From assembly GCA_043821285.1 (NCBI GenBank), contig JBDRCZ010000053.1, positions 1 to 36,614 on the forward strand: DNA of 36,614 nucleotides, in the 5' to 3' direction. The translations under genes and the position numbers were made by a program. This document shows positions 1 through 36,614 of this stretch, in pieces. Under the pieces are notes generated by a model. It saw only the letters and a list, made by a program, of their open reading frames with translations, was not told the origin of the DNA and did not search any database. The stretch comes from Candidatus Omnitrophota bacterium. GTDB lineage: Bacteria; Omnitrophota; Gorgyraeia; B26-G9; JBDRCZ01. Numbering within the stretch: the stretch's first letter is position 1; each line of letters opens with the position of its first letter.

Positions 1-1150
1 GTTGGCAATGGCGGTTCCTACCTTGGCAATATTTCTTACCTGACTGGTAAGATTCGCAGCCATAGTATTGACGTTATCTGTCAAGGCTTTCCATGTGCCG
101 GCTACCCCGGGAACAGCTGCCTGGCCGCCGAGCTTACCTTCAGTGCCGACTTCCTTGGCCACGCGCGTAACTTCGCCTCCGAACGCGTTTAAGTTATCCA
201 CCATCCGGTTGATTGTATCTTTGAGTTCCAATACTTCACCCGCCACTTCAACTGTGATCTTCTGAGACAGGTCTCCGTTGGCGACCGCGGTGGTAACATT
301 GGCAATATTCCTCACCTGGTTTGTCAGGTTCCCGGCCAATATGTTTACATTATCAGTCAGGTCCTTCCATGTCCCGGCTACCCCGGGCACAGTTGCCTGG
401 CCTCCAAGCTTACCGTCAGTACCTACTTCCTTGGCAACACGTGTAACCTCGTTGGCAAAAATATTAAGCGAGCCCACCATATTATTGATCGTATCTTTTA
501 ACTGCAGTATTTCTCCTTGCGCCTCAACTGTAATCTTCTGCGACAGGTCCCCTTTAGCTACCGCGGTCGTGACATTGGCGATATTCCTTACCTGGCTTGT
601 CAGGTTGGCAGCCATGGTGTTAACGTTATCGGTCAGGGCCTTCCATGTCCCGGCTACCCCTTCTACCTTTGCCTGGCCCCCGAGTTTACCTTCGGTGCCA
701 ACTTCCTTGGCCACACGCGTAACCTCGTTGGCAAATATGTTAAGTGCGTCTACCATATTATTAATCGTATCTTTTAACTGCAGTATTTCTCCTTGCGCCT
801 CAACTGTAATCTTCTGCGACAGGTCCCCTTTAGCTACCGCGGTCGTGACATTGGCAATATTCCTTACCTGGCTTGTCAGGTTGGCTGCTAAAGTATTAAC
901 GTTGTCCGTCAGATCCTTCCATGTCCCAGCCACCCCTTCTACCTTTGCCTGGCCGCCAAGTTTTCCATCAGTGCCAACTTCCTTGGCCACACGCGTAACC
1001 TCGCCTCCGAAACGGTTAAGAAGATCGACCATCCCGTTATATGATTCCGCAAGATCTCCAAAAATATCTTCTCTGCGGCTCTTAAGCTTCTTTGTCAGAT
1101 CCCCTTTTCGCACCGCCTCCATCGCCTCTAAAAGATCCCTTAACTGCTGA
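1..1150 (-). repeat. Intragenic tandem repeat of about 276 bp, at least four units, inside the poly-HAMP CDS. Two units are almost identical at the DNA level.
   Basis: Positions 481-620 and 757-897 differ at only 1-3 positions over about 130 nt (…attattgatcgtatcttttaactgcagtatttctccttgcgcctcaactgtaatcttctgcgacaggtcccctttagctaccgcggtcgtgacattggc…). The same periodicity is visible from position 1. Confidence 0.8.
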
Positions 1151-1257
1151 TCTGTTCCTTCCGCGGCCCCGGACACTTTTTCCACTACACCTGTCCTTGT
1201 TCCTTCTTCGCCGCCAAACAATGCTTTCCTCGCCGGTTTTCTCAATGGCTCTCCCAT
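1..1257 (-). CDS. Poly-HAMP signal-transduction protein, N-terminal part. The gene runs off the window start, so the C-terminal output domain lies outside.
   Basis: The minus-strand frame is open from the ATG at 1257 to position 1. A GGGGGAAGGG Shine-Dalgarno-like box sits 6 nt upstream. The translation begins [11 protein letters not shown]…KGDLTKKL… It continues with about 92-aa repeats of the form [26 protein letters not shown]…[54 protein letters not shown]. That is the classic concatenated-HAMP repeat signature. No transmembrane segment is seen in the visible part. The plus-strand ORFs listed in the track at 68-1280 are shadow frames of this gene. Confidence 0.75.
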
Positions 1258-1272
1258 ATCCCTTCCCCCTTT

Positions 1273-2100
1273 TTAGTTGATAGATAAGATTTCTTTGGTT
1301 ATCCTCTTATATGCCCTGCCTACATCAGAAAACGGCGCGTAATGTGAAATTGGGATCCCTTTAATCTGCGCTTTATGTATTTTTCTAGAAAACGGCAGGG
1401 TAAATATTTTTATATGCGAGCTGAGGTTTGTTTTCAGAAATCTTTTTAATAAGTTTCTTGCCTCGCGGGTCAAGAACTTATCAAACAAACTTATCGAATA
1501 CTCCCTTAAAAGAACCATCAATACATTTGTTTCTACGCCAATCTCTTCATGGAGGTCTATAACAAGTGTTTTAAGCGTCTCCATGGCCTCATAGGCAAAG
1601 ACTCCCGAATCTAAAGGTATGATTATATTTTTAGACGCGACCATGCCGTTAATCATCAGGAACGTTGAACCGGGCGGAACATCAATGAGGATATAATCAA
1701 AATAAGCCTGTATACCATCAATCTTCCCGGTTAAAATACGCGTATTATTAGCTTGACCGGCCATGTGCGTCTCCGCCGCTAACAGATCCAGAGAAGAGGG
1801 AGCGAGATAAACTCCTGAATCCGTCTCTAATATTATCTCCTCTATATTCGTTTGGCCTAAAAAGACATCCGCGATTGAAGAGTCAATAGTTTTCCTGTCA
1901 ATGCCTAATCCGGTGGTCGCGTTTCCCTGCGGATCCAGGTCTAACACCATGACCTTTTTATTCATCTTCACCAGCCACCCGGCAACATTGAGACACGATG
2001 TAGTCTTTCCTGTCCCGCCTTTATGATGGACAAAGGCAATAGTTTTAACCGCTTGAATATTATTATGTTCATTGTCTCTCTGAAATATACTCTTTACCAC
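1273..2100 (-). CDS. ParA/MinD-family P-loop ATPase
   Basis: A deviant Walker A motif is present (FVHHKGGTGKTTSCLNVAG), followed by a LDLDPQGNAT block. The length is 275 aa. The gene lies 15 nt upstream of the poly-HAMP gene on the same strand, so the two are probably co-transcribed. Confidence 0.9.
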   Translation of the reverse strand: MVKSIFQRDNEHNNIQAVKTIAFVHHKGGTGKTTSCLNVAGWLVKMNKKVMVLDLDPQGNATTGLGIDRKTIDSSIADVFLGQTNIEEIILETDSGVYLAPSSLDLLAAETHMAGQANNTRILTGKIDGIQAYFDYILIDVPPGSTFLMINGMVASKNIIIPLDSGVFAYEAMETLKTLVIDLHEEIGVETNVLMVLLREYSISLFDKFLTREARNLLKRFLKTNLSSHIKIFTLPFSRKIHKAQIKGIPISHYAPFSDVGRAYKRITKEILSIN

Positions 2101-2147
2101 TCTTCACCCCCCGCTCTCCGCGAATATTTGTATCAATACCCGCGTTC

Positions 2148-2196
2148 TTTATAAAACAAAAAACCCGATTTTCTTATCTTTGAGAAAATCGGGTTT
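2148..2196 (-). terminator. Putative rho-independent terminator, read on the minus strand
   Basis: A perfect 14-bp stem is present (AAACCCGATTTTCT / AGAAAATCGGGTTT, 2161-2174 and 2183-2196) with an 8-nt loop. On the minus strand it is followed by TTTTGTTTTAT. On the plus strand the stem is followed by A-rich sequence, so the minus orientation is favoured. Confidence 0.5.
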
Positions 2197-2264
2197 GATT
2201 ATAAAAAAAATTCTGGTTTTCAATGCCAGAAATAAATTTAACTCTAAAAAATCTGCCTTTAGCT

Positions 2265-2292
2265 TATGTATGTATGTATGTATGTATGTATG
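2265..2292. repeat. Tetranucleotide microsatellite (TATG)7
   Basis: Seven uninterrupted TATG units are read directly. The repeat is intergenic, about 165 bp upstream of the parA-like start on the minus strand. Confidence 0.9.
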
Positions 2293-2329
2293 TTAAACGG
2301 TTGGTCTGTTATCATCACTATCTCATTAA

Positions 2330-2445
2330 TAGATACCCACGCCTTTACAGGCGTGGTTCTTACTGTCTCAGGCTTTGCCTGTCCAGCAACTTCATTGCTG
2401 GAAACTGGCTCTCACCCCCGTCTTTACAGACGGGGAACTCCCGCT
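2330..2445. ncRNA. Candidate structured small RNA. Strand is undetermined, but a minus-strand terminator lies at 2148-2196.
   Basis: Four consecutive hairpins fall within about 100 nt of non-coding sequence. They are CCACGCC-TTTACA-GGCGTGG (2337-2356), CAGGC-TTT-GCCTG (about 2369-2381), CCAGCAA-CTTCA-TTGCTGG (2384-2402) and CCCCGTC-TTTACA-GACGGGG (2416-2435). Two of them share an identical TTTACA loop. The region is GC-richer than its flanks. Confidence 0.35.
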
Positions 2446-2966
2446 TTAATAGATTTTTCATTTCTACAGATCTCAACAACAGCTATTACTTTTTAAACCT
2501 TATCACCTCTTTAATTTTACAGCTTATTTCAAATAAAAAAATTCCTTCGGAATCTTTTTATCCATTTAAAAACCTTTCGTGTTCAAACCTTCCCTTAACA
2601 ATGAATTAAATATACCAATCTATACCCCAAATCCCGTGTTATCCATAGATTGAAAATCTTATTGTTTTCTATACGTTAAAAAATTTCTTTCACTATAATT
2701 ATTCTTGCTGTGCAAAAATATACTTAAGTATAATTATAGCATAGACAATAAATTTTTAGCAAGTATAAATTATTATCTTCGACAATAATTGGTGCAAAAT
2801 CTATATCCTTCGTGATCTTCGTGGTTCAAGTATTGTGTATTTTTTAACGCGGAACTATTACTAAGAATATAAAAATAAGAGTGATATGCAGATTAGATTT
2901 TACAGAAAAAAACGACTTGAGCTGGTCTTCTCTGGCAAGGCTTACCAAACAAACTTCTAAAGTTAG

Positions 2967-3593
2967 TCAAACGGGGATTACCAGTTTCTTTACTACATCT
3001 TCAAAATGTTTTTTTATATCTTCCCATAAAACCTTCTTTAGCATTGTTGGCATTTCGTCTGATTCGGCGTCATCAAAATAGATAAGACTCTTCATAATAT
3101 GAACTTGGGTAGCCGCTAAATTTTTATATTTTTTATCATAAAGTTGTATCGCCTCTTTTAAAGATAGGTACTCTTTACAAATAAAATAAAAGTCCACAAA
3201 ATCTCTCTTGGTTCCTCTGGATGCAATCGCGGCGATTTTCATTGCCGCGATATCGCGGATATCTGTAATATTAATCATCCCAAACCGTTTTGTCGGGTAA
3301 AGAAGAGGATATTCGTAATAAAACATGCTAAACCGAACGCCGGCAAACTTACCTAAGATTGTTCTCCATGCAATATTTTCTAATTGGAAATCTGATATTT
3401 TTTTGATTTCAGGTAAAAGCTTATTTTCATCAAATTCTTTTGACGTAAAAAAATCTAAATCATAGGATATGCGGTGTCCAAGCTGAAGTGCCAAGGCCGT
3501 CCCCCCGGCTAAATAAGCCTGTTGTATAATTTCACTTTTTTCTAATACGGCCAGAATTGTTTTCGTGTTTCCCGAAAGGATTTCTTCAAACAC
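2967..3593 (-). CDS. Nucleotidyltransferase toxin of the AbiEii/AbiGii-like family (abortive-infection / type IV toxin-antitoxin)
   Basis: The N-terminus carries the family signature …AYLAGGTALALQLGHRISYDLDFF…, matching the GGTAL…R.S.DLDF motif of AbiEii. The length is 208 aa. The 5' end overlaps the upstream ORF by 52 nt. Confidence 0.6.
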   Translation of the reverse strand: MFEEILSGNTKTILAVLEKSEIIQQAYLAGGTALALQLGHRISYDLDFFTSKEFDENKLLPEIKKISDFQLENIAWRTILGKFAGVRFSMFYYEYPLLYPTKRFGMINITDIRDIAAMKIAAIASRGTKRDFVDFYFICKEYLSLKEAIQLYDKKYKNLAATQVHIMKSLIYFDDAESDEMPTMLKKVLWEDIKKHFEDVVKKLVIPV

Positions 3594-3844
3594 TTTACAT
3601 CCTCCTTTTTAACATTGACGATAACCGCCCAGAAATTGGCGCTTTTAAGAGAGAGGTCACGATAATTACGTAAAATATTTTTTATTTCCAACTCGGTAAA
3701 ATTCTTCCACATCCAGCTAATCGCTTCCCCATCGCCATAATCCATAATCCGTCTTAATACATATATACGACGTTTTCTTAAATCTATATTTTCAAATTTT
3801 ACATCCCAGAAATATTTTTTTAAAAATTTGGGTAGCCTTTTCAT
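3542..3844 (-). CDS. Small protein encoded upstream of, and overlapping, the AbiEii-like gene. It is a putative antitoxin or partner protein of unrecognised family.
   Basis: A 100-aa ORF overlaps the toxin gene and is in an operonic arrangement with it. It is K/R-rich (…RKRRIYVLRRIMDYGDGEAISWMWKNF…). No helix-turn-helix motif was confidently recognised. Confidence 0.4.
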   Translation of the reverse strand: MKRLPKFLKKYFWDVKFENIDLRKRRIYVLRRIMDYGDGEAISWMWKNFTELEIKNILRNYRDLSLKSANFWAVIVNVKKEDVKCLKKSFRETRKQFWPY

Positions 3845-3932
3845 ATTTCGACCTGATTATCTCCATGGACTATCCGATTATCTGCTCCCGGATTAATCTG
3901 ATTTTAATATCATATTTTATAAAAATAATATC

Positions 3933-3961
3933 TTGACAAAATATTAATTATATGTTATACT
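3933..3961 (+). promoter_or_regulatory. Near-consensus sigma-70 promoter for the downstream toxin-antitoxin operon
   Basis: The -35 element is TTGACA (3933-3938). A 17-nt spacer follows. The -10 element is TATACT (3956-3961). Confidence 0.6.
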
Positions 3962-4079
3962 CATTTTTAGCATAGAAAAGTATACCCTTATGGGCACAAG
4001 TAAAATACGTTTCTAATTACTGAAAATCGAGCATGCTATTACCAAAGGCGATTTTCTTGTGGAAATAGGAGGTGATTTT

Positions 4080-4349
4080 ATGTTAAGGAAATTAGGTCAA
4101 AATTACCAAATTGCATTACCAAAAGAGGTGGTAAAAACCCTTCATCTCCATGTTAATGATTATCTTGACATTAAAACCAAAGATAATAAAATCATTATTG
4201 AGCCACAGCTCGTAATCCCCAAGGACCAAGCCTATTTTTATACTCGCGAGTGGCAAAAAGAGGAAGCCGAAGCTTCGGATGACATCAAAGCCGGCCGTGT
4301 AACTAAGACGAAGAACCTTAAGGGACTATCTATGGAACTTGATCATTGA
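4080..4349 (+). CDS. AbrB/MazE/SpoVT-type antitoxin
   Basis: The translation reads MLRKLGQNYQIALPKEVVKTLHLHVNDYLDIKTKDNKIIIEP, a swapped-hairpin AbrB/MazE fold signature. The track ORF starts at 4059, but AGGAGGTGA lies inside that extension and 4 nt upstream of the ATG at 4080. The real start is therefore probably 4080. Confidence 0.75.
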   Translation: MLRKLGQNYQIALPKEVVKTLHLHVNDYLDIKTKDNKIIIEPQLVIPKDQAYFYTREWQKEEAEASDDIKAGRVTKTKNLKGLSMELDH

Positions 4350-4606
4350 TGCATATAGAAGCTACCAAAACCTTTATTAGGCTATACCAGAAACTACCGC
4401 AAGAGCTTAAAAAAAAAACCAAAACGGCTATTGAGATTCTCCAGTCAAATCCTGCTCACCCTTCTTTAGTCCACAAAAAGATGTCCGGCCAAGAGGATAT
4501 ATTTGAAATTAGAATTTCAAAGAACTATCGTATTACCTACCAAAAAATTGCTGACACCGCTTATCTACGCAAAATCGGCACTCACGACCTCTTGCGTAAT
4601 CCATAA
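4346..4606 (+). CDS. RelE/ParE-family toxin
   Basis: The ATGA start overlaps the antitoxin stop. The length is 86 aa. Motifs …NPAHPSLVHKKMSGQEDIFEIRISKNYRITYQKI…AYLRKIGTHD are typical of RelE/ParE toxins. Confidence 0.8.
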   Translation: MMHIEATKTFIRLYQKLPQELKKKTKTAIEILQSNPAHPSLVHKKMSGQEDIFEIRISKNYRITYQKIADTAYLRKIGTHDLLRNP

Positions 4607-4673
4607 ATTCGTCATTGGGAAAGCTTATCTTCTTCTTTTCTATTAGCGGACATTAGCGTTTCCTTAATATTTT

Positions 4674-6545
4674 TTATAAACTCTGTCTGACTGGTAAAAT
4701 TACCGTAAAAACCGTTCCTCCACCTAATTTACTTTTTATCTTTATACTCCCGGAGTGGAGCTCGATTATTTTATATACCAAATTTAATCCCAGGCCAACA
4801 CCTTTTGTCTTACGGGAAAATAGCAATTCTCCCAATCTCTTCTGATCAGCCTCAGTTATACCACAACCATTATCACGGATCAAAATCTCTACCTTATCTT
4901 CAGCCTTGCGGTAAGATAAACTTATTCCTACCCGTCCCTCTTTATCACTAATTGCTTCATAAGCATTAATAAGTAAATTGGTAAAAACCATTTTTATTGC
5001 CGAAAGGTCACAAGAAACAAATGGTAAATCCGGATCAATGGACAATTCGGTCTTCACATTTGCCTGAAAAAATCTATGGCTAATTTCCTTCATCTGTCTT
5101 TTTATTATGTCTGGTAAATAAACCTGTTCAAATTTTTGTACGTTCAGTTTTGTATAACCGAGCAAGTTGCTAATAATCTTATCGATTTCGTCTATTTTCT
5201 TATCAACATCTTTAATGTTCTGAATCAATTTTTCATCCTTAATCTCTCTGTTTATACTATATAATGCTAATTTAACCGCACCTAAAGGGTTACGAATTTC
5301 ATGGATAATTGTTGCCGAAATCTCACCAATTGCTGCCAGTTTACTCGAAGTAACAAGTTTATCCTGATATTTTTGCAGTTGTTGCGTCATACGGTTAAAG
5401 ATATTACACAACTCGCCTATTTCATCATTACTCTTACATTCCGCCCGGCTTGTAATATCCCCTTCTCCCACCCTTTTCGCCGCCGCCATCATGCTATGTA
5501 GTGGATCCGTAAGTAATTTCACAAAAAACACCCCGACAACAACCGCGACAATAACTACCAGCAAGATAATACTCATTAAAATATTATTAAATCTTTTTGC
5601 CGGCTGAAATAATAGTTCTTTGGTAAAATTAATGATCAACATCCAAAAGTAATCTTTTACCTCTGGGCTGGGAAAAATCGGCTCATATACCATAACCTCG
5701 TTTTTTAACCCGGTTATTTTCCCCGCTTTTGCCTTAAGCACCTCTAACACCAGCGTCTTGGGATAAGACTTTACAAAATTTTCTCCAGAATTTAAATCCC
5801 GCGGGCCTCCCCATTCTTTCTTTTTATCCTGATGAAAAAGGTAAAAGCCATCCTGCGAAATTAAAAAAATTTCTTCACCTAAAAAGCTATACTGTTTTTC
5901 TAATTCTCGTAAAAAACAACTCGCGGAAATATTTAAAATAATTATTCCCCGTTTTTCCCTCAGTTTATTATAGACCGGCACCGCATATCTGATAACCGGA
6001 TTATAAGGGACCTCAATTTTTTCATTTTCTCTATTCAGATCAAGCGGCGAAACATAGATTTGTCCGGGCATAATCTCCATTGCTTTGGAAAAATAGTATC
6101 GCTGACTCTTATCCTGCAGCTCATCCCAAGGGACAATCCATGATTTTCCTCCGTCTGAATCAACCCGGACAATTTCTTGTCCTTTTTCATCAATATATCT
6201 TATCTGGTTATAAATCTGTTTCGACTCGGAAAATGCCAAAAATTCATCTGCTAAAAATTTTTTTCTATTCGTCCACGCCTCATTCTCAGCAGTTTTCTCA
6301 TTTAATAATTGCAACAGCACAGGATTTTTACTTAAGTAAATAATATCACTCCGGGCATTGTCTAAAAATTTTTCAATACGTTTTGCCCGCAGTAACACAT
6401 CATTACCCGCACTCTCTAATGCCCTTATTTCCAGTTCTTTTGATACACTTTTCGTTGTATAGATGCCAAATACAAATAATGGAATTATTGAAAAAAACAA
6501 CATTATTATTAAAAACTTATTTTGTATTTTATCAAATATTCTCAT
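4674..6545 (-). CDS. Sensor histidine kinase (N-terminal TM, periplasmic Cache-like region, second TM, HAMP, HisKA, HATPase_c)
   Basis: The N-terminus has a hydrophobic segment, and a second TM (…IILLVVIVAVVVGVFFV…) follows the periplasmic region. The H-box is SATIIHEIRNPLGAV. The ATPase N/G boxes are NLLINAYEA, IRDNGCGI and GLGLNLVYKIIELHSGSI. Confidence 0.85.
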   Translation of the reverse strand: MRIFDKIQNKFLIIMLFFSIIPLFVFGIYTTKSVSKELEIRALESAGNDVLLRAKRIEKFLDNARSDIIYLSKNPVLLQLLNEKTAENEAWTNRKKFLADEFLAFSESKQIYNQIRYIDEKGQEIVRVDSDGGKSWIVPWDELQDKSQRYYFSKAMEIMPGQIYVSPLDLNRENEKIEVPYNPVIRYAVPVYNKLREKRGIIILNISASCFLRELEKQYSFLGEEIFLISQDGFYLFHQDKKKEWGGPRDLNSGENFVKSYPKTLVLEVLKAKAGKITGLKNEVMVYEPIFPSPEVKDYFWMLIINFTKELLFQPAKRFNNILMSIILLVVIVAVVVGVFFVKLLTDPLHSMMAAAKRVGEGDITSRAECKSNDEIGELCNIFNRMTQQLQKYQDKLVTSSKLAAIGEISATIIHEIRNPLGAVKLALYSINREIKDEKLIQNIKDVDKKIDEIDKIISNLLGYTKLNVQKFEQVYLPDIIKRQMKEISHRFFQANVKTELSIDPDLPFVSCDLSAIKMVFTNLLINAYEAISDKEGRVGISLSYRKAEDKVEILIRDNGCGITEADQKRLGELLFSRKTKGVGLGLNLVYKIIELHSGSIKIKSKLGGGTVFTVILPVRQSL

Positions 6546-9247
6546 ATTTCTTTCGGTATTGGCAAACGGATTCTAAAAGTCGTTCCCCGTCCCACCTCAC
6601 TCTCAAAACTGATATCTCCCCGATGCGCTTTTATCACATTATAAACCAGCGGTAAACCTAATCCCGTGCCTTCATTCTTAGTGGTAAAAAAATGCTCAAA
6701 CACCTTTGCCTTATCCTCATCACCTATGCCCAAACCGGTATCCGCGATGTTTATATATACACTTTCGCCGTCATCTGCAGTGCTTACTTTAAGACAACCG
6801 CCACCAGGCATTGCCTCTTTGGCGTTATTAATTAGATTAATAATTGCATCATCTAACATCTGAAAATCTGCCAAAATATTCGGCAGGTCTTTTTTTAGAG
6901 CTATTTGAAAGTCTATGCCCGCGGCATGAAATTGCTCTTTATTAACGTTGAATATGGTATTAATTAAGCTGTTTAAATTTATACTTACAAACATTAATTC
7001 TTTCTTACGGGACAGGTTCAGTAATGCTGCGGTAACTTTAGATGCCCGCCGGCACTGCTCAAGTAATGTCTTGATTTTTGCCTTTTCTTCCTCATTTTTT
7101 ATGGACATCTCCAAAAGCTCTGCCCGTCCCTGAATAATCATCAGGGGATTATTAATCTGGTGAGCAAGTTCTGCGGCCATGCGTCCCAAGGTTGATAGTT
7201 TTTCCGCATGAAAAAGCGCCTTTTGTAACTCCTGCAGGCGTTCGGTTTCAAGTTTACGTGTGTTTATATCAACAACCATTGAACGCGACTCAACCACCCG
7301 GCCCAAAGCATCAAAAATCGGTCTGACACTTAAACTCACCCAGATAATTTTTCCATCTTTAGATTGCATCTGAAGTTCTTCATTATTTATACTTTCTCCA
7401 GATAAAAATCTATCAAATACCTCCTTTGCCTTCTTTTGGCCGGATACGCTATCGGCATAAAGTTCAACTATTGGCTTGGTCATCAGTTCCGATAGTGAGT
7501 AACCGGTTAATTCTACCGCCCGCCGGTTACATTGTCTAATCAATCCATTCCGGCCAATGCTAAAATATGCGCAAGGCGCAAAATCATAAAGATGGCGATA
7601 ACGCTCTTCACTTTCCGACAATGCCCGGCGCACCTCTACTATTTTTGTCACATTACGCATTGCCAAAATTACTCCGGTAAGCTGCCGCTTAATATCAAAA
7701 ACTGGGGAACCAATAATATCTAAATAAATTTCTTTTCCGCCAAATACATGTTTATGGGTAAGTTCACAAGTCTTACCGGTTTTAATAACATTAGATAAAA
7801 CACATCCCGCTCCTGTTTGATGACAGGGACGAGCAGCTCCATGCTGAATAAAATAGCATTTTTCCCCAAGCACCTGTTTACGGCGCATGCCTCTTTTTTT
7901 TAAAAAACATTCATTTACATCGACAATCTGATAATCCATGTCAACAACTAAAATATATTCATCAATCTGGTCAACCAAAGAGCGGTAATAACGCGTCAAC
8001 TCCCGCTGTTTATATTCTGCCTCTTCGAGGGCATGCTCTGCCTGCTTACGCTCAGTGATATCCATAGACATCCCGATTAACTCATCCCCATCAAGCACCG
8101 CACTCAAGAGCATGTTTTTCGTTCGGCCTTTTCCGGTGACAACCTCTACCTCAAAATTAGTTACTCTACCTTTTTTCTTAAGGATATTAAGAAAAACGTT
8201 CCGCCGGTTTAGGTCTTTATATATTGACCGCACATTAAACTGTAGCATTTCCTTAACCGAATTAAATTCCAGCAGGTTGCATAAGGCCTTATTTGCGTAA
8301 AGAACATTGCCCGCAATATCAGTAACATATATTCCCACCAGACTGTTATCTACCAGGTTCCGGTATTTTCGCTCCGAAGCTGCCAATCTTTTCTCTACCT
8401 GTTTACGCGCGGTAATGTCCAAACTCATTCCGGAAATGATATCTCCCTTAAGCGTCATATTCAAAAGCGCATTTTTGACCTCACCGGTCTTGGTAATAAT
8501 TTCAACTTCAAAATTAGCAACTTTGCCTTTTTTCTTAAGGATATCAATTATGGCCTTCCTTTGCATCTTATCTTTATATACGGACAGAGCACCTTGTTCG
8601 ATCATTTCCTTAGCTGATTTATAACCCATTAATGATACCGCGGCCTTATTTACATAAAAAATCTTACCAGTCAGGTCTGATTTAAATATCCCGACCAGGC
8701 TGTTATCAATTAAATCACGATATTGTTTCTCCGAATCTTTCAAAGCGGCTTCGGCCAGTTTACGTTCGGTAATATCGCGAAATATCCCCTGCAAAACCAC
8801 TCTCCCTCCAAGCTCATATAAATTGGCCATTATCGCAACATCCTTTATTTCCCGATCACTGGTCATCACCTGCGCCTCGAGCATCTGTCCTTCTTTTTCC
8901 TTAAGGTGTCTCTTGAAAGTTTGGCTGAATTTCTCTTTAATCTTCTCCGGAGGATGAAGAATCCGTTGATGTTGACCAATCATTTCTGCTTTCTTTCTTT
9001 TTAATAATCGTTCCGCAGCCCGGTTACAATCAAGCACGATCCCGGTGTTGGCATCGGCAATAAAAATCGCATCCAAGGCCTTTTCAAACTGAACGCGGTA
9101 TTTTTGTTCAGAATCTTCCAGTTTTTTTTCAACCTGCCTGCGCTGAGTAACATCCCGGACAATCCCTAAAATTGCCGGTTGCTGATTATAACTTATGGGG
9201 GTAGAATGCACCTCGATAAATTTCAATTTACCATCAACTGTCCGCAC
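6542..9247 (-). CDS. Multi-PAS sensor histidine kinase, main reading frame. It probably continues 5' into 9223..9531 across a frameshift.
   Basis: Several PAS-like repeats are present (…GIFRDITERK…, …DITARKQ…, …DITERKQ…). The H-box is ELAHQINNPLMII. HATPase motifs are present (DTGLGIGDED…GTGLGLPLVYNVIKAHRGDI). The product opens with the C-terminal half of a PAS domain. The ATGA overlaps the start of the downstream kinase at 6542-6545. Confidence 0.85.
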   Translation of the reverse strand: MRTVDGKLKFIEVHSTPISYNQQPAILGIVRDVTQRRQVEKKLEDSEQKYRVQFEKALDAIFIADANTGIVLDCNRAAERLLKRKKAEMIGQHQRILHPPEKIKEKFSQTFKRHLKEKEGQMLEAQVMTSDREIKDVAIMANLYELGGRVVLQGIFRDITERKLAEAALKDSEKQYRDLIDNSLVGIFKSDLTGKIFYVNKAAVSLMGYKSAKEMIEQGALSVYKDKMQRKAIIDILKKKGKVANFEVEIITKTGEVKNALLNMTLKGDIISGMSLDITARKQVEKRLAASERKYRNLVDNSLVGIYVTDIAGNVLYANKALCNLLEFNSVKEMLQFNVRSIYKDLNRRNVFLNILKKKGRVTNFEVEVVTGKGRTKNMLLSAVLDGDELIGMSMDITERKQAEHALEEAEYKQRELTRYYRSLVDQIDEYILVVDMDYQIVDVNECFLKKRGMRRKQVLGEKCYFIQHGAARPCHQTGAGCVLSNVIKTGKTCELTHKHVFGGKEIYLDIIGSPVFDIKRQLTGVILAMRNVTKIVEVRRALSESEERYRHLYDFAPCAYFSIGRNGLIRQCNRRAVELTGYSLSELMTKPIVELYADSVSGQKKAKEVFDRFLSGESINNEELQMQSKDGKIIWVSLSVRPIFDALGRVVESRSMVVDINTRKLETERLQELQKALFHAEKLSTLGRMAAELAHQINNPLMIIQGRAELLEMSIKNEEEKAKIKTLLEQCRRASKVTAALLNLSRKKELMFVSINLNSLINTIFNVNKEQFHAAGIDFQIALKKDLPNILADFQMLDDAIINLINNAKEAMPGGGCLKVSTADDGESVYINIADTGLGIGDEDKAKVFEHFFTTKNEGTGLGLPLVYNVIKAHRGDISFESEVGRGTTFRIRLPIPKEI

Positions 9248-9531
9248 CGGATATTCATTAACTGTTGTTTTTTTTCTAAAACCCTTTTCAGATTCTTACG
9301 AAAAATATTTTTATAATTAATTGACAGAATTTTCTCAACAGATTCATTTAAGAGTTGCTTCTCGCTGTACCCCAGCATATTAACTAATTTTTTATTACAA
9401 AAGGCAAAACATCCATCATCACGAATTATCGACACACCATCATTAAGATTATCCATAATTTTCAAGTACTCCGTGGTAATCTCTGGCAACGCCGGCCTTT
9501 GTCTTTTTATCCGCTTATTTTTTTTATTCAC
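9223..9531 (-). CDS. N-terminal PAS segment of the same sensor kinase, lying in a different frame (apparent frameshift)
   Basis: The 102-aa ORF encodes the first half of a PAS domain (…DGVSIIRDDGCFAFCNKKLVNMLGYSEKQLLNESVEKILSINYKN…). The downstream frame is open from 9295 and supplies the second half (…EYPVRTVDGKLKFIEVHSTPI…). The two frames can be joined within the A8 run (plus-strand T8, 9268-9275). Confidence 0.5.
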   Translation of the reverse strand: MNKKNKRIKRQRPALPEITTEYLKIMDNLNDGVSIIRDDGCFAFCNKKLVNMLGYSEKQLLNESVEKILSINYKNIFRKNLKRVLEKKQQLMNIRCGQLMVN

Positions 9532-9617
9532 ACCTATCCGCCTCCTAAGAAAATCGCCTTCTGCATCGTTTTTTCCATTTCGTGAGTTTCGTGGTTACAG
9601 TTTTTTCGTGCAACATT

Positions 9618-10265
9618 TCACAACCCCTGCCCCTTTAAAACAACTCTTATGCTTTTCAACATAATCTTACCATCATATACCAACAGTCTAATCGGTAATA
9701 ACGTACGTACTTTTTGAATGTACTCCATATCCAAGGCAATCTCTTCTTCTTTGCTTTTAATATTTGCCTTATTAATCTGCACAAGTCCGGTCAGCCCGCA
9801 GCGAATAACCTTTTTTCTAACTATTCTTTTTTTTAAATCCTGCTCATACATGCTCAAGGGATACGGTCTCGGGCCGACAAAACTTATATCGCCGATTAAA
9901 ATATTAAAAAGCTGCGGGAGTTCATCAACATAAAAATCGCGCAGATATTTTCCCAGCCAGGTAAGATTAGCAATATCTTTTTCTAACGGTTTGATATCAT
10001 CTATCCGCCCATCTTCGTCCTGACTCTGAAGTTGGTTTAGTTTTTCTATCTTTACCGTACGAAATTTTAACAAATGGATAATCTTACCTTTAGAAATTCG
10101 TTCAATCTTAAAAAACACCGACCCCACGTCAACAGGAACAAAAATACCGTTTAATTTATTCAACACAAAAACTAATAAGAAAAATGGCATAAAAATAACA
10201 ATCAAAACCGCCGCAAAAACCCGGTCAAAAACTATTTTCACCCAACGATCCTTCATTTCTTCCAT
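9618..10265 (-). CDS. Polyprenyl-phosphate sugar transferase (Bac_transf family, WbaP/PssY-like C-terminal domain)
   Basis: There is an N-terminal TM segment. The conserved block is …DELPQLFNILIGDISFVGPRPYP…. Confidence 0.85.
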   Translation of the reverse strand: MEEMKDRWVKIVFDRVFAAVLIVIFMPFFLLVFVLNKLNGIFVPVDVGSVFFKIERISKGKIIHLLKFRTVKIEKLNQLQSQDEDGRIDDIKPLEKDIANLTWLGKYLRDFYVDELPQLFNILIGDISFVGPRPYPLSMYEQDLKKRIVRKKVIRCGLTGLVQINKANIKSKEEEIALDMEYIQKVRTLLPIRLLVYDGKIMLKSIRVVLKGQGL

Positions 10266-10434
10266 AAAAGGGGACAGCTACCTTTTTAATTATTTCTTCG
10301 CCACGGACTTATACGGATGAAAAACACAGATTTTTTACAATCAAATCTTTTAACCTATTTTGACAGGATGAACAGGATTTATAAGATTTTAAATAATATG
10401 TGTTGATATCGTGTCAATCCTGTCTATATTCTTT

Positions 10435-10505
10435 TTTTAACCACCAATCGCGTAAACTGTCACAAATAAATATGCTCCATTCGTGTTATTCTGTGTTAGT
10501 TATGG
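10435..10505. repeat. Palindromic CACGAAT element copy, degenerate
   Basis: The left part is ttttaaccaccaatcgcgtaaactgtcacaaataaa. The right part is ccattcgtgttattctgtgttagttatgg. Confidence 0.6.
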
Positions 10506-10578
10506 CTTAAATATCTTTATCCGTGTTCAATCCGTGGCTGTATTTTTTTCTTTTTTTATCCGCAAAGCGTATAAATGC

Positions 10579-11382
10579 TTATTTTTGCGCAGTAAAAATA
10601 ACCTCAAAAACTATATTCTTAACCCAGCCCACCTTTTTATCTAAGCGTTCAACTTTGCTCCAGTCGTTATTACGTACCAATACCCGCACTTTCATTCCCT
10701 CCTCAAGAGTAAAATGCGTAGTTGCCCGGTCAAACGGCTCAAATTTCGCATCTGCCTTTTTGGAAATAATGATTGCTTCTTTCCCTAAGACAGAAATCCT
10801 CCTCTCTAGGAAAACCGCACTCAAGACAGAAAAAACGATTAAGATACTCAATAAAATTCTCGTATAGAGCCTGTGGGTTTTAAATACTATCCCCAAAATT
10901 ATAACCAGCACAAAAGCGACATAAATTAAGCATAAAAGAACCGTAATACCGTCAATTGTAAGCTGCGCATACAAATTATCCATAAACTGCAAAAGCCATG
11001 TTTTTTTCTCCTCTAAAGGGGGCACTTTAAGCAATGACCTTGCGTATTCATAATTTGACTGCAAATCCCGGTCCCTGGGGATTAACTGCTTTGCCCGTTC
11101 ATAATTTAAAATTGCCTGCCCCAGCACACCCTGTTTAAAATAACAATTACCCAAATTATAATACAGGCTGCCGCTTTCAAACCCCTTATCAAGTAAATTA
11201 CGATATGCGCTGGTTGCCTCAGCATATTTACCCTCTTCATAAAGTATATTTGCTTTATAAAACATGTATTCCGGGGTAAAAGCAGTATCTTCGGCAAACA
11301 AAACACCGGTATTTAGCAATAAGATACAAAACGCAAATATCAAAATTATCTTATGCATATTTTTGTCTTTCCAAGTAATCAA
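10579..11382 (-). CDS. BatE-like membrane protein (signal peptide, TPR, TM segments, C-terminal SH3-like region)
   Basis: It has a signal or anchor sequence. A TPR-like segment is present (YKANILYEEGKYAEATSAYRNLLDK…YYNLGNCYFKQG…). Central hydrophobic helices follow. Its position is last in the Bat-type gene order. Confidence 0.65.
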   Translation of the reverse strand: MITWKDKNMHKIILIFAFCILLLNTGVLFAEDTAFTPEYMFYKANILYEEGKYAEATSAYRNLLDKGFESGSLYYNLGNCYFKQGVLGQAILNYERAKQLIPRDRDLQSNYEYARSLLKVPPLEEKKTWLLQFMDNLYAQLTIDGITVLLCLIYVAFVLVIILGIVFKTHRLYTRILLSILIVFSVLSAVFLERRISVLGKEAIIISKKADAKFEPFDRATTHFTLEEGMKVRVLVRNNDWSKVERLDKKVGWVKNIVFEVIFTAQK

Positions 11383-13249
11383 TAACCATCTTTATTCTTT
11401 TTAGCGTTTCCGACATATTATCTTTGTTCAGTTCAGAAGAAGAGTATCTTAATATATCACAATCCTGGAAAATTTCTTTTAATGCCTTAAGGATTTCCTC
11501 ATCTACGTTTTTTGGCCGGAGAACTTCGTCAACAATATCTATAGTTATCCCACCGGTTGAAATATGCAGTTTATTTCCTAAATATATTTGCAGGGTCTTA
11601 AATATCGTATGATAAAACTCTTCGGTTTTTCCTTCTTTTAGCAGCCGTTCTGCTTCTTTAATCCCTTGTCTTGCCTGTTTTGGTGCGCGCAGGCTGCGGG
11701 CATACCTTACATCCGTTCTTAATCGCTCACTTCGCCGATAAACGGTTAACACAGAAATCAGCAAAATTATCGGGATAAACTGCAGCATAAGAAATTTTTT
11801 ATTTTTATACAAATATGCTGCCTTCTTTCTCAGTCTCCGTGGGGCGGTTTTAATATAAATAATATCCCGGCCTAATGTTTCCGTTTTAAGTGGCGAAGAA
11901 ACCACATCTGGCGCCCCGATAATTTTCAGCTCTTCTTCTTTTTCCTGCGGTTTCACGGAGATTGCAAACGGGCCTTTTGTTATACTCTGATACTTTTCAC
12001 GATCCGGGTCAAAAAAACTAAAGGTAATTGCCGGTACCTCACAAACTTCCTCAGTCCGGGGCATAAGCACCTGCTCAAATATCTTTTTATTATCCTCTAC
12101 TTTTACCTGCGGTTCATACGTCTTAAATATATCTCCCAATTCAAGTTTGGGTAAATTTACTGTATTAAAATTACCTTTTCCGGAAACCGTCATCTTAAGC
12201 GTAATCGGGTCACCAACTTTTAGTTCACGTGGTCCGACCTGAACATCAAAATTAAAATTTCCTATTGCCCCGCTAAACCCTTCAGGTTTCCCTTGCTCTG
12301 GTAACGAAGCTATTGTAACGGGTATTTCTACGGATTTTAAATCCATGGGATATGTTTCATACCGGCCGAAAAAATCCTCAAAAATATCACTATCAAAAAA
12401 AGAAGACGGCCTTCTTTGCCTTTGCTTTCTTATGACCAGGCTGCATTTGAAGTGTGCCGGGCCAAGAACAAAATCCCCTGTCCTTATTCCAAAAATATAC
12501 GTCTTAAATTCAAAAACATTATAGAGTATCCCTCCTAAAACCTCCTGGTATTGCTTATATTTCTCAAACTCCCCAACCGAAAAACCCTCATGTTCAAACG
12601 TAGGATACTGATCAGATTCTACCTTCAAGTTGTTTACATATAATTTAATCGTCAAGGGAATAATCTCATTTAAATAAACCGGTTTCTTCCCTACCTCCAT
12701 TACCAGAAAAATCTTATCTTCCAATTGCATTGCTGATTCATCGGGTGACTGGCCGGGTATAGCCTGCGCAGCCGGTTTATCTAAAACCTCAACATTTACG
12801 GTTCCTGATTTATATGTTTGCCCTTTATAAGTAACTGAAAACGGTCCAATCGTAAACATCCCTTTTTCTACTGCCAATAATCCATAACTATACGTTATCG
12901 AACTTGTCACCTCTCCATTGACAATAGACATCATTGTCGAAGGTCCAAGATAACGCGATTCAAATCCGTTTATTTTTGGCAGATCAGGAGAAGAAACGTC
13001 CTGTGTCCCGTGAAAAGTAAGAGAAAGCTGCAAAGTTTTACCTAAGGCAACCTTAGTCCTATCCACGGCAACTTCAAAAGTTATATTTTTAGCAAAACAC
13101 GGCAGTGTCAAAACATTAAAAATCAACAGAAAAATCAGTACATTTTTGCCATTTTTGATTTGACTATTATTTTTTATTATTTTATTTTTTGATTTGTTTA
13201 CCATTTGGAATTCGTCATTTGCCTGTCCGCTAATCTTTTTGCGGAACAT
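11351..13249 (-). CDS. BatD-family protein (aerotolerance-operon type; C-terminal TM plus cytoplasmic tail)
   Basis: The BatD-type signature …ITFEVAVDRTKVALGKTLQLSLTFHGTQ…LPKINGFE…YLGPS…SIVNG… is present. A TM lies near the C-terminus (FLMLQFIPIILLISVLTVY). The tail carries the motif …FQDCDILRYSS…. Confidence 0.8.
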   Translation of the reverse strand: MFRKKISGQANDEFQMVNKSKNKIIKNNSQIKNGKNVLIFLLIFNVLTLPCFAKNITFEVAVDRTKVALGKTLQLSLTFHGTQDVSSPDLPKINGFESRYLGPSTMMSIVNGEVTSSITYSYGLLAVEKGMFTIGPFSVTYKGQTYKSGTVNVEVLDKPAAQAIPGQSPDESAMQLEDKIFLVMEVGKKPVYLNEIIPLTIKLYVNNLKVESDQYPTFEHEGFSVGEFEKYKQYQEVLGGILYNVFEFKTYIFGIRTGDFVLGPAHFKCSLVIRKQRQRRPSSFFDSDIFEDFFGRYETYPMDLKSVEIPVTIASLPEQGKPEGFSGAIGNFNFDVQVGPRELKVGDPITLKMTVSGKGNFNTVNLPKLELGDIFKTYEPQVKVEDNKKIFEQVLMPRTEEVCEVPAITFSFFDPDREKYQSITKGPFAISVKPQEKEEELKIIGAPDVVSSPLKTETLGRDIIYIKTAPRRLRKKAAYLYKNKKFLMLQFIPIILLISVLTVYRRSERLRTDVRYARSLRAPKQARQGIKEAERLLKEGKTEEFYHTIFKTLQIYLGNKLHISTGGITIDIVDEVLRPKNVDEEILKALKEIFQDCDILRYSSSELNKDNMSETLKRIKMVIDYLERQKYA

Positions 13250-13286
13250 TTGTCATTAAAAATTTTTGCTAAAAGGCAGAAATTTT

Positions 13287-14174
13287 TCACCAGTTTTTCT
13301 CAACCTCCGGAAAATACCCGCGTCCTCTTTCCTGTTTAATATTTCCAGTTGGTTCCTCCTGGCGATAACCTTCCAACAGCATCTTTGCTTCCTGTTCAGA
13401 CATCTCCTTTGCTGCCTCCTGAGCGTCTTCTGCCGGCTTAACTACTTTTACCTCTTCTCCTGTTTGTCCTTCCTCATCTTTTTCCTCTGCTGCCCCTGGT
13501 TCTCCTACTTTCTCTTCCGCATCCTTTTTCTCCTGATAAACCGGCTCTGCTTTCTTCTCCTCTCCTTGTTTTTCTTCATCACCAACCGTTTGTGTCTTTT
13601 CCTGTTCTGGAGCCAATTGTTCTCCCTGTTCTTGTTTTTCTTGTTCTTGCTGTCCTTTCCCCTTTCCCTTTCCTTGCTGTTGTTTTAATTTATCCAGTAA
13701 AACCTTCAACTTTTTCTCAACAAACTCGTGATTATATTTTGCATCTTCATCCTGCGGATCAAGCTCAATTGCCCGTTTATAATAATCGAGCGCTTCCCGG
13801 TAAAGATTAACTGCTCCGCTCAAATCCGTATTTTCCTTAAGTCTCGCCTGCTCGTACTTACAATTACCAATATTATAATTTGCCCGAGCCTCTAAATCTC
13901 TGTTTTCGGTTTTCAGGGCATCAGTAAACGCCTCAATCGTCTTATCATAATCACCCTTTTTATACCATGACGCCCCTTTATTAAAACTTATTATATCAGA
14001 ATCCGGCATTGCTATGCCAGCTTCATTATATTTCTTAAGCGCCTCGTCAAATTTTCCTGCATTATAAAGCCGATTCCCCGCATCTACCGCACCCTTACCA
14101 GAAGCAGCAGCACATATTGCGGCAGCAAAAAATAAAATTATACTATTTAAAAATAATACATTCCACACTTTCAT
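13287..14174 (-). CDS. BatC-like TPR protein with an E/K/Q-rich low-complexity tail
   Basis: A signal sequence is followed by TPR-like repeats (…YNAGKFDEALKKYNEA…YKKGDYDKTIEAF…NIGNCKYEQARL…YYKRAIELDP…). The acidic tail is low-complexity (…QQQGKGKGKGQQEQEKQEQGEQ…). Confidence 0.75.
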   Translation of the reverse strand: MKVWNVLFLNSIILFFAAAICAAASGKGAVDAGNRLYNAGKFDEALKKYNEAGIAMPDSDIISFNKGASWYKKGDYDKTIEAFTDALKTENRDLEARANYNIGNCKYEQARLKENTDLSGAVNLYREALDYYKRAIELDPQDEDAKYNHEFVEKKLKVLLDKLKQQQGKGKGKGQQEQEKQEQGEQLAPEQEKTQTVGDEEKQGEEKKAEPVYQEKKDAEEKVGEPGAAEEKDEEGQTGEEVKVVKPAEDAQEAAKEMSEQEAKMLLEGYRQEEPTGNIKQERGRGYFPEVEKNW

Positions 14175-14206
14175 TTCATGACCTATCTTTTATTGTTTAA
14201 CCTCTC

Positions 14207-14288
14207 TTTTAACCACTAATTACACTAATTGTCACGAATCGTTAATTCTTTTTTCATTCGTGTAAATCTGTGTTATTCGTGGTTAAAA
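14207..14288. repeat. Imperfect palindromic intergenic element (about 82 bp), the clearest copy of the CACGAAT-heptamer family
   Basis: The left arm is ttttaaccactaattacactaattgtcacgaatcg. The loop is ttaattcttttt. The right arm is tcattcgtgtaaatctgtgttattcgtggttaaaa. The arms are reverse complements apart from a few mismatches. Confidence 0.8.
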
Positions 14289-14397
14289 TATTATATTAAT
14301 CTTTTGAATATAACACCTGAACTTATCAACCCGAACCGACACCGTTATATGACGGATTGGGGCTGGTGAAATAATTTGTTAGGCATTTATTATTTCT

Positions 14398-15336
14398 TTA
14401 TTTCCATAAAGATTCTTGTGTCCAATCATTTATACTTTTACTATGTTGATCCCAATATTTATATACAACATTTATATTTTTCGAATCCACCCATTGTTTG
14501 TTGAGGTTTTCTAAGTGATCAAATTGTGGGGTTGGAAGAGGAAAATAAGAGCCTTCAAATAGTAATGATCCATATATAAAAGAAGCAGTTTGGTAAATTG
14601 CTTTCCAACAATTTTCTAAGCGGTCAATAGAAATACCTTTTTGAGTTTTAGTTAAGCTTTTTCGAGTAGATGGAGCTGCTCCGTGGGCTATAAATTTATC
14701 TACATATTTTTTTGTATCTTTGCAAATATTTAATTTCTTTTCGAGATATCGAAACCAGGTTTTATTAATTAAATCGGTACGTTTTCTTCTGGTAGATTTA
14801 ACGTTAGATAATTTGTCAAAATTTTCATGTGCTAGTTCTGATGTTGGCCATGCTTTAGGTCCCTTTGAGGCTATCCAACCAGTTCTTAATGATTTAGATT
14901 TAGGAGTTGAGTCATAGGGTAAGCCATCATATGCAACATAGTTTTCTCTTGTTAAAAGATGCCTGTGTTTTTCTATATCAGAAGTTATGCTTTGCAAAGA
15001 AATTACGGCACGCTTAGGGTTAGGGTTCGAGGGGGGTTTTTCAATTAATCTTCGAATTGCAGTTGATTGAGTTGTTGCAAAGCCAATGTAAAATAAACGA
15101 AGTACAGAAGAGTTAAAAGCAACGTTGACTATGGGCTGTTCCATGGCCAATTTCCTTAAGTCATCAATAGTACGAAATAATACAAAATACCAAACATTCC
15201 AACTAATTTGATTCCAAATAGAGTTGGCGTCTTTTCCAATAAACCATTTAATCCATTGGCGCCTTTTTTTTCTAAATTCTTTCGTACTTCCCTTATCGGC
15301 AATATCACATTTTTTTAGTCTATATTTGTAACCCAT
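14398..15336 (-). CDS. Hypothetical protein of unrecognised family, encoded by an AT-rich gene inserted between BatC and BatB
   Basis: A clean 312-aa ORF is present. It has no TM segment or signal peptide and no motif I could assign. It is flanked on both sides by copies of the CACGAAT palindromic elements. Confidence 0.55.
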   Translation of the reverse strand: MGYKYRLKKCDIADKGSTKEFRKKRRQWIKWFIGKDANSIWNQISWNVWYFVLFRTIDDLRKLAMEQPIVNVAFNSSVLRLFYIGFATTQSTAIRRLIEKPPSNPNPKRAVISLQSITSDIEKHRHLLTRENYVAYDGLPYDSTPKSKSLRTGWIASKGPKAWPTSELAHENFDKLSNVKSTRRKRTDLINKTWFRYLEKKLNICKDTKKYVDKFIAHGAAPSTRKSLTKTQKGISIDRLENCWKAIYQTASFIYGSLLFEGSYFPLPTPQFDHLENLNKQWVDSKNINVVYKYWDQHSKSINDWTQESLWK

Positions 15337-15433
15337 TTATTTTCCTTATCCTTTGTGTCTAACATAAAACACAGTTGCCCGGCACGCTTTCATAGCGGGT
15401 AACGGTTAATTGTAGTAGCTGGTTATATTCCTT

Positions 15434-15620
15434 TTTTAACCACCAATTGCACGAATTATCACGAATAATTTTTATTCTCACACGGAGTCGCAGAGTTCAC
15501 AGAGTTTTTTATCTTTTAACCACGAAAGTTACGAAATACACAAAAAAAATGCTTTTATTAAATGATTTTCTCATCCTCAACGTATTTTTAACTATTTCGT
15601 GCCTTTCGTGGTGAATAAAA
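15434..15620. repeat. Cluster of CACGAAT-family arms (two left arms and one right-arm-like segment)
   Basis: The segments are ttttaaccaccaattgcacgaattatcacgaataat (15434-15470), ttttaaccacgaaagttacgaaatacac (15515-15545) and ctatttcgtgcctttcgtggtgaat (about 15595-15620). Confidence 0.6.
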
Positions 15621-15688
15621 ATTTTTCATTTTTTTCTCAGTGCCTCTGTGTCTCCGTGTGATTATCTGTTTTTTTTATTTATAAACAA

Positions 15689-16687
15689 TTATTTTCTCCG
15701 CGGAACTATAATGGGGCAAATCAACAACAAAACAAACGCCACAAAGAGTGGTATCTGAAACCGCTCTTCATACTGCTTTCGCATCTTACTTTCCAACTCT
15801 CGCTTTTCCATTTTAGCGAGTTTTTGTTCATAAATCAAATCCAACCCGAATTCCGCGCCTCTGGCGCGCACATAACTGCCGCCGGTATTTAAGGCAATCT
15901 TTTGTAATGTAACCTCATCCAAACGCGTCTTAACCACATTACCCTGTTTATCCTTAAGAAACGATTTATTTCCGCTTTCATCGGTTATCGGAATAAGCTC
16001 TCCTTCATTAGTCCCGATACCGATACAAAATATTTTTATCTCCTCTTTTTTCGCCTCTTCCGCTGCTTTAACCGGGTCGCCCGCATGATCTTCGCCGTCA
16101 GTAATCAGCACGAGAATTTTATATTTCTTCTGCCCGCCCTCATAACTTTTAACTGCCTCTCTTATTGCGCTGGAAATTGAAGTACCTCCTTTAGGGATTA
16201 TCTCCGTATTAAGATTATCCAAAGAAAGCAAAAACCCGTTATAATCTACGGTTAACGGACACTGCAAAAACGCACTACCTGAAAAGGCAATCAAGCCAAT
16301 TCTATCCCCTTTTAGTTTTTTTAGCAAATCCAGCACCGCCATTTTTGAACGCTTTAGCCGATTCGGCTTCACATCTTCCGCAAGCATACTCCGGGAAGTA
16401 TCAATTGCAATCAAAATATCCAACCCGCTTCTTTTCACCTCTTCCCAATGAAACCCCCACTGCGGCCGCATTAAGGCCAGACAACAAAAAACAAGCGCTA
16501 AAAAAGTAAGAATTATTTTTAACCTTTCCTTCTTTCGGTTCAAAGAAACCAACAATTCATTCAGCAGTTCTTTATCGGCAAAGCGTTCCAAAAGTCTTTG
16601 CTTTTTTCTAACCGCCCATAAATAAAAAACTGCTAACGCAAAAACCAGCCACAACATATACACCGCATTTATATTAGCAAATCTCAT
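15689..16687 (-). CDS. BatB-like vWA-domain membrane protein
   Basis: Two N-terminal TM segments are present. The vWA MIDAS motif is …LIAIDTSRSMLAEDVKPNRL…. Further vWA blocks are …IGLIAFSGSAF…LTVD… and …ILVLITDGEDH…. Confidence 0.85.
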   Translation of the reverse strand: MRFANINAVYMLWLVFALAVFYLWAVRKKQRLLERFADKELLNELLVSLNRKKERLKIILTFLALVFCCLALMRPQWGFHWEEVKRSGLDILIAIDTSRSMLAEDVKPNRLKRSKMAVLDLLKKLKGDRIGLIAFSGSAFLQCPLTVDYNGFLLSLDNLNTEIIPKGGTSISSAIREAVKSYEGGQKKYKILVLITDGEDHAGDPVKAAEEAKKEEIKIFCIGIGTNEGELIPITDESGNKSFLKDKQGNVVKTRLDEVTLQKIALNTGGSYVRARGAEFGLDLIYEQKLAKMEKRELESKMRKQYEERFQIPLFVAFVLLLICPIIVPRRK

Positions 16688-16821
16688 ATCACACCTAATC
16701 TAAACATTTGTGGTTTTCTGTTTTTTTAACCACCGAGAACACAAAGTCCACAGAGAAATTTTATAAGTAACCTTTGCATTCTATATTTTAATACTTTTAC
16801 ATTGTTTTATATCTACTACAC

Positions 16822-16905
16822 TTTCACCACTAATTACACGAATTGTCACGAATAAAATAAATATACCCTATTCGTGTAACTCTGTGTTATCCGTGGTTTA
16901 AAAAT
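16822..16905. repeat. Palindromic CACGAAT element copy
   Basis: The sequence is ccactaattacacgaattgtcacgaataaaataaatataccctattcgtgtaactctgtgttatccgtggtttaaaa. It has the same architecture as the 14207-14288 copy. Confidence 0.75.
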
Positions 16906-17212
16906 ATCTTTTAGTCTTATCTTTTTTATCCGCAGCTCTATTTTATTTTTTAGCTACGCTACACGGATAAAACACGGATTTTTTAATAATAAAATCTTAA
17001 ACTATTTTCTGACAAGATGAACACGATTTACAAGATTTTTAAATATATTTATTTTTATCCTTTTATCCTGTTTACCTCGTTAGAAAATGCCAACTTACCC
17101 TATTAAAAAAATAAACCCTTCCAACATGATTATTACAAAACGTTTTTACTGACAATGTTATCTTTATTATTTTCTAACGGGGTTTATCGTGTTAATCTTG
17201 TCTATGTTTTTT

Positions 17213-17303
17213 TTCATTCGTGTCAATTGGTGTTATTCGTGGTTAAAACGTTTTTAGTTTCGTCTTTTCTTATCCGTGTTCAATTCGTGTCTATCCGTGG
17301 TTC
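17213..17303. repeat. CACGAAT-family right arm plus the TCCGTGTTCAATYCGTG variant
   Basis: The sequence ttttcattcgtgtcaattggtgttattcgtggttaaaa is followed by tatccgtgttcaattcgtgtctatccgtggttctg. Confidence 0.65.
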
Positions 17304-17328
17304 TGTAATTGCATTTCGCGTTGTCAAT

Positions 17329-18324
17329 TCAGGGTATTCTTCTCAGCACCGTATTACCCAACACAATCTCTAAACATATCAAAACCACCGCCGGAATCAA
17401 AAACAAATAAAACAACTCTTTATACTCCATATACCCTTTTTCTTCAATCGGAGTTTTTTCCAGCTTATCGATTGTTTTATAAATCTCGCGCAAAGACTGC
17501 GTATCCGTTGCTCTAAAATACTGCGCATTAGTTTTCGCGGCAATTTTGATTAAACTATCTTCGTCGATATCTATTTCAACAGACTGATATACAGTATTTC
17601 CAAAAAAATCTCTTGCCGGATAAGGCACCAGGCCTTTACTTCCTGCACCAATAGTATAAACCTTCACCTTTAGTGCCTGCGCGGCCTCAGCCGCGGTAAA
17701 CGGCGAGACCTTACCGGAATTATTCCTGCCGTCAGTAAGTAAAATTACCACCTTACCTTTGGCTTTTGTATCTTTCAGCCGGTCCAAAGACGACATTATC
17801 CCTGAGCCAACCGCGGTACCATCTTCGACCATACCGATTTTTACCCTTTCTAAATTCTGCAGCAGCCAGCCATAGTCTAAGGTAAGCGGGCAAACCGTAT
17901 AGGCACGGGAGCCAAAGACCACCAGTCCAATACGGTCATACTGCCGGCCGTTTATAAAATCAGTAACTACGTCTTTAACAACCTCCAGCCGGTTTTGCCG
18001 CTTATTCCCCAGTTTAAAATCCTCCGCCAGCATACTTGTAGACACATCAACTGCGAGCACAATGTCAATCCCCTCGGTTATAATCCTGGTTTCTTCCAAT
18101 GCCGACTGCGGACGAGCTAAGGCAATTACAATCAACAAAAGGGCGGCGATGCGTAAAAATATAATATTTTTACTTAATCTTACCTTAAAAGACGGTTTAA
18201 GCCCCTGCAGCAACTCACCCGAAGAAAAAATCACTGCCGGTTCTCTTTTTCTACGTTTCTGATAATATCCCGCAGCTAATACCAGCAGCAATAATATTAA
18301 AATCCAGGGATCATTAAAATGCAT
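17329..18324 (-). CDS. BatA-like vWA-domain membrane protein
   Basis: TM segments lie at the N- and C-termini. The vWA MIDAS motif is …VLAVDVSTSMLAEDFKLGNKRQNRL…. Further vWA blocks are …IGLVVFGSRAYTVCPLTLD… and …VVILLTDGRNN…. Confidence 0.85.
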   Translation of the reverse strand: MHFNDPWILILLLLVLAAGYYQKRRKREPAVIFSSGELLQGLKPSFKVRLSKNIIFLRIAALLLIVIALARPQSALEETRIITEGIDIVLAVDVSTSMLAEDFKLGNKRQNRLEVVKDVVTDFINGRQYDRIGLVVFGSRAYTVCPLTLDYGWLLQNLERVKIGMVEDGTAVGSGIMSSLDRLKDTKAKGKVVILLTDGRNNSGKVSPFTAAEAAQALKVKVYTIGAGSKGLVPYPARDFFGNTVYQSVEIDIDEDSLIKIAAKTNAQYFRATDTQSLREIYKTIDKLEKTPIEEKGYMEYKELFYLFLIPAVVLICLEIVLGNTVLRRIP

Positions 18325-18514
18325 TATAAATAATCCTTTGTTGGTTTTGTCAAAAACTACCGATATTTAATAAACATCCATAGGTTACAGGCAATCATAG
18401 ATGCCAAAGAGAAAAACGTTTGTTGGATACGGTTACGACTCTCCGCCAATTCCTTCATAAAGATTAGCTGATCTATGACTTTGTAATGAAAAATTATAAA
18501 TAAAAAAGTTCTCT

Positions 18515-19568
18515 TTATATTGCGGTACCCAACCTGTCCTGAGTAAAACAAGGAGAAAATTTTAAAAGGTGTTGATTTTTGGTTAAATATTCCTTAACCT
18601 TTTCCCTCATATGCACATAACCTTGCGCCAAAAAACCTCCGGTTCCACAACAAGGATCATAAACCGTCTCACCAACGTTAGGATCAATAACCTTAACCAT
18701 TATGCGAATAACTTCTCGCGGAGTAAAAAATTGGCCTCCGTCATTATTCTTAGCGCCCATATTCAGAAGCAAACCTTCATAAACTTGAGACAAAGTAAAC
18801 ATATGCGTATCGTCAACCTGCTCAATGGAAAGTTGATTAATCTTATCTAAAATATCCCAAAGGTTTCTTTCGGTATCAATACCGGTTTTCTCCACCGAAG
18901 AGAATACCTCACTAATTACCTTTTGACGAGATGTTGCGCCAGTCCTTTTCTCTAATTCTCTTAAATGAAGAATAAGCTCGCCATTGACAAAAGACATAAA
19001 CCGTTCTATTTTTGCCCTGGGCAATTTTCTCTAAGACCGCGCGTATGGCAGCGTCTTGATAATAACGCCTACTTGCCTCGCCACGTGTATATGGAACCAG
19101 AAGAGGCTTTGTCTTTTCGCTATCAAGAGAAAACCCCATTCCTTTTTCGTAACGGGAGCGTAATTCCTCTGGGGTAGGAATTTTATCTATGACTAAGGGT
19201 TCAGATGTTTTGCCGGTAAAACTATCGTATTCTACAAATAAATCTCCGTTACAAGAAAAAACAAAAGGCACATTATTCAACCGTGCATATTTCTTGGCCT
19301 GTTCAAGACCTTTATCTACTGGCTCATCACTCTTTTTAGCTTCGATTAAAGCAATAGAAATTGGCTGAGAGCTAATATTGACCCGGATCCGCAACAGATA
19401 ATCGGTTCTCCCCTTTTGTTTACGCCGAGGCTGACCTTTAATAATTTCAACTCCTCTTTCAGTTTCTTCGCGCCTGATAAGGTCTTCAGTCCAACCTCTT
19501 TTATGAAGCGCTGAATCGATAAATTTTGCCCTGGTATCTGCTTCGCTCAAATATTCTGCGTTATTCAT
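18515..19568 (-). pseudogene. Remnant of a restriction-modification gene. An HsdR-N/Mrr-like nuclease N-domain is joined to the N-terminal part of an N6-adenine methyltransferase. It is frameshifted and truncated at the 3' end.
   Basis: ORF 18912..19568 reads MNNAEYLSEADTRAKFIDSALHKRGW…RRYYQDAAIRAVLEKIAQGKNR, an HsdR N-terminal signature. The overlapping ORF 18515..19024 (TTG start) reads …GGQFFTPREVIRIMVKVIDPNVGETVYDPCCGTGGFLAQ, which is MTase motifs X and I. It then stops. No NPPY motif or target-recognition domain follows. The two frames can be joined at the A5 run in GGCAAAAATAG. Confidence 0.6.
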
Positions 19569-19885
19569 CTTTTATCAATCCCTCATCCGCAAAACTATAA
19601 TAATTATCATCTCCGATTATAACGTGATCCAGATAATTATTTATTCGTCCTCTTTACTTATGATTTTTCCACCACAATACCGGTAGATATTCAATCCTAC
19701 ACAAGGTGCTGGTGGCGTTCCGGTTCGTTGTCCGGTTAATTTTGTGTTTACTTCAAGGCTTATGTTTGCCTTGCCTTCCAATGCATCGAAAAACCGCCAG
19801 CCGGATTCTTCCAATAACTTATTTTTTTATATGCGTGCTTTTGCCTCTTTTGCCATCCGCTATCTTCCATTCCAACAATTTTGGG

Positions 19886-20461
19886 TCAAAGCATATCCGA
19901 TAAATCTACGGGAGCACGCATCCCTGCTGTAGCTTCTTCTTTATCAAAATGCTCCGGCTCAAAATCTCCCGCCCATCCTTTCATTTCTTCATATTCTTCA
20001 TGTTTAGGGTCGGCGAGTATTTTAAGCAATTGGTAATATCCGGGTGTTGATCCACAATCTTCCGGTGGACACGCGCGGGCGCCGTCAATACAACAAGGAT
20101 ATTTCATTCCTTTCCGTACAGGCTCTATTGCTTCCAAGATTATCGTATGCTCCCAACTATCACCAAAGTCATATGTATAGCTGAGTTTTGTCTTATCCTT
20201 AGAAAAATAATCGCTGATTTTCTTATCCTTTTCATTCCATTGTGGCGGGTCTCCAAATTCACACGCTTCCTCGCTTGCATCGCCTATTCTGAAATTTCCG
20301 GCATTGAATTCATGTAAATGTGAATTTGTCCAGCCCATCGCTTCCTGTATCATAAGATGAAACTGATAGAACGTAATATCGCTCTTAACCTCTATCATTC
20401 TCCATAGTTGAGGTAAAATATCATCAAGAACAATCTTAAACCGAAATATTTGCTTTGCCAT
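19886..20461 (-). CDS. Plasmid pRiA4b ORF-3 family protein
   Basis: Family motifs are present: …LWRMIEVKSDITFYQFHLMIQEAMGWTNSHLHEF…YTYDFGDSWEHTIILE… and the C-terminal …CIDGARACPPEDCGSTPGYYQLL. An AAAAGGAGGTG ribosome-binding site is present. Confidence 0.75.
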   Translation of the reverse strand: MAKQIFRFKIVLDDILPQLWRMIEVKSDITFYQFHLMIQEAMGWTNSHLHEFNAGNFRIGDASEEACEFGDPPQWNEKDKKISDYFSKDKTKLSYTYDFGDSWEHTIILEAIEPVRKGMKYPCCIDGARACPPEDCGSTPGYYQLLKILADPKHEEYEEMKGWAGDFEPEHFDKEEATAGMRAPVDLSDML

Positions 20462-20755
20462 ACATCCACCTCCTTTTTAAATCAAATGAAACATTATTCG
20501 TGCCATTTATCCGCGATAAATCCGTCATATTTGTGAATATTCCGCCAAATATAATTCCGCCACAAGATCGAATATCCGCCATCGTATTAGTGGAGGACAC
20601 TGGCAGGCAGACAAATGCTCTGCCCACCAACCGGTAAGTAAACTACTTCGAATCTTTTAATCTTCAAATCTTAGAATCTTCCAATCTTGTAATATTCGAA
20701 TTTTCTATGCTCAATACTCGATACGCAATACACATTACTAACTAAATCTTCATAC

Positions 20756-21778
20756 TTAAAATATTACTTCCTTCGTCTGCTCGACAAACACCCTGGCGGA
20801 ATCATAACTCGCATCAATCTCTGTTTCGGTTGGCCCATACTCGGCGAACTTTACCAAATCACAATGAGAAAGAAACGTTCTTAAGAGCCCCTTTTGTTCT
20901 ATTGAGAGCGTATTAGCATCTTTCACCTTTATTAAAAACTCCTCAGTGGTCATCTCTGGGGCGCGCAGCTCAAAGCGGTTTTCCAGGTAATGCCTAATAA
21001 TATCCGAAAGCCGCTGATGGTACTCTTTAATCCGGCCTTGCGGGACAAGTTGTTCTTGTCTGAGAATTTCCAAGTCTCGATAAGCTATTTCGTGCGCTGG
21101 CGGCGGAGGGATAATCTCATTTTTTTTCTTTTTCCTGGCCAAATAAATAACCAGCCCGGAGATAATCACAAGCACCAGCAAACCACCTATCAGATAAGAT
21201 GATATTTTTCGCGGAAAACGAACCGGGCCTTTAATATCGCGAATTTCCGCGGCATTCTTTGCCTTTTCCAAGACACTCTTAACCTCTATTTCTACCTCAT
21301 CTGTTTCAATCTCCTGCCATTCATCCCTGCCTTTTAATTTATACTTTACTACGGTTTTAGGGATTGTATACTTACCACTGGTATACGTATCTAAAACATA
21401 CCACTGTTGATAAGTAATTTTCCTAAAAAACTTTTTCTCAGAAGAACCAAAATCACGAATAGCAAAACCCGCAAGATTATCGGCAAATTTCGGCAGTTCA
21501 ACTTCTACACTATCTTTTGCCTGGACAACAATGGTATATTTTATCTTATCCCCGATAAAAACCGCATTTTTATCAACCCTGGCCTCAACCTGAACAATAC
21601 TCTGTTTCTTACCTACCTTCACATCCTGATTAGCGGCAAAAACAGGAGTAAAAAAAAGGAGTAAAAAAAGACATATTTTTATCACAGTTTTAATTAGGTC
21701 TATCTTCATATTGTCTGCTTCTTTGATAAACGACAGCCTTTGTCGTTCATCGTTATAAGTAATTATTTTTCCCGCCAA
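20756..21778 (-). CDS. Membrane protein with a signal peptide, an extracytoplasmic domain, a single TM and a cytoplasmic tail. It resembles the tail region of BatD.
   Basis: A signal peptide (ICLFLLLFFTPVFAA) is followed by a mid-protein TM (YLIGGLLVLVIISGLVIYLA) and a polybasic stretch. A poly-Pro linker comes next. The tail motif …FLSHCDLVKFAEYGP… resembles the BatD tail …FQDCDILRYSS…. Confidence 0.55.
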   Translation of the reverse strand: MAGKIITYNDERQRLSFIKEADNMKIDLIKTVIKICLFLLLFFTPVFAANQDVKVGKKQSIVQVEARVDKNAVFIGDKIKYTIVVQAKDSVEVELPKFADNLAGFAIRDFGSSEKKFFRKITYQQWYVLDTYTSGKYTIPKTVVKYKLKGRDEWQEIETDEVEIEVKSVLEKAKNAAEIRDIKGPVRFPRKISSYLIGGLLVLVIISGLVIYLARKKKKNEIIPPPPAHEIAYRDLEILRQEQLVPQGRIKEYHQRLSDIIRHYLENRFELRAPEMTTEEFLIKVKDANTLSIEQKGLLRTFLSHCDLVKFAEYGPTETEIDASYDSARVFVEQTKEVIF

Positions 21779-21876
21779 GACGCAAAGTTCGCAAAGATTT
21801 TTTAACTACAGATGATCGCCGATAAAAAAATACCGGTGATCACAGATTGTAAAACAACATTTAAGCATTTTTTTAG

Positions 21877-21972
21877 CCACGGATTCACACGGATAAACGA
21901 CAGACTTTTTAATAATCAATTTGTTTAACCTCATTTTTTATCAGTGTTCAATCCGTGAAAATCTGTGGTTTT
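21877..21972. repeat. CACGGAT-variant palindromic element
   Basis: The left part is ccacggattcacacggataaac. The right part is cagtgttcaatccgtgaaaatctgtgg, an inverted arrangement of the same heptamers. Confidence 0.65.
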
Positions 21973-22325
21973 GTCTTTTCTTTTACTTTGCAACACGTTG
22001 CATCATTTCTTGTAACCCAGATAAGAAAGAATCTATTTTCTAACAACAAATAGCACAAATATAAAATCTGATTTTATAATTTATTCATGTAAGAAGACCC
22101 AGCATTATTCGTTATTTTATCTTATTACAAATTAATGCGCAAGAAAAAATTTGGTAGGTGTGTATTTCTCCCTTGGAATTTTAATGCATATTCAGGACAC
22201 AATGTACATTAAAAAAGGAACTAAATGGCTGTTTGTATTTCTTCACCAGCCTTATGTAATTCTCCGATGGTGGGGGTTACTGGCTGTATAGTGCACTAAA
22301 GCAGGGTCTATATATTGTTTAACAG

Positions 22326-23552
22326 CTATCTGTGGAGCGTTTCTTCGGGTAACTGTGTTATAAACCGCGTTTTTTCTTTCTTCAATATATCTTGTTGAAC
22401 TGTCTCCTCTGCTCCTTTAAGTTTTTGTATGAAAACATCGATACTATTTGCACTATATGAGATTAATGCCCAATAGGAAGTGATTATCAAAAGGTCTCCT
22501 TTGGCAGAAAAAGAAATAGTATTAAATATATCTGTTTCTTTCACATGAGATAAAACATTCCGCAAAGACTCATCATGGACATTCATAGCAACCGCATAAG
22601 TAGCAATTATCCATTGTTGCTTGAGCTCTTCCGGAATAATATCTCCGAGAACTCTTTTGTAGTACTGTATCACTTTTTTAAGTGACTCATCATGGCCATT
22701 CATAGCAACCTCATAAGTAGCAATTACTAATTGTTTTTTTAGCCTAAAATCAAGTCCTTCTTTTTGCATTCCAAGTGCTTTCAGGTAAATCTTTATCGTC
22801 TCATAAGGAGTAGTGTTAGCTCTTACACAATAAAACGTGGCTATGGCAAGATTTGAACGCAATAACTTTTCTTCCTCATCACTTATATCAAGTTCTCTCA
22901 GATAACCTTCATATATATCTCTTAATTCACCAACCTTTGCTAAGACATACTTTGCTGTAATAATTTGCTTTATTCTTTCTAGAGTAAATCTGCCTTCTAT
23001 CCACCTCCAGTCATATTCCCTGCCGCCAAAGTTCCCATCTATAGGCAAATTATATTTCTCAATCTCTCCTTTATCAGTATATCGTAATGACAATCTTACT
23101 TCATATTCCAACACTAATACCCCGATTAGCCCTTTCTTTGGCTCAATATCAGGATATATCCTTATCTTTATGTCGCCTTCGCATATTTCTCCTGCATATA
23201 CAAGACCGTTTATAAGTGCATGAGCATAGTTCCGTTTTTTCGTTTCTTTGTATTCACGCTCCCAGAATTTCATGAATCTTTTATAACTTGCAGCTTCTGT
23301 TGCAATATCCCCTTCACGTGGAGACGAAACATCTGTTATTAGCTGCTCTGGCATGCGTCCTTGCGTATACAATTTAAATAATTCTTGGACTTCAGGGGTA
23401 TCTGTTTCTACGGCTGGGGCAAGATGGTTGTGCAGGCCTTTTAAACTACCTCCGGCTGCCCAAGAAATATCCATACATAGAAAGGCGTTAATTAATATAA
23501 TTGCAATTATTTTAAATAAAATTTTGGTTTTCATGTTCCACATAATTAACAC
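22326..23552 (-). CDS. Hypothetical secreted or anchored protein with internal tandem repeats of about 38 aa
   Basis: The N-terminal hydrophobic leader is …KIIAIILINAFLCMDISWAAGGSLKGLHNHLAPAV…. The repeats are LKKQLVIATYEVAMNGHDESLKKVIQYY / LKQQWIIATYAVAMNVHDESLRNVLSHV. No family was recognised. Confidence 0.6.
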   Translation of the reverse strand: MLIMWNMKTKILFKIIAIILINAFLCMDISWAAGGSLKGLHNHLAPAVETDTPEVQELFKLYTQGRMPEQLITDVSSPREGDIATEAASYKRFMKFWEREYKETKKRNYAHALINGLVYAGEICEGDIKIRIYPDIEPKKGLIGVLVLEYEVRLSLRYTDKGEIEKYNLPIDGNFGGREYDWRWIEGRFTLERIKQIITAKYVLAKVGELRDIYEGYLRELDISDEEEKLLRSNLAIATFYCVRANTTPYETIKIYLKALGMQKEGLDFRLKKQLVIATYEVAMNGHDESLKKVIQYYKRVLGDIIPEELKQQWIIATYAVAMNVHDESLRNVLSHVKETDIFNTISFSAKGDLLIITSYWALISYSANSIDVFIQKLKGAEETVQQDILKKEKTRFITQLPEETLHR

Positions 23553-23849
23553 CTACGACCAACATAATGATAAATATCCCGCCACAAAGATTGGCGGACA
23601 GGCAAATTCCAAAATCCCCGCCACACCGCATCAGTGGGCAGGCCCTCCACAAAACATCGGCGGGCAGGCAATGAATCTCTAAATAATTCAATCAAAGAAT
23701 CAAAAGGCAAAATGACAATTGAAAATTAAAATATTTTTTTTAACTTTTTCAGTTTTTCTTCGCGGCCTTCGTGGTAAAATTTTATTTTCGTGTGTTTCGT
23801 TTGTTTTTTCTGTAAATAGTAAACACAAAAGTTGACCACGTCAACTTTT

Positions 23850-25463
23850 TTAGATTGCCTGTTCTACCCCTTCTAATTTATTCACCTGCATAGAACCAAG
23901 TCTTTCTGTTAAAGATAAAACACCATGTAAGATATGTGATAGAATTGTGCGTGATAAACTATTTTTTTCTATAGGGCGGCCCATTGCTTGCAACAAACAT
24001 CGAGGGCCACCTTTTAGGCACCCGGCAACAATCGACTCAATCGGGAAAATTTGTTCAAAACCTAAATCTCGATATATCTGAGCTACAAATTGGTCTAACT
24101 GTGGTATTTCATATTGCGGTATAATAATAGACCGCTTTATTTTCCCATTCCCCGTATCTGGATAACAATCCATCACTACATTTGTATAATACAGCCCAAA
24201 TGGATTATCGGCAAAATCAATTGGCAAAGCAGGAACCCGGCGGACAGTAATTCCTTCTGCCTCTAAACTTTCCCTCACTCTTTCTAATTCCTGAACATAC
24301 TCAGATTGTTTAGCCTTTTCAATTTCTTCAGGTGTTACATCTAAAAATCCACGTAGTTGCTCGCGGGTAATATTAATAAAAGAACTCGACGCTATATTTT
24401 CAATTACTATCTCTTTTTCTTCTGGAGTGAGTGCAGCAATAATTTCCAGTGCCTTTATAGGATCAGCCAAAAGACTAGTATGCTCCCCATATTTTGTCTT
24501 ACCAATAGGTACGTGATATCGGTCATTATGTATATCAGGGCAGTCTAAAACAATAACTTGCCTTCCTGTTACTGCCTCGATTTTTCTAATAGCTTCCTCT
24601 TCTGTTAGAACCTTTTGACTTGCTATATTATAACAAGAATAATGTACTGTCTGTTTACCTACATACACATACGAACCATCAGCAGTAACATCCCCACCTT
24701 GCATGTCTAATGTCTTATCACTAAAATTATTGTCTACGATTGCATCCCAAGCATCTGTATTCATAATCTGCATGCCTACAGATCTATCAAGCCCTGTCCC
24801 TGCATCGCCCTTTATTGGAACTACAGAATATTGTTTGGTCTTTTGATTTACTAATACAATATATGGGTCTCTTGCCCACGATGAAGAAAATCCTCCCTTC
24901 ATAATAATAAAACGTAACCTCTGCTCTAAATTCTTTATATTTTTTCTTCGAAGTCCTCCCAGTGTTAGAGAAGCGCTGAGTTCAGAATTTGTAACCACTA
25001 TAAGTTTTACATCATCTCTTAATACCTCGGCCAACCTTCCTGCCATAATCGCTCCCATCTCATCCCCAACTTGAAATATAGCTGCTTCCATCATGCTATT
25101 AGAATCAGATACAATTTTAAATTCTGTAAGGTTACTTATCTTATGCGGATTTGTAGGATTGGCAATAAGTTCTGGTGGCACCTTTGGAATGGCAGTCTCT
25201 ATCTTTGACCTCGCCCTATCCAAAAATTCCAAAAGTTTCTTTTTATCAGCAAGCTCCGTTGCTACGTGTGGCACTATGCCGATACCCGCAGCCAACAGGA
25301 ACAGAAAACTTCTCCGTGAGATACAGCCGGTTGTTCGATGCTCCTTCAGTATACTCAACACCTCCCGGTATAGTCTCTCCAGAAAACTTTGAATTCCCTC
25401 AAGTAGTCCCCCCGTGACATTTTTGGCAACGGTAGGCTTGAGATCGGGCCCGGCAACACTCAT
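23850..25463 (-). CDS. Agmatine deiminase / peptidyl-arginine deiminase (PAD_porph-type) family enzyme with a Tat-type signal
   Basis: A twin-arginine motif GCISRRSFLFLLAAGIGIV lies about 45 aa from the annotated start, so the start codon is probably further downstream. A WARDPY block (the agmatine-deiminase WxRD motif) is present. The C-terminal catalytic Cys context is …KGGPRCLLQAM…. Confidence 0.65.
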   Translation of the reverse strand: MSVAGPDLKPTVAKNVTGGLLEGIQSFLERLYREVLSILKEHRTTGCISRRSFLFLLAAGIGIVPHVATELADKKKLLEFLDRARSKIETAIPKVPPELIANPTNPHKISNLTEFKIVSDSNSMMEAAIFQVGDEMGAIMAGRLAEVLRDDVKLIVVTNSELSASLTLGGLRRKNIKNLEQRLRFIIMKGGFSSSWARDPYIVLVNQKTKQYSVVPIKGDAGTGLDRSVGMQIMNTDAWDAIVDNNFSDKTLDMQGGDVTADGSYVYVGKQTVHYSCYNIASQKVLTEEEAIRKIEAVTGRQVIVLDCPDIHNDRYHVPIGKTKYGEHTSLLADPIKALEIIAALTPEEKEIVIENIASSSFINITREQLRGFLDVTPEEIEKAKQSEYVQELERVRESLEAEGITVRRVPALPIDFADNPFGLYYTNVVMDCYPDTGNGKIKRSIIIPQYEIPQLDQFVAQIYRDLGFEQIFPIESIVAGCLKGGPRCLLQAMGRPIEKNSLSRTILSHILHGVLSLTERLGSMQVNKLEGVEQAI

Positions 25464-25663
25464 CTCCGCATCCCCCGCTTCCCCATATAACCTGTAAAAT
25501 TTTCTATATTTTCAGTATTATCTAACCTTATGGCTGGGGCAAGGTGGGTATGGAGAGATTTAAGGCTGCCTACCGCGGCCCAGGCAATGTCCAAGCAGAG
25601 AAAGGCATTCACTAATATTATGGCGGTCAATCTGAACCAAATTGTACGTGTCAAATTATTCAT
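25460..25663 (-). CDS. Small ORF encoding a copy of the N-terminal leader module of the 408-aa protein, possibly a remnant
   Basis: The product (67 aa) reads …TAIILVNAFLCLDIAWAAVGSLKSLHTHLAPAI…. This is about 70% identical to residues about 15-47 of the protein encoded at 22326..23552. Its stop overlaps the deiminase start (ATGA). Confidence 0.4.
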   Translation of the reverse strand: MNNLTRTIWFRLTAIILVNAFLCLDIAWAAVGSLKSLHTHLAPAIRLDNTENIENFTGYMGKRGMRR

Positions 25664-26152
25664 ATGTTATGTCCAATGTTTTTTGAGTTTCTAATTGACC
25701 TAATTGCTCTAATCTACTAGAAACTCAAAACCACAATTAAAATTTAGAGGTTTTTTTATTCTATTTTACCTTTTTACTTTTGACTTGTACCTTTAATTCA
25801 TTCGTGAAGATTTGTGTAATTCGTGGTTGAAAAATAAAAAATATAACTACTTTTCGACAAGATTTACCTCATAAGAAAACTTCACTTGACACTGTTTTCT
25901 TATACTTGGTCTATTTTCTTTAGCTTTGTTTTAAATATATTGCCAATAATTTTAAAATCTATTTAAAAAACTATTTTTAAAAGTATACCATATATTTCGG
26001 ATTTTTCAAGGGTTTGGCAAAATTTTTTTGGTAAAAGGTGTAAAAGGTTAGCTCTTATCTGAACGGCTAATTTCCTCATTCAGATTTTAGATCGTTTAAA
26101 GCCTGCGGAAATTTTTTCGTTCTTTTTTGATGGGAAATAAAATAAGACAAAA

Positions 26153-26232
26153 CCACGGATAAATACAGATTGGACACGAATAAAAAATGAGATCAAATCA
26201 TTAGCCTTTTAAAATCCGTGTTAATCCGTGGC
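26153..26232. repeat. CACGGAT/CACGAAT-variant palindromic element
   Basis: The sequence is ccacggataaatacagattggacacgaataaaa … aaaatccgtgttaatccgtggc. Confidence 0.6.
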
Positions 26233-26247
26233 TATATTCTCTTTTAA

Positions 26248-27294
26248 TTACTTTTCTGCCTGATCCACAGCTGCATCCGATTCTTTCGCAGGATTTTTAA
26301 CATCACTTTTTGGCAGCTGATAAAAAATCTCAACAATCTGCTCTTCCAGTGCCTTTTCCAGCAAAGACTGAGTAAGTGCCTGCTGTTTCTTCTGCCGGTA
26401 TTCATATTCCACCTGATTTTTTACCTCGTTAAACTCTTTTTGACGCTTTGTGGTTTTACCATCGTCTCCTTTAACCTCTTCGACATATTTATCTTTATTA
26501 GCATTATAATAAAGCTTGAGGTCATCCGGGGTAATTTTTAATTCCTTTTCGATTTCCTGTTTCAGCAGCTGCTCAACCGCAAACTGTTTTTTAACCTGCT
26601 CAAAAAACTCTCGCGCCGCAGTATTATTATCCAGTCCAAGGCGTTTTGCTTTTAAATACAACACCTCACTAGCCACATATTGCTTAATAAAATCATATCT
26701 TGCGCCCTCAGTCTCATAATTTTTCCTCAGCCACTCCGGCATCCGGTCCATGGCATTATTTATATCCGTCTCGGTAATCTCCTCATCACCGACCTTAGCA
26801 ATAATATTTCCCATTTTCTCTTCCGGTTTTTCTAAGGCAGTACGGGTTTTAAGTTCATACTGCGCCTGCGTAGTCATACCGGCCTTCTCCAGTGCCGCAA
26901 TAACCTTCTGATTTAACTCGGCAATAAAACCAGCATTTTTATCCAACATCTCCGCGCGAAAGTAATAACTCAAGGCCTTTTCATACTCATATAACTCCAG
27001 ATACAAATTACCGAGCAAATAAGCCGTCTTGGCTAATTCTTTTCTCTCTTTTCTCCCCGCTGCCGTTAAATAATCCTCCAGCGCCTGGGCCGCTTGTTTT
27101 TTTAGGCCTTTGACCATAAGCTGATTAGCATATTCAAGCTGGTCTTCGACTGACCAGTTTCCCGGTTGTCCAACCGGCAGAGAAATCCTGCCCGGAACCT
27201 GTAAAACTAAAACCGCCAAAACTACGATACCGATAACAATTATCATATTTAACACGGGGATTTTTTTCATCATCTCAGCGCAATCTCCTTTCAC
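26248..27294 (-). CDS. Membrane-anchored protein with TPR-like and SurA-N/PpiD-like chaperone-type regions
   Basis: An N-terminal TM (IIVIGIVVLAVLVLQV) is present. TPR-like helices follow (…AYLLGNLYLELYEYEKALSYYFRA…). The segment …ITPDDLKLYYNANKDKYVEE… is typical of SurA N-terminal-like domains. The gene overlaps the DUF58 gene by 20 nt. Confidence 0.6.
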   Translation of the reverse strand: MKGDCAEMMKKIPVLNMIIVIGIVVLAVLVLQVPGRISLPVGQPGNWSVEDQLEYANQLMVKGLKKQAAQALEDYLTAAGRKERKELAKTAYLLGNLYLELYEYEKALSYYFRAEMLDKNAGFIAELNQKVIAALEKAGMTTQAQYELKTRTALEKPEEKMGNIIAKVGDEEITETDINNAMDRMPEWLRKNYETEGARYDFIKQYVASEVLYLKAKRLGLDNNTAAREFFEQVKKQFAVEQLLKQEIEKELKITPDDLKLYYNANKDKYVEEVKGDDGKTTKRQKEFNEVKNQVEYEYRQKKQQALTQSLLEKALEEQIVEIFYQLPKSDVKNPAKESDAAVDQAEK

Positions 27295-28153
27295 GCATCT
27301 TAAAAAACTTCACCAATGCCTGGCTATAAGTTTTATCCGTACGCATATCAATATTATCCACATTTATCGAACGCAGTAACCGCTCTCTTTCTTTAAAACT
27401 TTGCATAGACTTACGGCTAAACTCAGCTCTTAAGGCCGCATCAGCAGTATCCAGCAAATAACCCTCTCCGGTTTCTGCATCTTCTAATTTAATCATCCCG
27501 ATATTTGGCAGCTCGAGCTCCCGCGGGTCAGTAATCGTTATTGCGACAATATCATGCCTTTTATTGGCAACGGACAATGCCTTTTTAAAATCCTTGGCAA
27601 AAAAATCCGAAATAAGGAAAGTCACGGTTTTACGTTTTGTTACCTTATTCAAATATTCCAAAGCCACTGGTATATCCGTACCAATGCCATCGGCCTTAAA
27701 ATAGAGCATTTCCCGGATAATCCTTAAGATATGGCGCAGTCCCTTACGCGGGGGAACAAATTTTTCTATGCGATCGGTAAAAATTATCAGTCCCACCTTA
27801 TCATTATTATGCCCTGCAGAAAACGCCAAAACCGAAGAAAGCTCAGCCGCCAACTGCTGCTTCAGCCGGTTAACCGTACCAAAGCGGCACGACCGCGACA
27901 TATCCAGCATGAGCATAACTGTTAGCTCTCTTTCCTCCATAAACTTTTTAATATAGGGGTGTCCCATACGCGCAGTAACATTCCAGTCTATGGAACGGAT
28001 CTCATCCCCTGGCTGATATTCTCGCACCTCTTCAAACTCCATACCTTTACCTTTAAAAACGCTATGGTACTGTCCGGCAAACACATCCGTAACCATACGG
28101 GAGGTAGTAATCTGAATCCGCCGTATATTTTTTAAAACTTCTTTGGGAATCAT
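27275..28153 (-). CDS. DUF58 protein, the usual partner of MoxR
   Basis: The signature …EEVREYQPGDEIRSIDWNVTARMGHPYIKKF…LMLDMSRSC… is present. Confidence 0.85.
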   Translation of the reverse strand: MIPKEVLKNIRRIQITTSRMVTDVFAGQYHSVFKGKGMEFEEVREYQPGDEIRSIDWNVTARMGHPYIKKFMEERELTVMLMLDMSRSCRFGTVNRLKQQLAAELSSVLAFSAGHNNDKVGLIIFTDRIEKFVPPRKGLRHILRIIREMLYFKADGIGTDIPVALEYLNKVTKRKTVTFLISDFFAKDFKKALSVANKRHDIVAITITDPRELELPNIGMIKLEDAETGEGYLLDTADAALRAEFSRKSMQSFKERERLLRSINVDNIDMRTDKTYSQALVKFFKMRERRLR

Positions 28154-28258
28154 ATATACCTATACTCTCCTATTATCTTCCTTTGAAAATTTCTAATTGC
28201 TTCAACCTGAGCGAGCCAGAACCAAACACAATCACGCCACTTTTGGCTCGTTCAGGTT

Positions 28259-28299
28259 GTTATATAAAAACCTACGGTTTTCAAGCTTTCCCTTTTATT
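28259..28299 (-). promoter_or_regulatory. Conserved 41-bp promoter/operator box upstream of the DUF58 gene, containing the palindrome AAAACCTACGGTTTT
   Basis: The plus-strand sequence is gttatataaaaacctacggttttcaagctttcccttttatt. It is identical to the box at 29446-29486 at 40 of 41 positions. In the minus sense it reads TTGAAAACCGTAGGTTTTTATATAAC. A 16-bp stem-loop (28203-28259) lies between the box and the ribosome-binding site. Confidence 0.5.
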
Positions 28300-28387
28300 T
28301 TTTTTCTGTGATTCAGTAAACGTAACGTTACGACATACAATATACAATATACGACATACAACTGTCTTCATCTGCGATCATCTGCGT

Positions 28388-29383
28388 TTAGGGAACTTCT
28401 ATCTCCTCAAAAATCCGTTTAATTATATCTTCGGAAGTTTTTTCCTCTGCCTCCGCTTCATAACTTACAATCACCCGATGGCGCAGCACATCCGGTCCGA
28501 TAGATTTCACATCCTGCGGAGTAACATAACCTCGTCCCTGAATAAACGCATAGGCCCGCGCCGCCACGGTCAAATAAATACTTGCCCGGGGCGAGGCACC
28601 ATACTGAATAAGCCCGGAGAGGTCATTTAATTTATATTTTTCCGGGGCACGGGTAGCAAAAACAATATTTAAAATATACTGTTCAACCTTTTCATCCATA
28701 TACACCTCATCAACCACCGCTCTGGCTCTGATAATATCTTCCGGTGCAACCACGGGATTTACCGCAATCTTTTTATCCGTAAAACTCATCATCTTCAAAA
28801 TCTTATGCTCCTCCTGCATACTGGGATAGGTTAAATTTATCTTGAGCATAAACCGGTCCACCTGTGCTTCCGGCAAGGGATAAGTACCTTCTTGCTCGAT
28901 AGGGTTTTGCGTCGCCATAACCAAAAACGGCTCATCGAGTTTAAAAGTATTCTCTCCGATCGTAATCTGTCTTTCCTGCATTGCTTCCAGCAATGCACTC
29001 TGCACCTTAGCTGGCGCGCGGTTTATCTCATCGGCCAAAATAATATTGGCAAATATCGGTCCTTTTTTCGTCGTAAAAGTTCCCTCTTTAGGATTATAAA
29101 TCAATGTCCCGATAATATCCGCGGGCAGCAAATCCGGGGTAAACTGCAATCTTTGGAATTTAGTTTTAACTGTTTGCGCAAGCGTTTTAATCGAGAGCGT
29201 TTTCGCCAGTCCCGGCACCCCTTCGACCAAAATATGGCCATTGGCCAAAAGCCCGATTAACAGCCTTTCAACCAAATAATCCTGTCCCACAATCACCTTC
29301 CTAATCTCAGCCAGCACTGCCTGCACAAACCCACTTTCATTCTTAATCTTCTCATTTATTGCAGTTATCCCTTTTCCAATCAT
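28388..29383 (-). CDS. moxR: MoxR-family AAA+ ATPase
   Basis: The Walker A motif is …ILVEGVPGLAKTLSIKTLAQ…. The signature …FQRLQFTPDLLPADIIGT… and Walker B …IILADEINRAP… are present. Confidence 0.9.
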   Translation of the reverse strand: MIGKGITAINEKIKNESGFVQAVLAEIRKVIVGQDYLVERLLIGLLANGHILVEGVPGLAKTLSIKTLAQTVKTKFQRLQFTPDLLPADIIGTLIYNPKEGTFTTKKGPIFANIILADEINRAPAKVQSALLEAMQERQITIGENTFKLDEPFLVMATQNPIEQEGTYPLPEAQVDRFMLKINLTYPSMQEEHKILKMMSFTDKKIAVNPVVAPEDIIRARAVVDEVYMDEKVEQYILNIVFATRAPEKYKLNDLSGLIQYGASPRASIYLTVAARAYAFIQGRGYVTPQDVKSIGPDVLRHRVIVSYEAEAEEKTSEDIIKRIFEEIEVP

Positions 29384-29445
29384 GATATTTCCCCTCCCTA
29401 CCTATCCGAGCAAGAACAAAAAAACTGTTCTTGCTCGTCTATCTT

Positions 29446-29486
29446 GTTATATAAAAACCTACGGTTTTCAAACTTTCCCTTTTATT
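29446..29486 (-). promoter_or_regulatory. Second copy of the conserved 41-bp promoter/operator box, upstream of moxR
   Basis: The plus-strand sequence is gttatataaaaacctacggttttcaaactttcccttttatt. A stem-loop CCGAGCAAGAACA/TGTTCTTGCTCG (29406-29437) lies between the box and the ribosome-binding site GGGAGGGG. Confidence 0.5.
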
Positions 29487-29962
29487 GTAGTTACAACATC
29501 GTAAATGTTTTTTAATATCTTCTACCACTATTTGCTGTCTGCGAATAAAACGCTTATAGATTAATATAACACAAGTATCCTAACCATGTAGTGCATATAG
29601 AAAATCTTGCAGCTTTAGTCTATATTCTATGGTCTACCTTTTGAAGTATTTTTATAATATAGTATAATAAAAAAATCAAAAAAATCAAGGGTTATAGTAA
29701 TTTTTTCGCAAAATAAAATCTATACGAGTTAATTTTTTGACATTAATATGGGTATGAATTTGCTGGCAACTATAACAGAGCACTTGCTTATTGCTGCTGG
29801 TTGAGTTTGATAATACCGGGAATTTTCATCTGGATAATAGCTTTTGTAATAGTATTCATTATGTGATTATTCTCTTCTATTTTTGTTCTTTTTCTTATAT
29901 TCTCTCTGTGAACTTTGTGTGCTCTGTGGTTAATTATTATTTTATTTTTTTAAGCTGTACTC

Positions 29963-30166
29963 TTACTCTGGTTCTTTTTTCGGTGGAACATTGGTTACTT
30001 TAAGACTTTCTACGATGCTATAAAAATTCTTAATGATATCATACCGGCCGATAATTCCCACCAATTTTGAGCCTTCGATTACTGGAAGGGTATGGATATT
30101 TTTATATTTAACCAGCACGATTATGTCGTTTAATTTTAACATATTACATCCCCATGACCCCTCCAA
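29963..30166 (-). CDS. Single CBS-motif fragment. It is possibly a gene remnant.
   Basis: The segment …LPVIEGSKLVGIIGRYDIIKNF… matches a single CBS motif. The ORF is only 67 aa and has no second CBS copy in frame. Confidence 0.3.
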   Translation of the reverse strand: MEGSWGCNMLKLNDIIVLVKYKNIHTLPVIEGSKLVGIIGRYDIIKNFYSIVESLKVTNVPPKKEPE

Positions 30167-30492
30167 AAATCATGGCGGGGAATTTAATCCGGCGGAAGGG
30201 ATACTCCCCATTTTCTGTTTTAAACATCAAACACAACCAATTAGGGCAATTAACAAAGTCCTCGTTAAAAATAGTTTTACCTGCGATATGAGTTGATAAT
30301 TTATTATACAAACCGGCAATATACGTACCGGGTAATAAATTTTTGAAGATAGGGACTCACAGCACGCACCTCTGGTACCAACATCACCATTGCCCAGTGT
30401 ACAACAGGGCCTCACGCAGGCTTTCTTCACCATGCTTAAACTGGCGATAAATCAACTTCCATGAAACGTATGTACTTTGTTTACGAATTTTC

Positions 30493-32118
30493 TTAAGACG
30501 ACTCAGCAATAACCTTTTCAAATAACTTCCTAACCTCCTCGGTTGAAAACAGGCAAAAATCCGCGGCAGAAATCTTAAGATTATCTGAGACCAAAATCCC
30601 CGTACCTCTGGTTCTTATTGTTCTAAACGCAAATTCATCGGTCACATCATCCCCGATATAGATAACCGCGCACTCCGGCCATGACAACCCAAGCGCCTGC
30701 ATGATCCAGCGGATTGCCTGCCCTTTATTCCAATTAATGTTTGGCATAAGCTCAAACACCTTTTTCCCACTCATCAGCCGCAGTGATTTATTCTCTCTCA
30801 TAATCTTATTAACACTACTTTTAATTTTAGAAAAATATTTCTTCTCATCAACCAGGCGGTAATGCATCGCCGCGCTAAACCTTTTTTCTTCAATCAACAA
30901 CCCTTGAATATCACCAAGCTGATTAGATAATCTTTTTATTACCTCAGCTATCACCGTGCTCATCTCCTGAGCCTTCGGGTGAACCATAGAAAACCCCGGG
31001 CCAAGGATATCAAACCCATGATTTCCTGCATAAAAAATATCCTTGATACCCGCAAGATTTTGAACATCCTCTCTCATCCGGCCGCTAACTATGGCCACCG
31101 TATGCAATCTTGCCAAATGAGTTACAATGTCTCTCATATCATCAGAAATCCGCGCCAGTTCCGGCCGCTCCACGATTGGGGTCAACGTGCCATCATAATC
31201 CAAAAAAAACACCAGCCTTTTCCCGTTAAAAAACGCCTGTTTTGCACTTTGCGTGTAGCAGGGATTAACCGTGACATTACATCCGGCATACTGGGGATCC
31301 GGCTCAAACGAAACATTTTCTTTTGACTCCCAACTTTCAAACAAAGGTTTTACTTTTCTCTGAAACCATTTTTCAATCCACTCAATATTTATCTCTGCTA
31401 AATCCCGCACCACAACATCCGCGCCACTGGCAAGCAACTCTGCTTCATTTCCCCGGCGGGCAACGCCAACAACCAATCCAAAACCACCATTTCTCCCGGC
31501 AGCCACACCAGATGCCGCATCTTCGACAACCATCGCCCGTTCCGGTTTAGACCCTGTTTTACCGGCCGCAGCAACAAAAATATCTCCTTCCGGCTTACCC
31601 TTAAGTCCCAGCTCTGCAGAAACCAACCCGCCAACACTTGTTTTCAAAAGATCGTGTAAACCTGCGGACTTAAGGATTGCTTTACAACTTTTGGAAGAAG
31701 ATGCTACGCCAATGCGTATACCGGCTGACTTAAGTTTTTCAATCAAGGCAACACTGGTCGGAAAAATCTCCGCTCCTTCTTGTTTTAACATCCTGAGGAA
31801 CAAATTATTCCTTTTATTGCCGAGACCGCAAATAGTTTCCTTATCCGGTTTATCTGACGGGTCCCCGTAGGGAATATTAATCCCTCGTGATTCAAGAAAA
31901 CTTTTAACCCCCTGATAGCGCGGTCTACCGTCAACGTAGCGTAAATACCCTTCCTGATAAGTAAACTCACAAAACGGTTCACCGTCCTTTTTTTTCCGCA
32001 TGCGCAAATACTTATCAAACATCGTCTTCCATGATTTTGTGTGTATACGCGCGGTTTTCGTAACCACCCCATCTAAATCAAAAATAACCGTATCAAAAGA
32101 ATACTCCGGCACAAGCAT
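30493..32118 (-). CDS. Two-domain HAD-superfamily protein. A beta-phosphoglucomutase-like N-domain is fused to a trehalose-6-phosphate phosphatase (OtsB)-like C-domain.
   Basis: N-terminal HAD motif I is VIFDLDGVVT. A second HAD motif I is LVFFLDYDGTLTP, typical of T6PP. A C-terminal GDDVTDE motif is present. Confidence 0.8.
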   Translation of the reverse strand: MLVPEYSFDTVIFDLDGVVTKTARIHTKSWKTMFDKYLRMRKKKDGEPFCEFTYQEGYLRYVDGRPRYQGVKSFLESRGINIPYGDPSDKPDKETICGLGNKRNNLFLRMLKQEGAEIFPTSVALIEKLKSAGIRIGVASSSKSCKAILKSAGLHDLLKTSVGGLVSAELGLKGKPEGDIFVAAAGKTGSKPERAMVVEDAASGVAAGRNGGFGLVVGVARRGNEAELLASGADVVVRDLAEINIEWIEKWFQRKVKPLFESWESKENVSFEPDPQYAGCNVTVNPCYTQSAKQAFFNGKRLVFFLDYDGTLTPIVERPELARISDDMRDIVTHLARLHTVAIVSGRMREDVQNLAGIKDIFYAGNHGFDILGPGFSMVHPKAQEMSTVIAEVIKRLSNQLGDIQGLLIEEKRFSAAMHYRLVDEKKYFSKIKSSVNKIMRENKSLRLMSGKKVFELMPNINWNKGQAIRWIMQALGLSWPECAVIYIGDDVTDEFAFRTIRTRGTGILVSDNLKISAADFCLFSTEEVRKLFEKVIAESS

Positions 32119-32187
32119 TATCTCCTTTTCGACTATCTGGCTATACCGATTTTTCTTTTTTACTCACTATCACAGATAGCAACCGCA

Positions 32188-33639
32188 TTATTGGTCAACT
32201 TCGTTTGATGCTTTTTCTGTTGTTTCCTTATTATCTTCCTTTACAGGTGCATCCGGCTTTTCCTGAGAATCTGGGGTAACACTTGGGGAAATATCGTCTT
32301 TCATGGACATAATCTTTTGTAAGAAATCTCCAATGTCCAATCCGGTAGCTACCTTCATCTGCTCCATGAACTTCACGAGACCACCCGGTATTGCGGTCAT
32401 TAACCGATTGACAGCATGCCCATCCTGACCACATCCACTGTCAATAGCAATTACCTTGTCGAACTTAATCTGTCCAAGGGCATCCGCGCCTTTTCCTGCG
32501 ACTTCTTTTATTGCCTCGAGCGCGAGGTTGAGCTGGGCAGCCTTTCCGTACGCGTTCCATGCTTCTGCCTTCTTCCTCAGACCTTCAGCTTCAGCCTCCA
32601 GCACCAGTTGGATACCTTTTGCCTCAGCTTCTTTTATCTTGAAGATTTTTGCAGCCTCACCCTCTGCTTTTAGGATTGCCGCCTTCTTATCCGCTTCAGC
32701 AGGAATAACCACTTGAGCTCTGAATTTCTGCTCTTCTGCATCAGCTTTGGCAGATTCAACCTTTTTTCGCGCGGTTTCCTCAACTTCTTTTACCTTCTGC
32801 TGCTCAACAACAACTTCCTGCCTGGCTTTTGCCTCTGCAAGCGGACCCTGTTGCTCGGCCTTTTTCGTTGCACCGAGAGTCTCACCAAGATACTGCTGCT
32901 TTGCAACGTCGCGGTTCTTATTTGCTTCCGCAGTCATTCTTTCCTGCTCAGCCTTTACAACCAGACCTTCTCTGCTGGCAGTTTCAGACTTCTTCATTGC
33001 GTCACGCTCGGCTTCTGCCTTTCCAATAGCAGCGTCCCTCTTTACTTCAGATGTTCTTTTCACGCCGAGTGCTTCGAGGTATCCGCGCTCATCACGGATG
33101 TCCTGAATATTGATAATGTCAATGATAACACCAATCTTTGCTAACTCATCACCAGCTTGTTCCAGGACTTTCTGCACAAACATATCTCTCTTCTGATACA
33201 ACTCCTCTACTGTAAGCACACCGATGATATCACGGAGCTGGCCTTCCAGGGTTTCCTTAATGATTCTTGTTATCTGTTCCGGTGGTTCCCCAAGAAACCT
33301 TTCAACGGCTTTTGCTAATAACTCATCTTGGCTTGCAATTTTCACGTTAGCAACAGCCTCAATGGTTACCGGTACACCCTCTTTGGAATATGCTTTCTCC
33401 ACCTTGACATCCGGGAGGTTCATTGTCTTGAGAGATATTTTACTGACTATCTCGAAAATAGGAATTTTGAACCTCGCACCACCAACAACAGCAGTCCAAC
33501 CACGCTGTGTTTGCTTATTCCTTCCACCTGTGAAAATCAAAGCTTCATTAGGTTCAGCCTTTAGGTAGTTTACCGAGAATATGGTACCCAGCGAGACAAA
33601 ACCGATAATCACCATACCGATAATTAATGCCAATCCCAT
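32188..33639 (-). CDS. Flotillin / SPFH (band-7) family protein
   Basis: An N-terminal TM is followed by an SPFH domain. A long E/A/K-rich coiled-coil region follows (…AEAERDAMKKSE…EAEAKGIQLVLEAEAEGLRKKAEAW…), typical of FloA/YqiK. Confidence 0.85.
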   Translation of the reverse strand: MGLALIIGMVIIGFVSLGTIFSVNYLKAEPNEALIFTGGRNKQTQRGWTAVVGGARFKIPIFEIVSKISLKTMNLPDVKVEKAYSKEGVPVTIEAVANVKIASQDELLAKAVERFLGEPPEQITRIIKETLEGQLRDIIGVLTVEELYQKRDMFVQKVLEQAGDELAKIGVIIDIINIQDIRDERGYLEALGVKRTSEVKRDAAIGKAEAERDAMKKSETASREGLVVKAEQERMTAEANKNRDVAKQQYLGETLGATKKAEQQGPLAEAKARQEVVVEQQKVKEVEETARKKVESAKADAEEQKFRAQVVIPAEADKKAAILKAEGEAAKIFKIKEAEAKGIQLVLEAEAEGLRKKAEAWNAYGKAAQLNLALEAIKEVAGKGADALGQIKFDKVIAIDSGCGQDGHAVNRLMTAIPGGLVKFMEQMKVATGLDIGDFLQKIMSMKDDISPSVTPDSQEKPDAPVKEDNKETTEKASNEVDQ

Positions 33640-33705
33640 CTTTGCCCCCTTTGTTTAATTAGTTATTAATTAATAATTTGTTAACATTTTTAACCGGCTC
33701 TACTT

Positions 33706-34257
33706 TTATTCAACTCTTGCTGTGCCGTTATCAACAGACTTTATCTTTACAATATCACCTCTCGCAAACTCCTTGCTTTGGTCTATTGCAACCGCGCGAA
33801 AAAACATACAACTTTGAGTATTTGGATTTCTTGCTTGTATCTCCCCTGCCCCTCCTTTCGGTATTGGAACAGTGATCGTCCCTTCTGCGCCGACAAATGA
33901 AATGCCTCTTACATGGCTTGTTGCCTGTTGCTTGTAAAGCCATGAAAGAACCTTATAGACCATAAACCAGATAACAATCCCTCCAATCAAGCCGGCAATT
34001 ACATGGTAAATACTCCATGAAAGAAATACTGCCATATAACCCGCAGCCCCAAAGCCTAAAATAAAACTAAGAATTAGCTTCAGGTTTAGCATGCCTGGAC
34101 CTGCACTTTCTGGTACATTACCGTCAAATCCGCCGACATCAACATCTGCATCAACGCCGACTTCTGTATCACCGCCACCAATTGCTATGAGAAACAGAAA
34201 CACCGCAGAAAAAACCGTCATCAAGCCGTAAATCCACAATAGATCCATTGTATACAC
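33706..34257 (-). CDS. NfeD-family membrane protein (flotillin partner, C-terminal OB-fold)
   Basis: Multiple TM helices are followed by a C-terminal soluble domain (…GTITVPIPKGGAGEIQARNPNTQSCMFFRAVAIDQSKEFARGDIVKIKSVDNGTARVE). The gene sits immediately upstream of the flotillin gene, the classic pairing. Confidence 0.75.
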   Translation of the reverse strand: MYTMDLLWIYGLMTVFSAVFLFLIAIGGGDTEVGVDADVDVGGFDGNVPESAGPGMLNLKLILSFILGFGAAGYMAVFLSWSIYHVIAGLIGGIVIWFMVYKVLSWLYKQQATSHVRGISFVGAEGTITVPIPKGGAGEIQARNPNTQSCMFFRAVAIDQSKEFARGDIVKIKSVDNGTARVE

Positions 34258-34509
34258 CCCCTTTTTGATTTTTGTTTTATTATTGTCCTATAATGTAAAA
34301 ATCAGTGGTTTTGTGGAGACGCGAAGCGGCAGTGCAAAATGCGTTGCATTGCCTTGTTATGCCTTCTTTTTTCTAATAACCACTTTACCTCAATGTTACC
34401 TCTTTTGTTGGTGCCACATGAGCTAATTTCTCTGGTATCAAACAACTATTTATCACGTTTGTATTTGCGCAATTTCAATATCATGGTTTCAAAATCTAAC
34501 GAGATAAAC

Positions 34510-34758
34510 TCATCCCATAAACAAGGATTGTGTTTTTCTATTTTCTTCATATTCATTAATATTACTTATCGTAAATCCCCCAAGCATCCAAAGATTGTTC
34601 ATATGATTATTTATGGTTTTATAAGAATATTCCGATTTTAATAATTCCTCTACAAAAGGCCTCATCAATTGTATTGGTCTTTGACCGTATTCTATATCAT
34701 CCTTAAATCCTGCCCAAGAATCGGGCCATTCATTAATTTTATCAATATTTATTTTCAT
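34510..34758 (-). CDS. Hypothetical small protein (82 aa) of unrecognised family
   Basis: Its start abuts a copy of the ~180-bp repeat that also precedes the DUF4160 gene. No ribosome-binding site is visible. Confidence 0.3.
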   Translation of the reverse strand: MKINIDKINEWPDSWAGFKDDIEYGQRPIQLMRPFVEELLKSEYSYKTINNHMNNLWMLGGFTISNINEYEENRKTQSLFMG

Positions 34759-34965
34759 AAAATGAAAATAACCAATTTGAAAACCACCAAGTTTTTAAAT
34801 TCTGTTCATTGTTTTATTAGAATCTATTTTACCCCAGATTTTACATGTTTCACAAGTAATATCTGCAGGGGGTGCCGTTTAGGGTATTATATTTGTGTCT
34901 GTTTGTCGATAGAAATGTAAAAACAGGGTGGTTAAAATAAGGAAGGAAGAACGAGACTACTTTCG
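34759..34965. repeat. Copy 1 of a ~180-bp dispersed direct repeat (blocks A and B)
   Basis: Block A is ataaccaatttgaaaaccaccaagtttttaaattctgttcattgttttattagaatctatt. Block B is tttgtcgatagaaatgtaaaaacagggtggttaaaataaggaaggaagaacgagactactttcgaatt. Both blocks recur at 35757-35925 with about 90% identity. Confidence 0.8.
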
Positions 34966-35205
34966 AATTCCCCTCCTCAGAAAAACAAGTGATGTTTGGT
35001 CGCTCTATTTTGTTTAGCCATGCTCGTATAATTTTCTTTAGGATAATAAAAGCTCAGTTGCCGAAAGTTGTGGTCAGCAAATCTGATTGTCTTTTGTTTT
35101 ATCACTACTATTTAAACGTAAATATATTATCATCTTGAGTCAAAGTCATATATTCCCACATTTCATTTTGTTGTAGCCATAATCGTATTAAACACTTTAA
35201 TCGTT

Positions 35206-35436
35206 TTAATTGCTTTCGATATACAATGTGTCCGGACAAATATCCTGACCATGAGGCCAAGATATCGTTCCCATAAAAGGTTTTACTCGTTTAAAATATG
35301 AAAAATTGTTTAATTCCTTAAATACGCCAAATTTAAGATATGGCGTCATATTAAATATTTTTTTTTCACCGTTTGTAAATTCAATCGTTAGTCTAAAATT
35401 TTCATTTGGCGTAACATTTTTAACTCTCGGGTTCAT
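35206..35436 (-). CDS. DUF2442 family protein
   Basis: The family pattern V.P.ENY.L.V.F.NGE…PYL…W is matched by …VTPNENFRLTIEFTNGEKKIFNMTPYLKFGVF…ISWPHGQDICPDTLY. Confidence 0.75.
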   Translation of the reverse strand: MNPRVKNVTPNENFRLTIEFTNGEKKIFNMTPYLKFGVFKELNNFSYFKRVKPFMGTISWPHGQDICPDTLYIESN

Positions 35437-35441
35437 TTTTA

Positions 35442-35711
35442 TTACCTCAATGGTTCGATCGGGAAAGGGTGTTCTCCCTTTACCGCCAATTCCCAGTCCG
35501 CCATAAGATCATCTTTGTGAATTTCAATCCACGCTTGTATTAGTTTTAACTTGCTTGTTTTTAGCTCACCTTCAAGGATTTCTCCTTCCGGTATGCTAAT
35601 TACCGCTTCCTGATCTTGATACTTGACATGCAAATGGGGCTTTTTATGTTTTTTATTATCAATAAAAAACATCATTATGATAATACCATAAAACATACTA
35701 ATTACCGGCAT
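35442..35711 (-). CDS. DUF4160 family protein
   Basis: The translation MPVISMFYGIIIMMFFIDNKKHKKPHLHVKYQDQEAVISIPEGEILEGELKTSKLKLIQAWIEIHKDDLMADWELAVKGEHP matches the canonical DUF4160 N-terminus. An AAGGAGAG ribosome-binding site is present. The gene lies 5 nt upstream of the DUF2442 gene. Confidence 0.75.
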   Translation of the reverse strand: MPVISMFYGIIIMMFFIDNKKHKKPHLHVKYQDQEAVISIPEGEILEGELKTSKLKLIQAWIEIHKDDLMADWELAVKGEHPFPIEPLR

Positions 35712-35756
35712 AATATTCTCTCCTTATTACTCTATTTTACCATTTTTTAACGATAA

Positions 35757-35925
35757 AATAACCAATTTGAAAACCGCTAGGTTTTCAAATTCTGTTCATT
35801 ATTTTGTTAGATTCTATTATATTATTATATTACTTTTTTGTCTATTTGTCGATAGAAATATAAAAACAGGGTGGTTAAAACAAGGAAGGAAGAACGGGAC
35901 TATTTTCGAATTTCGACAAGCTGAC
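35757..35925. repeat. Copy 2 of the ~180-bp direct repeat, covering the promoter region of the DUF4160-DUF2442 operon
   Basis: Blocks A and B are conserved. The spacer between them is shorter (about 25 bp versus about 70 bp). Confidence 0.8.
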
Positions 35926-36059
35926 CGAGAATACAATGCACTAAAACGCTGTACCAAATAAGACCATTTATTAGCGTTAAAGTGGAATAAATTATATATA
36001 GTTTGCCATATTAATATGTATAGTGTGGGACAAAAAATCAAAAGGAGAATAGTGCAAGT

Positions 36060-36393
36060 TTACTTTGAAGCAAGAAATTTTAGCAATTTCGGGTGCATAT
36101 GAATCTCTCGATGAATACCCTCAATGACCCACATCCTCATCAATGTTTGATAACCAAGACCTTTATACTCAGCAATAACCTTGGCTAAATCAATTTGATG
36201 CTGCCCCATTCTTAGCGTAAGGTGACGCTTTCGTTCATTTCGCTTCCCGGTAACTTTCTTTAGAAGAGCCGGAGAAAATTCAAGTAGTTCTTTCAGATCA
36301 GTAAATTCTTCTGGATAATCAAGGGGGCTGTGTGTCTCCCAAAAACCTCAAAGTCAAGGAAAATTCCATAGCTGATGGCCGACTTTTTTCCAT
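36060..36393 (-). pseudogene. BrnA-like (ribbon-helix-helix type) antitoxin gene, apparently frameshifted
   Basis: One frame is open from 36347 to the stop at 36060. It encodes …PLDYPEEFTDLKELLEFSPALLKKVTGKRNERKRHLTLRMGQHQIDLAKVIAEYKGLGYQTLMRMWVIEGIHRE, matching the BrnA pattern (DIPE.TDE…K..LTLRLD…W…G.GYQT). That frame has no start codon. A possible N-terminus (MEKSRPSAMEFSLTLR from the ATG at 36393) lies in another frame. The two frames join at a T5 run at about 36342-36346. Confidence 0.45.
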
Positions 36394-36481
36394 AGCGTAA
36401 GCAAAAAAAATATCATCACCTCCTTCCCAAAATATCCGCTCTTTATTTGACATTACAGCCAATATTTTTTCCTCAGCCATA

Positions 36482-36614
36482 TTAACCCCTATCCTTTTTT
36501 ACGTTTTTGGCTCTGTAGCTATACCCGGTTATTTTAATAATCGTTGAATAATGAACAATCCGATCTAAAATGGCTGCTGATAGTGTTTGGTCTGTAAAGA
36601 TCTCTGCCCAATGT
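36482..36614 (-). mobile_element. istB: 3' end of an IS21-family istB (helper ATPase) gene. The window ends inside the insertion sequence.
   Basis: The minus-strand translation is HWAEIFTDQTLSAAILDRIVHYSTIIKITGYSYRAKNVKKDRG*. This matches the characteristic IstB C-terminus (W.EIF.D..L..AILDRL.HHS..I.I.G.SYR.K). Confidence 0.65.

Follow-up and report, generated by a model that had tools for sequence, protein, structure and literature searches.

Repeat arrays in the spacers of an Omnitrophota Bat operon

The window analyzed here, by which we mean the whole stretch of 36,614 nucleotides from Candidatus Omnitrophota bacterium (GCA_043821285.1 JBDRCZ010000053.1:1-36614), carries a Bat operon whose spacers hold numerous short repeats, all of them within the co-directional operon (Table 1). 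The repeating unit is an arm, usually composed of three direct 7-mers with a period of 9-11 bp, in which AAC precedes the outermost 7-mer. Arms are not palindromic individually and share a conserved AAC/GTT cap, and they are observed as inverted pairs, as nested pairs or alone. The 7-mer variants include CACGAAT, CACGGAT, CACAGAG, ACGAAA and ACAGGAT, among others. The pattern AACCAC-N5-7-CAC-N6-8-CAC has 10 matches in the window compared to 0.02 expected from dinucleotide shuffles (0 of 100 shuffles reach 10). All 10 fall in spacers (about 24% of the window according to the ORF map), and this agrees with the claim of the first-pass annotation that the elements are exclusively intergenic. Where 33-nt arms are inverted they are 79-88% complementary. 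The DNA hairpin z-score is -6.9 for 14200-14295, lies between -2.1 and -3.6 for five further elements, and is +0.3 for the decayed copy at 10430-10515.

Table 1. Arms, elements and composites in the window (z, DNA hairpin z-score)
Position	Strand	Feature	Evidence or remarks
2796-2826	-	Arm, CACGAAG type (ATTGGTG ... CTTCGTG-at-CTTCGTG-GTT)	Repeats
9576-9611	-	Arm, CACGAAA type (TTTCGTG-ag-TTTCGTG-GTT plus third TTTCGTG)	Repeats
10300-10541	.	Composite, outer arms 10300-10331 and 10519-10541, CACGGAC/ACGGAT/CACAGAT type, ends GCCAC/GTGGC	Same layout as 16955-17303
10355-10426		ACAGGAT-type palindrome inside 10300-10541, beside the decayed element	10350-10430, z -2.35
10435-10511	.	Decayed element inside 10300-10541, CACGAAT type (CACCAAT..CACAAAT / ATTCGTG..TTCTGTG)	z +0.3, poor hairpin now
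14207-14288	.	Complete element, best preserved, CACGAAT type: TTTTAAC-CACTAAT-ta-CACTAAT-tgt-CACGAAT, 16-nt loop, ATTCGTG-taa-ATCTGTG-tt-ATTCGTG-GTTAAAA	33-nt arms 82% complementary; hairpin -16.4 kcal/mol, z -6.9; 33 nt 5' of BatC/TPR start codon
15434-15468	+	Solo arm, CACGAAT type (TTTTAAC-CACCAAT-tg-CACGAAT-tat-CACGAAT)	Repeat and pattern match
15478-15668	.	Nested element pair	Repeat analysis
15478-15510, 15632-15668	.	Outer arms of nested pair, CACGGAG/CGCAGAG/CACAGAG type	
15514-15546, 15585-15620	.	Inner element of nested pair, ACGAAA type	z -3.6
16724-16760	+	Solo arm, CACCGAG/CACAAAG/CACAGAG type	41 nt 5' of BatB start codon
16821-16905	.	Complete element, CACGAAT type, BatA-BatB spacer	z -3.1
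16955-17303	.	Composite, outer arms CACGGAT type, 16955-16982 (+) and 17270-17303 (-)	Left ~125 bp ~80% identical to 10290-10415
17005-17035, 17183-17205		Arms of ACAAGAT/ACACGAT-type palindrome inside 16955-17303	
17213-17248	-	Solo arm, CACGAAT type, inside 16955-17303	
21771-21797	+	Arm, CGCCAAG/CGCAAAG cores, 9-bp period	Resembles CCAAGAC-type arms flanking GxxExxY gene in locus L181
21875-21972	.	Complete element, CACGGAT type (AGC-CACGGAT-tca-CACGGAT ... ATCAGTG-ttca-ATCCGTG-aaa-ATCTGTG-GTT)	z -2.1
23757-23800	-	Arm, CTTCGCG-gc-CTTCGTG-GT then TTTCGTG/TTTCGTT units	
25798-25834	-	Solo arm, CACGAAT type	Repeat and pattern match
26150-26233	.	Complete element, CACGGAT type (AAC-CACGGAT..ACAGAT..CACGAAT ... 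ATCCGTG-tta-ATCCGTG-GCT)	z -3.5
28370-28387	-	Weak candidate arm (ATCTGCG-atc-ATCTGCG)	Abuts MoxR stop codon
29904-29931	-	Solo arm, CACAGAG type (CTCTGTG-aa-CTTTGTG-tg-CTCTGTG-GTT)	Pattern match

The first-pass annotation had listed palindromes built from CACGAAT and CACGGAT, together with CACGAAA arrays, at ten places, and arrays are present at all ten. Several of these places, however, do not hold a single palindrome: 15434-15668 consists of a solo arm and a palindrome nested within another, 17213-17303 of two solo arms, and 25798-25834 of one solo arm. The proposed cores are real but incomplete as a repertoire, to which must be added CACAGAG/CACGGAG (15478-15668, 16724-16760 and 29904-29931), ACAGGAT/ACAAGAT (10355-10426 and 17005-17205), CGCAAAG (21771-21797) and CTTCGTG (2796-2826 and 23757-23775). 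Likewise, the proposed helical-turn spacing of 10-11 bp applies only to the CACGGAT type of the window, whereas the CACGAAT type has a period of 9-10 bp, slightly under one turn. Across many genomes (222 arms), cores are separated by an inner spacer that usually measures 3 nt and an outer one that usually measures 2 nt.

The 7-mer varies between elements, with at least eight core types in this one 36-kb contig, and is uniform inside any one element. Of 139 arms, 137 have inner and outer cores of a single type (one type always within a genome). The two arms of an element agree at 86% of free core positions compared to 48% of spacer positions. Elements at the ychF-idi site are built throughout from TACAGAT, TACGAAT or CACGGAT.

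Distribution among phyla and insertion into operon junctions

These repeats are not confined to the window, and the proposal that they form a repeated family is borne out. Among the matches listed, one arm pattern occurs more than 120 times, spread over at least 12 phyla that include Verrucomicrobiota, Planctomycetota, Bacteroidota, Pseudomonadota, Chloroflexota and Nitrospirota, and in GC-rich genomes as well as AT-rich ones. The arm-selected loci contain 278 relaxed arms, versus 5 in shuffles, and near-identical arms are shared by unrelated phyla. An element class can be defined by a pair of inverted arms, in each of which 2-4 direct 7-mers recur every 9-11 bp, with an AAC/GTT cap and with cores uniform inside the element, and the window elements show all of these features.

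Comparison of orthologous Bat loci, which the first-pass annotation had suggested as a search for empty sites, revealed empty junctions at the same positions. Its view that the Bat junctions are inflated is also sustained, as the corresponding junctions in related Omnitrophota operons are compact, with overlaps or gaps of up to 106 bp. In Omnitrophota whose BatB is 72-73% identical, BatA and BatB are separated by 33 or 106 bp (641 bp in the window), and BatB and BatC overlap (1,514 bp apart in the window). The BatC-BatD junction measures 6 bp in locus L203 and 182 bp in locus L201, where it contains an array palindrome of its own. Because the same junctions are compact in these relatives, the window elements are insertions.

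Several signs of amplification are evident, namely the nested element at 15478-15668, the two composites that are about 80% alike, and a gene-less family of about 175 bp with six copies in one planctomycete MAG. Together with the empty junctions, these features are consistent with an element that moves or amplifies. Neither six aligned copies of one family nor the window flanks show a target-site duplication, although AT-rich, partly palindromic flanks could hide one of 2-4 bp.

Linkage to GxxExxY nuclease genes

In full-length elements, the sole gene between the arms encodes a GxxExxY protein (TIGR04256/PF13366, PDDEXK_3) of about 120 aa with the PD-(D/E)XK fold and conserved nuclease catalytic residues. 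The family comprises 28,345 clusters (50%-identity clusters, E<=1e-3). Within 120 arm-selected loci, all six GxxExxY genes lie at most 250 bp from an arm. No other recurrent protein, including any transposase or recombinase/integrase, was found near arms in these 120 loci.

The linkage also holds when loci are selected by protein alone. The 80 loci chosen in this manner carry relatives (41-64% identity) of proteins first met beside arms, and cover only that part of the 28,345-cluster family. Strict arms have a density there of 1.05 per kb up to 300 bp from the GxxExxY gene versus 0.036 per kb farther away, a 29-fold difference, and are mostly AAC-first upstream and GTT-last downstream. A 7-mer array upstream of the gene, matched downstream by the inverted array of that 7-mer, is present at 39 of 67 loci versus 7 of 316 control window pairs; 16 of 67 loci and 0 of 316 pairs qualify when at least three 7-mer copies are required per side. 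The layout is not uniform, as several loci place the gene between two complete palindromes (including L007 and L010, where it lies outside both) or have same-sense arms on either side. The CGCAGAT core type, as in the weak candidate arm of the window, flanks GxxExxY genes in loci L125, L142 and L184.

A single fixed locus encodes an identical GxxExxY protein in 22 contigs, and therefore gene-bearing copies are stable rather than jumping. Such stability fits an analogy to RAYT genes, but it does not testify to mobility. The 36.6-kb window, the only part of this MAG covered, contains neither a GxxExxY gene nor a remnant of one and so lacks the further mark of the element class, such a gene between the arms or in the same genome. 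For this reason a trans-acting partner is assumed for its genome.

Interpretation of the arrays

The window elements are gene-less copies of a little-known element that occurs in at least 12 phyla, and they are classed as gene-less relatives only. The first-pass annotation had offered two explanations, a MITE/REP-like mobile element or a repeated binding module for an unknown protein. Both gain support, the GxxExxY nuclease, encoded between such arms in independent loci, is a candidate binding protein, and the two are probably true together. On balance we lean toward the interpretation that the window palindromes are non-autonomous, REPIN/MITE-like relatives of GxxExxY elements whose arms are arrays of nuclease binding sites. 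The linkage of arms to the gene and the conservation of catalytic residues are observations; that the protein binds the cores, cuts there and mobilizes gene-less copies is inferred.

According to this proposal, the cores would be bound by a GxxExxY oligomer, with three protomers or dimers per arm lined up along much the same face of the helix. Protein specificity may co-evolve with the cores, which would explain why an element has about six like cores that differ between elements even in one 36-kb contig. Gene-less arm pairs might then be served in trans by a GxxExxY gene elsewhere in the genome, whose product would cut them close to or at the AAC/GTT boundary, or would cleave a hairpin or cruciform once extruded. 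Such cutting could let these pairs spread into AT-rich intergenic DNA, much as RAYT transposase maintains REPINs. Counting against this proposal, we know of no lone PD-(D/E)XK nuclease that serves as a transposase. A broader version can be advanced only tentatively and falls short of an even chance, namely that GxxExxY/PDDEXK_3 proteins are the trans-acting nucleases of an undescribed class of prokaryotic selfish elements with co-evolving arrayed 7-mer arms, and with gene-less derivatives in Omnitrophota, PVC bacteria, Bacteroidota and many other phyla. As part of that same tentative reading, the class might be viewed as a PD-(D/E)XK counterpart of the RAYT-REPIN system.

Other explanations must be weighed against the same observations. 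GxxExxY proteins might instead be invaders of the homing-endonuclease type that cut the center of a pre-existing gene-less palindrome and are copied into its loop by repair through arm homology, while another, unidentified factor makes, binds and spreads the arrays. This appears unlikely, since it leaves unexplained the direct-repeat architecture, the core uniformity and the concerted core change at an orthologous site, and since the 120 loci reveal no second recurrent protein and L007 and L010 have the gene outside their palindromes. The arrays could also be immobile binding modules for a host protein, acting as operators, insulators or nucleoid-organizing sites, with gene-less copies arising in place and the GxxExxY link reflecting autoregulation only. 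Cooperative binders do typically use direct repeats near one helical turn apart, the ends of many arms lie 15-40 nt ahead of a start codon, and gene-bearing copies are positionally stable. We nevertheless regard this as quite improbable, given the absence of orientation bias toward the downstream gene (same strand 45, opposite 39), the variety of core types in one contig, the presence or absence of elements at orthologous operon junctions, the nested copies and multi-copy gene-less families, and the near-identical arms in unrelated phyla. An OmpR/PhoB-like transcription-factor operator array was rejected on these same strand counts and core types, as neither a fixed orientation nor one motif per regulon is met.

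Elements within a co-directional operon would be transcribed, and they fold better than shuffled sequence, so arm hairpins might act in mRNA stabilization or processing, for instance by forming RNase III sites comparable to the stems flanking 23S rRNA intervening sequences. On the sense strand, however, inter-arm mismatches are not skewed toward G.U (31 versus 27), and therefore the symmetry acts on DNA and not on RNA. Furthermore, inter-core spacers pair poorly (48%), solo arms are common, there is no preferred orientation relative to genes, no Rfam match exists even at E<=1, and pairing alone does not require direct repeats, all of which makes an RNA-level role very improbable. Intrinsic terminators were excluded as well, because the stems are AT-rich and T-runs precede and A-runs follow the hairpin on both strands. 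We give hardly any credence to integron-like or other site-specific recombination sites bounding gene cassettes. Such sites would explain the accessory ORFs of the Bat operon (14398-15336, 18515-20461 and 22326-25463), which are bracketed by arms, and the imperfect palindromes of 60-140 bp are attC-like in size; lambda-type attP arms, too, have direct repeats in inverted arms. In other genomes, however, it is ordinary housekeeping genes (MetRS, RibD and GmhA, for example) that lie between outward-facing arms, the cores are direct within an arm, unlike the inverted R/L boxes of attC, and neither a recombinase recurrent near arms in the 120 loci nor an Rfam match was found.

Relationship to known systems and implications

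REPIN-RAYT systems pair REP doublets with a domesticated IS200/IS605-like Y1 transposase (Bertels and Rainey 2011, PMC3116915; Di Nocera et al. 2013, PMC3733652). The resemblance includes short, hairpin-forming intergenic repeats that are single or in inverted doublets of about 80-130 bp with many copies per genome, one small nuclease-type gene flanked by repeats at a stable, vertically inherited locus, and repeat sequences specific to a lineage or family. Whereas a REP is an imperfect palindrome of 20-40 nt headed by a conserved GTAG or CGTC, each arm here consists of three 7-mers in direct array; the enzyme is a PD-(D/E)XK nuclease rather than an HUH/Y1 enzyme; and several core types share a contig while very similar arms recur across phyla. 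Bacterial MITEs such as Correia, Nezha and MITEAba12 derive by deletion from DDE insertion sequences and are similarly non-autonomous, intergenic elements of 50-400 bp with terminal inverted repeats, multi-copy families, mutual nesting and ends shared with a longer gene-bearing relative. The window elements satisfy the MITE criterion of a non-coding stretch, 50-500 bp long, bounded by terminal inverted repeats, but no DDE transposase was found in the 120 loci, no target-site duplication was seen, and the "parent" carries only a nuclease of about 120 aa.

The ends of Mu (L1-L3/R1-R3), Tn7 (TnsB sites), IS21 and Tn402 resemble the arms in having two to four direct binding-site repeats in mutually inverted ends, but differ from these AAC/GTT arms in their 19-22 bp sites, large DDE transposases, TG/CA ends and kilobase elements. 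Integron attC sites are also imperfect palindromes of similar length between genes, although their inverted R''-L''/L'-R' boxes (RYYYAAC/GTTRRRY), extrahelical bases and single-stranded action with IntI were not seen here. Restriction-fold nucleases do serve selfish or mobile DNA, as exemplified by the PD-(D/E)XK homing endonuclease I-Ssp6803I and by TnsA of Tn7. The former is intron-encoded, the latter needs TnsB, and neither is flanked by 7-mer arrays.

A literature search found neither the arm sequences nor any report of GxxExxY-linked arrays, and the GxxExxY family only as "Unknown", so the description of the elements as previously unrecognized is not contradicted. If the favored interpretation is correct, it would give TIGR04256/PF13366, a very large family of unknown function, its first functional context, and would explain the recurrent intergenic palindromes of hard-to-culture environmental phyla. 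A restriction-fold nuclease would become the third type of enzyme, after DDE and HUH, that maintains interspersed bacterial repeats. The core repertoire, in which every core has a small protein of its own, would likewise constitute a natural library of short DNA-recognition specificities. The repeats inflate operon spacers, by 0.2-4.5 kb in the Bat operon of the window; they probably break MAG assemblies, and they can be used as lineage markers.

Architecture of the intergenic arms

The window has a G+C content of 38.7%, and almost all of its genes lie on the minus strand, where they form a MoxR/Bat operon that is broken up by accessory ORFs (Table). The palindromic elements consist of two inverted arms. 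Each arm carries three direct 7-nt cores, with AAC and usually also a T-run before the outermost core, and the second arm is the reverse complement of the first, ending in GTGGTT and then an A-run. Every place listed in the first-pass annotation carries 7-mer arrays, and the arm family proposed there is real: the pattern AACCAC-N5-7-CAC-N6-8-CAC matches 10 times in the window, against 0.02 matches expected from dinucleotide shuffles. All 10 matches fall in spacers, which make up about 24% of the window, in keeping with the proposed confinement to intergenic DNA. The 33-nt arms are 79-88% complementary, both within and between elements, and when folded as single-stranded DNA the best copy reaches z = -6.9 and five others z = -2.1 to -3.6; one copy has decayed.

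The helical-turn spacing of about 10-11 bp that had been suggested for the cores holds for the CACGGAT type of the window (10-11 bp), but not for the CACGAAT type (9-10 bp). In a set of 222 arms drawn from many genomes, the inner spacer is mostly 3 nt and the outer spacer mostly 2 nt. The median arm length is 32 nt. The window also contains more than was first listed, including solo arms, a nested palindrome, composites and further core types, with at least eight types in all (CACGAAT, CACGGAT, CACAGAG/CACGGAG, ACGAAA, ACAGGAT/ACAAGAT, CGCAAAG, CTTCGTG and ATCTGCG).

Table. Genes, repeat features and Bat-operon junctions of the window
Feature	Position or width in window	Related operons or remark
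MoxR	28388-29383	
DUF58	27275-28153	
Rotamase-like	26248-27294	
BatD-like	20756-21778	
BatA	17329-18324	
BatB	15689-16687	
BatC/TPR	13287-14174	
BatD	11351-13249	
BatE/TPR	10579-11382	
Accessory ORF	14398-15336	no family match
Accessory ORFs	18515-19568	type I R-M fragments
Accessory ORF	19886-20461	PRiA4_ORF3
Accessory ORF	22326-23552	no family match
Accessory ORF	23850-25463	no family match
Solo arms	15434, 16724, 17213, 25798, 29904	
Nested palindrome	15478-15668	one inside the loop of another
Two composites	10300-10541 and 16955-17303	same nested layout; left ~125 bp ~80% identical
BatA-BatB junction	641 bp	33 or 106 bp
BatB/BatC junction	1,514 bp, ORF 14398-15336 included	overlap
Rotamase/BatD-like junction	~4.5 kb	overlap
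BatD-like-BatA junction	~2.4 kb	9 bp
BatC-BatD junction	37 bp	6 bp (L203); 182 bp (L201)

Occurrence in other genomes

The family would have failed, according to the first-pass annotation, had its motif been found only in the window. The arm pattern ATYCGTG-N7-GTGT-N-ATYCGTGGTT, expected by chance about once in 596 Gb, matches at least 120 stretches elsewhere (contigs, one genome per species), and relaxed arms number 278 in the 120 listed loci against 5 in shuffled sequence. Among the matches listed, the hosts include Verrucomicrobiota (many of them Opitutales), Planctomycetota, Bacteroidota, Pseudomonadota (Sulfuricella, Phenylobacterium), Chloroflexota, Acidobacteriota, Spirochaetia, Nitrospirota, Cloacimonadota, Calditrichia, KSB1 and Binatia. 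Cultured isolates with the arm include Chryseobacterium lathyri, Bremerella sp. JC770 and Oleiharenicola lentus. The complete architecture, AAC-CACGGAT-nn-CACGGAT-nnn-CACGGAT followed by a loop and the inverted arm, is observed in GC-rich and AT-rich genomes alike.

Insertion and amplification

The nearest Bat operons available for comparison (L201-L204) have BatB proteins 72-73% identical to that of the window. Their genes are tightly packed and those of the window widely spaced, which agrees with the inflated junctions described earlier. The BatC-BatD junction of L201 carries a palindrome that has this architecture but other cores (CCGCAAAG/CGCTAAA ... TTTTGCG/TTTAGCG), and that of L203 is compact; orthologous junctions thus show presence/absence polymorphism, and the window copies are insertions. 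Amplification is observed in one Planctomycetia MAG (S4R_St_57), where a gene-less family of about 175 bp is present in six copies with unrelated flanks (loci L005, L017, L078, L094 and L119). No target-site duplication was seen, including at these six copies. The heptamer palindrome of S4R_St_57 sits inside the larger ~175-bp repeat, which has outer inverted ends of its own (AAACTGTAAA...TTTACAGTTT).

Association with the GxxExxY nuclease gene

When the 2,162 ORFs of the 120 listed loci were clustered all against all, the families recurring near arms were generally abundant PVC ones (sulfatases, Gfo/Idh/MocA, ABC ATPases, ECF sigma factors), together with a small arm-adjacent protein identified as GxxExxY (TIGR04256, E 1e-38 to 1e-43; Pfam PDDEXK_3). 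These loci contain six GxxExxY genes, including one pseudogene, and each has an arm no more than 250 bp away. The association was also observed in 80 metagenome loci sampled independently, by the GxxExxY protein alone, with the caveat that these are relatives of proteins first met beside arms. The density of strict arms there is 1.05 per kb up to 300 bp from the gene and 0.036 per kb farther away; the arms are mostly AAC-first upstream and GTT-last downstream.

Most GxxExxY genes examined by eye have a direct array on one side and an inverted copy on the other. Their cores include CACGGAT, CACGAAT, CACAGAT, CACTAAT, CACGAAA, CGCAGAT, CGCGGAT, TACGAAT, ACAGGAT, ACAGAAT, CGCAGAC/CACAGAC, CGCAGAG, CACAGAG, CCAAGAC and others, several of which are the extra core types of the window. 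With one mismatch allowed per 7-mer, at least two copies upstream and at least two inverted copies downstream were found at 39 of 67 loci versus 7 of 316 control window pairs, and at least three copies on each side at 16 of 67 versus none of 316. Arm pairs can also enclose other genes, since in one arm-bearing locus (L032, 2853-4004) an AAC-first and a GTT-last arm flank an ORF with a PIN domain (Pfam E 5e-7). The arm is further present in 20 IMG/VR stretches (L213-L232, putative viral contigs; CACGRAT type), and none of the 20 has a GxxExxY gene.

The family comprises 28,345 clusters of 50% identity at E<=1e-3. It has no PADLOC or PHROG family and no solved relative by sequence in the PDB, and the sole literature entry found gives its function as 'Unknown', with 'multiple transfers'.

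Uniformity of the cores

Of 139 arms, 137 have inner and outer cores that agree in type (ATCCGTG or ATTCGTG); independence of the two would predict about 51 mixed arms. Every genome with several matches has a single core type among the matches listed. One exact GxxExxY protein (P0185) is encoded on 22 contigs, in every case with ychF on one side and a NUDIX/idi gene on the other, and its arms have TACAGAT cores. Other contigs have CACGGAT (L121) or TACGAAT (L122, L123) at this site, in all repeats of both arms. The cores are thus uniform within an element and change in concert. Because P0185 is fixed at one locus and the differing cores are uniform across both arms, the gene-bearing ychF-idi copy is old and positionally stable, with repeats that co-vary. 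Recent mobility of this copy was rejected, the identical protein never being found away from the locus.

At the ychF-idi loci (L121-L123, L205-L212), the arrays are separated from the GxxExxY ORF by two small conserved hairpins, GGACGC-aa-GCGTCC upstream and GCAGC-ttta-GCTGC downstream. Elements of the CGCAGAC type have a hairpin at a similar position (cggccgacatggccg).

Interpretation and alternatives

The palindromes of the window are gene-less relatives of an element composed of an arm, a GxxExxY gene and an inverted arm. Most economically, the GxxExxY nuclease would bind to the cores, with about three sites per arm placed roughly on one face of the DNA, although this binding is inferred. 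Nuclease specificity and cores would evolve together, and arm pairs without a gene would be acted on in trans by the product of a resident GxxExxY gene, much as REPINs are by RAYT (PMC3116915). Cleavage and mobilisation by the nuclease are likewise inferred; the architecture, the insertions, the amplification and the association of arms with the gene are demonstrated. The main weaknesses of this mechanism are that no GxxExxY gene was found in the window by tblastn or the family HMM against six-frame translations, this being the only contig of the MAG covered, that no target duplication was found, and that the 80 loci are related to proteins first found beside arms. No lone PD-(D/E)XK transposase is known, which also counts against it.

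The chief rival, in which the palindromes existed first and GxxExxY invaded them as a homing-type gene, is not excluded, but it leaves both the array architecture and the concerted change of the cores unexplained. Arms often precede gene starts, as promoters or operators of a regulon would, but their orientation relative to the neighbouring gene is unbiased (45 versus 39 among 139 arms), so this reading was set aside. The accessory ORFs of the Bat operon had suggested cassette boundaries; in other genomes, the genes between outward-facing arms are housekeeping ones (MetRS, RibD, GmhA), and the elements are therefore not such boundaries. Nor are they intrinsic terminators, since on either strand the hairpins have a T-run before them and an A-run after them. 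A function through RNA pairing was rejected because mismatches between paired arms show no bias towards G.U on the sense strand (31 versus 27); no Rfam family matched the elements, whether at gathering scores or at E<=1, and no tRNAs were found. When paired arms are compared, the spacers separating the cores pair at only 48% of positions and free core positions match at 86%, and the conserved unit is, on this evidence from sequence, the set of cores and not a continuous stem.

With the GxxExxY nuclease as candidate partner, the closest system in its way of working is REPIN-RAYT, but two of its defining features, the REP unit structure and the HUH enzyme, are absent here. The elements also resemble MITEs, but neither a DDE parent nor a target duplication was found. 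In kind they are interspersed non-autonomous palindromic repeats, and what is new is the arm architecture and the candidate partner enzyme. No description of them was found in the searchable literature by sequence, family-name and keyword searches, which did not cover most subscription journals.

Accessory ORFs and other repeats in the window

The three accessory ORFs without a family match (Table) had none in Pfam, NCBIfam, PADLOC or PHROGs, and defence-system, phage and PDB libraries gave no meaningful match. A 117-bp repeat occurs inside ORF 22326-23552, and the stretch 25530-25640, upstream of ORF 23850-25463, by eye resembles a second copy of the N-terminal coding region 23410-23510. Between the BatD-like gene and BatA (18515-20461) lie type I restriction-modification pieces (N6_Mtase, HSDR_N; overlapping ORFs) and the PRiA4_ORF3 gene.

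A 276-bp unit is present as four tandem copies (2-1150, 72-79% identity), mostly within ORF 278-1150, suggesting that the encoded protein is repetitive. Two non-coding repeat blocks about 990 bp apart (34765-34969 and 35755-35912, 88-91% identical) contain AAAACCACCAAG... and ...GGGTGGTTAAAA ends reminiscent of arm caps. A 59-nt repeat with 88% identity occurs on both sides of MoxR (28241-28299 and 29428-29486), and the MoxR-DUF58 spacer is 234 bp versus 44 bp in the related operon L201. A separate, GC-richer repeat family with small hairpins, CCGCCAC...GGCGG(G/A)CAGGCA, is found at 13207-13241, 20540-20620 and 23575-23665. It lies just upstream of ORF 19886-20461 and of ORF 22326-23552, and an inverted copy is near the start of BatD. 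Five tandem 8-nt units of the form AATCTTnn (20651-20690) lie upstream of the BatD-like gene.

Follow-up and report, generated by a model that had tools for sequence, protein, structure and literature searches.

The window analyzed here, 36,614 nucleotides of a contig from a metagenome-assembled genome of an uncultivated Omnitrophota, contains a MoxR-to-BatE cluster at positions 10579-29383 (18,805 bp) of the minus strand. Pfam and NCBIfam profile matches identified all the canonical MoxR/Bat parts, in the expected order and on one strand as the initial annotation had proposed, i.e., MoxR-DUF58-p348-p340-BatA-BatB-BatC-BatD-BatE. The nine native genes are all full length and none is truncated. 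Five of the eight junctions between them have been opened, adding ca. 9.3 kb of lineage-specific DNA. Elsewhere in the window there are AbiEii and MazE/ParE-like modules. The native genes are as follows.

28388-29383, minus: MoxR AAA+ ATPase, first gene; Pfam AAA_3 (4e-66) and AAA_lid_2; 77-85% identity to relatives
27275-28153, minus: DUF58 (VWA-like); Pfam DUF58 (5e-79); 61-79% identity to relatives
26248-27294, minus: p348, TPR and SurA_N/PpiD-like, putative periplasmic chaperone with no rotamase core
20756-21778, minus: p340, LB_053-family/BatD-like single-pass membrane protein; Pfam BatD (5.9e-5), NCBIfam LB_053_fam (2e-10)
17329-18324, minus: BatA, VWA and N-terminal double-transmembrane BatA domain; 59-76% identity to relatives
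15689-16687, minus: BatB, VWA and BatA N-terminal domain; 59-73% identity to relatives
13287-14174, minus: BatC, TPR and acidic tail; BatC_Lepto (9e-19)
11351-13249, minus: BatD; Pfam BatD (6e-31)
10579-11382, minus: BatE, TPR and SH3; overlaps BatD by 32 nt

The top NCBIfam matches of BatA and BatB were the Leptospira BatA and BatB models, with scores under the strict cut-offs. Two of the seven genes initially taken as foreign, the SurA-N-like p348 and the BatD-tail-like p340, turned out to be native in relatives; the others are indeed absent there. p340 is located immediately 5' of BatA in all the relatives covering that position, and p348 (GC3 of 0.44, overlapping DUF58 by 20 nt) was found at the same position in 11 of the 22 genome-collection loci and in loci L025-L028, one subset of relatives being devoid of it. 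It aligns over its full length, in a rotamase-less form as in L025, and L027 has kept Rotamase_2. The true start of p340 is likely the ATG at 21709. That of BatD may be further downstream, since its first ca. 15 to 45 codons have no match in relatives, whose alignments begin at residues 29 to 51, and overlap a 35-nt repeat (I3, 13207-13241) with a second copy at 23583-23617.

Comparison was made with 26 related loci, 22 from the genome collection plus L025-L028, with BatA identities of 59-76% (73-74% for L025-L028, among the closest). No relative above 76% BatA identity was found in the collections searched. L025-L028 are the nearest relatives of all nine native genes, which therefore belong to one genome. 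The assumption that this operon is normally compact held for all 26 loci, including L025-L028, with gaps of at most ca. 175 bp and essentially none of the repeats described below; the synteny comparison that had been suggested found the interrupted layout in none of them. The complete MoxR-to-BatE block covers 8.7 to 9.9 kb in 13 relatives versus 18.8 kb here. The MoxR/DUF58 junction ranges from ca. -1 to 174 bp in relatives versus 234 bp here, and the BatA/BatB junction from ca. -5 to +82 bp (106 bp in L027) versus 641 bp. There were no homologues of the inserted genes in the relatives' Bat loci. This comparison shows the ancestral state to be a compact block of overlapping or abutting genes. 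The description of an operon exploded by foreign genes and repeats is right in that the invasion took place, and only in the present lineage, but overstated for the three junctions that stayed closed. The inserted DNA comprises the following.

28154-28387, minus: opened MoxR/DUF58 junction, 234 bp; CGCAGAT x2 array, short tandem repeat, copy of a 43-nt module, and hairpin
21779-26247, minus: p348/p340 insertion, 4,469 bp; no counterpart in any relative
25460-25663, minus: p67, 67-aa leader fragment resembling the N-terminus of a 2363-aa protein
23850-25463, minus: p537, rare deiminase-like gene; two homologues only
22326-23552, minus: p408, leader-bearing secreted protein; leader common to proteins of 67-3366 aa
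18325-20755, minus: p340/BatA insertion, 2,431 bp; pRiA4_ORF3 gene and decayed restriction-modification gene; no homologue in relatives' loci
19886-20461, minus: pRiA4_ORF3 gene, intact; PRiA4_ORF3 (4e-64)
18912-19568, minus: HsdR_N-type fragment of the decayed restriction-modification gene; REase_I model positions 6-206 of 807
18515-19024, minus: N6-methylase fragment, after the frameshift; MTase_I positions 119-262 of 635, ending after the AdoMet motif
16688-17328, minus: BatA/BatB insertion, 641 bp; no listed ORF of at least 60 aa
14175-15688, minus: BatB/BatC insertion, 1,514 bp; p312 and palindromic elements
14398-15336, minus: p312, 312-aa AbiU2/HEPN-like gene; 122 homologues

The extra DNA is shown to be of three kinds: flexible-genome accessory genes, gene debris (p67 and the restriction-modification fragments), and palindromes built from heptamers. 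The codon-usage and GC-skew comparison proposed at the outset gave a lower GC3 for the inserted ORFs (0.24-0.35, with 0.30-0.31 in the p348/p340 insertion) than for the native ones (0.35-0.47) and a less negative skew across the p312 and p408 stretches. All inserted ORFs are co-oriented with the operon. The restriction-modification remnant was correctly recognized, its HsdR_N-type and N6-methylase fragments being frameshifted and truncated. On the other hand, p312 had been called an orphan and, with its 122 homologues, is not one. The Tat-exported deiminase (p537) was not confirmed either, its basis being an SRRSFLF motif (ORF residues 49-55), a weak PAD_porph match (E 0.0016) in one homologue, and a conserved GGxRC motif. 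The p537 homologues adjoin AbiEii/GIY-YIG and RelB/YafQ genes. There is a local 8/16-nt tandem repeat at 20646-20707 in the p340/BatA insertion, and the first ca. 15 nt of the BatA/BatB insertion (ATTGACAA..) are similar to the L027 spacer. The repeats and palindromes are listed here.

29444-29486, minus: 43-nt module just upstream of MoxR; 97.7% identical copy at 28257-28299, upstream of DUF58
29407-29437, minus: 13-bp hairpin just upstream of MoxR (-20.8 kcal/mol, z -7.9)
28203-28259, minus: hairpin, MoxR/DUF58 junction (-25.8 kcal/mol)
26135-26249, minus: hairpin element, p348/p340 insertion
25793-25832, minus: solo heptamer array, p348/p340 insertion
23827-23849, minus: small hairpin between p537 and p408
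21874-21982, minus: hairpin element, p348/p340 insertion
16961-17300, minus: composite nested palindrome, BatA/BatB insertion; outer arms CCACGGAT.., inner arms GACAAGAT..
16826-16897, minus: hairpin, BatA/BatB insertion (-29.4 kcal/mol, z -6.7)
16726-16756, minus: half element, BatA/BatB insertion
15478-15661, minus: nested palindrome, BatB/BatC insertion
15435-15466, minus: solo arm, BatB/BatC insertion
14207-14288, minus: hairpin, BatB/BatC insertion
10290-10540, minus: composite nested palindrome downstream of BatE, related to 16961-17300

The palindromes are built from CACGRAT-type heptamers at a spacing of ca. 10 nt. The window has 26 heptamer arrays versus 0.5 expected (ca. one in ca. 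290 kb of relatives' loci) and seven matches to the repeat pattern versus none expected, and repeats cover 9-51% of most spacers versus 0.7% of the coding sequence. The spacers had rightly been called repeat-laden, except for the three between p340 and BatA, where no dispersed repeats were found. BatA consequently lacks a repeat module of its own, as do p348 and BatE, since each of these overlaps its upstream gene; the claim of one module ahead of each Bat gene fails for these three. Nor are the repeats confined to the locus, copies being present at other intergenic sites of the window (2823, 9593, and 29919) and very common in metagenomes. Copies are ca. 30 to 110 nt long with 73-94% mutual identity. 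The elements fold as hairpins of -25 to -30 kcal/mol (-27 to -28 in the p348/p340 insertion), equally well on both strands; folding z values are ca. -4 on both strands for the whole BatA/BatB spacer and -3.1 to -3.6 for the spacer of the palindrome downstream of BatE. The two composite palindromes have a mean column identity of 69% by pairwise alignment, with the best match at the right-hand end.

Metagenomes yielded more than 120 stretches of this family and IMG/VR 72 matches to it; the genomes concerned range from 29 to 67% GC. This palindromic repeat is very widespread, yet apparently unnamed. Positions that the search pattern did not constrain are also conserved in the family. Each arm consists of three CACGRAT-type heptamers at ca. 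10 nt, headed by ttaaCCAC, and TTTTAAC...GTTAAAA delimits the imperfect hairpins. Arrays were mostly intergenic (72 of 77) and usually between co-directional genes (44 of 57), for instance in thiamine and phage structural gene clusters. Solo arms are frequent, and the solo arrays of some viral contigs lie directly next to ribosome-binding sites. The DNA between arm pairs 0.4 to 5 kb apart yielded no transposase-bearing parent element, and the elements have no consistent target-site duplication. No RAYT transposase was associated with the arrays; the array-bearing loci do contain two RAYT-like genes, but these have GTAG-type repeats on either side.

Scans for consensus promoters and terminators did no better on the locus than on shuffled sequence. 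The premise that the Bat genes must be co-transcribed is soft, because in Leptospira biflexa the genes downstream of bat deletions are still transcribed, and independent promoters have been proposed (PMC3557215).

It seems likely that this is a genuine, probably still functional nine-gene cluster, invaded at five junctions after the split from all sampled relatives. As neither transposase, integrase, nor target-site duplication was found, we infer the mechanism of insertion. REP/MITE-like palindromes would have colonized the junctions first, and the resulting noncoding DNA would have offered a permissive landing place for accessory DNA, perhaps also a recombination substrate. Insertions would have been tolerated only if they were co-oriented with the operon and left the Bat reading frames and start regions untouched. 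The three spacers of the pRiA4/restriction-modification insertion hold no palindromes, and therefore the repeats cannot explain every insertion. The cluster would most likely still be expressed. This could be by read-through, as the hairpins lack U-tracts and would thus act like REP/BIME punctuation and not as terminators, or from internal promoters, a plausible source given the independent transcription of bat genes in L. biflexa.

The insertions could instead have brought new regulatory modules, with the Bat genes now expressed as several independent units, and part of the cargo, e.g., the secreted p537/p408 pair lying between the chaperone-like p348 and p340, might by now serve the MoxR/VWA machinery as new clients or partners. 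The 43-nt module and a hairpin lie upstream of both MoxR and DUF58, the identity of the module copies points to a recent duplication, and the TTGACA-type promoter that six relatives have upstream of MoxR is missing here. Palindromes end 32 nt (BatC) to 38 nt ahead of the BatC and BatB start codons, and the solo arrays next to ribosome-binding sites in some viral contigs and the shared orientation of the cargo would fit as well. However, the module has no sigma-70 consensus match by eye, the scans stayed at chance level, and solo arrays do not clearly prefer one strand with respect to the genes beside them (15 sense, 10 antisense). Moreover, homologues of p537 and p312 appear in toxin-antitoxin or defense-type neighborhoods, never in Bat operons, and no other Bat locus carries any of the cargo, all of which makes such re-wiring rather improbable.

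We give even less credit to the palindromes being attC-like recombination sites of an integrase-less cassette cluster, with the co-oriented ORFs as cassettes. The attC boxes have the consensus RYYYAAC (R'') and GTTRRRY (R'), which the hairpin bounds recall; element lengths of 72 to 115 nt are within the attC range, p312 is flanked by such elements, and the cargo is all co-oriented. But the internal threefold 10-nt periodicity and the solo arms are unlike attC sites, some neighboring arms lack mutual complementarity (L053 and L065), the window yielded no integrase, the pRiA4/restriction-modification insertion has no such sites, and at other loci the elements border ordinary housekeeping or phage structural genes. 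Equally remote is a chimeric contig, with fragments joined at short repeats during assembly or binning. The metagenomic origin, the repeats at most insertion borders, and the differing composition of the inserted segments would agree with it, but repeats so short and divergent are poor substrates for mis-joins. The native genes are complete, in canonical order and orientation, and have their nearest relatives in common, and it is very improbable that five chimeric joins arose independently and all left gene order and reading frames unchanged.

The cluster has the gene set and order of the bat (aerotolerance) operon of Bacteroides fragilis and of the MoxR-Bat clusters of Leptospira and Borrelia: MoxR, DUF58, a small membrane protein (LB_053 family) ahead of BatA, two VWA membrane proteins, BatC, BatD, and BatE. 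It differs from them in the extra PpiD/SurA_N-like gene, common to some Omnitrophota relatives, and in the 9.3 kb of insertions at five junctions. Even in Leptospira, Bat had not been shown to play a role in oxidative stress (PMC3557215). The palindromes resemble the REP/BIME and REPIN elements of enterobacterial and pseudomonad operons in being short, imperfect, multicopy, and intergenic, often between co-directional genes, as well as clustered, nested, and folding to stable hairpins. However, REP elements carry GTAG or CGTC tags (PMC3733652), absent from the heptamer arms with their ttaaCCAC head, and no RAYT partner was found. As in MITEs, they are noncoding, intergenically dispersed elements of 70 to 340 bp with inverted-repeat arms, the two composite copies being related, but they differ in their common solo arms and in the missing target-site duplication and transposase parent. 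Finally, instead of forming a single tRNA/integrase-linked island, the cargo genes are dispersed one by one among the cistrons of a conserved operon. The content of the cargo is nevertheless that of defense islands or flexible-genome hot spots (an Abi-like HEPN gene, a decayed restriction-modification gene, and a plasmid-family gene), and toxin-antitoxin and Abi modules abound both around the cargo homologues and in the rest of the window.

The contig, a complete NCBI entry of 36,614 bp from a metagenome-assembled Candidatus Omnitrophota genome, carries every sizeable ORF between 10579 and 29383 on the minus strand. A Bacteroides aerotolerance-type (MoxR/Bat) operon is identified by its gene content: an AAA+ ATPase of the MoxR class, with AAA_3 and lid domains, comes before DUF58, and then two VWA membrane proteins with a BatA N-terminal domain, the TPR protein BatC, BatD and the TPR/SH3 protein BatE, all on one strand. 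Its genes, annotated with Pfam and NCBIfam, are as follows.

28388-29383, minus strand, MoxR (Pfam AAA_3 4e-66, AAA_lid_2 2e-22)
27275-28153, minus strand, DUF58 (Pfam DUF58 5e-79)
26248-27294, minus strand, p348, TPR/SurA_N-like protein (Pfam/NCBIfam)
20756-21778, minus strand, p340, BatD-like/LB_053-family membrane protein (Pfam/NCBIfam)
17329-18324, minus strand, BatA (Pfam/NCBIfam)
15689-16687, minus strand, BatB (Pfam/NCBIfam)
13287-14174, minus strand, BatC (Pfam/NCBIfam)
11351-13249, minus strand, BatD (Pfam/NCBIfam)
10579-11382, minus strand, BatE (Pfam/NCBIfam)

The literature is equivocal about a role of Bat proteins in aerotolerance or oxidative-stress resistance (PMC3557215). With one genome per species scanned, 22 related loci were recovered; their BatA proteins are 59-68% identical where the match is full-length, and the genomes belong to Omnitrophota or carry the label Nitrospirae or Planctomycetes. 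The nearest relatives on long contigs were the loci L025/L026 (BatA 73%) and L027/L028 (74%), and no BatA relative above 76% identity was present in the protein database. Wherever the contig is long enough, relatives have the order MoxR-DUF58-(p348)-p340-BatA-BatB-BatC-BatD-BatE, and from BatA to BatE it is identical in the 26 relatives, as far as each contig reaches. Their genes overlap or abut, with gaps of at most ~175 bp and a total of 8.7-9.9 kb, compared to 18,805 bp here. This synteny bears out the proposal that the operon is normally compact and is interrupted in this genome. On the other hand, p348 and p340, which the initial annotation had counted among the foreign genes (as SurA-N-like and BatD-tail-like proteins), are native, since their placement is conserved: p348 sits in the corresponding place in 11 of those 22 loci as well as in L025-L028, and p340 directly precedes BatA in all relatives covering that position. 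Both should be annotated as parts of the Omnitrophota version of Bat/MoxR. The p348 of the window aligns with its relatives over the full length, with the rotamase core gone, as in L025. The chaperone-like gene after DUF58 retains a Rotamase_2 (PPIase) domain in L027 (917-2107), L004 and others, and ~80 residues of it are cleanly missing from 26248-27294 in the window and from L025:7863-8849.

Five of the eight junctions have been opened, together by ~9.3 kb, i.e., half of the locus, and at 234 to 4,469 bp (versus at most ~175 bp in relatives) they no longer have a compact, one-transcript-like layout.

MoxR to DUF58, 234 bp
p348 to p340, 4,469 bp
p340 to BatA, 2,431 bp
BatA to BatB, 641 bp
BatB to BatC, 1,514 bp

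The overlaps of DUF58 with p348 and of BatD with BatE are retained. The BatC-BatD gap is 37 bp as listed, or ~80 bp with the second ATG as BatD start, and this stretch overlaps a 35-nt repeat with another copy at 23583-23617. Just past the BatA stop (17300-17328), the first ~15 nt, ATTGACAAcgcgaaatgc, are similar to ATTGACAAagcaagcattgc, with which the 106-bp BatA-BatB spacer of L027 begins (~4118-4150); the two may have in common an internal promoter-like motif older than the repeat insertions.

The inserted (cargo) genes are the following.

25460-25663, minus strand, p67, 67-aa ORF
23850-25463, minus strand, p537 (locus tag ABH952_06335)
22326-23552, minus strand, p408
19886-20461, minus strand, pRiA4_ORF3 gene
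18515-19568, minus strand, restriction-modification (RM) gene, two overlapping fragments
14398-15336, minus strand, p312 (locus tag ABH952_06290), candidate HEPN_AbiU2 (PF18734) abortive-infection gene

No homologue of any of them was found in the relatives' loci. The compositional differences that an insertion predicts were also detected: GC3 is 0.24-0.35 in the inserted ORFs versus 0.35-0.47 in the native genes, p312 being the strongest codon-usage outlier, and the GC skew is less negative across the p312 and p408 stretches. The RM gene at 18515-19568 is a pseudogene remnant. Complete Type I/IIG nuclease/translocase and methyltransferase frames are absent there; two overlapping frames match the REase_I model over positions 6-206 (of 807) and the MTase_I model over 119-262 (of 635), leaving the N-terminal ~200 residues of the nuclease subunit and ~140 methylase residues. 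For the putative deiminase identity of p537, support came from a conserved GGxRC motif and from a weak PAD_porph match (E 0.0016, below the cut-off) in one homologue, P0122; nothing further supported it. The protein itself had no Pfam match, PDB sequence searches gave none either, and its AF2 model (pLDDT 44.5, from a three-sequence alignment) was unusable. Its two homologues, both apparently from Omnitrophota, adjoin AbiEii/GIY-YIG and RelB/YafQ genes. As for p67, it is an N-terminal fragment that matches the beginning of a 2363-aa protein almost identically in pattern, and p408 and many other proteins, up to 3366 residues long, start with the same ~60-residue leader. In a library of 1.8 billion proteins, this leader (..IILINAFLCLDISWAAGG.LK.LHTHLAP..; 23380-23552 in p408, 25460-25663 in p67) was found at the N-terminus of proteins of 67 to 3366 residues (P0253-P0273). 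It may be a signal, particular to the lineage, by which giant proteins are secreted or sorted.

Elsewhere in the window there are AbiEii, MazE/ParE-like and DUF4160 modules. Two of these modules adjoin histidine kinases: one pairs an AbiEii toxin (2967-3593) with DUF6922 (3542-3844), the other is MazE-like/ParE-like (4059-4606). Such toxin-antitoxin-type genes are scattered through the whole contig, not the Bat locus alone. At the contig start, 3.6 copies of a 276-bp unit (82% matches) form a tandem repeat (23-1003) that overlaps a 290-aa plus-strand ORF without convincing Pfam match; the ORF may encode a repetitive protein that the contig boundary truncates. Towards the other end, 34765-35912 looks like the tandem duplication of a small module, with units of 67 nt (88%) and 85 nt (91% identity) each present twice, ~940-990 bp apart, within ~2.3 kb of short ORFs that includes a DUF4160 gene (35442-35711). 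The 1.1 kb upstream of MoxR (29384-30492) contains short ORFs only, one of which (67 aa, minus strand, 29963-30166) resembles, on visual inspection, part of a CBS-domain protein, and half a heptamer array at ~29903-29933.

Most spacers of the Bat locus hold imperfect palindromes, frequently nested, whose arms consist of two or three heptamers (CACGGAT, CACGAAT or CACAGAG) ~10 nt apart, with the head (tt)aaCCAC. The window contains 26 of these heptamer arrays versus 0.5 expected, and relatives' loci ~1 per 290 kb; a strict three-heptamer pattern gave seven matches versus none expected. Repeats cover 9-51% of most spacers versus 0.7% of the coding sequence, but the three pRiA4/RM spacers have zero coverage. 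Heptamer repeats are also found at 2823, 9593 and 29919, outside the Bat locus. The folding energies of single elements are -25 to -30 kcal/mol (z -3 to -7). Compared with mononucleotide shuffles, the richest spacers fold equally on both strands, which indicates DNA palindromes, not strand-specific RNA structures. No T-runs follow the palindromes in the window, and no Rfam family matched in any spacer; the single Rfam match, Parecho_CRE, lies outside the Bat locus and was judged due to chance. We also discarded 21874-21982 and 26139-26234 as terminal repeats of a p537/p408 composite transposon, each being a complete palindromic element itself.

The same family is abundant in environmental contigs far beyond this one. 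Its consensus is tt-aa-CCACGRAT-N2-CACGRAT-N3-CACGRAT, with arms that occur singly (solo arms) or paired in inverted orientation. The three-heptamer pattern matched 72 times in 60 stretches of IMG/VR, and a much stricter AT-rich pattern recovered at least 120 stretches from JGI metagenomes, on contigs of 29-67% GC. The free positions of the middle heptamer are strongly conserved (G 86%, A 98%, T 96%), as is the flank ttaa. Within one array, the heptamers are usually of a single kind, GGAT or GAAT throughout, following contig GC, and array types with CGCAGAT, CACAGAG and CACGAAA co-occur with CCACGRAT arrays. Among the matches listed on contigs of up to 52% GC, 72 of 77 arrays were intergenic and 44 of 57 lay between co-directional genes. 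The neighbors, among the matches listed, include a thiamine gene cluster and genes that, by sequence, seem to encode phage portal, head and capsid proteins. Adjacent arms are sometimes not complementary to each other, and arm pairs 0.4-5 kb apart enclosed ordinary genes and no transposase among the matches listed. By BLAST, the consensus had no match in PLSDB plasmids or INPHARED phages; twelve exact repeat strings were not found in print in 8 million full-text papers, where we found no name or paper for the family. One could tentatively propose, with the balance of probability against the whole of it, an undescribed, extremely widespread intergenic element class of uncultivated bacteria and phages, which a conserved protein for DNA binding or recombination would recognize and which would make accessory-gene insertion sites at colonized operon junctions. 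If that were true, the Bat locus would be gene-by-gene insertion caught in the act. Should a cognate protein exist, the family would offer a new way to approach the plasticity of genomes in uncultivated lineages. The repeat family is a more novel lead than the operon itself.

Taken together, we consider it probable that a native and still intact Bat/MoxR cluster has undergone a lineage-specific invasion by selfish palindromes and flexible-genome genes, in which only co-oriented, frame-sparing insertions would have survived. No recombinase or target duplication was seen, so the entry route of the inserted DNA is one that we infer. The description of an exploded Bat operon is supported in part, as the probable invasion of a compact operon, without p348 and p340 among the invaders. 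Regulatory re-wiring, or recruitment of the cargo, would be an unlikely explanation. A 43-nt module (97.7% identity) followed by a hairpin is found upstream of both MoxR and DUF58 and is distinct from the heptamer arrays, which abut ribosome-binding sites in some viral contigs. A role of solo arrays as 5'-UTR or promoter was not supported, their orientation to flanking genes having no clear bias (15 sense versus 10 antisense). Scans for sigma-70 promoters (67 versus 59 expected) and intrinsic terminators (22 versus 16) were uninformative. In six relatives (L004, L005, L009, L010, L013 and L022), a promoter-like TTGACA...TAATAATTTTATA..TATAAT block, absent in the window, is conserved ~50-90 nt upstream of MoxR, which suggests that sigma-70-type promoters are in use in this Omnitrophota-type group. 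Continued expression of the cluster is plausible, given that the hairpins lack U-tracts and are found inside ordinary operons elsewhere, and that in Leptospira biflexa deletion of bat genes leaves the genes further downstream transcribed (PMC3557215). An assembly artefact is very improbable; against a chimeric contig, all nine native genes share the same nearest relatives. With invasion as the preferred reading, a conserved multi-protein operon can be split at most junctions by defence-type and other accessory genes and selfish palindromes with no component lost. The case is relevant to how strictly Bat/MoxR genes need to be co-transcribed, and to which places in small, streamlined-looking Omnitrophota genomes can take up flexible-genome genes.

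The remaining alternative, cassette capture at attC-like sites, brings in the known classes of mobile repeats. In integrons, an attC site (R''/L''...L'/R', with extrahelical bases) follows each cassette, and a complete integron needs IntI. The length of the window elements and their TTTTAAC/GTTAAAA ends are compatible with attC, solo arms and a 10-nt periodicity are atypical of it, and the window contains no integrase or transposase; we give this explanation very little credence. MITEs combine terminal inverted repeats, a target-site duplication and a related autonomous IS; the window elements do have inverted arms, but their flanks are not consistent duplications. From REP, BIME and REPIN sequences they differ by the head ttaaCCAC and the lack of a GTAG/CGTC terminal tag. 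No Y1 (RAYT) transposase gene is present in the window. Among the matches listed, RAYT-like genes were found only in the metagenome stretches L211 and L212, where GTAG repeats, not arrays, flank both, and no link of a RAYT or other transposase to the arrays was found in the array-bearing loci. Like REP, BIME and REPIN sequences, however, they are high-copy, short imperfect palindromes confined to intergenic DNA.

Follow-up and report, generated by a model that had tools for sequence, protein, structure and literature searches.

The window analysed here (the whole 36,614-nt stretch of Omnitrophota DNA) contains a 312-residue ORF (14398-15336, minus strand, ATG start) that is predicted to encode a divergent AbiU2-like (HEPN_AbiU2-related) protein. 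We conclude, with a probability of about 0.7, that the bat operon has received an AbiU2-like gene that originated as a cassette.

The ORF interrupts a conserved operon

The ORF is located between a BatC-like TPR gene (13287-14174) and the VWA/BatA_N gene BatB (15689-16687), as an earlier note on this DNA had placed it. These neighbors belong to a MoxR-DUF58-...-BatA-B-C-D-E operon. For comparison, we used 74 loci with BatB homologs, including 24 from Omnitrophota. BatB is followed directly by BatC in every sufficiently flanked locus, including 24/24 of those from Omnitrophota, and a relative of the ORF gene is present in none of the 74. The 1.5-kb segment between BatC and BatB (14175-15688, minus strand) has no counterpart in these relatives, whose BatB-BatC gaps are much shorter. 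Because the two genes are adjacent in all informative relatives, the segment is a lineage-specific insertion, in agreement with the earlier proposal of an inserted gene, for which a comparison of relatives had been suggested. On either side of the insertion, the operon genes have kept their order and strand, and the ORF lies on the operon strand. The bat operon as a whole holds three separate insertions.

The ORF is compositionally atypical, and its description as AT-rich is borne out. Its GC content is 0.331, compared with 0.41-0.42 in the adjoining genes, and its GC3 of 0.236 is the lowest among the 28 ORFs of the contig (second-lowest 0.303). The coding-strand GC skew is -0.04, versus +0.10 to +0.40 in all other minus-strand genes. 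The reading frame is intact over its full length and retains 19/19 family-invariant residues. A dN/dS of 0.15, obtained against the 76%-identical homolog at locus L084, indicates that the ORF is under purifying selection, as judged from sequence divergence.

A 20-nt leader (15337-15356, minus strand) connects a cassette boundary box, described below, to the ATG and contains a Shine-Dalgarno-like AAGGA 6 nt upstream of the start codon. A search of the ORF flanks for promoters or terminators returned none, and no sigma-70-like promoter was found upstream of the ORF on the minus strand. The flanks within 14175-15688 contain no convincing small ORFs, and an Rfam search of 13500-17500 found no family. 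As a promoterless gene on the same strand as the operon, the ORF would depend for its transcription on read-through that starts at the bat promoter.

The product is a divergent relative of AbiU2

The gene had been described as an orphan, a view that does not survive similarity searches: one retrieved 122 homologs at E<=0.01, spread over several phyla of bacteria and one archaeon, and a second search gave 1488 cluster representatives (50% identity clusters) at E<=1e-3. The accompanying claim that the protein matches no recognizable domain family holds for direct comparison, but kinship with HEPN_AbiU2 (PF18734) emerges through intermediates. Nothing significant was matched in direct scans against Pfam, NCBIfam, PADLOC and PHROGs, and no Pfam family, HEPN_AbiU2 included, was matched at E<=0.01. 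On HEPN_AbiU2 the ORF protein scores 12.0 bits (E 0.15), below the gathering score of 26.8 bits and unlike members of that family. Two homologs, P0106 and P0110, are 33% identical to the ORF protein over 99% of its length (E about 1e-50) and score 39.7 and 41.3 bits, respectively, both above the gathering score. HEPN_AbiU2 is also the sole Pfam family matched by aligned family members (22/30). This transitive homology indicates that the ORF product is related, though divergently, to the abortive-infection proteins of the AbiU2 type.

The type member of HEPN_AbiU2, AbiU2, comes from AbiU, an abortive-infection system in Lactococcus lactis, and the HEPN superfamily has been described previously (Anantharaman et al. 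2013, PMC3710099). Like HEPN_AbiU2 proteins, members of the ORF clade are stand-alone and about 310-340 residues long, and their genes adjoin R-M and TA genes; the ORF protein is predicted to be all-α. The clade has x-[DN]-K-F-I-A-H at the position where the canonical branch has R-N-x4-H. It departs from HEPN_AbiU2 in its dominant conservation, which is formed by TRENY..YDGLPYD, HxxFD and RxRxD. A profile search against PDB sequences returned nothing, and the structure comparison suggested in the earlier note (here Foldseek against the PDB) gave no match below E=1. No defence model of PADLOC was matched by 30 family members, with the exception of one borderline MkoB match (E 0.0099) in a single member.

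The invariant residues of the family are R61, N75, G85, Q90, I94, S113, T129, R130, D137, G138, P140, G159, H170, F173, D174, R184, H218, L259 and W295. His218 ends the segment V212-D213-K-F-I-A-H218, which reads R-N-K-F-I-[AG]-H in the canonical branch. Among 112 close homologs, this segment begins with V-D in 97 and with R-N in 8, and the histidine is invariant. The ORF protein consequently lacks a complete HEPN catalytic motif (Rx4-6H), its arginine being replaced by valine as in the 97 homologs that differ in this way from canonical HEPN_AbiU2. The earlier statement that the protein has no catalytic motif is therefore correct for the arginine but not for the histidine, whose KFIAH context is present. 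With the arginine replaced by valine across the clade and the histidine kept, canonical HEPN RNase chemistry is not assured for this protein.

Homologs reside in integron cassettes

Homologs that are 43-76% identical to the ORF protein are located in integron cassette arrays. The stop codon lies within an R'' box (xCATAAC) in 14 homolog loci, and GTTATGG, GTTATGC or GTTAGAC boxes are positioned 7-24 nt upstream of homolog ATGs. Alignment of the homologs' attC sites reveals R''/R' and L''/L' stems with a bulged base and covariation in 6/11 pairs. Across 82 homolog loci, a home-made attC covariance model built from these sites (not IntegronFinder) gave 69 matches at E<=0.01. Every one is on the strand of the gene, and the arrays comprise up to 8 sites; a control of 91 kb from the bat loci of relatives gave 4 weak matches. 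As read from the coordinates, about 19 of about 30 close-clade loci have an attC match immediately next to the gene. In L079 and L082, fragments of tyrosine recombinases are located upstream of the homolog in divergent orientation, and in a second Omnitrophota MAG the homolog gene is found inside an attC-bounded cassette. Bona fide cassette arrays are thus present among the relatives, and the ORF clade circulates as integron gene cassettes. A close homolog is also carried by a Nitrososphaerales archaeon, without attC-like flanks at that locus.

In L075, L079 and L082, the upstream neighbor stops about 86 nt short of the ATG, and these neighbors were considered as a conserved partner gene. They are mutually unrelated, and the candidate was rejected; no trace of them was found in the window. 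The constant spacing is explained by the attC of the preceding cassette. More widely, the homolog neighborhoods contain McrBC, HsdR/ArdC and TA genes, IS elements and integrases.

Some of these contexts would also suit a toxin of the HEPN-MNT type, part of a TA or addiction module that aids cassette retention, with no role as an effector of phage defence; the copy in the window would then be a solo toxin, tolerated or inactivated. At L086, the attC-bounded cassette of the Omnitrophota gene also contains an MNT-type nucleotidyltransferase (NTP_transf_2/Polbeta), which lies downstream and overlaps the gene. Cassette arrays often include TA modules, and HicB, Gp49/HTH and DUF4258/HTH modules adjoin other homologs. 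However, L086 is the only locus with an MNT partner, nearly all homologs are single-gene units with mutually unrelated neighbors, and segment 14175-15688 contains no MNT or small partner ORF, yet the ORF is under purifying selection. We therefore regard a HEPN-MNT toxin as unlikely.

attC-like sites flank the ORF

An attC site, located at the 3' end of a cassette, consists of R'' (RYYYAAC), an imperfect hairpin with extrahelical bases and R' (GTTRRRY). Both flanks of the ORF are among the six best attC-model matches in the window, and their strand and their spacing from the ORF are those expected of a cassette. The downstream site (14308-14384, minus strand) is composed of R'' GCCTAAC, which begins 13 nt past the ORF stop codon, an imperfect hairpin and R' GTTCAGG/GTTATAT. 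It is the third-best match in the window (CM R1, 12.1 bits, E 0.53), and the 77 nt from GCCTAAC to GTTATAT fold with -18.4 kcal/mol (ssDNA fold z -0.9). The R''-L'' part matches the corresponding sequence at L084 (GTCTAACAAATCACTCCACCGG) and at L085.

The upstream site (15357-15428, minus strand) is a decayed remnant that extends from R'' ATATAAC to R' GTTAGAC. It scores 8.9 bits on the correct strand (CM R1, E 3.7) and forms no significant hairpin (ssDNA fold z +0.14). Twenty nucleotides separate the R' box from the ORF ATG, and the 3' part of the site, CAACTGTGTTTTATGTTAGAC, resembles the end of the upstream attC at L084, CCACTGATTTTTGTGTTAGAC. L084 has an identical GTTAGAC box and a 21-nt leader similar in composition to the 20-nt leader of the window. 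The ORF is in this way preceded by a cassette 5' boundary (G↓TTRRRY) and a short promoterless leader. Individually, the two attC-like sites beside the ORF are weak; what makes them significant is where they lie, their strand and their similarity to L084. Three more attC-like sites are present on the same strand at 34288-35812.

No tyrosine recombinase or integron integrase was found among the window ORFs of at least 100 residues, and the window contains no attI, so that an integron platform (intI, attI, Pc) is absent. With no integrase adjacent, the site is CALIN/SALIN-like and not an integron. SALINs and CALINs are isolated, integrase-less attC cassettes that arise when IntI inserts a cassette at an attG (GWT) site of the genome (Loot et al., bioRxiv 10.1101/2022.09.11.507474; IntegronFinder 2.0, PMC9024848). 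Most common among CALINs are small ones that have two attC sites. The window unit resembles them in its size of about 1.05 kb, its attC-like sites, the lack of a nearby integrase, its intergenic location and its orientation with host transcription. Unlike them, it has weak or decayed attC sites called with a home-made model and not with IntegronFinder, and later palindromic repeats obscure its junctions, so that the GWT target is not identifiable.

We propose that a cassette comprising the TTAGAC boundary, the 20-nt RBS leader, the ORF and its attC entered the BatB-BatC spacer. The attC of the preceding cassette would have come along, and the result would be a CALIN/SALIN-like unit of small size. 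Probably, an integron integrase inserted it at a site outside any integron, or the unit is what remained of an array after rearrangement; the attC sites would have decayed afterwards.

Decayed attC sites could also mark a functionless hitch-hiker, in which the ORF is a cassette remnant. They might also accompany an assembly or strain-variant artefact, with the insertion present in part of the population or created by a repeat-driven join. The contig comes from a MAG, the flanking repeats could favor mis-joins, and three separate insertions in one bat operon may be viewed in the same light. Either origin is quite improbable for an intact, full-length ORF with all of its family-invariant residues and a low dN/dS, a Shine-Dalgarno-like sequence correctly spaced from the ATG, and operon gene order and strand that are kept across the insertion.

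A putative single-gene defence cassette

For the function of the ORF, the earlier suggestion of an abortive-infection or defence gene is the best supported, by the HEPN_AbiU2 homology and by the location of homologs near McrBC, HsdR, TA modules and integrases. From this family homology and these contexts, we give an anti-phage function an even chance. The product would then be an effector with RNA as its target, encoded by one gene and active against phages or in abortive infection.

By analogy, the closest functional precedent for an AbiU2-type cassette as a phage-defence gene is HNPBCG_15845, an integron cassette of Vibrio mimicus MB461 that encodes a dimeric protein with a HEPN AbiU2 domain and protects against T4 and T7 (bioRxiv 10.64898/2026.03.17.712381). 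Like HNPBCG_15845, the ORF appears to be a single-gene, cassette-type AbiU2-related unit. HNPBCG_15845 lies in a Vibrio chromosomal integron with an integrase, whereas the window copy is isolated in a housekeeping-type operon of Omnitrophota.

The V-D-K-F-I-A-H clade contains more than 100 sequences and has no functional name in the naming sources. A speculative extension, which we consider doubtful, is that the clade is a distinct AbiU2 offshoot that has been catalytically re-wired. It would comprise single-gene defence effectors that lack the HEPN arginine, spread by cassettes across bacterial phyla and, in the present case, domesticated into the bat operon and expressed with operon transcription.

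Through the analysis, a hypothetical protein that lacked annotation becomes a candidate open to testing, encoded by a small AbiU2-related cassette of one gene, and it draws attention to an AbiU2-like clade without the canonical HEPN arginine that is missed by current PADLOC models. A stranded integron-type cassette in a conserved operon of a poorly studied phylum also agrees with recent descriptions of cassettes that have spread beyond integrons. It is otherwise an expected, fairly ordinary kind of accessory or defence-gene insertion.

The flanking palindromes form a separate repeat family

One complete CACGAAT palindromic element (14204-14288, about 85 nt, with ends TTTTAACCAC...GTGGTTAAAA) lies between the cassette and BatC. 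Its 33-nt arms (14207-14239/14256-14288) are 82% complementary, and as ssDNA the 14207-14288 palindrome folds with -17.6 kcal/mol (z -6.9). A cluster of CACGAAT-family arms (15431-15619), with nested or adjacent copies, lies between the cassette and BatB and consists of a left arm (15431-15466), a nested pair (15516-15546/15585-15615) and a right arm (15593-15619). We identified five right-arm copies (73-100% identity) and four left-arm copies. CACGAAT occurs 18 times in the window versus 3.9 expected (0/100 shuffles reach 18), and the core CACGAA/TTCGTG is found 26 times in 9/17 intergenic spacers, whereas the coding sequence, about 26 kb in all, has it at 5 places. The earlier observation that palindromes bracket the ORF is accurate as to position, but the bracketing is not specific to the gene, and the 641-nt BatB-BatA spacer bears the core without containing any gene. 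The density of CACGAAT in the bat loci of relatives is about one sixth of that in the window. The motif is absent at L084-L087, four loci that represent three genes (the two homologs nearest to the ORF and, in two of the loci, the second gene from Omnitrophota). The palindromes, with ends TTTTAAC...GTTAAAA, were also considered as attC sites and rejected, as the attC covariance model gives no match.

The CACGAAT palindromes, which are multi-copy, intergenic, hairpin-forming units of similar sequence, are a separate, dispersed intergenic repeat family that is genome-specific and REP/MITE-like and not part of the cassette. They share with REP/MITE repeats the form of imperfect hairpins of about 80 nt, the multiple copies and the strongly intergenic distribution. 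The typical REP/MITE association differs, in that no RAYT or transposase was found in the window.

Least probable of all is delivery of the ORF by these palindromes, as proposed in the earlier note, in the form of cargo mobilised or captured within a composite MITE-like or REP-bounded unit: the motif is strongly over-represented, occurs on both sides of the ORF and recurs in several spacers by the other two bat-operon insertions (20497, 23768-23787 and 25801-26175), but the same elements occupy cargo-free spacers (BatB-BatA, 9532-9617 and 10266-10578), CACGAAT is absent at L084-L087, homologs of the clade are bounded by attC sites instead, the palindromes are unmatched by the attC model, and the left side has one complete hairpin where the right has a nest of several, with unmatched termini. 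Under the preferred reading of an inserted integron cassette, the CACGAAT repeats would have colonised many spacers of the contig, including both of those newly made by the insertion. A second, unrelated palindrome (15478-15495/15644-15661) spans the CACGAAT cluster on the BatB side.

Position and composition of the 312-aa ORF

The window is an entire MAG contig of 36,614 nt from Candidatus Omnitrophota. The 312-aa ORF was confirmed at 14398-15336 on the minus strand. It has an ATG start preceded by an SD-like AAGGA 6 nt upstream, the frame is intact, and the encoded protein matches NCBI entry ABH952_06290 exactly. It is flanked by genes for BatC-like TPR (13287-14174) and BatB-like VWA (15689-16687) proteins, and no promoter-like or terminator-like sites were found in its flanks. 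The bat operon runs in the order MoxR ATPase (28388-29383), DUF58 (27275-28153), g26248 and g20756 (ORFs named by start coordinate), BatA (17329-18324), BatB, BatC, BatD (11351-13249) and a BatE-like TPR/SH3 protein (10579-11382).

Proteins of the window were mapped onto 74 genomic loci that encode a BatB homolog; Omnitrophota account for 24 of these (57-71% identity). The order MoxR-DUF58-(g26248)-g20756-BatA-BatB-BatC-BatD-BatE is found in every relative locus with enough flank, BatB and BatC being consecutive and the gaps far shorter than in the window. None of the 74 loci contains a relative of the 312-aa protein. This comparison with relatives lacking the gene agrees with the earlier note, which had placed an insertion between BatC and BatB, and segment 14175-15688 is a lineage-specific insertion. 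It is one of three such insertions in this operon. A second (18325-20755) separates g20756 and BatA, which adjoin in relatives, and contains a PRiA4_ORF3 protein (19886-20461) and overlapping restriction-modification enzyme fragments (HSDR_N, 18912-19568; N6_Mtase, 18515-19024) that are probably a decayed gene. The third (21779-26247) lies between g26248 and g20756 and holds two ORFs, 22326-23552 (408 aa) and 23850-25463 (537 aa), that have low GC3 (0.30), no match in Pfam and no counterpart in the operons of relatives.

The composition of the 312-aa ORF is foreign. The AT-richness reported earlier holds (GC 0.331), GC3 is the lowest among 28 ORFs (0.236), and coding-strand GC skew is -0.04, as against +0.10 to +0.40 in all other minus-strand genes.

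Relationship to AbiU2 and the HEPN motif

The gene had been called an orphan, a description overturned by 122 homologs at E<=0.01 in one search (mostly 300-340 aa) and by 1488 hits at E<=1e-3 (653 at E<=1e-30) when 1.84 billion cluster representatives were searched with a profile. Where the source names them, the homologs are from Omnitrophota, Syntrophales, Alphaproteobacteria, Caldisericaceae, Desulfobacteraceae and a Nitrososphaerales archaeon. As the earlier note had it, the protein alone has no significant match in any family library scanned; its sole trace is a sub-threshold one to HEPN_AbiU2 (12 bits, E 0.15). Two members 33% identical to it (E ~1e-50) exceed the HEPN_AbiU2 gathering score of 26.8, with 39.7 and 41.3 bits, and 22 of 30 aligned members match this family and no other. 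Homology to the AbiU2 family is shown via these intermediates. AbiU2 is a Lactococcus abortive-infection protein, assigned to the HEPN superfamily by Anantharaman et al. (PMC3710099). A dN/dS of 0.15, measured against the closest homolog (L084, 76% identical), shows the ORF to be under purifying selection.

The family alignment contains 19 invariant residues. The canonical branch carries R-N-K-F-I-[AG]-H (Rx5H), and V-D-K-F-I-A-H stands in its place in the query, as in 97 of 112 close homologs, with H218 invariant and the catalytic arginine replaced. A crude pattern count among 50%-cluster representatives gives V, A, S, T, G or R at the arginine position. Because this arginine is missing, the chemistry of the 312-aa protein is uncertain; a re-wired site could draw on the invariant R61, R130 (TRENY), R184 (RxRxD) and H170 (HxxFD). 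That an arginine-less motif is kept across a large clade, named in no source, is a mildly interesting twist.

Cassette architecture around homologs

Variable accessory regions surround the homologs, with neighbours that include McrBC (in the archaeon), HsdR/DUF4411/ArdC/ParB, IS3 with a relaxase, HicB, Gp49/HTH and DUF4258/HTH modules, and, upstream, integrase fragments in divergent orientation. Three mutually unrelated upstream genes all stop ~86 nt short of the ATG, a constant spacing accounted for by an attC-type hairpin (attC being the recombination site of an integron cassette). This spacer is an imperfect hairpin closing in GTTATGG, GTTATGC or GTTAGAC a few nt before the start. Downstream, an xCATAAC box that contains the stop codon of the homolog opens a second hairpin with a GTTRRRY end. 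These hairpins have the R''-L''...L'-R' layout of attC sites.

A covariance model was built from an alignment of 17 attC-like sites, which share R''/R' and L''/L' stems and a bulged base and in which 6 of 11 pairs covary. The 82 homolog loci gave 69 matches at E<=0.01, all 69 on the gene strand, with as many as eight sites per array and mostly outside the model's building set. The control, 91 kb from the bat loci of relatives, yielded four weak matches. Within the family, attC sites are confined to the clade nearest the query and mostly missing from the canonical R-N branch, and the matches show a cassette architecture for the query's clade.

In a Nitrososphaerales archaeon MAG (L088, 356-6836), a homolog sharing 49% identity with the query directly follows McrB/McrC and precedes a DUF2971 gene, and attC-like sites are missing from its flanks. 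The clade thus extends across domains and is also present in defence islands that are not part of integrons.

The window copy as a probable stranded cassette

With filters off, the model placed both flanks of the 312-aa ORF among its six best matches in the window, on the strand of the gene. The downstream site (14308-14384; 12.1 bits, E 0.53) begins with GCCTAAC 13 nt past the stop and ends in GTTCAGG/GTTATAT; the upstream site (15357-15428; 8.9 bits, E 3.7) ends in GTTAGAC 20 nt before the ATG. Singly, neither is significant, and both are weak hairpins (z -0.9 and +0.14, respectively). In the control, matches this strong occur at ~1 per 23 kb on both strands together, from which we roughly estimate a chance of ~1 in a million for two on the right strand within ~100 nt of the two ORF ends. 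The window flanks are homologous in sequence to those of L084, where the attC hairpin is strong (z -4.3). The GTTAGAC box is identical in the two, the leader is 20 nt here and 21 nt in L084, and downstream they have G[CT]CTAACAAAT.A.T.CACC.G in common.

Three more attC-like sites lie on the same strand, at 34288-34362 (12.4 bits), 34755-34822 (8.3 bits) and 35745-35812, the best of the three (16.8 bits, E 0.034). Small ORFs between them include a DUF4160 (35442-35711)/DUF2442 (35206-35436) pair and are separated by a ~200-nt repeat unit (34765-34969 and 35755-35912, 88-91% identical). The region 34288-35912 (minus strand), ~20 kb from the 312-aa ORF, looks like a short cassette array of the CALIN type, in which attC-bearing cassettes lack an integrase. 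These sites, the control rate and the L084 homology together lift the flanking sites above chance.

No integrase was found in the window. Most simply, the 312-aa ORF can be read as a small unit of the CALIN/SALIN kind whose attC sites have decayed. Isolated cassettes have been described, as has IntI-mediated insertion at genomic GWT (attG) sites (bioRxiv 10.1101/2022.09.11.507474). AbiU2-domain integron cassettes and stranded cassettes of the CALIN/SALIN type are both known kinds, and the ORF belongs to both; its location within a conserved Omnitrophota bat operon is a further mild twist.

Predicted function

The 312-aa protein may act as a single-gene abortive-infection or anti-phage effector, and its gene would be transcribed by read-through from the bat operon, much as cassettes are from Pc. 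Homology to AbiU2 supports the defence role suggested earlier. As a functional precedent, the closest is an integron cassette of Vibrio mimicus that has a HEPN AbiU2 domain and gives protection against T4 and T7 (bioRxiv 10.64898/2026.03.17.712381), and streamlined defence genes, HEPN-like ones included, abound in chromosomal integrons (bioRxiv 10.1101/2024.07.02.601686). The main functional rival, that the protein is the toxin of a HEPN-MNT pair, comes from a second Omnitrophota MAG (L086, GCA_030695925.1, 163-2571). There the AbiU2-like gene and a downstream gene for an MNT-type nucleotidyltransferase overlap within one cassette, bounded by strong attC sites of 28.6 and 38.9 bits and followed by another cassette and then mreB/mreC. 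The window copy, in contrast, has no such partner.

CACGAAT palindromes

CACGAAT occurs 18 times in the window (3.9 expected), and the CACGAA/TTCGTG core 26 times in 9 of 17 spacers versus 5 times in ~26 kb of coding sequence. A complete hairpin of ~85 nt, TTTTAACCAC...CACGAAT-loop-ATTCGTG...GTGGTTAAAA, lies at 14204-14288 (-17.6 kcal/mol as ssDNA, z -6.9) and several arms of the family at 15431-15619, so the palindromes do flank the gene as described earlier. Other full or half units are at 10432-10511, 16818-16902, 17209-17248 and 25793-25832, and the spacers adjoining insertion 21779-26247 also carry the family. The BatB-BatA spacer (16688-17328) is 641 nt long, versus 0-60 nt in most Omnitrophota relatives, and is filled with these palindromes (16818-16902, 17209-17292) and has no ORF; the repeats therefore expand spacers on their own.

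We reject the palindromes as the vehicle that delivered the gene, given these cargo-free spacers, their rarity in relatives' bat loci (~1/6 of the window density), their absence from the four loci counted, L084-L087 (those of the two nearest homologs plus the second Omnitrophota gene, represented twice), and the lack of any attC-model match on them. They are best described as genome-specific REP/MITE-like intergenic repeats that have also settled in the two new spacers created by the insertion. They now separate the cassette from both bat genes and obscure the original insertion junctions. An unrelated 59-nt direct repeat (88% identical) flanks the MoxR gene (28241-28299 and 29428-29486).

Other features of the contig

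At 2-1150, a 276-nt unit is repeated in four tandem copies (72-79% identical), which coincide with a plus-strand ORF of 290 aa (278-1150, GC 0.50) that has no match in Pfam; the contig start may encode a repetitive protein or hold a non-coding array. At 2967-3593, an AbiEii-type nucleotidyltransferase toxin overlaps an upstream DUF6922 protein (3542-3844), a probable type IV TA or AbiE-like defence pair (2967-3844). At the other end, 36494-36614 looks, from its translation only, like the last part of an IstB helper ATPase of the IS21 type (C-terminus ..AILDRIVHYSTIIKITGYSYRAKN), which could explain the contig break.

What the first reader, a model, noticed from the sequence alone, without database searches (positions are those of the whole stretch)
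22326..25663. Duplicated N-terminal leader module shared by a 408-aa repeat protein and a 67-aa ORF fused to the start of a Tat-exported deiminase gene
Residues about 15-47 of the 408-aa protein (IAIILINAFLCMDISWAAGGSLKGLHNHLAPAV) are about 70% identical to the 67-aa ORF at 25460-25663 (TAIILVNAFLCLDIAWAAVGSLKSLHTHLAPAI). The DNA is conserved too (23400-23530 versus 25520-25660). The motif is a hydrophobic segment followed by WAA-x-GSLK-x-LH-x-HLAPA. I do not recognise it as a standard Sec, lipoprotein or pilin signal. The short copy ends 4 nt into the deiminase gene, which has its own twin-arginine signal (SRRSFLFLLAAG) unusually far from its annotated start. This looks like a recombination footprint that moved a leader or sorting module, or like a small leader peptide gene. 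A 9-bp-stem hairpin (25688-25730) sits in its 5'-UTR.
Basis: seen in the sequence. Interest (0 to 1): 0.5.

Follow-up and report, generated by a model that had tools for sequence, protein, structure and literature searches.

The report
Omnitrophota-wide conserved signal-peptide leader module
The two similar segments are copies of a roughly 60-residue N-terminal export leader carried by at least 26 proteins in this Omnitrophota genome and by many large multi-enzyme proteins across the phylum, and it matches no Pfam or NCBIfam model.

Summary
A profile of the leader finds 79 true cluster representatives among 1.84 billion proteins. Nearly all matches lie at residues 1-60 of proteins 65-6,383 aa long. 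At least 26 of them come from the same Candidatus Omnitrophota MAG as the window, and every named or titled source is Omnitrophota.

The module has the standard Sec layout. A basic n-region is followed by a 14-residue hydrophobic core between K/R and D, then a c-region D-I-[AS]-W-A. Small residues occupy -3 and -1 in 79 of 79 sequences. A conserved motif follows: L-[AS]-P-x-[LVI]-x-[IL]-x4-[FLV]-x3-F.

Synonymous sites between the two window copies are saturated (pS 0.71-0.75, pN 0.20-0.26). They are old paralogs under purifying selection, not a recent recombination footprint.

The 67-aa ORF is most likely the detached 5' end of the downstream gene. One extra G in a G4 or G5 run would fuse the two ORFs. 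The "Tat" segment would then sit near residue 120, where about 37 family members have a second hydrophobic segment. One homolog, P0005, has a leader-like N-terminus fused in frame.

The enzyme is only weakly deiminase-like. Tat export is not supported. Pfam, NCBIfam and the searched literature do not describe the module.

The parts
25460..25663 (-). 67-aa ORF (NCBI ABH952_06340). It consists of leader copy B and nothing else. It is most likely the detached 5' end of the downstream gene.
   Evidence: The leader HMM covers residues 2-60 at E = 4e-28.
25577..25663 (-). Copy B, signal-peptide part (M1-A29). The n-region is MNNLTRTIWFR, the h-region LTAIILVNAFLCL and the c-region DIAWA. The predicted SPase I site is A-W-A|A-V-G.
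   Evidence: Column statistics of 79 leaders. AlphaFold2 predicts a helix over residues 3-29, with block-mean pLDDT of 96 and 88 for residues 11-30.
25496..25543 (-). Copy B, conserved post-cleavage motif (L41-F56: LAPAIRLDNTENIENF).
   Evidence: L 76/79, [AS], P 62/79, [LVI], [IL], [FLV], F 52/79.
25460..25484 (-). Junction. It holds a G4 run (25481-25484), a G5 run (25472-25476) and the ATGA stop/start overlap (25460-25463). The 537-aa frame is open for 16 codons upstream of its ATG. One extra base in this stretch, for example one more G in either run, would fuse the two ORFs.
   Evidence: Three-frame translation and coordinates.
23850..25463 (-). 537-aa ORF (ABH952_06335). It belongs to a small family (P0005, P0006) with the conserved motifs SSWxRDP, DMQGGD, HNDRYH, NPFGxYxTN and GGxRCLxQ. 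It is tentatively a distant PAD_porph / agmatine-deiminase-like enzyme.
   Evidence: PF04371 matches P0005 at E = 0.0016, below the Pfam cutoff. P0004 itself has no Pfam, NCBIfam or PDB hit.
25260..25319 (-). SRRSFLFLLAAGIGIVPHVA (residues 49-68 of the 537-aa ORF). I read it as the family-typical second hydrophobic segment (TM2). In a fused protein it would sit near residue 120.
   Evidence: Hydropathy scans. The RR is not conserved in P0005 or P0006.
22326..23543 (-). 405-aa leader-bearing protein (ABH952_06330). The start is set at MWNMKTK by the family alignment. Hydropathy finds no second hydrophobic segment, so it is predicted to be exported whole.
23457..23543 (-). Copy A, signal-peptide part (M1-A29: MWNMKTKILFKIIAIILINAFLCMDISWA|AGG).
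23376..23423 (-). Copy A, post-cleavage motif (L41-F56: LAPAVETDTPEVQELF).
22350..22850 (-). Four repeats of about 40 aa in the C-terminal half of the 405-aa protein (xx[IA][AI]T[FSY][YW]... at residues about 238, 278, 318 and 357).
   Evidence: A pattern search found three of them. The fourth (QQWIIATYAVAMNVHDES) was identified by eye.
25681..25730 (-). AU-rich hairpin that ends 17 nt upstream of the 67-aa ORF start. The main stem is 15 bp. Its function is unknown.
   Evidence: The 97-nt stretch 25664-25760 that contains it folds at -22.1 kcal/mol, z = -4.29, with 0 of 200 shuffles as stable. Inverted repeat I5.
23578..23598 (-). GC-rich hairpin 34 nt upstream of the 405-aa gene start. It is the last of three GC-rich direct repeats of about 26 nt (23578-23668).
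23827..23849 (-). Terminator-like 10-bp hairpin immediately after the stop codon of the 537-aa ORF. It separates the two leader-gene units.

Best explanation
The duplicated segment is a lineage-specific N-terminal leader domain of about 60 residues. Candidatus Omnitrophota uses it on a large set of otherwise unrelated proteins, many of them very long.

The first 29-32 residues are built like a Sec/SRP signal peptide. A basic n-region ends in F-[KR]. A 14-residue hydrophobic core follows (x-I-[AS]-x-[IV]-L-I-[QN]-[AS]-F-L-x-L). The c-region is D-I-[AS]-W-A, followed by [AG]-G-[GT]. It satisfies the signal peptidase I (-3,-1) rule.

Inferred mechanism: the leader inserts N-in/C-out and is probably cleaved after A-W-A. 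The next 25-35 residues, with the conserved motif (T/H)-L-[AS]-P-x-[LVI]-x-[IL]-x4-[FLV]-x3-F, then lie on the outer side of the cytoplasmic membrane. There they presumably serve a shared step such as docking, sorting or folding. In about half of the family a second hydrophobic segment follows 60-100 residues later and re-anchors the chain. The enzyme cargo would then stay cytoplasmic. Members without that segment, such as the 405-aa repeat protein here, would be exported whole.

In the window, the 67-aa ORF is the leader of the downstream deiminase-like gene. A one-base frame change in the G4/G5 region separates it from that gene, and the change is either a real lesion or an assembly error. 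The 'Tat-like' SRRSFLFLLAAGIGIV is that gene's second hydrophobic segment.

Shown: the family, its distribution, its conserved columns, its cargo domains, its age, and the geometry of the junction. Inferred: Sec targeting, cleavage, topology, and a once-fused gene.
For: 1. Family size. A profile of three leaders searched against 1.84 billion representatives gave 81 hits at E <= 1e-3 and 25 at E <= 1e-10. Seventy-nine are true, and nearly all lie at residues 1-60 of proteins 65-6,383 aa long.

2. Same genome. P0001-P0003, P0007-P0025, P0027 and P0029-P0031 are all ABH952/MFH177 proteins of the window's MAG.

3. Taxon. Every named hit and all six genome loci are Candidatus Omnitrophota. None was found in viral contigs.

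4. Signal-peptide form. K/R at column 13 in 76/78 sequences and D at column 28 in 76/79 bracket 14 hydrophobic columns. Position -3 is A/S/V/T/C in 79/79. Position -1 is A73, S4, T1, C1. More divergent copies keep small residues at -3 and -1: AWC|G, ACA|G, CYA|A, GFA|A.

5. Topology marker. In P0012, Peptidase_M50 starts at residue 113, and HELAH sits at the C-terminal end of the hydrophobic segment at 107-125. By the established site-2-protease topology (from my own knowledge), the HExxH helix runs from outside to the cytoplasmic face. The post-leader loop is therefore extracytoplasmic.

6. Age. pS is 0.71-0.75 against pN 0.20-0.26, and 27/40 identical residues share only 12/40 codons.

7. 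Split gene. One extra base fuses the ORFs. The fused protein would have its second hydrophobic segment near residue 120, and 37 of the 79 proteins scanned have one starting at residues 72-182, mostly 90-135. P0005 carries a leader-like N-terminus in frame (HMM E = 0.01). The two other leader-only ORFs seen are plain lesions.

8. Ordinary exported proteins in the window use unrelated signals. Examples are BatD-like (MKIDLIKTVIKICLFLLLFFTPVFA|AN) and the SurA_N-like protein.
Against: 1. No signal-peptide predictor or experiment was available, so cleavage after A-W-A is inferred from rules only.

2. A conserved Gln/Asn in the middle of the hydrophobic core, a conserved Asp, and near-invariant F, L, I and W are not needed for Sec export. 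They point to an additional specific interaction.

3. K/R residues are enriched on the N-terminal flank of the second hydrophobic segment: 99 against 54 in 37 proteins. A simple stop-transfer (type I) topology predicts the opposite.

4. Some members have no second hydrophobic segment but carry SAM-dependent methyltransferase cargo, for example P0023. That cargo would have no cofactor outside the cell.

5. For the split gene, NCBI annotates two genes. ATGA overlaps are common in genuine coupled gene pairs. A GGGGGA stretch lies 7 nt upstream of the 537-aa ATG and could act as a ribosome-binding site. Short leader proteins of 118-253 aa exist in the same MAG.

6. P0005's leader is only weakly similar (12.7 bits), and it lacks the LDIAWA c-region.
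Confidence: 0.6

Rival explanations
1. The leader is the recognition tag of a dedicated Omnitrophota-specific sorting, processing or secretion pathway. The logic would resemble YSIRK or ESPR signal peptides, or the PEP-CTERM/exosortase and T9SS-CTD systems. Sec does the first step. The conserved Q/N, D, W and the LAPxLxI...F motif are then read by a specific partner. That partner routes mosaic multi-enzyme and giant proteins to an envelope structure or into prey cells.
For: Residue-level conservation goes far beyond what Sec needs. There are at least 26 copies per genome on unrelated cargo. Leader genes form tandem arrays of 3-5 in other MAGs. The cargo is nucleotide- and SAM-dependent enzymes that would need a cytoplasm: PGK, NDK, guanylate kinase, PPDK, NUDIX, GGDEF, HD_4, SF1 helicases and methyltransferases. 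The same domain repertoire is reported for Omnitrophota giant proteins implicated in predation. Ordinary exported proteins in the window lack the motif.
Against: No candidate partner gene recurs next to leader genes. The neighbours are PilZ, MFS and GH2-like genes, and these loci come from related MAGs. No co-occurrence analysis was possible. Conservation could also reflect common descent of a rapidly shuffling paralog family.
Confidence: 0.25
2. The leader is an uncleaved N-terminal signal-anchor. Its polar face (K, S, Q/N, D on one side of the helix) mediates helix-helix association in the membrane. The partner could be a common protein or other leader-bearing proteins, which would cluster many enzymes at the membrane.
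For: AlphaFold2 predicts one continuous helix over residues 3-29 with high confidence. Q/N at column 21 and D at column 28 are conserved. Some members repeat TM-[SVG]-W-A-G-[DN] segments internally, and internal signal-peptidase sites would be unexpected.
Against: Only 14 hydrophobic residues lie between the conserved K/R and D, which is short for a stable transmembrane anchor. Small residues at -3 and -1 are kept in 79/79 sequences and in divergent copies. An anchor has no need for that pattern.
Confidence: 0.2
3. The 67-aa ORF is a genuine small gene. It encodes a leader-only membrane peptide and is translationally coupled through ATGA to a separate enzyme. That enzyme has its own N-terminal signal-anchor or Tat signal.
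For: The ATGA overlap and a GGGGGA stretch upstream of the second ATG. NCBI annotates both as genes. SRRSFLF matches the core of the Tat consensus. Positive charge precedes the hydrophobic segment.
Against: Nearly every other leader gene in the loci scanned continues for at least 136 codons. The only other leader-only ORFs are a frameshift and a nonsense lesion. No relative with a separate ORF of about 67 aa was found. The RR is replaced by KK in P0005 and the region is missing in P0006. No Tat-signal model hit. The RR sits at residues 50-51, which is late for a Tat signal.
Confidence: 0.3
4. One reading: a recent recombination or duplication event copied a leader from one gene onto the start of the other and left a footprint.
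For: Two copies lie 2 kb apart on the same strand. Over evolutionary time the module has clearly been joined to unrelated cargo. The gene pair sits inside an interrupted Bat-type operon.
Against: Synonymous sites are saturated, and nucleotide identity is 81/120, no more than the protein constraint requires. Similarity starts at the start codon and does not extend into the flanks. There are at least 26 copies in the genome.
Confidence: 0.05

Closest known systems
Sec-type (signal peptidase I) signal peptides
   Same: Both have a basic n-region, a hydrophobic h-region of about 14 residues and a c-region of about 5 residues. Small residues occupy -3 and -1 (A/S-W-A) in 79/79 sequences.
   Different: Ordinary signal peptides are not conserved at residue level. 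This one keeps F-K, L-I-[QN]-A-F-L, L-D-I-A-W-A-G-G and a motif of about 16 residues in the mature N-terminus across unrelated proteins and distant genomes. Cleavage has not been demonstrated.
Specialised conserved signal peptides: YSIRK-G/S, KxYKxGKxW, ESPR (extended signal peptide region of very large autotransporters)
   Same: All are conserved sequence motifs inside or next to a Sec signal. They are shared by a subset of large surface or secreted proteins and are thought to tune the route or kinetics of export. ESPR also has two hydrophobic stretches (n1-h1-n2-h2-c) and marks very long proteins.
   Different: There is no sequence relationship, and no Pfam model for those signals hit. The taxon is different. 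The conserved part extends about 30 residues beyond the predicted cleavage site. The second hydrophobic segment lies 60-100 residues away rather than about 10. The cargo is mostly cytoplasmic-type enzymes.
Genome-wide protein-sorting tags (PEP-CTERM/exosortase, LPXTG/sortase, T9SS C-terminal domain)
   Same: The logic is the same. A short conserved tag containing a hydrophobic helix sits on dozens of otherwise unrelated proteins per genome and is restricted to a lineage.
   Different: Those tags are C-terminal and each has an identified processing enzyme. This tag is N-terminal and no partner is known.
Twin-arginine (Tat) signal peptides
   Same: SRRSFLF in the 537-aa ORF matches the S-R-R-x-F-L core and is followed by a mildly hydrophobic Gly/Ala-rich stretch.
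   Different: It lies 50 residues from the annotated start. The RR is not conserved in the two homologs. No Tat model matched. A segment at this position is a general feature of leader-bearing proteins and has no RR in the others, apart from one further Tat-like case, P0074.
Omnitrophota 'giant' or mosaic membrane-associated proteins (West-Roberts et al. 2023, bioRxiv 10.1101/2023.11.21.568195; bioRxiv 10.64898/2026.06.07.730766)
   Same: Same phylum. The domain repertoire is the same: HEAT, PPDK_N, NUDIX, GGDEF, SecA_DEAD, methyltransferases and AAA proteins. PilZ and carbohydrate-related genes are neighbours. The 2026 preprint predicts SP+TM architectures for 39% of long proteins.
   Different: Those papers, as far as their text could be searched, report predicted signal peptides generically. 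They do not describe a conserved leader family. Most leader proteins found here are 300-3,000 aa, not giants.
Porphyromonas-type peptidyl-arginine deiminase / agmatine deiminase family (PF04371)
   Same: The C-terminal part of homolog P0005 aligns weakly to PF04371. By my recollection of that family, the motifs WxRD, (D/E)xxGGD, DxHxD, YxN and GGxxC line up with it.
   Different: The score is below the Pfam threshold (18.2 against 25 bits), and the window protein itself has no hit. No usable structure model was obtained (pLDDT 44), so the fold is unconfirmed.

Membership tests
Sec/SPase I signal peptide | Positively charged n-region at the extreme N-terminus | tested here: met
   K/R is frequent at columns 5-9 and present at column 13 in 76/78 sequences. 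Matches start at residue 1-10 in nearly all hits.
Sec/SPase I signal peptide | Hydrophobic h-region of about 7-15 residues | tested here: met
   Fourteen hydrophobic columns (14-27) lie between the conserved K/R and D. They contain one conserved Q/N, which is atypical.
Sec/SPase I signal peptide | c-region with small uncharged residues at -3 and -1 | tested here: met
   Position -3 is A39, S27, V5, T4, C4. Position -1 is A73, S4, T1, C1, out of 79. Divergent copies in other loci keep the pattern.
Sec/SPase I signal peptide | Actual export and cleavage by signal peptidase I | not testable with these tools
   No predictor or experiment was available. The only indirect support for an outside location of the post-leader loop is the M50 topology marker in P0012.
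Tat signal peptide (for the 537-aa ORF) | S/T-R-R-x-F-L-K motif in the n-region of an N-terminal signal | tested here: inconclusive
   SRRSFLF is present, but at residues 49-55 of the annotated ORF. No Pfam or NCBIfam Tat-signal model hit at E <= 1.
Tat signal peptide (for the 537-aa ORF) | Conservation of the twin arginine among orthologs | tested here: not met
   P0005 has KKSF at the aligned position. P0006 lacks the segment.
Tat signal peptide (for the 537-aa ORF) | TatA/TatC machinery encoded in the genome | not tested
   Only this 36.6-kb contig was available.
Lipoprotein (SPase II) signal | Lipobox [LVI][ASTVI][GAS]C at the end of the h-region | tested here: not met
   Cys at column 26 occurs in only 28/79 sequences and is preceded by F-L, so -1 is not G/A/S.
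Prepilin / class III signal | Cleavage motif [KR]-G|[FMLA]-x-L-x-E before the hydrophobic helix | tested here: not met
   There is no conserved Gly before the helix and no Glu at +5. The conserved pair is F-[KR] followed by [LIV]-I-[AS].
YSIRK / ESPR / KxYKxGKxW specialised signal peptides | Match to the family's sequence model | tested here: not met
   No Pfam or NCBIfam family matched the leader in the 3 window proteins. None matched in 25 + 42 further leader proteins.
Double-glycine (C39 peptidase) leader | Amphipathic leader ending in a fixed G-G at -2/-1, with hydrophobic -4, -7, -12 and E at -8 | tested here: not met
   The Gly pair shifts by one column between subgroups (A-A-G-G against A-G-G-T). 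Position -7 is Asp, -8 is Leu, and the segment is uniformly hydrophobic.
PAD_porph / agmatine deiminase family (PF04371) | Significant match to the family profile | tested here: inconclusive
   P0004 has no hit at E <= 1. Homolog P0005 scores E = 0.0016 and 18.2 bits against a cutoff of 25, over the C-terminal third only.
PAD_porph / agmatine deiminase family (PF04371) | Pentein (alpha/beta propeller) fold with a C-terminal catalytic Cys | tested here: inconclusive
   An invariant GGxRC motif is present. The AlphaFold2 model was too poor (mean pLDDT 44.5) for a fold search. No PDB sequence match was found.

The most novel reading that the evidence does not exclude
The leader plus its LAPxLxI...F motif is the address tag of a so far unrecognised Omnitrophota-specific sorting or secretion pathway. 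That pathway would handle about 1% of the proteome, including the phylum's mosaic and giant multi-enzyme proteins. It would place them at a defined envelope site or deliver them into prey or host cells. This would explain why nucleotide- and SAM-dependent enzymes carry an export leader.
Probability: 0.25. Interest if true: 0.8.

Novelty: new variant of a known kind. Interest (0 to 1): 0.55.

Why it matters
Omnitrophota are widespread, uncultivated, ultrasmall bacteria, and they are suspected predators or parasites. Their unusually long mosaic proteins have drawn attention, but how those proteins are targeted is unknown.

A single sequence family marks the N-terminus of dozens of such proteins per genome, and it can be detected with a simple profile. 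That gives four practical handles:

- It provides a way to enumerate this protein class in any Omnitrophota genome.
- It predicts a cleavage site and a conserved exposed motif that N-terminal proteomics and reporter fusions can test.
- It gives a starting point for phylogenetic profiling to find a processing or docking partner, which is how exosortase and rhombosortase systems were found.
- It corrects the local annotation. The 67-aa ORF and the 'Tat signal' are parts of one leader-TM2-enzyme architecture.

Tried and rejected
- Word-indexed protein search with the leader alignment returned only the 67-aa ORF itself, so the index is unsuited to this short query.
- The first genome-contig scan, with the ABH952-type leader, found nothing. 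This MAG's species is apparently not among the representatives.
- The 49-sequence alignment was too diverse for pattern scanning. A 10-sequence subset worked.
- The look-up of encoding contigs had no record for P0002 or P0013, so other contigs of this MAG could not be read.
- AlphaFold2 of the 537-aa protein with 3 sequences gave mean pLDDT 44.5, so no fold search was run.
- PDB sequence and profile searches found nothing.
- Rfam found no family in the window.
- A viral-contig scan found no leader.
- P0028 and P0038 in the profile search are false positives. Tandem repeats that happen to contain GHLAPAIE-like strings caused them.
- The N-terminal 100 residues of the 537-aa protein and the bodies of the 405-aa and P0002 proteins show no significant similarity to other leader proteins. 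The one exception is a weak P0002-P0011 match.
- A classical -1 slippery heptamer at the junction was looked for by eye and not found.
- Literature searches for a described Omnitrophota leader motif found none.
- A dedicated neighbouring peptidase or exporter was looked for and not found.

Full report
**What is there.** The window is a contig of a Candidatus Omnitrophota MAG with NCBI locus tags ABH952_063xx. On the minus strand lie three ORFs:

- a 67-aa ORF at 25460-25663;
- a 537-aa ORF at 23850-25463, whose ATG overlaps the stop of the 67-aa ORF as ATGA;
- a 408-aa ORF at 22326-23552, after a 297-nt spacer.

The N-terminal 56-60 residues of the 67-aa and 408-aa products are clearly similar. 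Over codons 8-47 they share 27/40 residues and 81/120 nucleotides. The motif occurs only at these two places in the window.

**It is a large family, not a pair.** The 408-aa protein's only non-self hit in the word-indexed database was a third protein of the same MAG, P0002 (ABH952_07445), and the match was restricted to the leader. I searched a profile of the three leaders exhaustively against 1.84 billion cluster representatives. It returned 81 proteins at E <= 1e-3 and 25 at E <= 1e-10. Two are false positives caused by internal tandem repeats. In the other 79 the match lies at the extreme N-terminus, in proteins from 65 to 6,383 residues long.

Exact-sequence look-ups show that P0007-P0025, P0027 and P0029-P0031 all belong to the same MAG as the window. 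With the three proteins found first, this one genome encodes at least 26 leader-bearing proteins, often from adjacent genes. Every other hit that carries a name, and all six loci recovered from species-representative genomes, are Candidatus Omnitrophota. Eight more loci came from metagenomes and none from viral contigs. In several of these loci, three to five leader genes stand in tandem.

**Anatomy of the module.** Column statistics of the 79 aligned leaders show two blocks.

- **Block 1:** a short basic N-terminus is followed by F (66/78) and K/R (76/78). Fourteen hydrophobic columns come next, with L-I-[Q/N]-[A/S]-F-L at their centre (Q/N 68/79, F 76/79). Then come D (76/79), I, [A/S/V/T/C] (79/79), W (70/79) and A (73/79; otherwise S, T or C). 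The block ends in [A/G]-G-[G/T].
- **Block 2:** after a variable spacer of 8-20 residues come L (76/79), [A/S], P (62/79), x, [L/V/I], x, [I/L], four residues, [F/L/V], three residues and F (52/79).

Block 1 therefore has the canonical n-h-c layout of a Sec signal peptide with a signal peptidase I site, A/S-W-A followed by A/G. The hydrophobic core between the conserved K/R and D is only 14 residues. That is typical of a cleavable signal and short for a permanent membrane anchor. More divergent copies keep small residues at -3 and -1: AWC|G, ACA|G, CYA|A, GFA|A.

AlphaFold2 with a 49-sequence alignment predicts a confident helix for residues 3-29. The region that carries the LAP motif has no regular secondary structure and only moderate confidence. 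The module fails the defining features of lipoprotein, prepilin, Tat and double-glycine leaders. It matches no Pfam or NCBIfam model, including those for YSIRK and ESPR signals. Ordinary exported proteins in the same window use unrelated signals. Two papers on Omnitrophota long proteins mention predicted signal peptides only generically. Further literature searches found no description of the motif.

**Age.** Between the two window copies, synonymous sites are saturated (pS 0.71-0.75) while pN is 0.20-0.26. The DNA similarity is what protein-level constraint produces. It is not the trace of a recent recombination event. Similarity begins at the start codon and does not extend upstream.

**What follows the leader.** Leader proteins from this MAG carry:

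- SAM-dependent methyltransferase domains (4 of 25 proteins scanned);
- phosphoglycerate kinase;
- guanylate kinase;
- an SF1 helicase;
- an M50 site-2 protease.

Most of them have no Pfam domain at all. Leader proteins from other Omnitrophota carry HEAT repeats, DUF218, PPDK, NUDIX, NDK, GDPD, HD_4/ACT, GGDEF, SecA_DEAD and SF1 helicase domains. This is the repertoire reported for the phylum's giant proteins.

A crude hydropathy scan finds a second hydrophobic segment in 37 of the 79 proteins. It starts at residues 72-182, mostly 90-135. P0012 provides one internal topology marker. Its Peptidase_M50 domain begins at residue 113, and HELAH lies at the C-terminal end of the segment at 107-125. 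In site-2 proteases the HExxH helix runs from outside towards the cytoplasmic face (established knowledge, not tested here). The 75-residue post-leader loop of P0012 should therefore be extracytoplasmic, as expected if the leader inserts N-in/C-out.

Two things do not fit a simple type I topology:

- K/R residues are richer on the N-terminal flank of the second segment: 99 against 54.
- Some members without a second segment carry SAM-dependent cargo, for example P0023.

A subset also repeats leader-like hydrophobic segments ending in [S/V/G]-W-A-G-[D/N] internally. These points leave room for a more specific role.

**The 67-aa ORF and the 'Tat signal'.** The 537-aa frame is open for 16 codons upstream of its ATG. 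The overlap region contains a G4 run (25481-25484) and a G5 run (25472-25476). One additional base there would join the two ORFs into a protein of about 600 residues. In that protein, SRRSFLFLLAAGIGIV would sit near residue 120, which is the family-typical position of the second hydrophobic segment.

The enzyme has two detectable homologs. P0005 begins with a hydrophobic N-terminus containing I-L-I-F-A-F. LAPQSRISSQGFQAKF and a second hydrophobic segment follow, all in frame. The leader HMM matches it only weakly (E = 0.01), and its downstream neighbour starts the same way. P0006 lacks both segments, but its ORF is open to the contig edge.

In the loci scanned, all but three leader genes continue for at least 136 codons after the leader. 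The two other exceptions are plain lesions. One is a frameshift in an A6 run between block 1 and block 2 (L005). The other is a TAG in place of the conserved CAG (Gln) inside LSAPVQI (L006). The ORF after that TAG aligns to the post-leader part of an intact paralog. These lesions recur in the metagenome records that match those two MAG loci (L010 and L013), so the recurrence is not independent evidence.

I therefore consider it more likely than not (about 0.6) that the 67-aa ORF is the detached 5' end of the enzyme gene. The detachment is either a real lesion or an assembly error. A genuine coupled micro-ORF remains possible (about 0.3).

Tat export is not supported:

- The RR is KK in P0005 and the region is absent in P0006.
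- No Tat model matched.
- The motif is 50 residues from the annotated start.

**The enzyme and the repeat protein.** The 537-aa protein has no Pfam, NCBIfam or PDB sequence match. Its homolog P0005 matches PF04371 (Porphyromonas-type peptidyl-arginine deiminase) at E = 0.0016, below the Pfam threshold. The invariant motifs SSWxRDP, DMQGGD, HNDRYH, YxTN and GGxRC resemble those I recall for the agmatine deiminase/PAD family. The structure model was too poor to test the fold. 'Deiminase-like' is a reasonable but unproven label.

The 405-aa protein has four repeats of about 40 residues in its C-terminal half. It has no second hydrophobic segment and no homologs beyond the leader.

**Surroundings.** The leader gene pair sits inside a Bat-type operon that appears interrupted. 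The order on the minus strand is:

- MoxR ATPase;
- DUF58;
- a SurA_N-like protein;
- the leader genes;
- BatD;
- a PRiA4_ORF3 gene and degraded type I restriction-modification fragments;
- two BatA/VWA genes.

A stable AU-rich hairpin (15-bp main stem, z = -4.3) ends 17 nt before the 67-aa ORF. A GC-rich hairpin, the last of three 26-nt repeats, lies 34 nt before the 405-aa gene. A terminator-like hairpin follows the 537-aa stop. Rfam finds nothing. The function of these elements is unknown.

**Verdict.** It is a portable leader or sorting module, and a homologous enzyme carries one in frame. It is wrong on three points: recent recombination, the leader being outside the Sec class in form, and Tat export.

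The best-supported mechanism is a Sec-type, probably cleaved, signal peptide that exposes a conserved N-terminal motif outside the membrane. The module is used genome-wide on Omnitrophota mosaic proteins. The extreme conservation, the polar residues in the hydrophobic core and the cytoplasmic-type cargo keep open a more novel reading. In that reading the leader is the tag of a dedicated sorting or effector-delivery pathway. I rate the module a new variant of a known kind, of moderate to good interest.

Noticed in passing
window 23-1003: There is a tandem repeat of a 276-nt unit, 3.6 copies at 82% identity. The + strand ORF 278-1150 contains three near-identical units of about 92 aa, and other frames are also open. 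The real gene and strand were not resolved.
   Followed up: partly
window 15689-29383 (minus strand): A Bat/MoxR-type operon appears to be interrupted twice. The order is MoxR 28388-29383, DUF58 27275-28153, SurA_N-like 26248-27294, BatD 20756-21778, BatA/VWA 17329-18324 and BatA/VWA 15689-16687. One interruption is the leader gene pair. The other is a PRiA4_ORF3 gene (19886-20461) with overlapping HsdR_N and N6_Mtase fragments (18515-19568), which look like a degraded type I restriction-modification system.
   Followed up: partly
window 23578-23668: Three GC-rich direct repeats of about 26 nt (CCTGCCC.C..AT....TGTGG.GGG type) lie in the AT-rich 5' region of the 405-aa gene. The last one forms a 7-bp hairpin followed by a T-rich tail. 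There is no Rfam match.
   Followed up: partly
L005 12593-13004 (identical sequence in L010) and L006 912-2000 (identical sequence in L013): Leader genes in other Omnitrophota assemblies are also disrupted in or just after the leader. One has a frameshift in an A6 run between the two conserved blocks. The other has a TAG replacing the conserved CAG (Gln) of LSAPVQI. This could mean frequent decay, assembly errors, or switching in this gene family.
   Followed up: partly
L012 2518-12180; L014 2377-12110; L016 1788-12140: Tandem arrays of three to five consecutive leader-bearing genes occur in metagenomic Omnitrophota contigs. One gene in L014 is divergently oriented.
   Followed up: partly
P0047, P0053, P0054, P0056, P0084 (proteins); L006 1290-2000: Internal hydrophobic segments end in [S/V/G]-W-A-G-[D/N]. 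The leader's c-region motif therefore recurs inside some family members. This raises the question of whether these proteins are cut into pieces or thread the membrane repeatedly with a shared interface motif.
   Followed up: no
L003-L006 (for example L005 4890-5249 and 13535-19831): The neighbours of leader genes are conserved. A PilZ-domain gene lies upstream. An MFS transporter, two GH2-like TIM-barrel proteins and paralogous ORFs of about 220 aa with no Pfam match lie downstream. This matches the published neighbourhoods of Omnitrophota giant genes.
   Followed up: partly
L001 5318-6991: The gene downstream of the P0005 enzyme homolog also starts with a divergent leader (MRKIVAAIVIVAFVVTSVPC...SLLAPPNS). 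The enzyme-plus-leader-protein gene pair seen in the window therefore recurs in a distant relative. In that relative the c-region is T-S-[IV]-P-C instead of D-I-A-W-A.
   Followed up: partly
P0074 residues 67-85: A second leader protein (NCBI name 'AAA family ATPase') has a Tat-like SRSRREFLSLF shortly after the leader. Together with the window's SRRSFLF, that makes 2 of 79 members. This is too few to be a family trait, but it is unexplained.
   Followed up: no

Follow-up and report, generated by a model that had tools for sequence, protein, structure and literature searches.

The window, that is, the whole stretch of DNA that was analysed (36,614 nt), is an entire 36.6-kb contig of a Ca. Omnitrophota MAG. 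Its minus strand carries a Bat-type operon (moxR-DUF58-batA...), in which moxR (28388..29383), encoding an AAA_3/AAA_lid_2 ATPase, is the first gene and is separated from the DUF58/VWA_2 gene (27275..28153) by a spacer of 234 nt (28154..28387). This spacer contains short direct repeats, a box copy termed W2, and the long hairpin of W2. A second box copy, W1, occupies the gene-proximal end of the 1109-nt spacer 5' of moxR. The operon is split by long spacers with other palindromic repeats, fragments of restriction-modification genes, and a PRiA4_ORF3 gene.

The moxR-DUF58 gap measures 6, 44, 48, and 122 nt in Omnitrophota relatives whose DUF58 proteins are 70–77% identical, versus 234 nt in the window, and by this sequence comparison the 234-nt spacer reads as an insertion relative to them. 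No identical entry is on record for the MoxR protein of the window. Since the operons of the relatives examined are compact and have no box, and the operon of the window is broken up, the two box-hairpin units are regarded as insertions into a decaying locus.

Boxes and hairpins in the window

W1 (29446..29486) and W2 (28259..28299) are 41 nt long, lie on the minus strand 5' of moxR and of the DUF58 gene, respectively, and are direct repeats of each other. Covariance model R1 recognizes them with 56.7 bits (E = 1e-9) and 53.2 bits. The near-identity of the two boxes was the core of the original prediction and is confirmed, as 40 of 41 positions are equal and a single base differs, where shuffled sequences are expected to give no such pair. 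The perfect 15-nt palindrome AAAACC-N3-GGTTTT that had been described is likewise exact in both boxes, and the looser pattern GAAAACC-N3-5-GGTTTT occurs at three window sites against 0.01 expected. Inside the box lies a 28-nt core, GGGAAAGTT-TGAAAACC-GTA-GGTTTTTA. Its universal form, GGGAAAGTTTGAAAACCGTAGGTTTTTA, is matched at 28 of 28 positions in W1 (29479..29452) and at 27 of 28 in W2 (28292..28265; one mismatch). The TGAAAACC stretch starts 87 nt 5' of the moxR ATG in W1 and 130 nt 5' of the DUF58 ATG in W2. Both boxes also have the form defined in this analysis for the box at the left end of an IS200 clade, which is GGRAAG, 3 nt, and a TGAAAACC-loop-GGTTTTY hairpin. In W1 and W2, the small hairpin contains a GTAG in its loop and stem, but this is not kept in the homologues, where the loop is ATA, TAA, or GTATA.

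Next to each box, on the same strand, comes a long hairpin. That of W1 (29399..29445) has a perfect inner stem of 12–13 bp (29407-29437), and the moxR SD GGGAGGGG is found directly 3' of it. That of W2 (28204..28258), AACCTGAACGAGCCAAAAG..loop..GTTCTGGCTCGCTCAGGTT, has an interrupted stem of ~17 bp. The predicted folds exceed those of shuffled sequences, with z = -5.4 for the moxR leader and z = -2.7 for the DUF58 leader. The stem-loops named in the original prediction are thus present after both boxes, but they are more than structurally equivalent. According to the repeat finder, W1 and W2 remain similar for 18 nt beyond the box, which takes the match into the 5' hairpin arm and to 59 nt at 88%; the two hairpins are therefore homologous. 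Moreover, the W1 hairpin is homologous to an AACCTG..CAGGTT hairpin of Ca. Scalindua, from which it differs by a short loop and a decayed outer stem, and the 3' arm of the W2 hairpin agrees with the Scalindua copies at 17 of 19 positions.

Box and hairpin are conserved in different ways. While the boxes W1 and W2 match at 40/41, their hairpin arms match at only 26/38 (12/19 and 14/19; ~68%), and a binomial estimate made by hand, which is not a tool output, gives a probability of ~3e-6 for the box identity at the divergence rate of the arms. This difference supports the box as a sequence-constrained cis element 5' of genes. On the other hand, the hairpin appears to be constrained in its pairing. 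The full box-hairpin element is known from only six copies, and in their alignment 88.6% of the cells of a 19-bp helix are paired, with both sides changed in 4 of the 19 pairs, whereas versions of the helix slid by 1–3 columns give only 27–50% pairing. Compensatory changes and G-U pairs extend over the whole 19-bp stem including its outer part, and they support the view that the long hairpin retains its pairing via compensatory changes. In the sequences compared, the long hairpin never occurs without the box, and at the level of sequence the two read as one element of ~100 nt. A long hairpin alone in viral contigs was also considered; it belongs to one phage family, shares the 11-bp inner stem only, and was judged coincidental.

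The original prediction held that nothing similar occurs elsewhere in the window, which is contradicted by a 28-mer scan and the covariance model. A diverged box on the minus strand, W3 (2564..2598; AAGGGAAGGTTTGAACACGAAAGGTTTTTAA), is detected by the covariance model with E = 4e-4; it has lost the palindrome, and a small terminator-like hairpin, GATTCCGAAGGAATTTTTTT, comes next. A perfect 12-4-12 palindrome, AATTTGAAAACCGCTAGGTTTTCAAATT, lies at 35764..35791, 53 nt 5' of a DUF4160 gene (35711..35442). It shares its arms with the IS-type box but has a loop longer by one base, the covariance model matches 35757-35790 with E = 6e-4, and the site belongs to the repeat pair D7/D8. A degenerate twin of this palindrome, AATTTGAAAACCACCAAGTTTTTAAATT (34774..34801), is located 16 nt 5' of an ORF (34758..34510) and gives a weak covariance-model match at 34767-34800 (E = 0.22). 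The well-preserved copies of the window lie 16–130 nt 5' of start codons.

Copies in Ca. Scalindua

The exact 21-mer TTGAAAACCGTAGGTTTTTAT occurs at only four loci in 185,579 species genomes, a collection of species representatives that does not include the source genome, and all four belong to two MAGs of Ca. Scalindua, Maj_2_bin.27 and SCAELEC01. At three of the four, a long hairpin of the W2 type, AACCTGnCCGAGCCAGAAC - loop - GTTCTGGCTCGGnCAGGTT, begins 6 nt after the 21-mer; at the remaining locus, L007, the hairpin has a decayed 5' arm. In both W1 and L007, the 3' arm runs directly into the SD of the gene. Three of the four Scalindua copies are 5' of co-oriented genes, namely an endonuclease IV-like gene (AP_endonuc_2) at +99, rubredoxin at +119, and flgM at +303. 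Hairpins 5' of the Scalindua copies show no relation to the long downstream hairpin. An oxidative-stress regulon comprising the Bat operon, rubredoxin, and endonuclease IV was considered but abandoned, since there are also copies that lie before flgM or tnpA or that face yggT.

The 28-nt core in IS200-type elements

A metagenome scan with the 19-nt palindrome yielded 14 loci. Most of these also repeat upstream bases that were not part of the search, GGGAAAGT(T), and it is this recurrence that defines the 28-nt core. Three of the contigs (L017, L019, and L021) break within an IS200-type element, in which the left-end hairpin comes first, then the core, and then the tnpA ATG. Three copies with this order are found on the Legionella longbeachae plasmid NZ_CP020895.2 (L024). 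Across six TnpA lineages (L019, L033, L039, L040, L041, and L024), the core is found 9–13 nt past the left-end hairpin, and the identity between the window box and the IS200-clade segment is 25–28/28. This clade is very large, with 3964 homologues at E <= 1e-30 and thousands of metagenome copies. More distant IS200 copies (Nitrosomonas, Synechocystis, Piscirickettsia, and Megaera) have the end hairpins and no box. In a blastn comparison of the element with plasmids and phages, the Legionella IS box was the only meaningful match, and the IS is absent from the E. coli genomes.

The core is also present in miniatures without tnpA, one of which (L029) consists of left hairpin, box, and right hairpin, and the other is L013. 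In addition, a giant-virus-like contig (L014), which has an XRN domain and many perfect tandem repeats, contains the core as a single copy and as a 3x42-nt array ~140 nt 5' of a gene. Alignment A2 comprises fifteen independent box copies. The arms and GGRAAG are invariant in all copies, a G.T pair alternates with G-C, and the loop is GTA, ATA, TAA, GTATA, or GCTA, so that its length ranges from 3 to 5 nt among homologues. The purine-rich GGGAAAG changes only among purines, and the base preceding TGAAAACC yields TTG, ATG, or GTG in all matches.

The element in the window is very probably a dispersed repeat related to IS200. The regulatory interpretation of the original prediction was to fail if the box proved to be a fragment of a larger dispersed repeat with no positional relationship to promoters, and a larger dispersed repeat is indeed found, in Scalindua and, in the form of the 28-nt core, in IS200 elements, in miniatures, and in the giant-virus-like contig.

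Promoter and terminator signals

The IS copies of the six lineages have a -10-like hexamer 16–18 nt after TTGAAA, which ends 6–9 nt before the tnpA start; these hexamers were read by eye, and some of them are under the scanner threshold. The scanner itself calls TTGAAA-16/18-TATATT/TAAAAT/TAATAT in L039, L019, and L033, with 9–10 of 12 matches, and the spacer in L033 is still 18 nt even with a loop 2 nt longer. An SD is absent before the tnpA start in all six lineages. We infer that the core in the IS may act as a promoter whose spacer contains the palindrome and whose tnpA transcript is leaderless or nearly so.

The boxes of the window behave differently from these homologues. The original prediction had described a -35-like TTGAAA overlapping the palindrome, and the hexamer is indeed scored as a -35 in the IS200-type homologues, but W1 and W2 are not called by the sigma-70 scanner and have no acceptable -10 at 16–18 nt (test: 16–18 spacing, A2 and T6). 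The best hexamers in the window and Scalindua copies are TAACAA/TACAAC at 16–17 nt and TATAAC at 14 nt, all without T at position 6. In both the window and Scalindua, the foot of the hairpin takes the place of the -10, which makes stand-alone promoter activity of the window box doubtful. Other promoter-like sites are called 5' of the boxes, at 29688..29661 and 28368..28339. For termination, the scanner gives no terminator-like call on the minus strand at either hairpin, and the W1 stem is called only on the plus strand, which is antisense. As the gene strand has no U-tract after either hairpin, the suggested attenuator is unlikely in the form of an intrinsic terminator.

Interpretation of the element

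The explanation that we favour, tentatively and with somewhat less than even confidence, is that the two box-hairpin units form a promoter and leader cassette derived from a mobile element and located in a decaying Bat operon. It builds on what the sequences show, namely a family of repeats, homology between the core and a segment of the IS, an insertion that the relatives do not have, and the pattern of conservation described above. A mobile-element-derived cassette is made probable by the 28-base core, since a widespread IS200-type element has this core where the promoter of its transposase is predicted. The segment of the IS200 clade from the left-end hairpin to the tnpA start is the homologue of the core and contributes the -35 TTGAAA and the spacer of the predicted promoter. 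RNA polymerase would be recruited at the box, possibly weakly or via a factor that reads the palindrome. Transcription would start at or just within the long palindrome, and the mRNA would thus carry a stable 5' stem-loop just before the ribosome-binding site, where the hairpin may stabilise the message. In this way moxR would gain a start site from W1, its old upstream region now being gene debris, and the DUF58 gene and the downstream bat genes would gain an internal start after the insertion split the operon.

Several observations weigh against such a cassette. The Scalindua copy L009 faces the convergent yggT, and the L010 copy lies antisense between two genes. The miniatures keep the box despite having nothing to express, and the array of the giant-virus-like contig keeps GGGAAAG and the palindrome without TTGAAA. 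Moreover, a start within the 5' arm would leave the compensatory changes of the outer stem unexplained at the RNA level.

In a reading that is somewhat less probable, the units are a selfish or neutral repeat with no regulatory role, which would be either a mobile element that has decayed or is non-autonomous, or what remains of an IS200-type left end. The hairpins would then be DNA-level features kept by propagation of the element or by templated palindrome repair. The dispersal across phyla, the link to an IS clade with so many metagenome copies, the presence of the box in mini elements without tnpA, and the window full of other palindromic repeats and gene fragments all agree with this, as do the missing usable -10 and the positions of L009 and L010 outside promoters. 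Against it, the box is kept at 40/41 while the adjoining arms are at 68%, and the majority of copies are gene-proximal and co-oriented. In addition, the window contains no TnpA gene and the element is without the end hairpins required by the IS200 transposase, so a selfish reading leaves the spread of the element unexplained.

Another reading, which we consider unlikely, concerns the uniformity of the core across such different settings. The 28-nt core, GGGAAAG with the TGAAAACC/GGTTTTY hairpin, would be a self-standing cis signal with one conserved reader, and hence nearly unchanged wherever it is found. Candidates for this reader would be a widespread protein or a factor associated with the polymerase, which would recognize a small DNA or RNA hairpin beside a purine tract. 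DUF4160/DUF2442 proteins were considered as readers of the palindrome and found no support, as their operons in Shewanella, Nitrosospira, and Francisella plasmids are without the palindrome.

A reading at the RNA level is less probable still. In this case transcription would start further upstream, and box and hairpin would be part of a 5' UTR or intercistronic RNA, where the hairpins would act as processing or stability determinants like REP, or as a leader with an SD-like GGGAAAG and a mini-ORF. The box does contain such a mini-ORF, TTG-AAA-ACC-GTA-GGT-TTT (MKTVGF..), the promoter-like sites 5' of both boxes would supply the RNA, and the compensatory changes and G-U pairs over the whole stem fit an RNA structure. 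The purine-only variation of GGGAAAG and the TTG, ATG, or GTG made by the base before TGAAAACC in all matches also suit a leader, and in Salmonella IS200 a long 5'-UTR stem-loop controls translation of tnpA (PMC4513863). However, the mini-ORF has either 3–10 or >=30 codons and lies in three frames relative to tnpA, and for this variable length and frame MKTVGF was rejected as a conserved leader peptide. The predicted folds leave the SDs of moxR and DUF58 uncovered, the gene strand has no U-tract, and no Rfam family matches.

The dedicated repressor or activator site of the original prediction, taken here as an operator that would control moxR and DUF58 together through a dimer bound at the palindrome, is now improbable. 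In its favour, a -35-like hexamer overlaps the conserved palindrome, two other small operons in the window have the same arms on their 5' side, and the 3x42-nt tandem array 5' of a gene in L014 resembles an array of binding sites. Yet homologues with identical arms have palindrome centres of 3, 4, or 5 nt, a variation that a rigid dimer would not tolerate and that disfavours such an operator. Furthermore, the box belongs to a dispersed repeat found in unrelated phyla, insertion sequences, and a virus-like contig beside unrelated genes, whereas Omnitrophota relatives have neither the box nor the long spacer. No candidate regulator is linked to it, and the DUF4160 operons of other genomes are without the palindrome.

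Finally, a hix/gix-like crossover site, as used by serine DNA invertases, is very improbable: the arms of hixL, TTCTTGAAAACC-AA-GGTTTTTGATAA, are nearly the same as the box arms, with TTGAAAACC and GGTTTTT in common, but the box has a centre of 3–5 nt instead of 2, W1 and W2 are direct and not inverted repeats, the GGGAAAG part has no counterpart in hix, and the window ORFs that were scanned contain no recombinase domain, so that by spacing and orientation the candidate was rejected.

Significance

The copies show how a short piece of the expression region of an IS can travel from phylum to phylum, having been seen in Omnitrophota, Planctomycetota, Gammaproteobacteria, a CPR-like contig, and a giant-virus-like contig. 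Such a piece can land before ordinary genes, where it splits and perhaps re-wires a conserved operon. For annotation, this is a warning that near-identical 'operators' before adjacent genes may be repeat insertions and not a regulon. The invariant 28-nt core with its variable loop and no known reader is a concrete, small, and testable motif. If the core did have a conserved reader, the box-hairpin element would represent a novel type of non-autonomous element, one by which a regulated start site spreads across phyla.

Comparison with known systems

Rfam returned no match at the gathering threshold in the whole window, and at E up to 10 (window, L006, and L014) there were only sub-threshold matches at chance level. 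A literature search for the element sequence found nothing relevant, and spurious ORFs spanning the element, sought as a way to further copies, gave no candidates. A hammerhead ribozyme, a SECIS element, a -1 frameshift site (GGGAAAG with the hairpin), a dif/Xer site, an integron attC, and ECF, sigma-54, or sigma-28 promoters were rejected by eye against their consensus sequences, as spacing or context did not fit.

In function, Correia elements of Neisseria and REP/BIME of enterobacteria are among the closest parallels: small palindromic repeats between genes, which can supply promoters or form mRNA hairpins that affect their neighbours. In sequence they are unrelated to the window element. 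Terminal inverted repeats and TA duplications characterise Correia elements, and a link to RAYT transposases characterises REPs, but neither was found for the window element. A REP also has a GTAG head beside an imperfect palindrome and occurs in hundreds of copies. MITEs have inverted repeats at their ends and a target-site duplication. In the window element, the inverted repeat is internal and corresponds to the long hairpin, with the box located outside, and the copies are too few to fix the ends of the element. Likewise, no target duplication was seen by eye at the borders of W1, W2, and the Scalindua copies, which are few and whose ends are not fixed.

An IS200 element has a gene for TnpA, a Y1 (HUH) transposase, and transposase hairpins at its left and right ends, whereas the window has none of these. 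No Y1_Tnp domain was found in the 30 window ORFs (Pfam), the L019 TnpA gives a best tblastn E of 0.075 against the window, and the end hairpins CCCCGYGGCTTGCCRCGG and GAGGCTCTGCCTC have 0 window matches at <=3 and <=2 mismatches, respectively. Nevertheless, the 28-nt core recurs in this IS200 clade as the stretch that separates the left-end hairpin from tnpA. In Salmonella IS200, a weak promoter at the left end is accompanied by a terminator hairpin and by a long stem-loop in the 5' UTR (PMC4513863), and the layout in the window is similar, with a short element and then a long stem-loop before SD and ATG. In contrast to the window element, the IS200 copies seen are without the long AACCTG..CAGGTT hairpin.

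Palindrome-associated transposable elements (PATEs) are derivatives of IS200/IS605 without tnpA (PMC3119063, PMC7290912). The miniatures L029 and L013 are of this type and carry the box, and the window element is also short, non-coding, intergenic, and multi-copy. PATEs are defined by left- and right-end hairpins that match, whereas the element of the window and Scalindua combines a small hairpin with a long, unrelated one.

A further parallel is provided by the IS605 stem-loops that persist beside Borrelia lipoprotein genes (PMC2775950). As in the window, these are end pieces of IS200/IS605 without a transposase, linked to host genes and conserved as stem-loops that include G-U pairs. They differ in lying at gene 3' ends and in deriving from transposase-binding hairpins, whereas the piece described here is a promoter-side box that is mostly 5' of genes. 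Judged by its sequence, the window element stands outside both the IS and PATE classes, and is best described as an IS-derived intergenic repeat.

Repeats and insertions in the Bat operon

Nearly all spacers of the Bat operon in the window are occupied by a second family of long imperfect palindromic repeats, which is unrelated to the box-hairpin repeat. The units of this family are CACGAAT, CACGGAT, and CACAGAT heptads with TTTAACCAC ends, as in TTTAACCACGAATAACACAGATTTACACGAATG...CGATTCGTGACAATTAGTGTAATTAGTGGTTAAA, and are found at 10420-10620, 14208-14288, 15419-15545, 16822-16993, 17209-17306, 21874-21982, 25793-25832, and 26139-26234. The Bat operons of the relatives lack such repeat-filled spacers. 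Moreover, the bat genes are separated at 18515-20461 by inserted restriction-modification gene fragments, one of the N6_Mtase and one of the HSDR_N type, along with a PRiA4_ORF3 gene, and the operon is unbroken in the Omnitrophota relatives represented by loci L051 and L052.

The 1.1-kb spacer upstream of moxR contains, at 29700-30492 on the minus strand, what looks by eye like the frameshifted debris of a GH65-type phosphorylase gene, and a HAD/trehalose-phosphatase gene lies upstream of this putative debris. A short ORF (30433..30227), CBS-like by eye, is also located in the spacer. In L051, the region immediately 5' of moxR (8832-8959) contains part of a Phage_integrase gene as well as a tRNA-like sequence, which hints that the operon head is a recurrent insertion point.

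Other repeats and hairpins in the window

A module of ~200 nt is present twice, as D8 (34765-34969) and D7 (35755-35912), with 88-91% identity and a TTTGAAAACC..GGTTTTCAAA palindrome within each copy. The modules are located 5' of two small minus-strand operons, the first consisting of ORF 34758..34510 and the second of a DUF4160 gene (35711..35442) followed by ORF 35436..35206, whose sequence appears DUF2442-like by eye.

Downstream of the diverged box W3 (2564-2598) and upstream of a parA-like gene, three neighbouring hairpins occupy 2334-2443 on the minus strand, followed by a (CATA)n run at ~2261-2291. Two of the three share a UGUAAA loop on differing stems (CCCCGUC-UGUAAA-GACGGGG and CCACGCC-UGUAAA-GGCGUGG). 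The region has no match in Rfam, and resembles either a structured RNA or an array of protein-binding sites. At the contig start (1-1150), a 276-nt unit is repeated in tandem approximately four times with 72-79% identity, and the array lies partly within ORF 278..1150, for which no significant Pfam match was obtained.

The box in other genetic elements

The contig of L014 and L020 looks like that of a giant virus, based on an XRN_M domain, an AAAATTGA motif that precedes a gene, and the presence, within genes as well as outside them, of dozens of perfect tandem repeats. The box core is present there as a 3x42-nt tandem array (L014, 3592-3717), and also inside a 317-nt tandem repeat.

In the Legionella-type IS lineage (L041-L050 and L024; proteins P0217, P0218, and P0224), the box TTG shares the reading frame of tnpA, and TnpA is predicted by gene callers with a 12-residue N-terminal extension (MKTIGFRVKLLR-MTLKR...). 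In the remaining IS lineages, the TTG frame is off by +1 or -1 relative to tnpA; in the IS200-type locus L019, a comparable extension would be regained through a +1 shift at UUU-UAA. The frame pattern may be due to chance.
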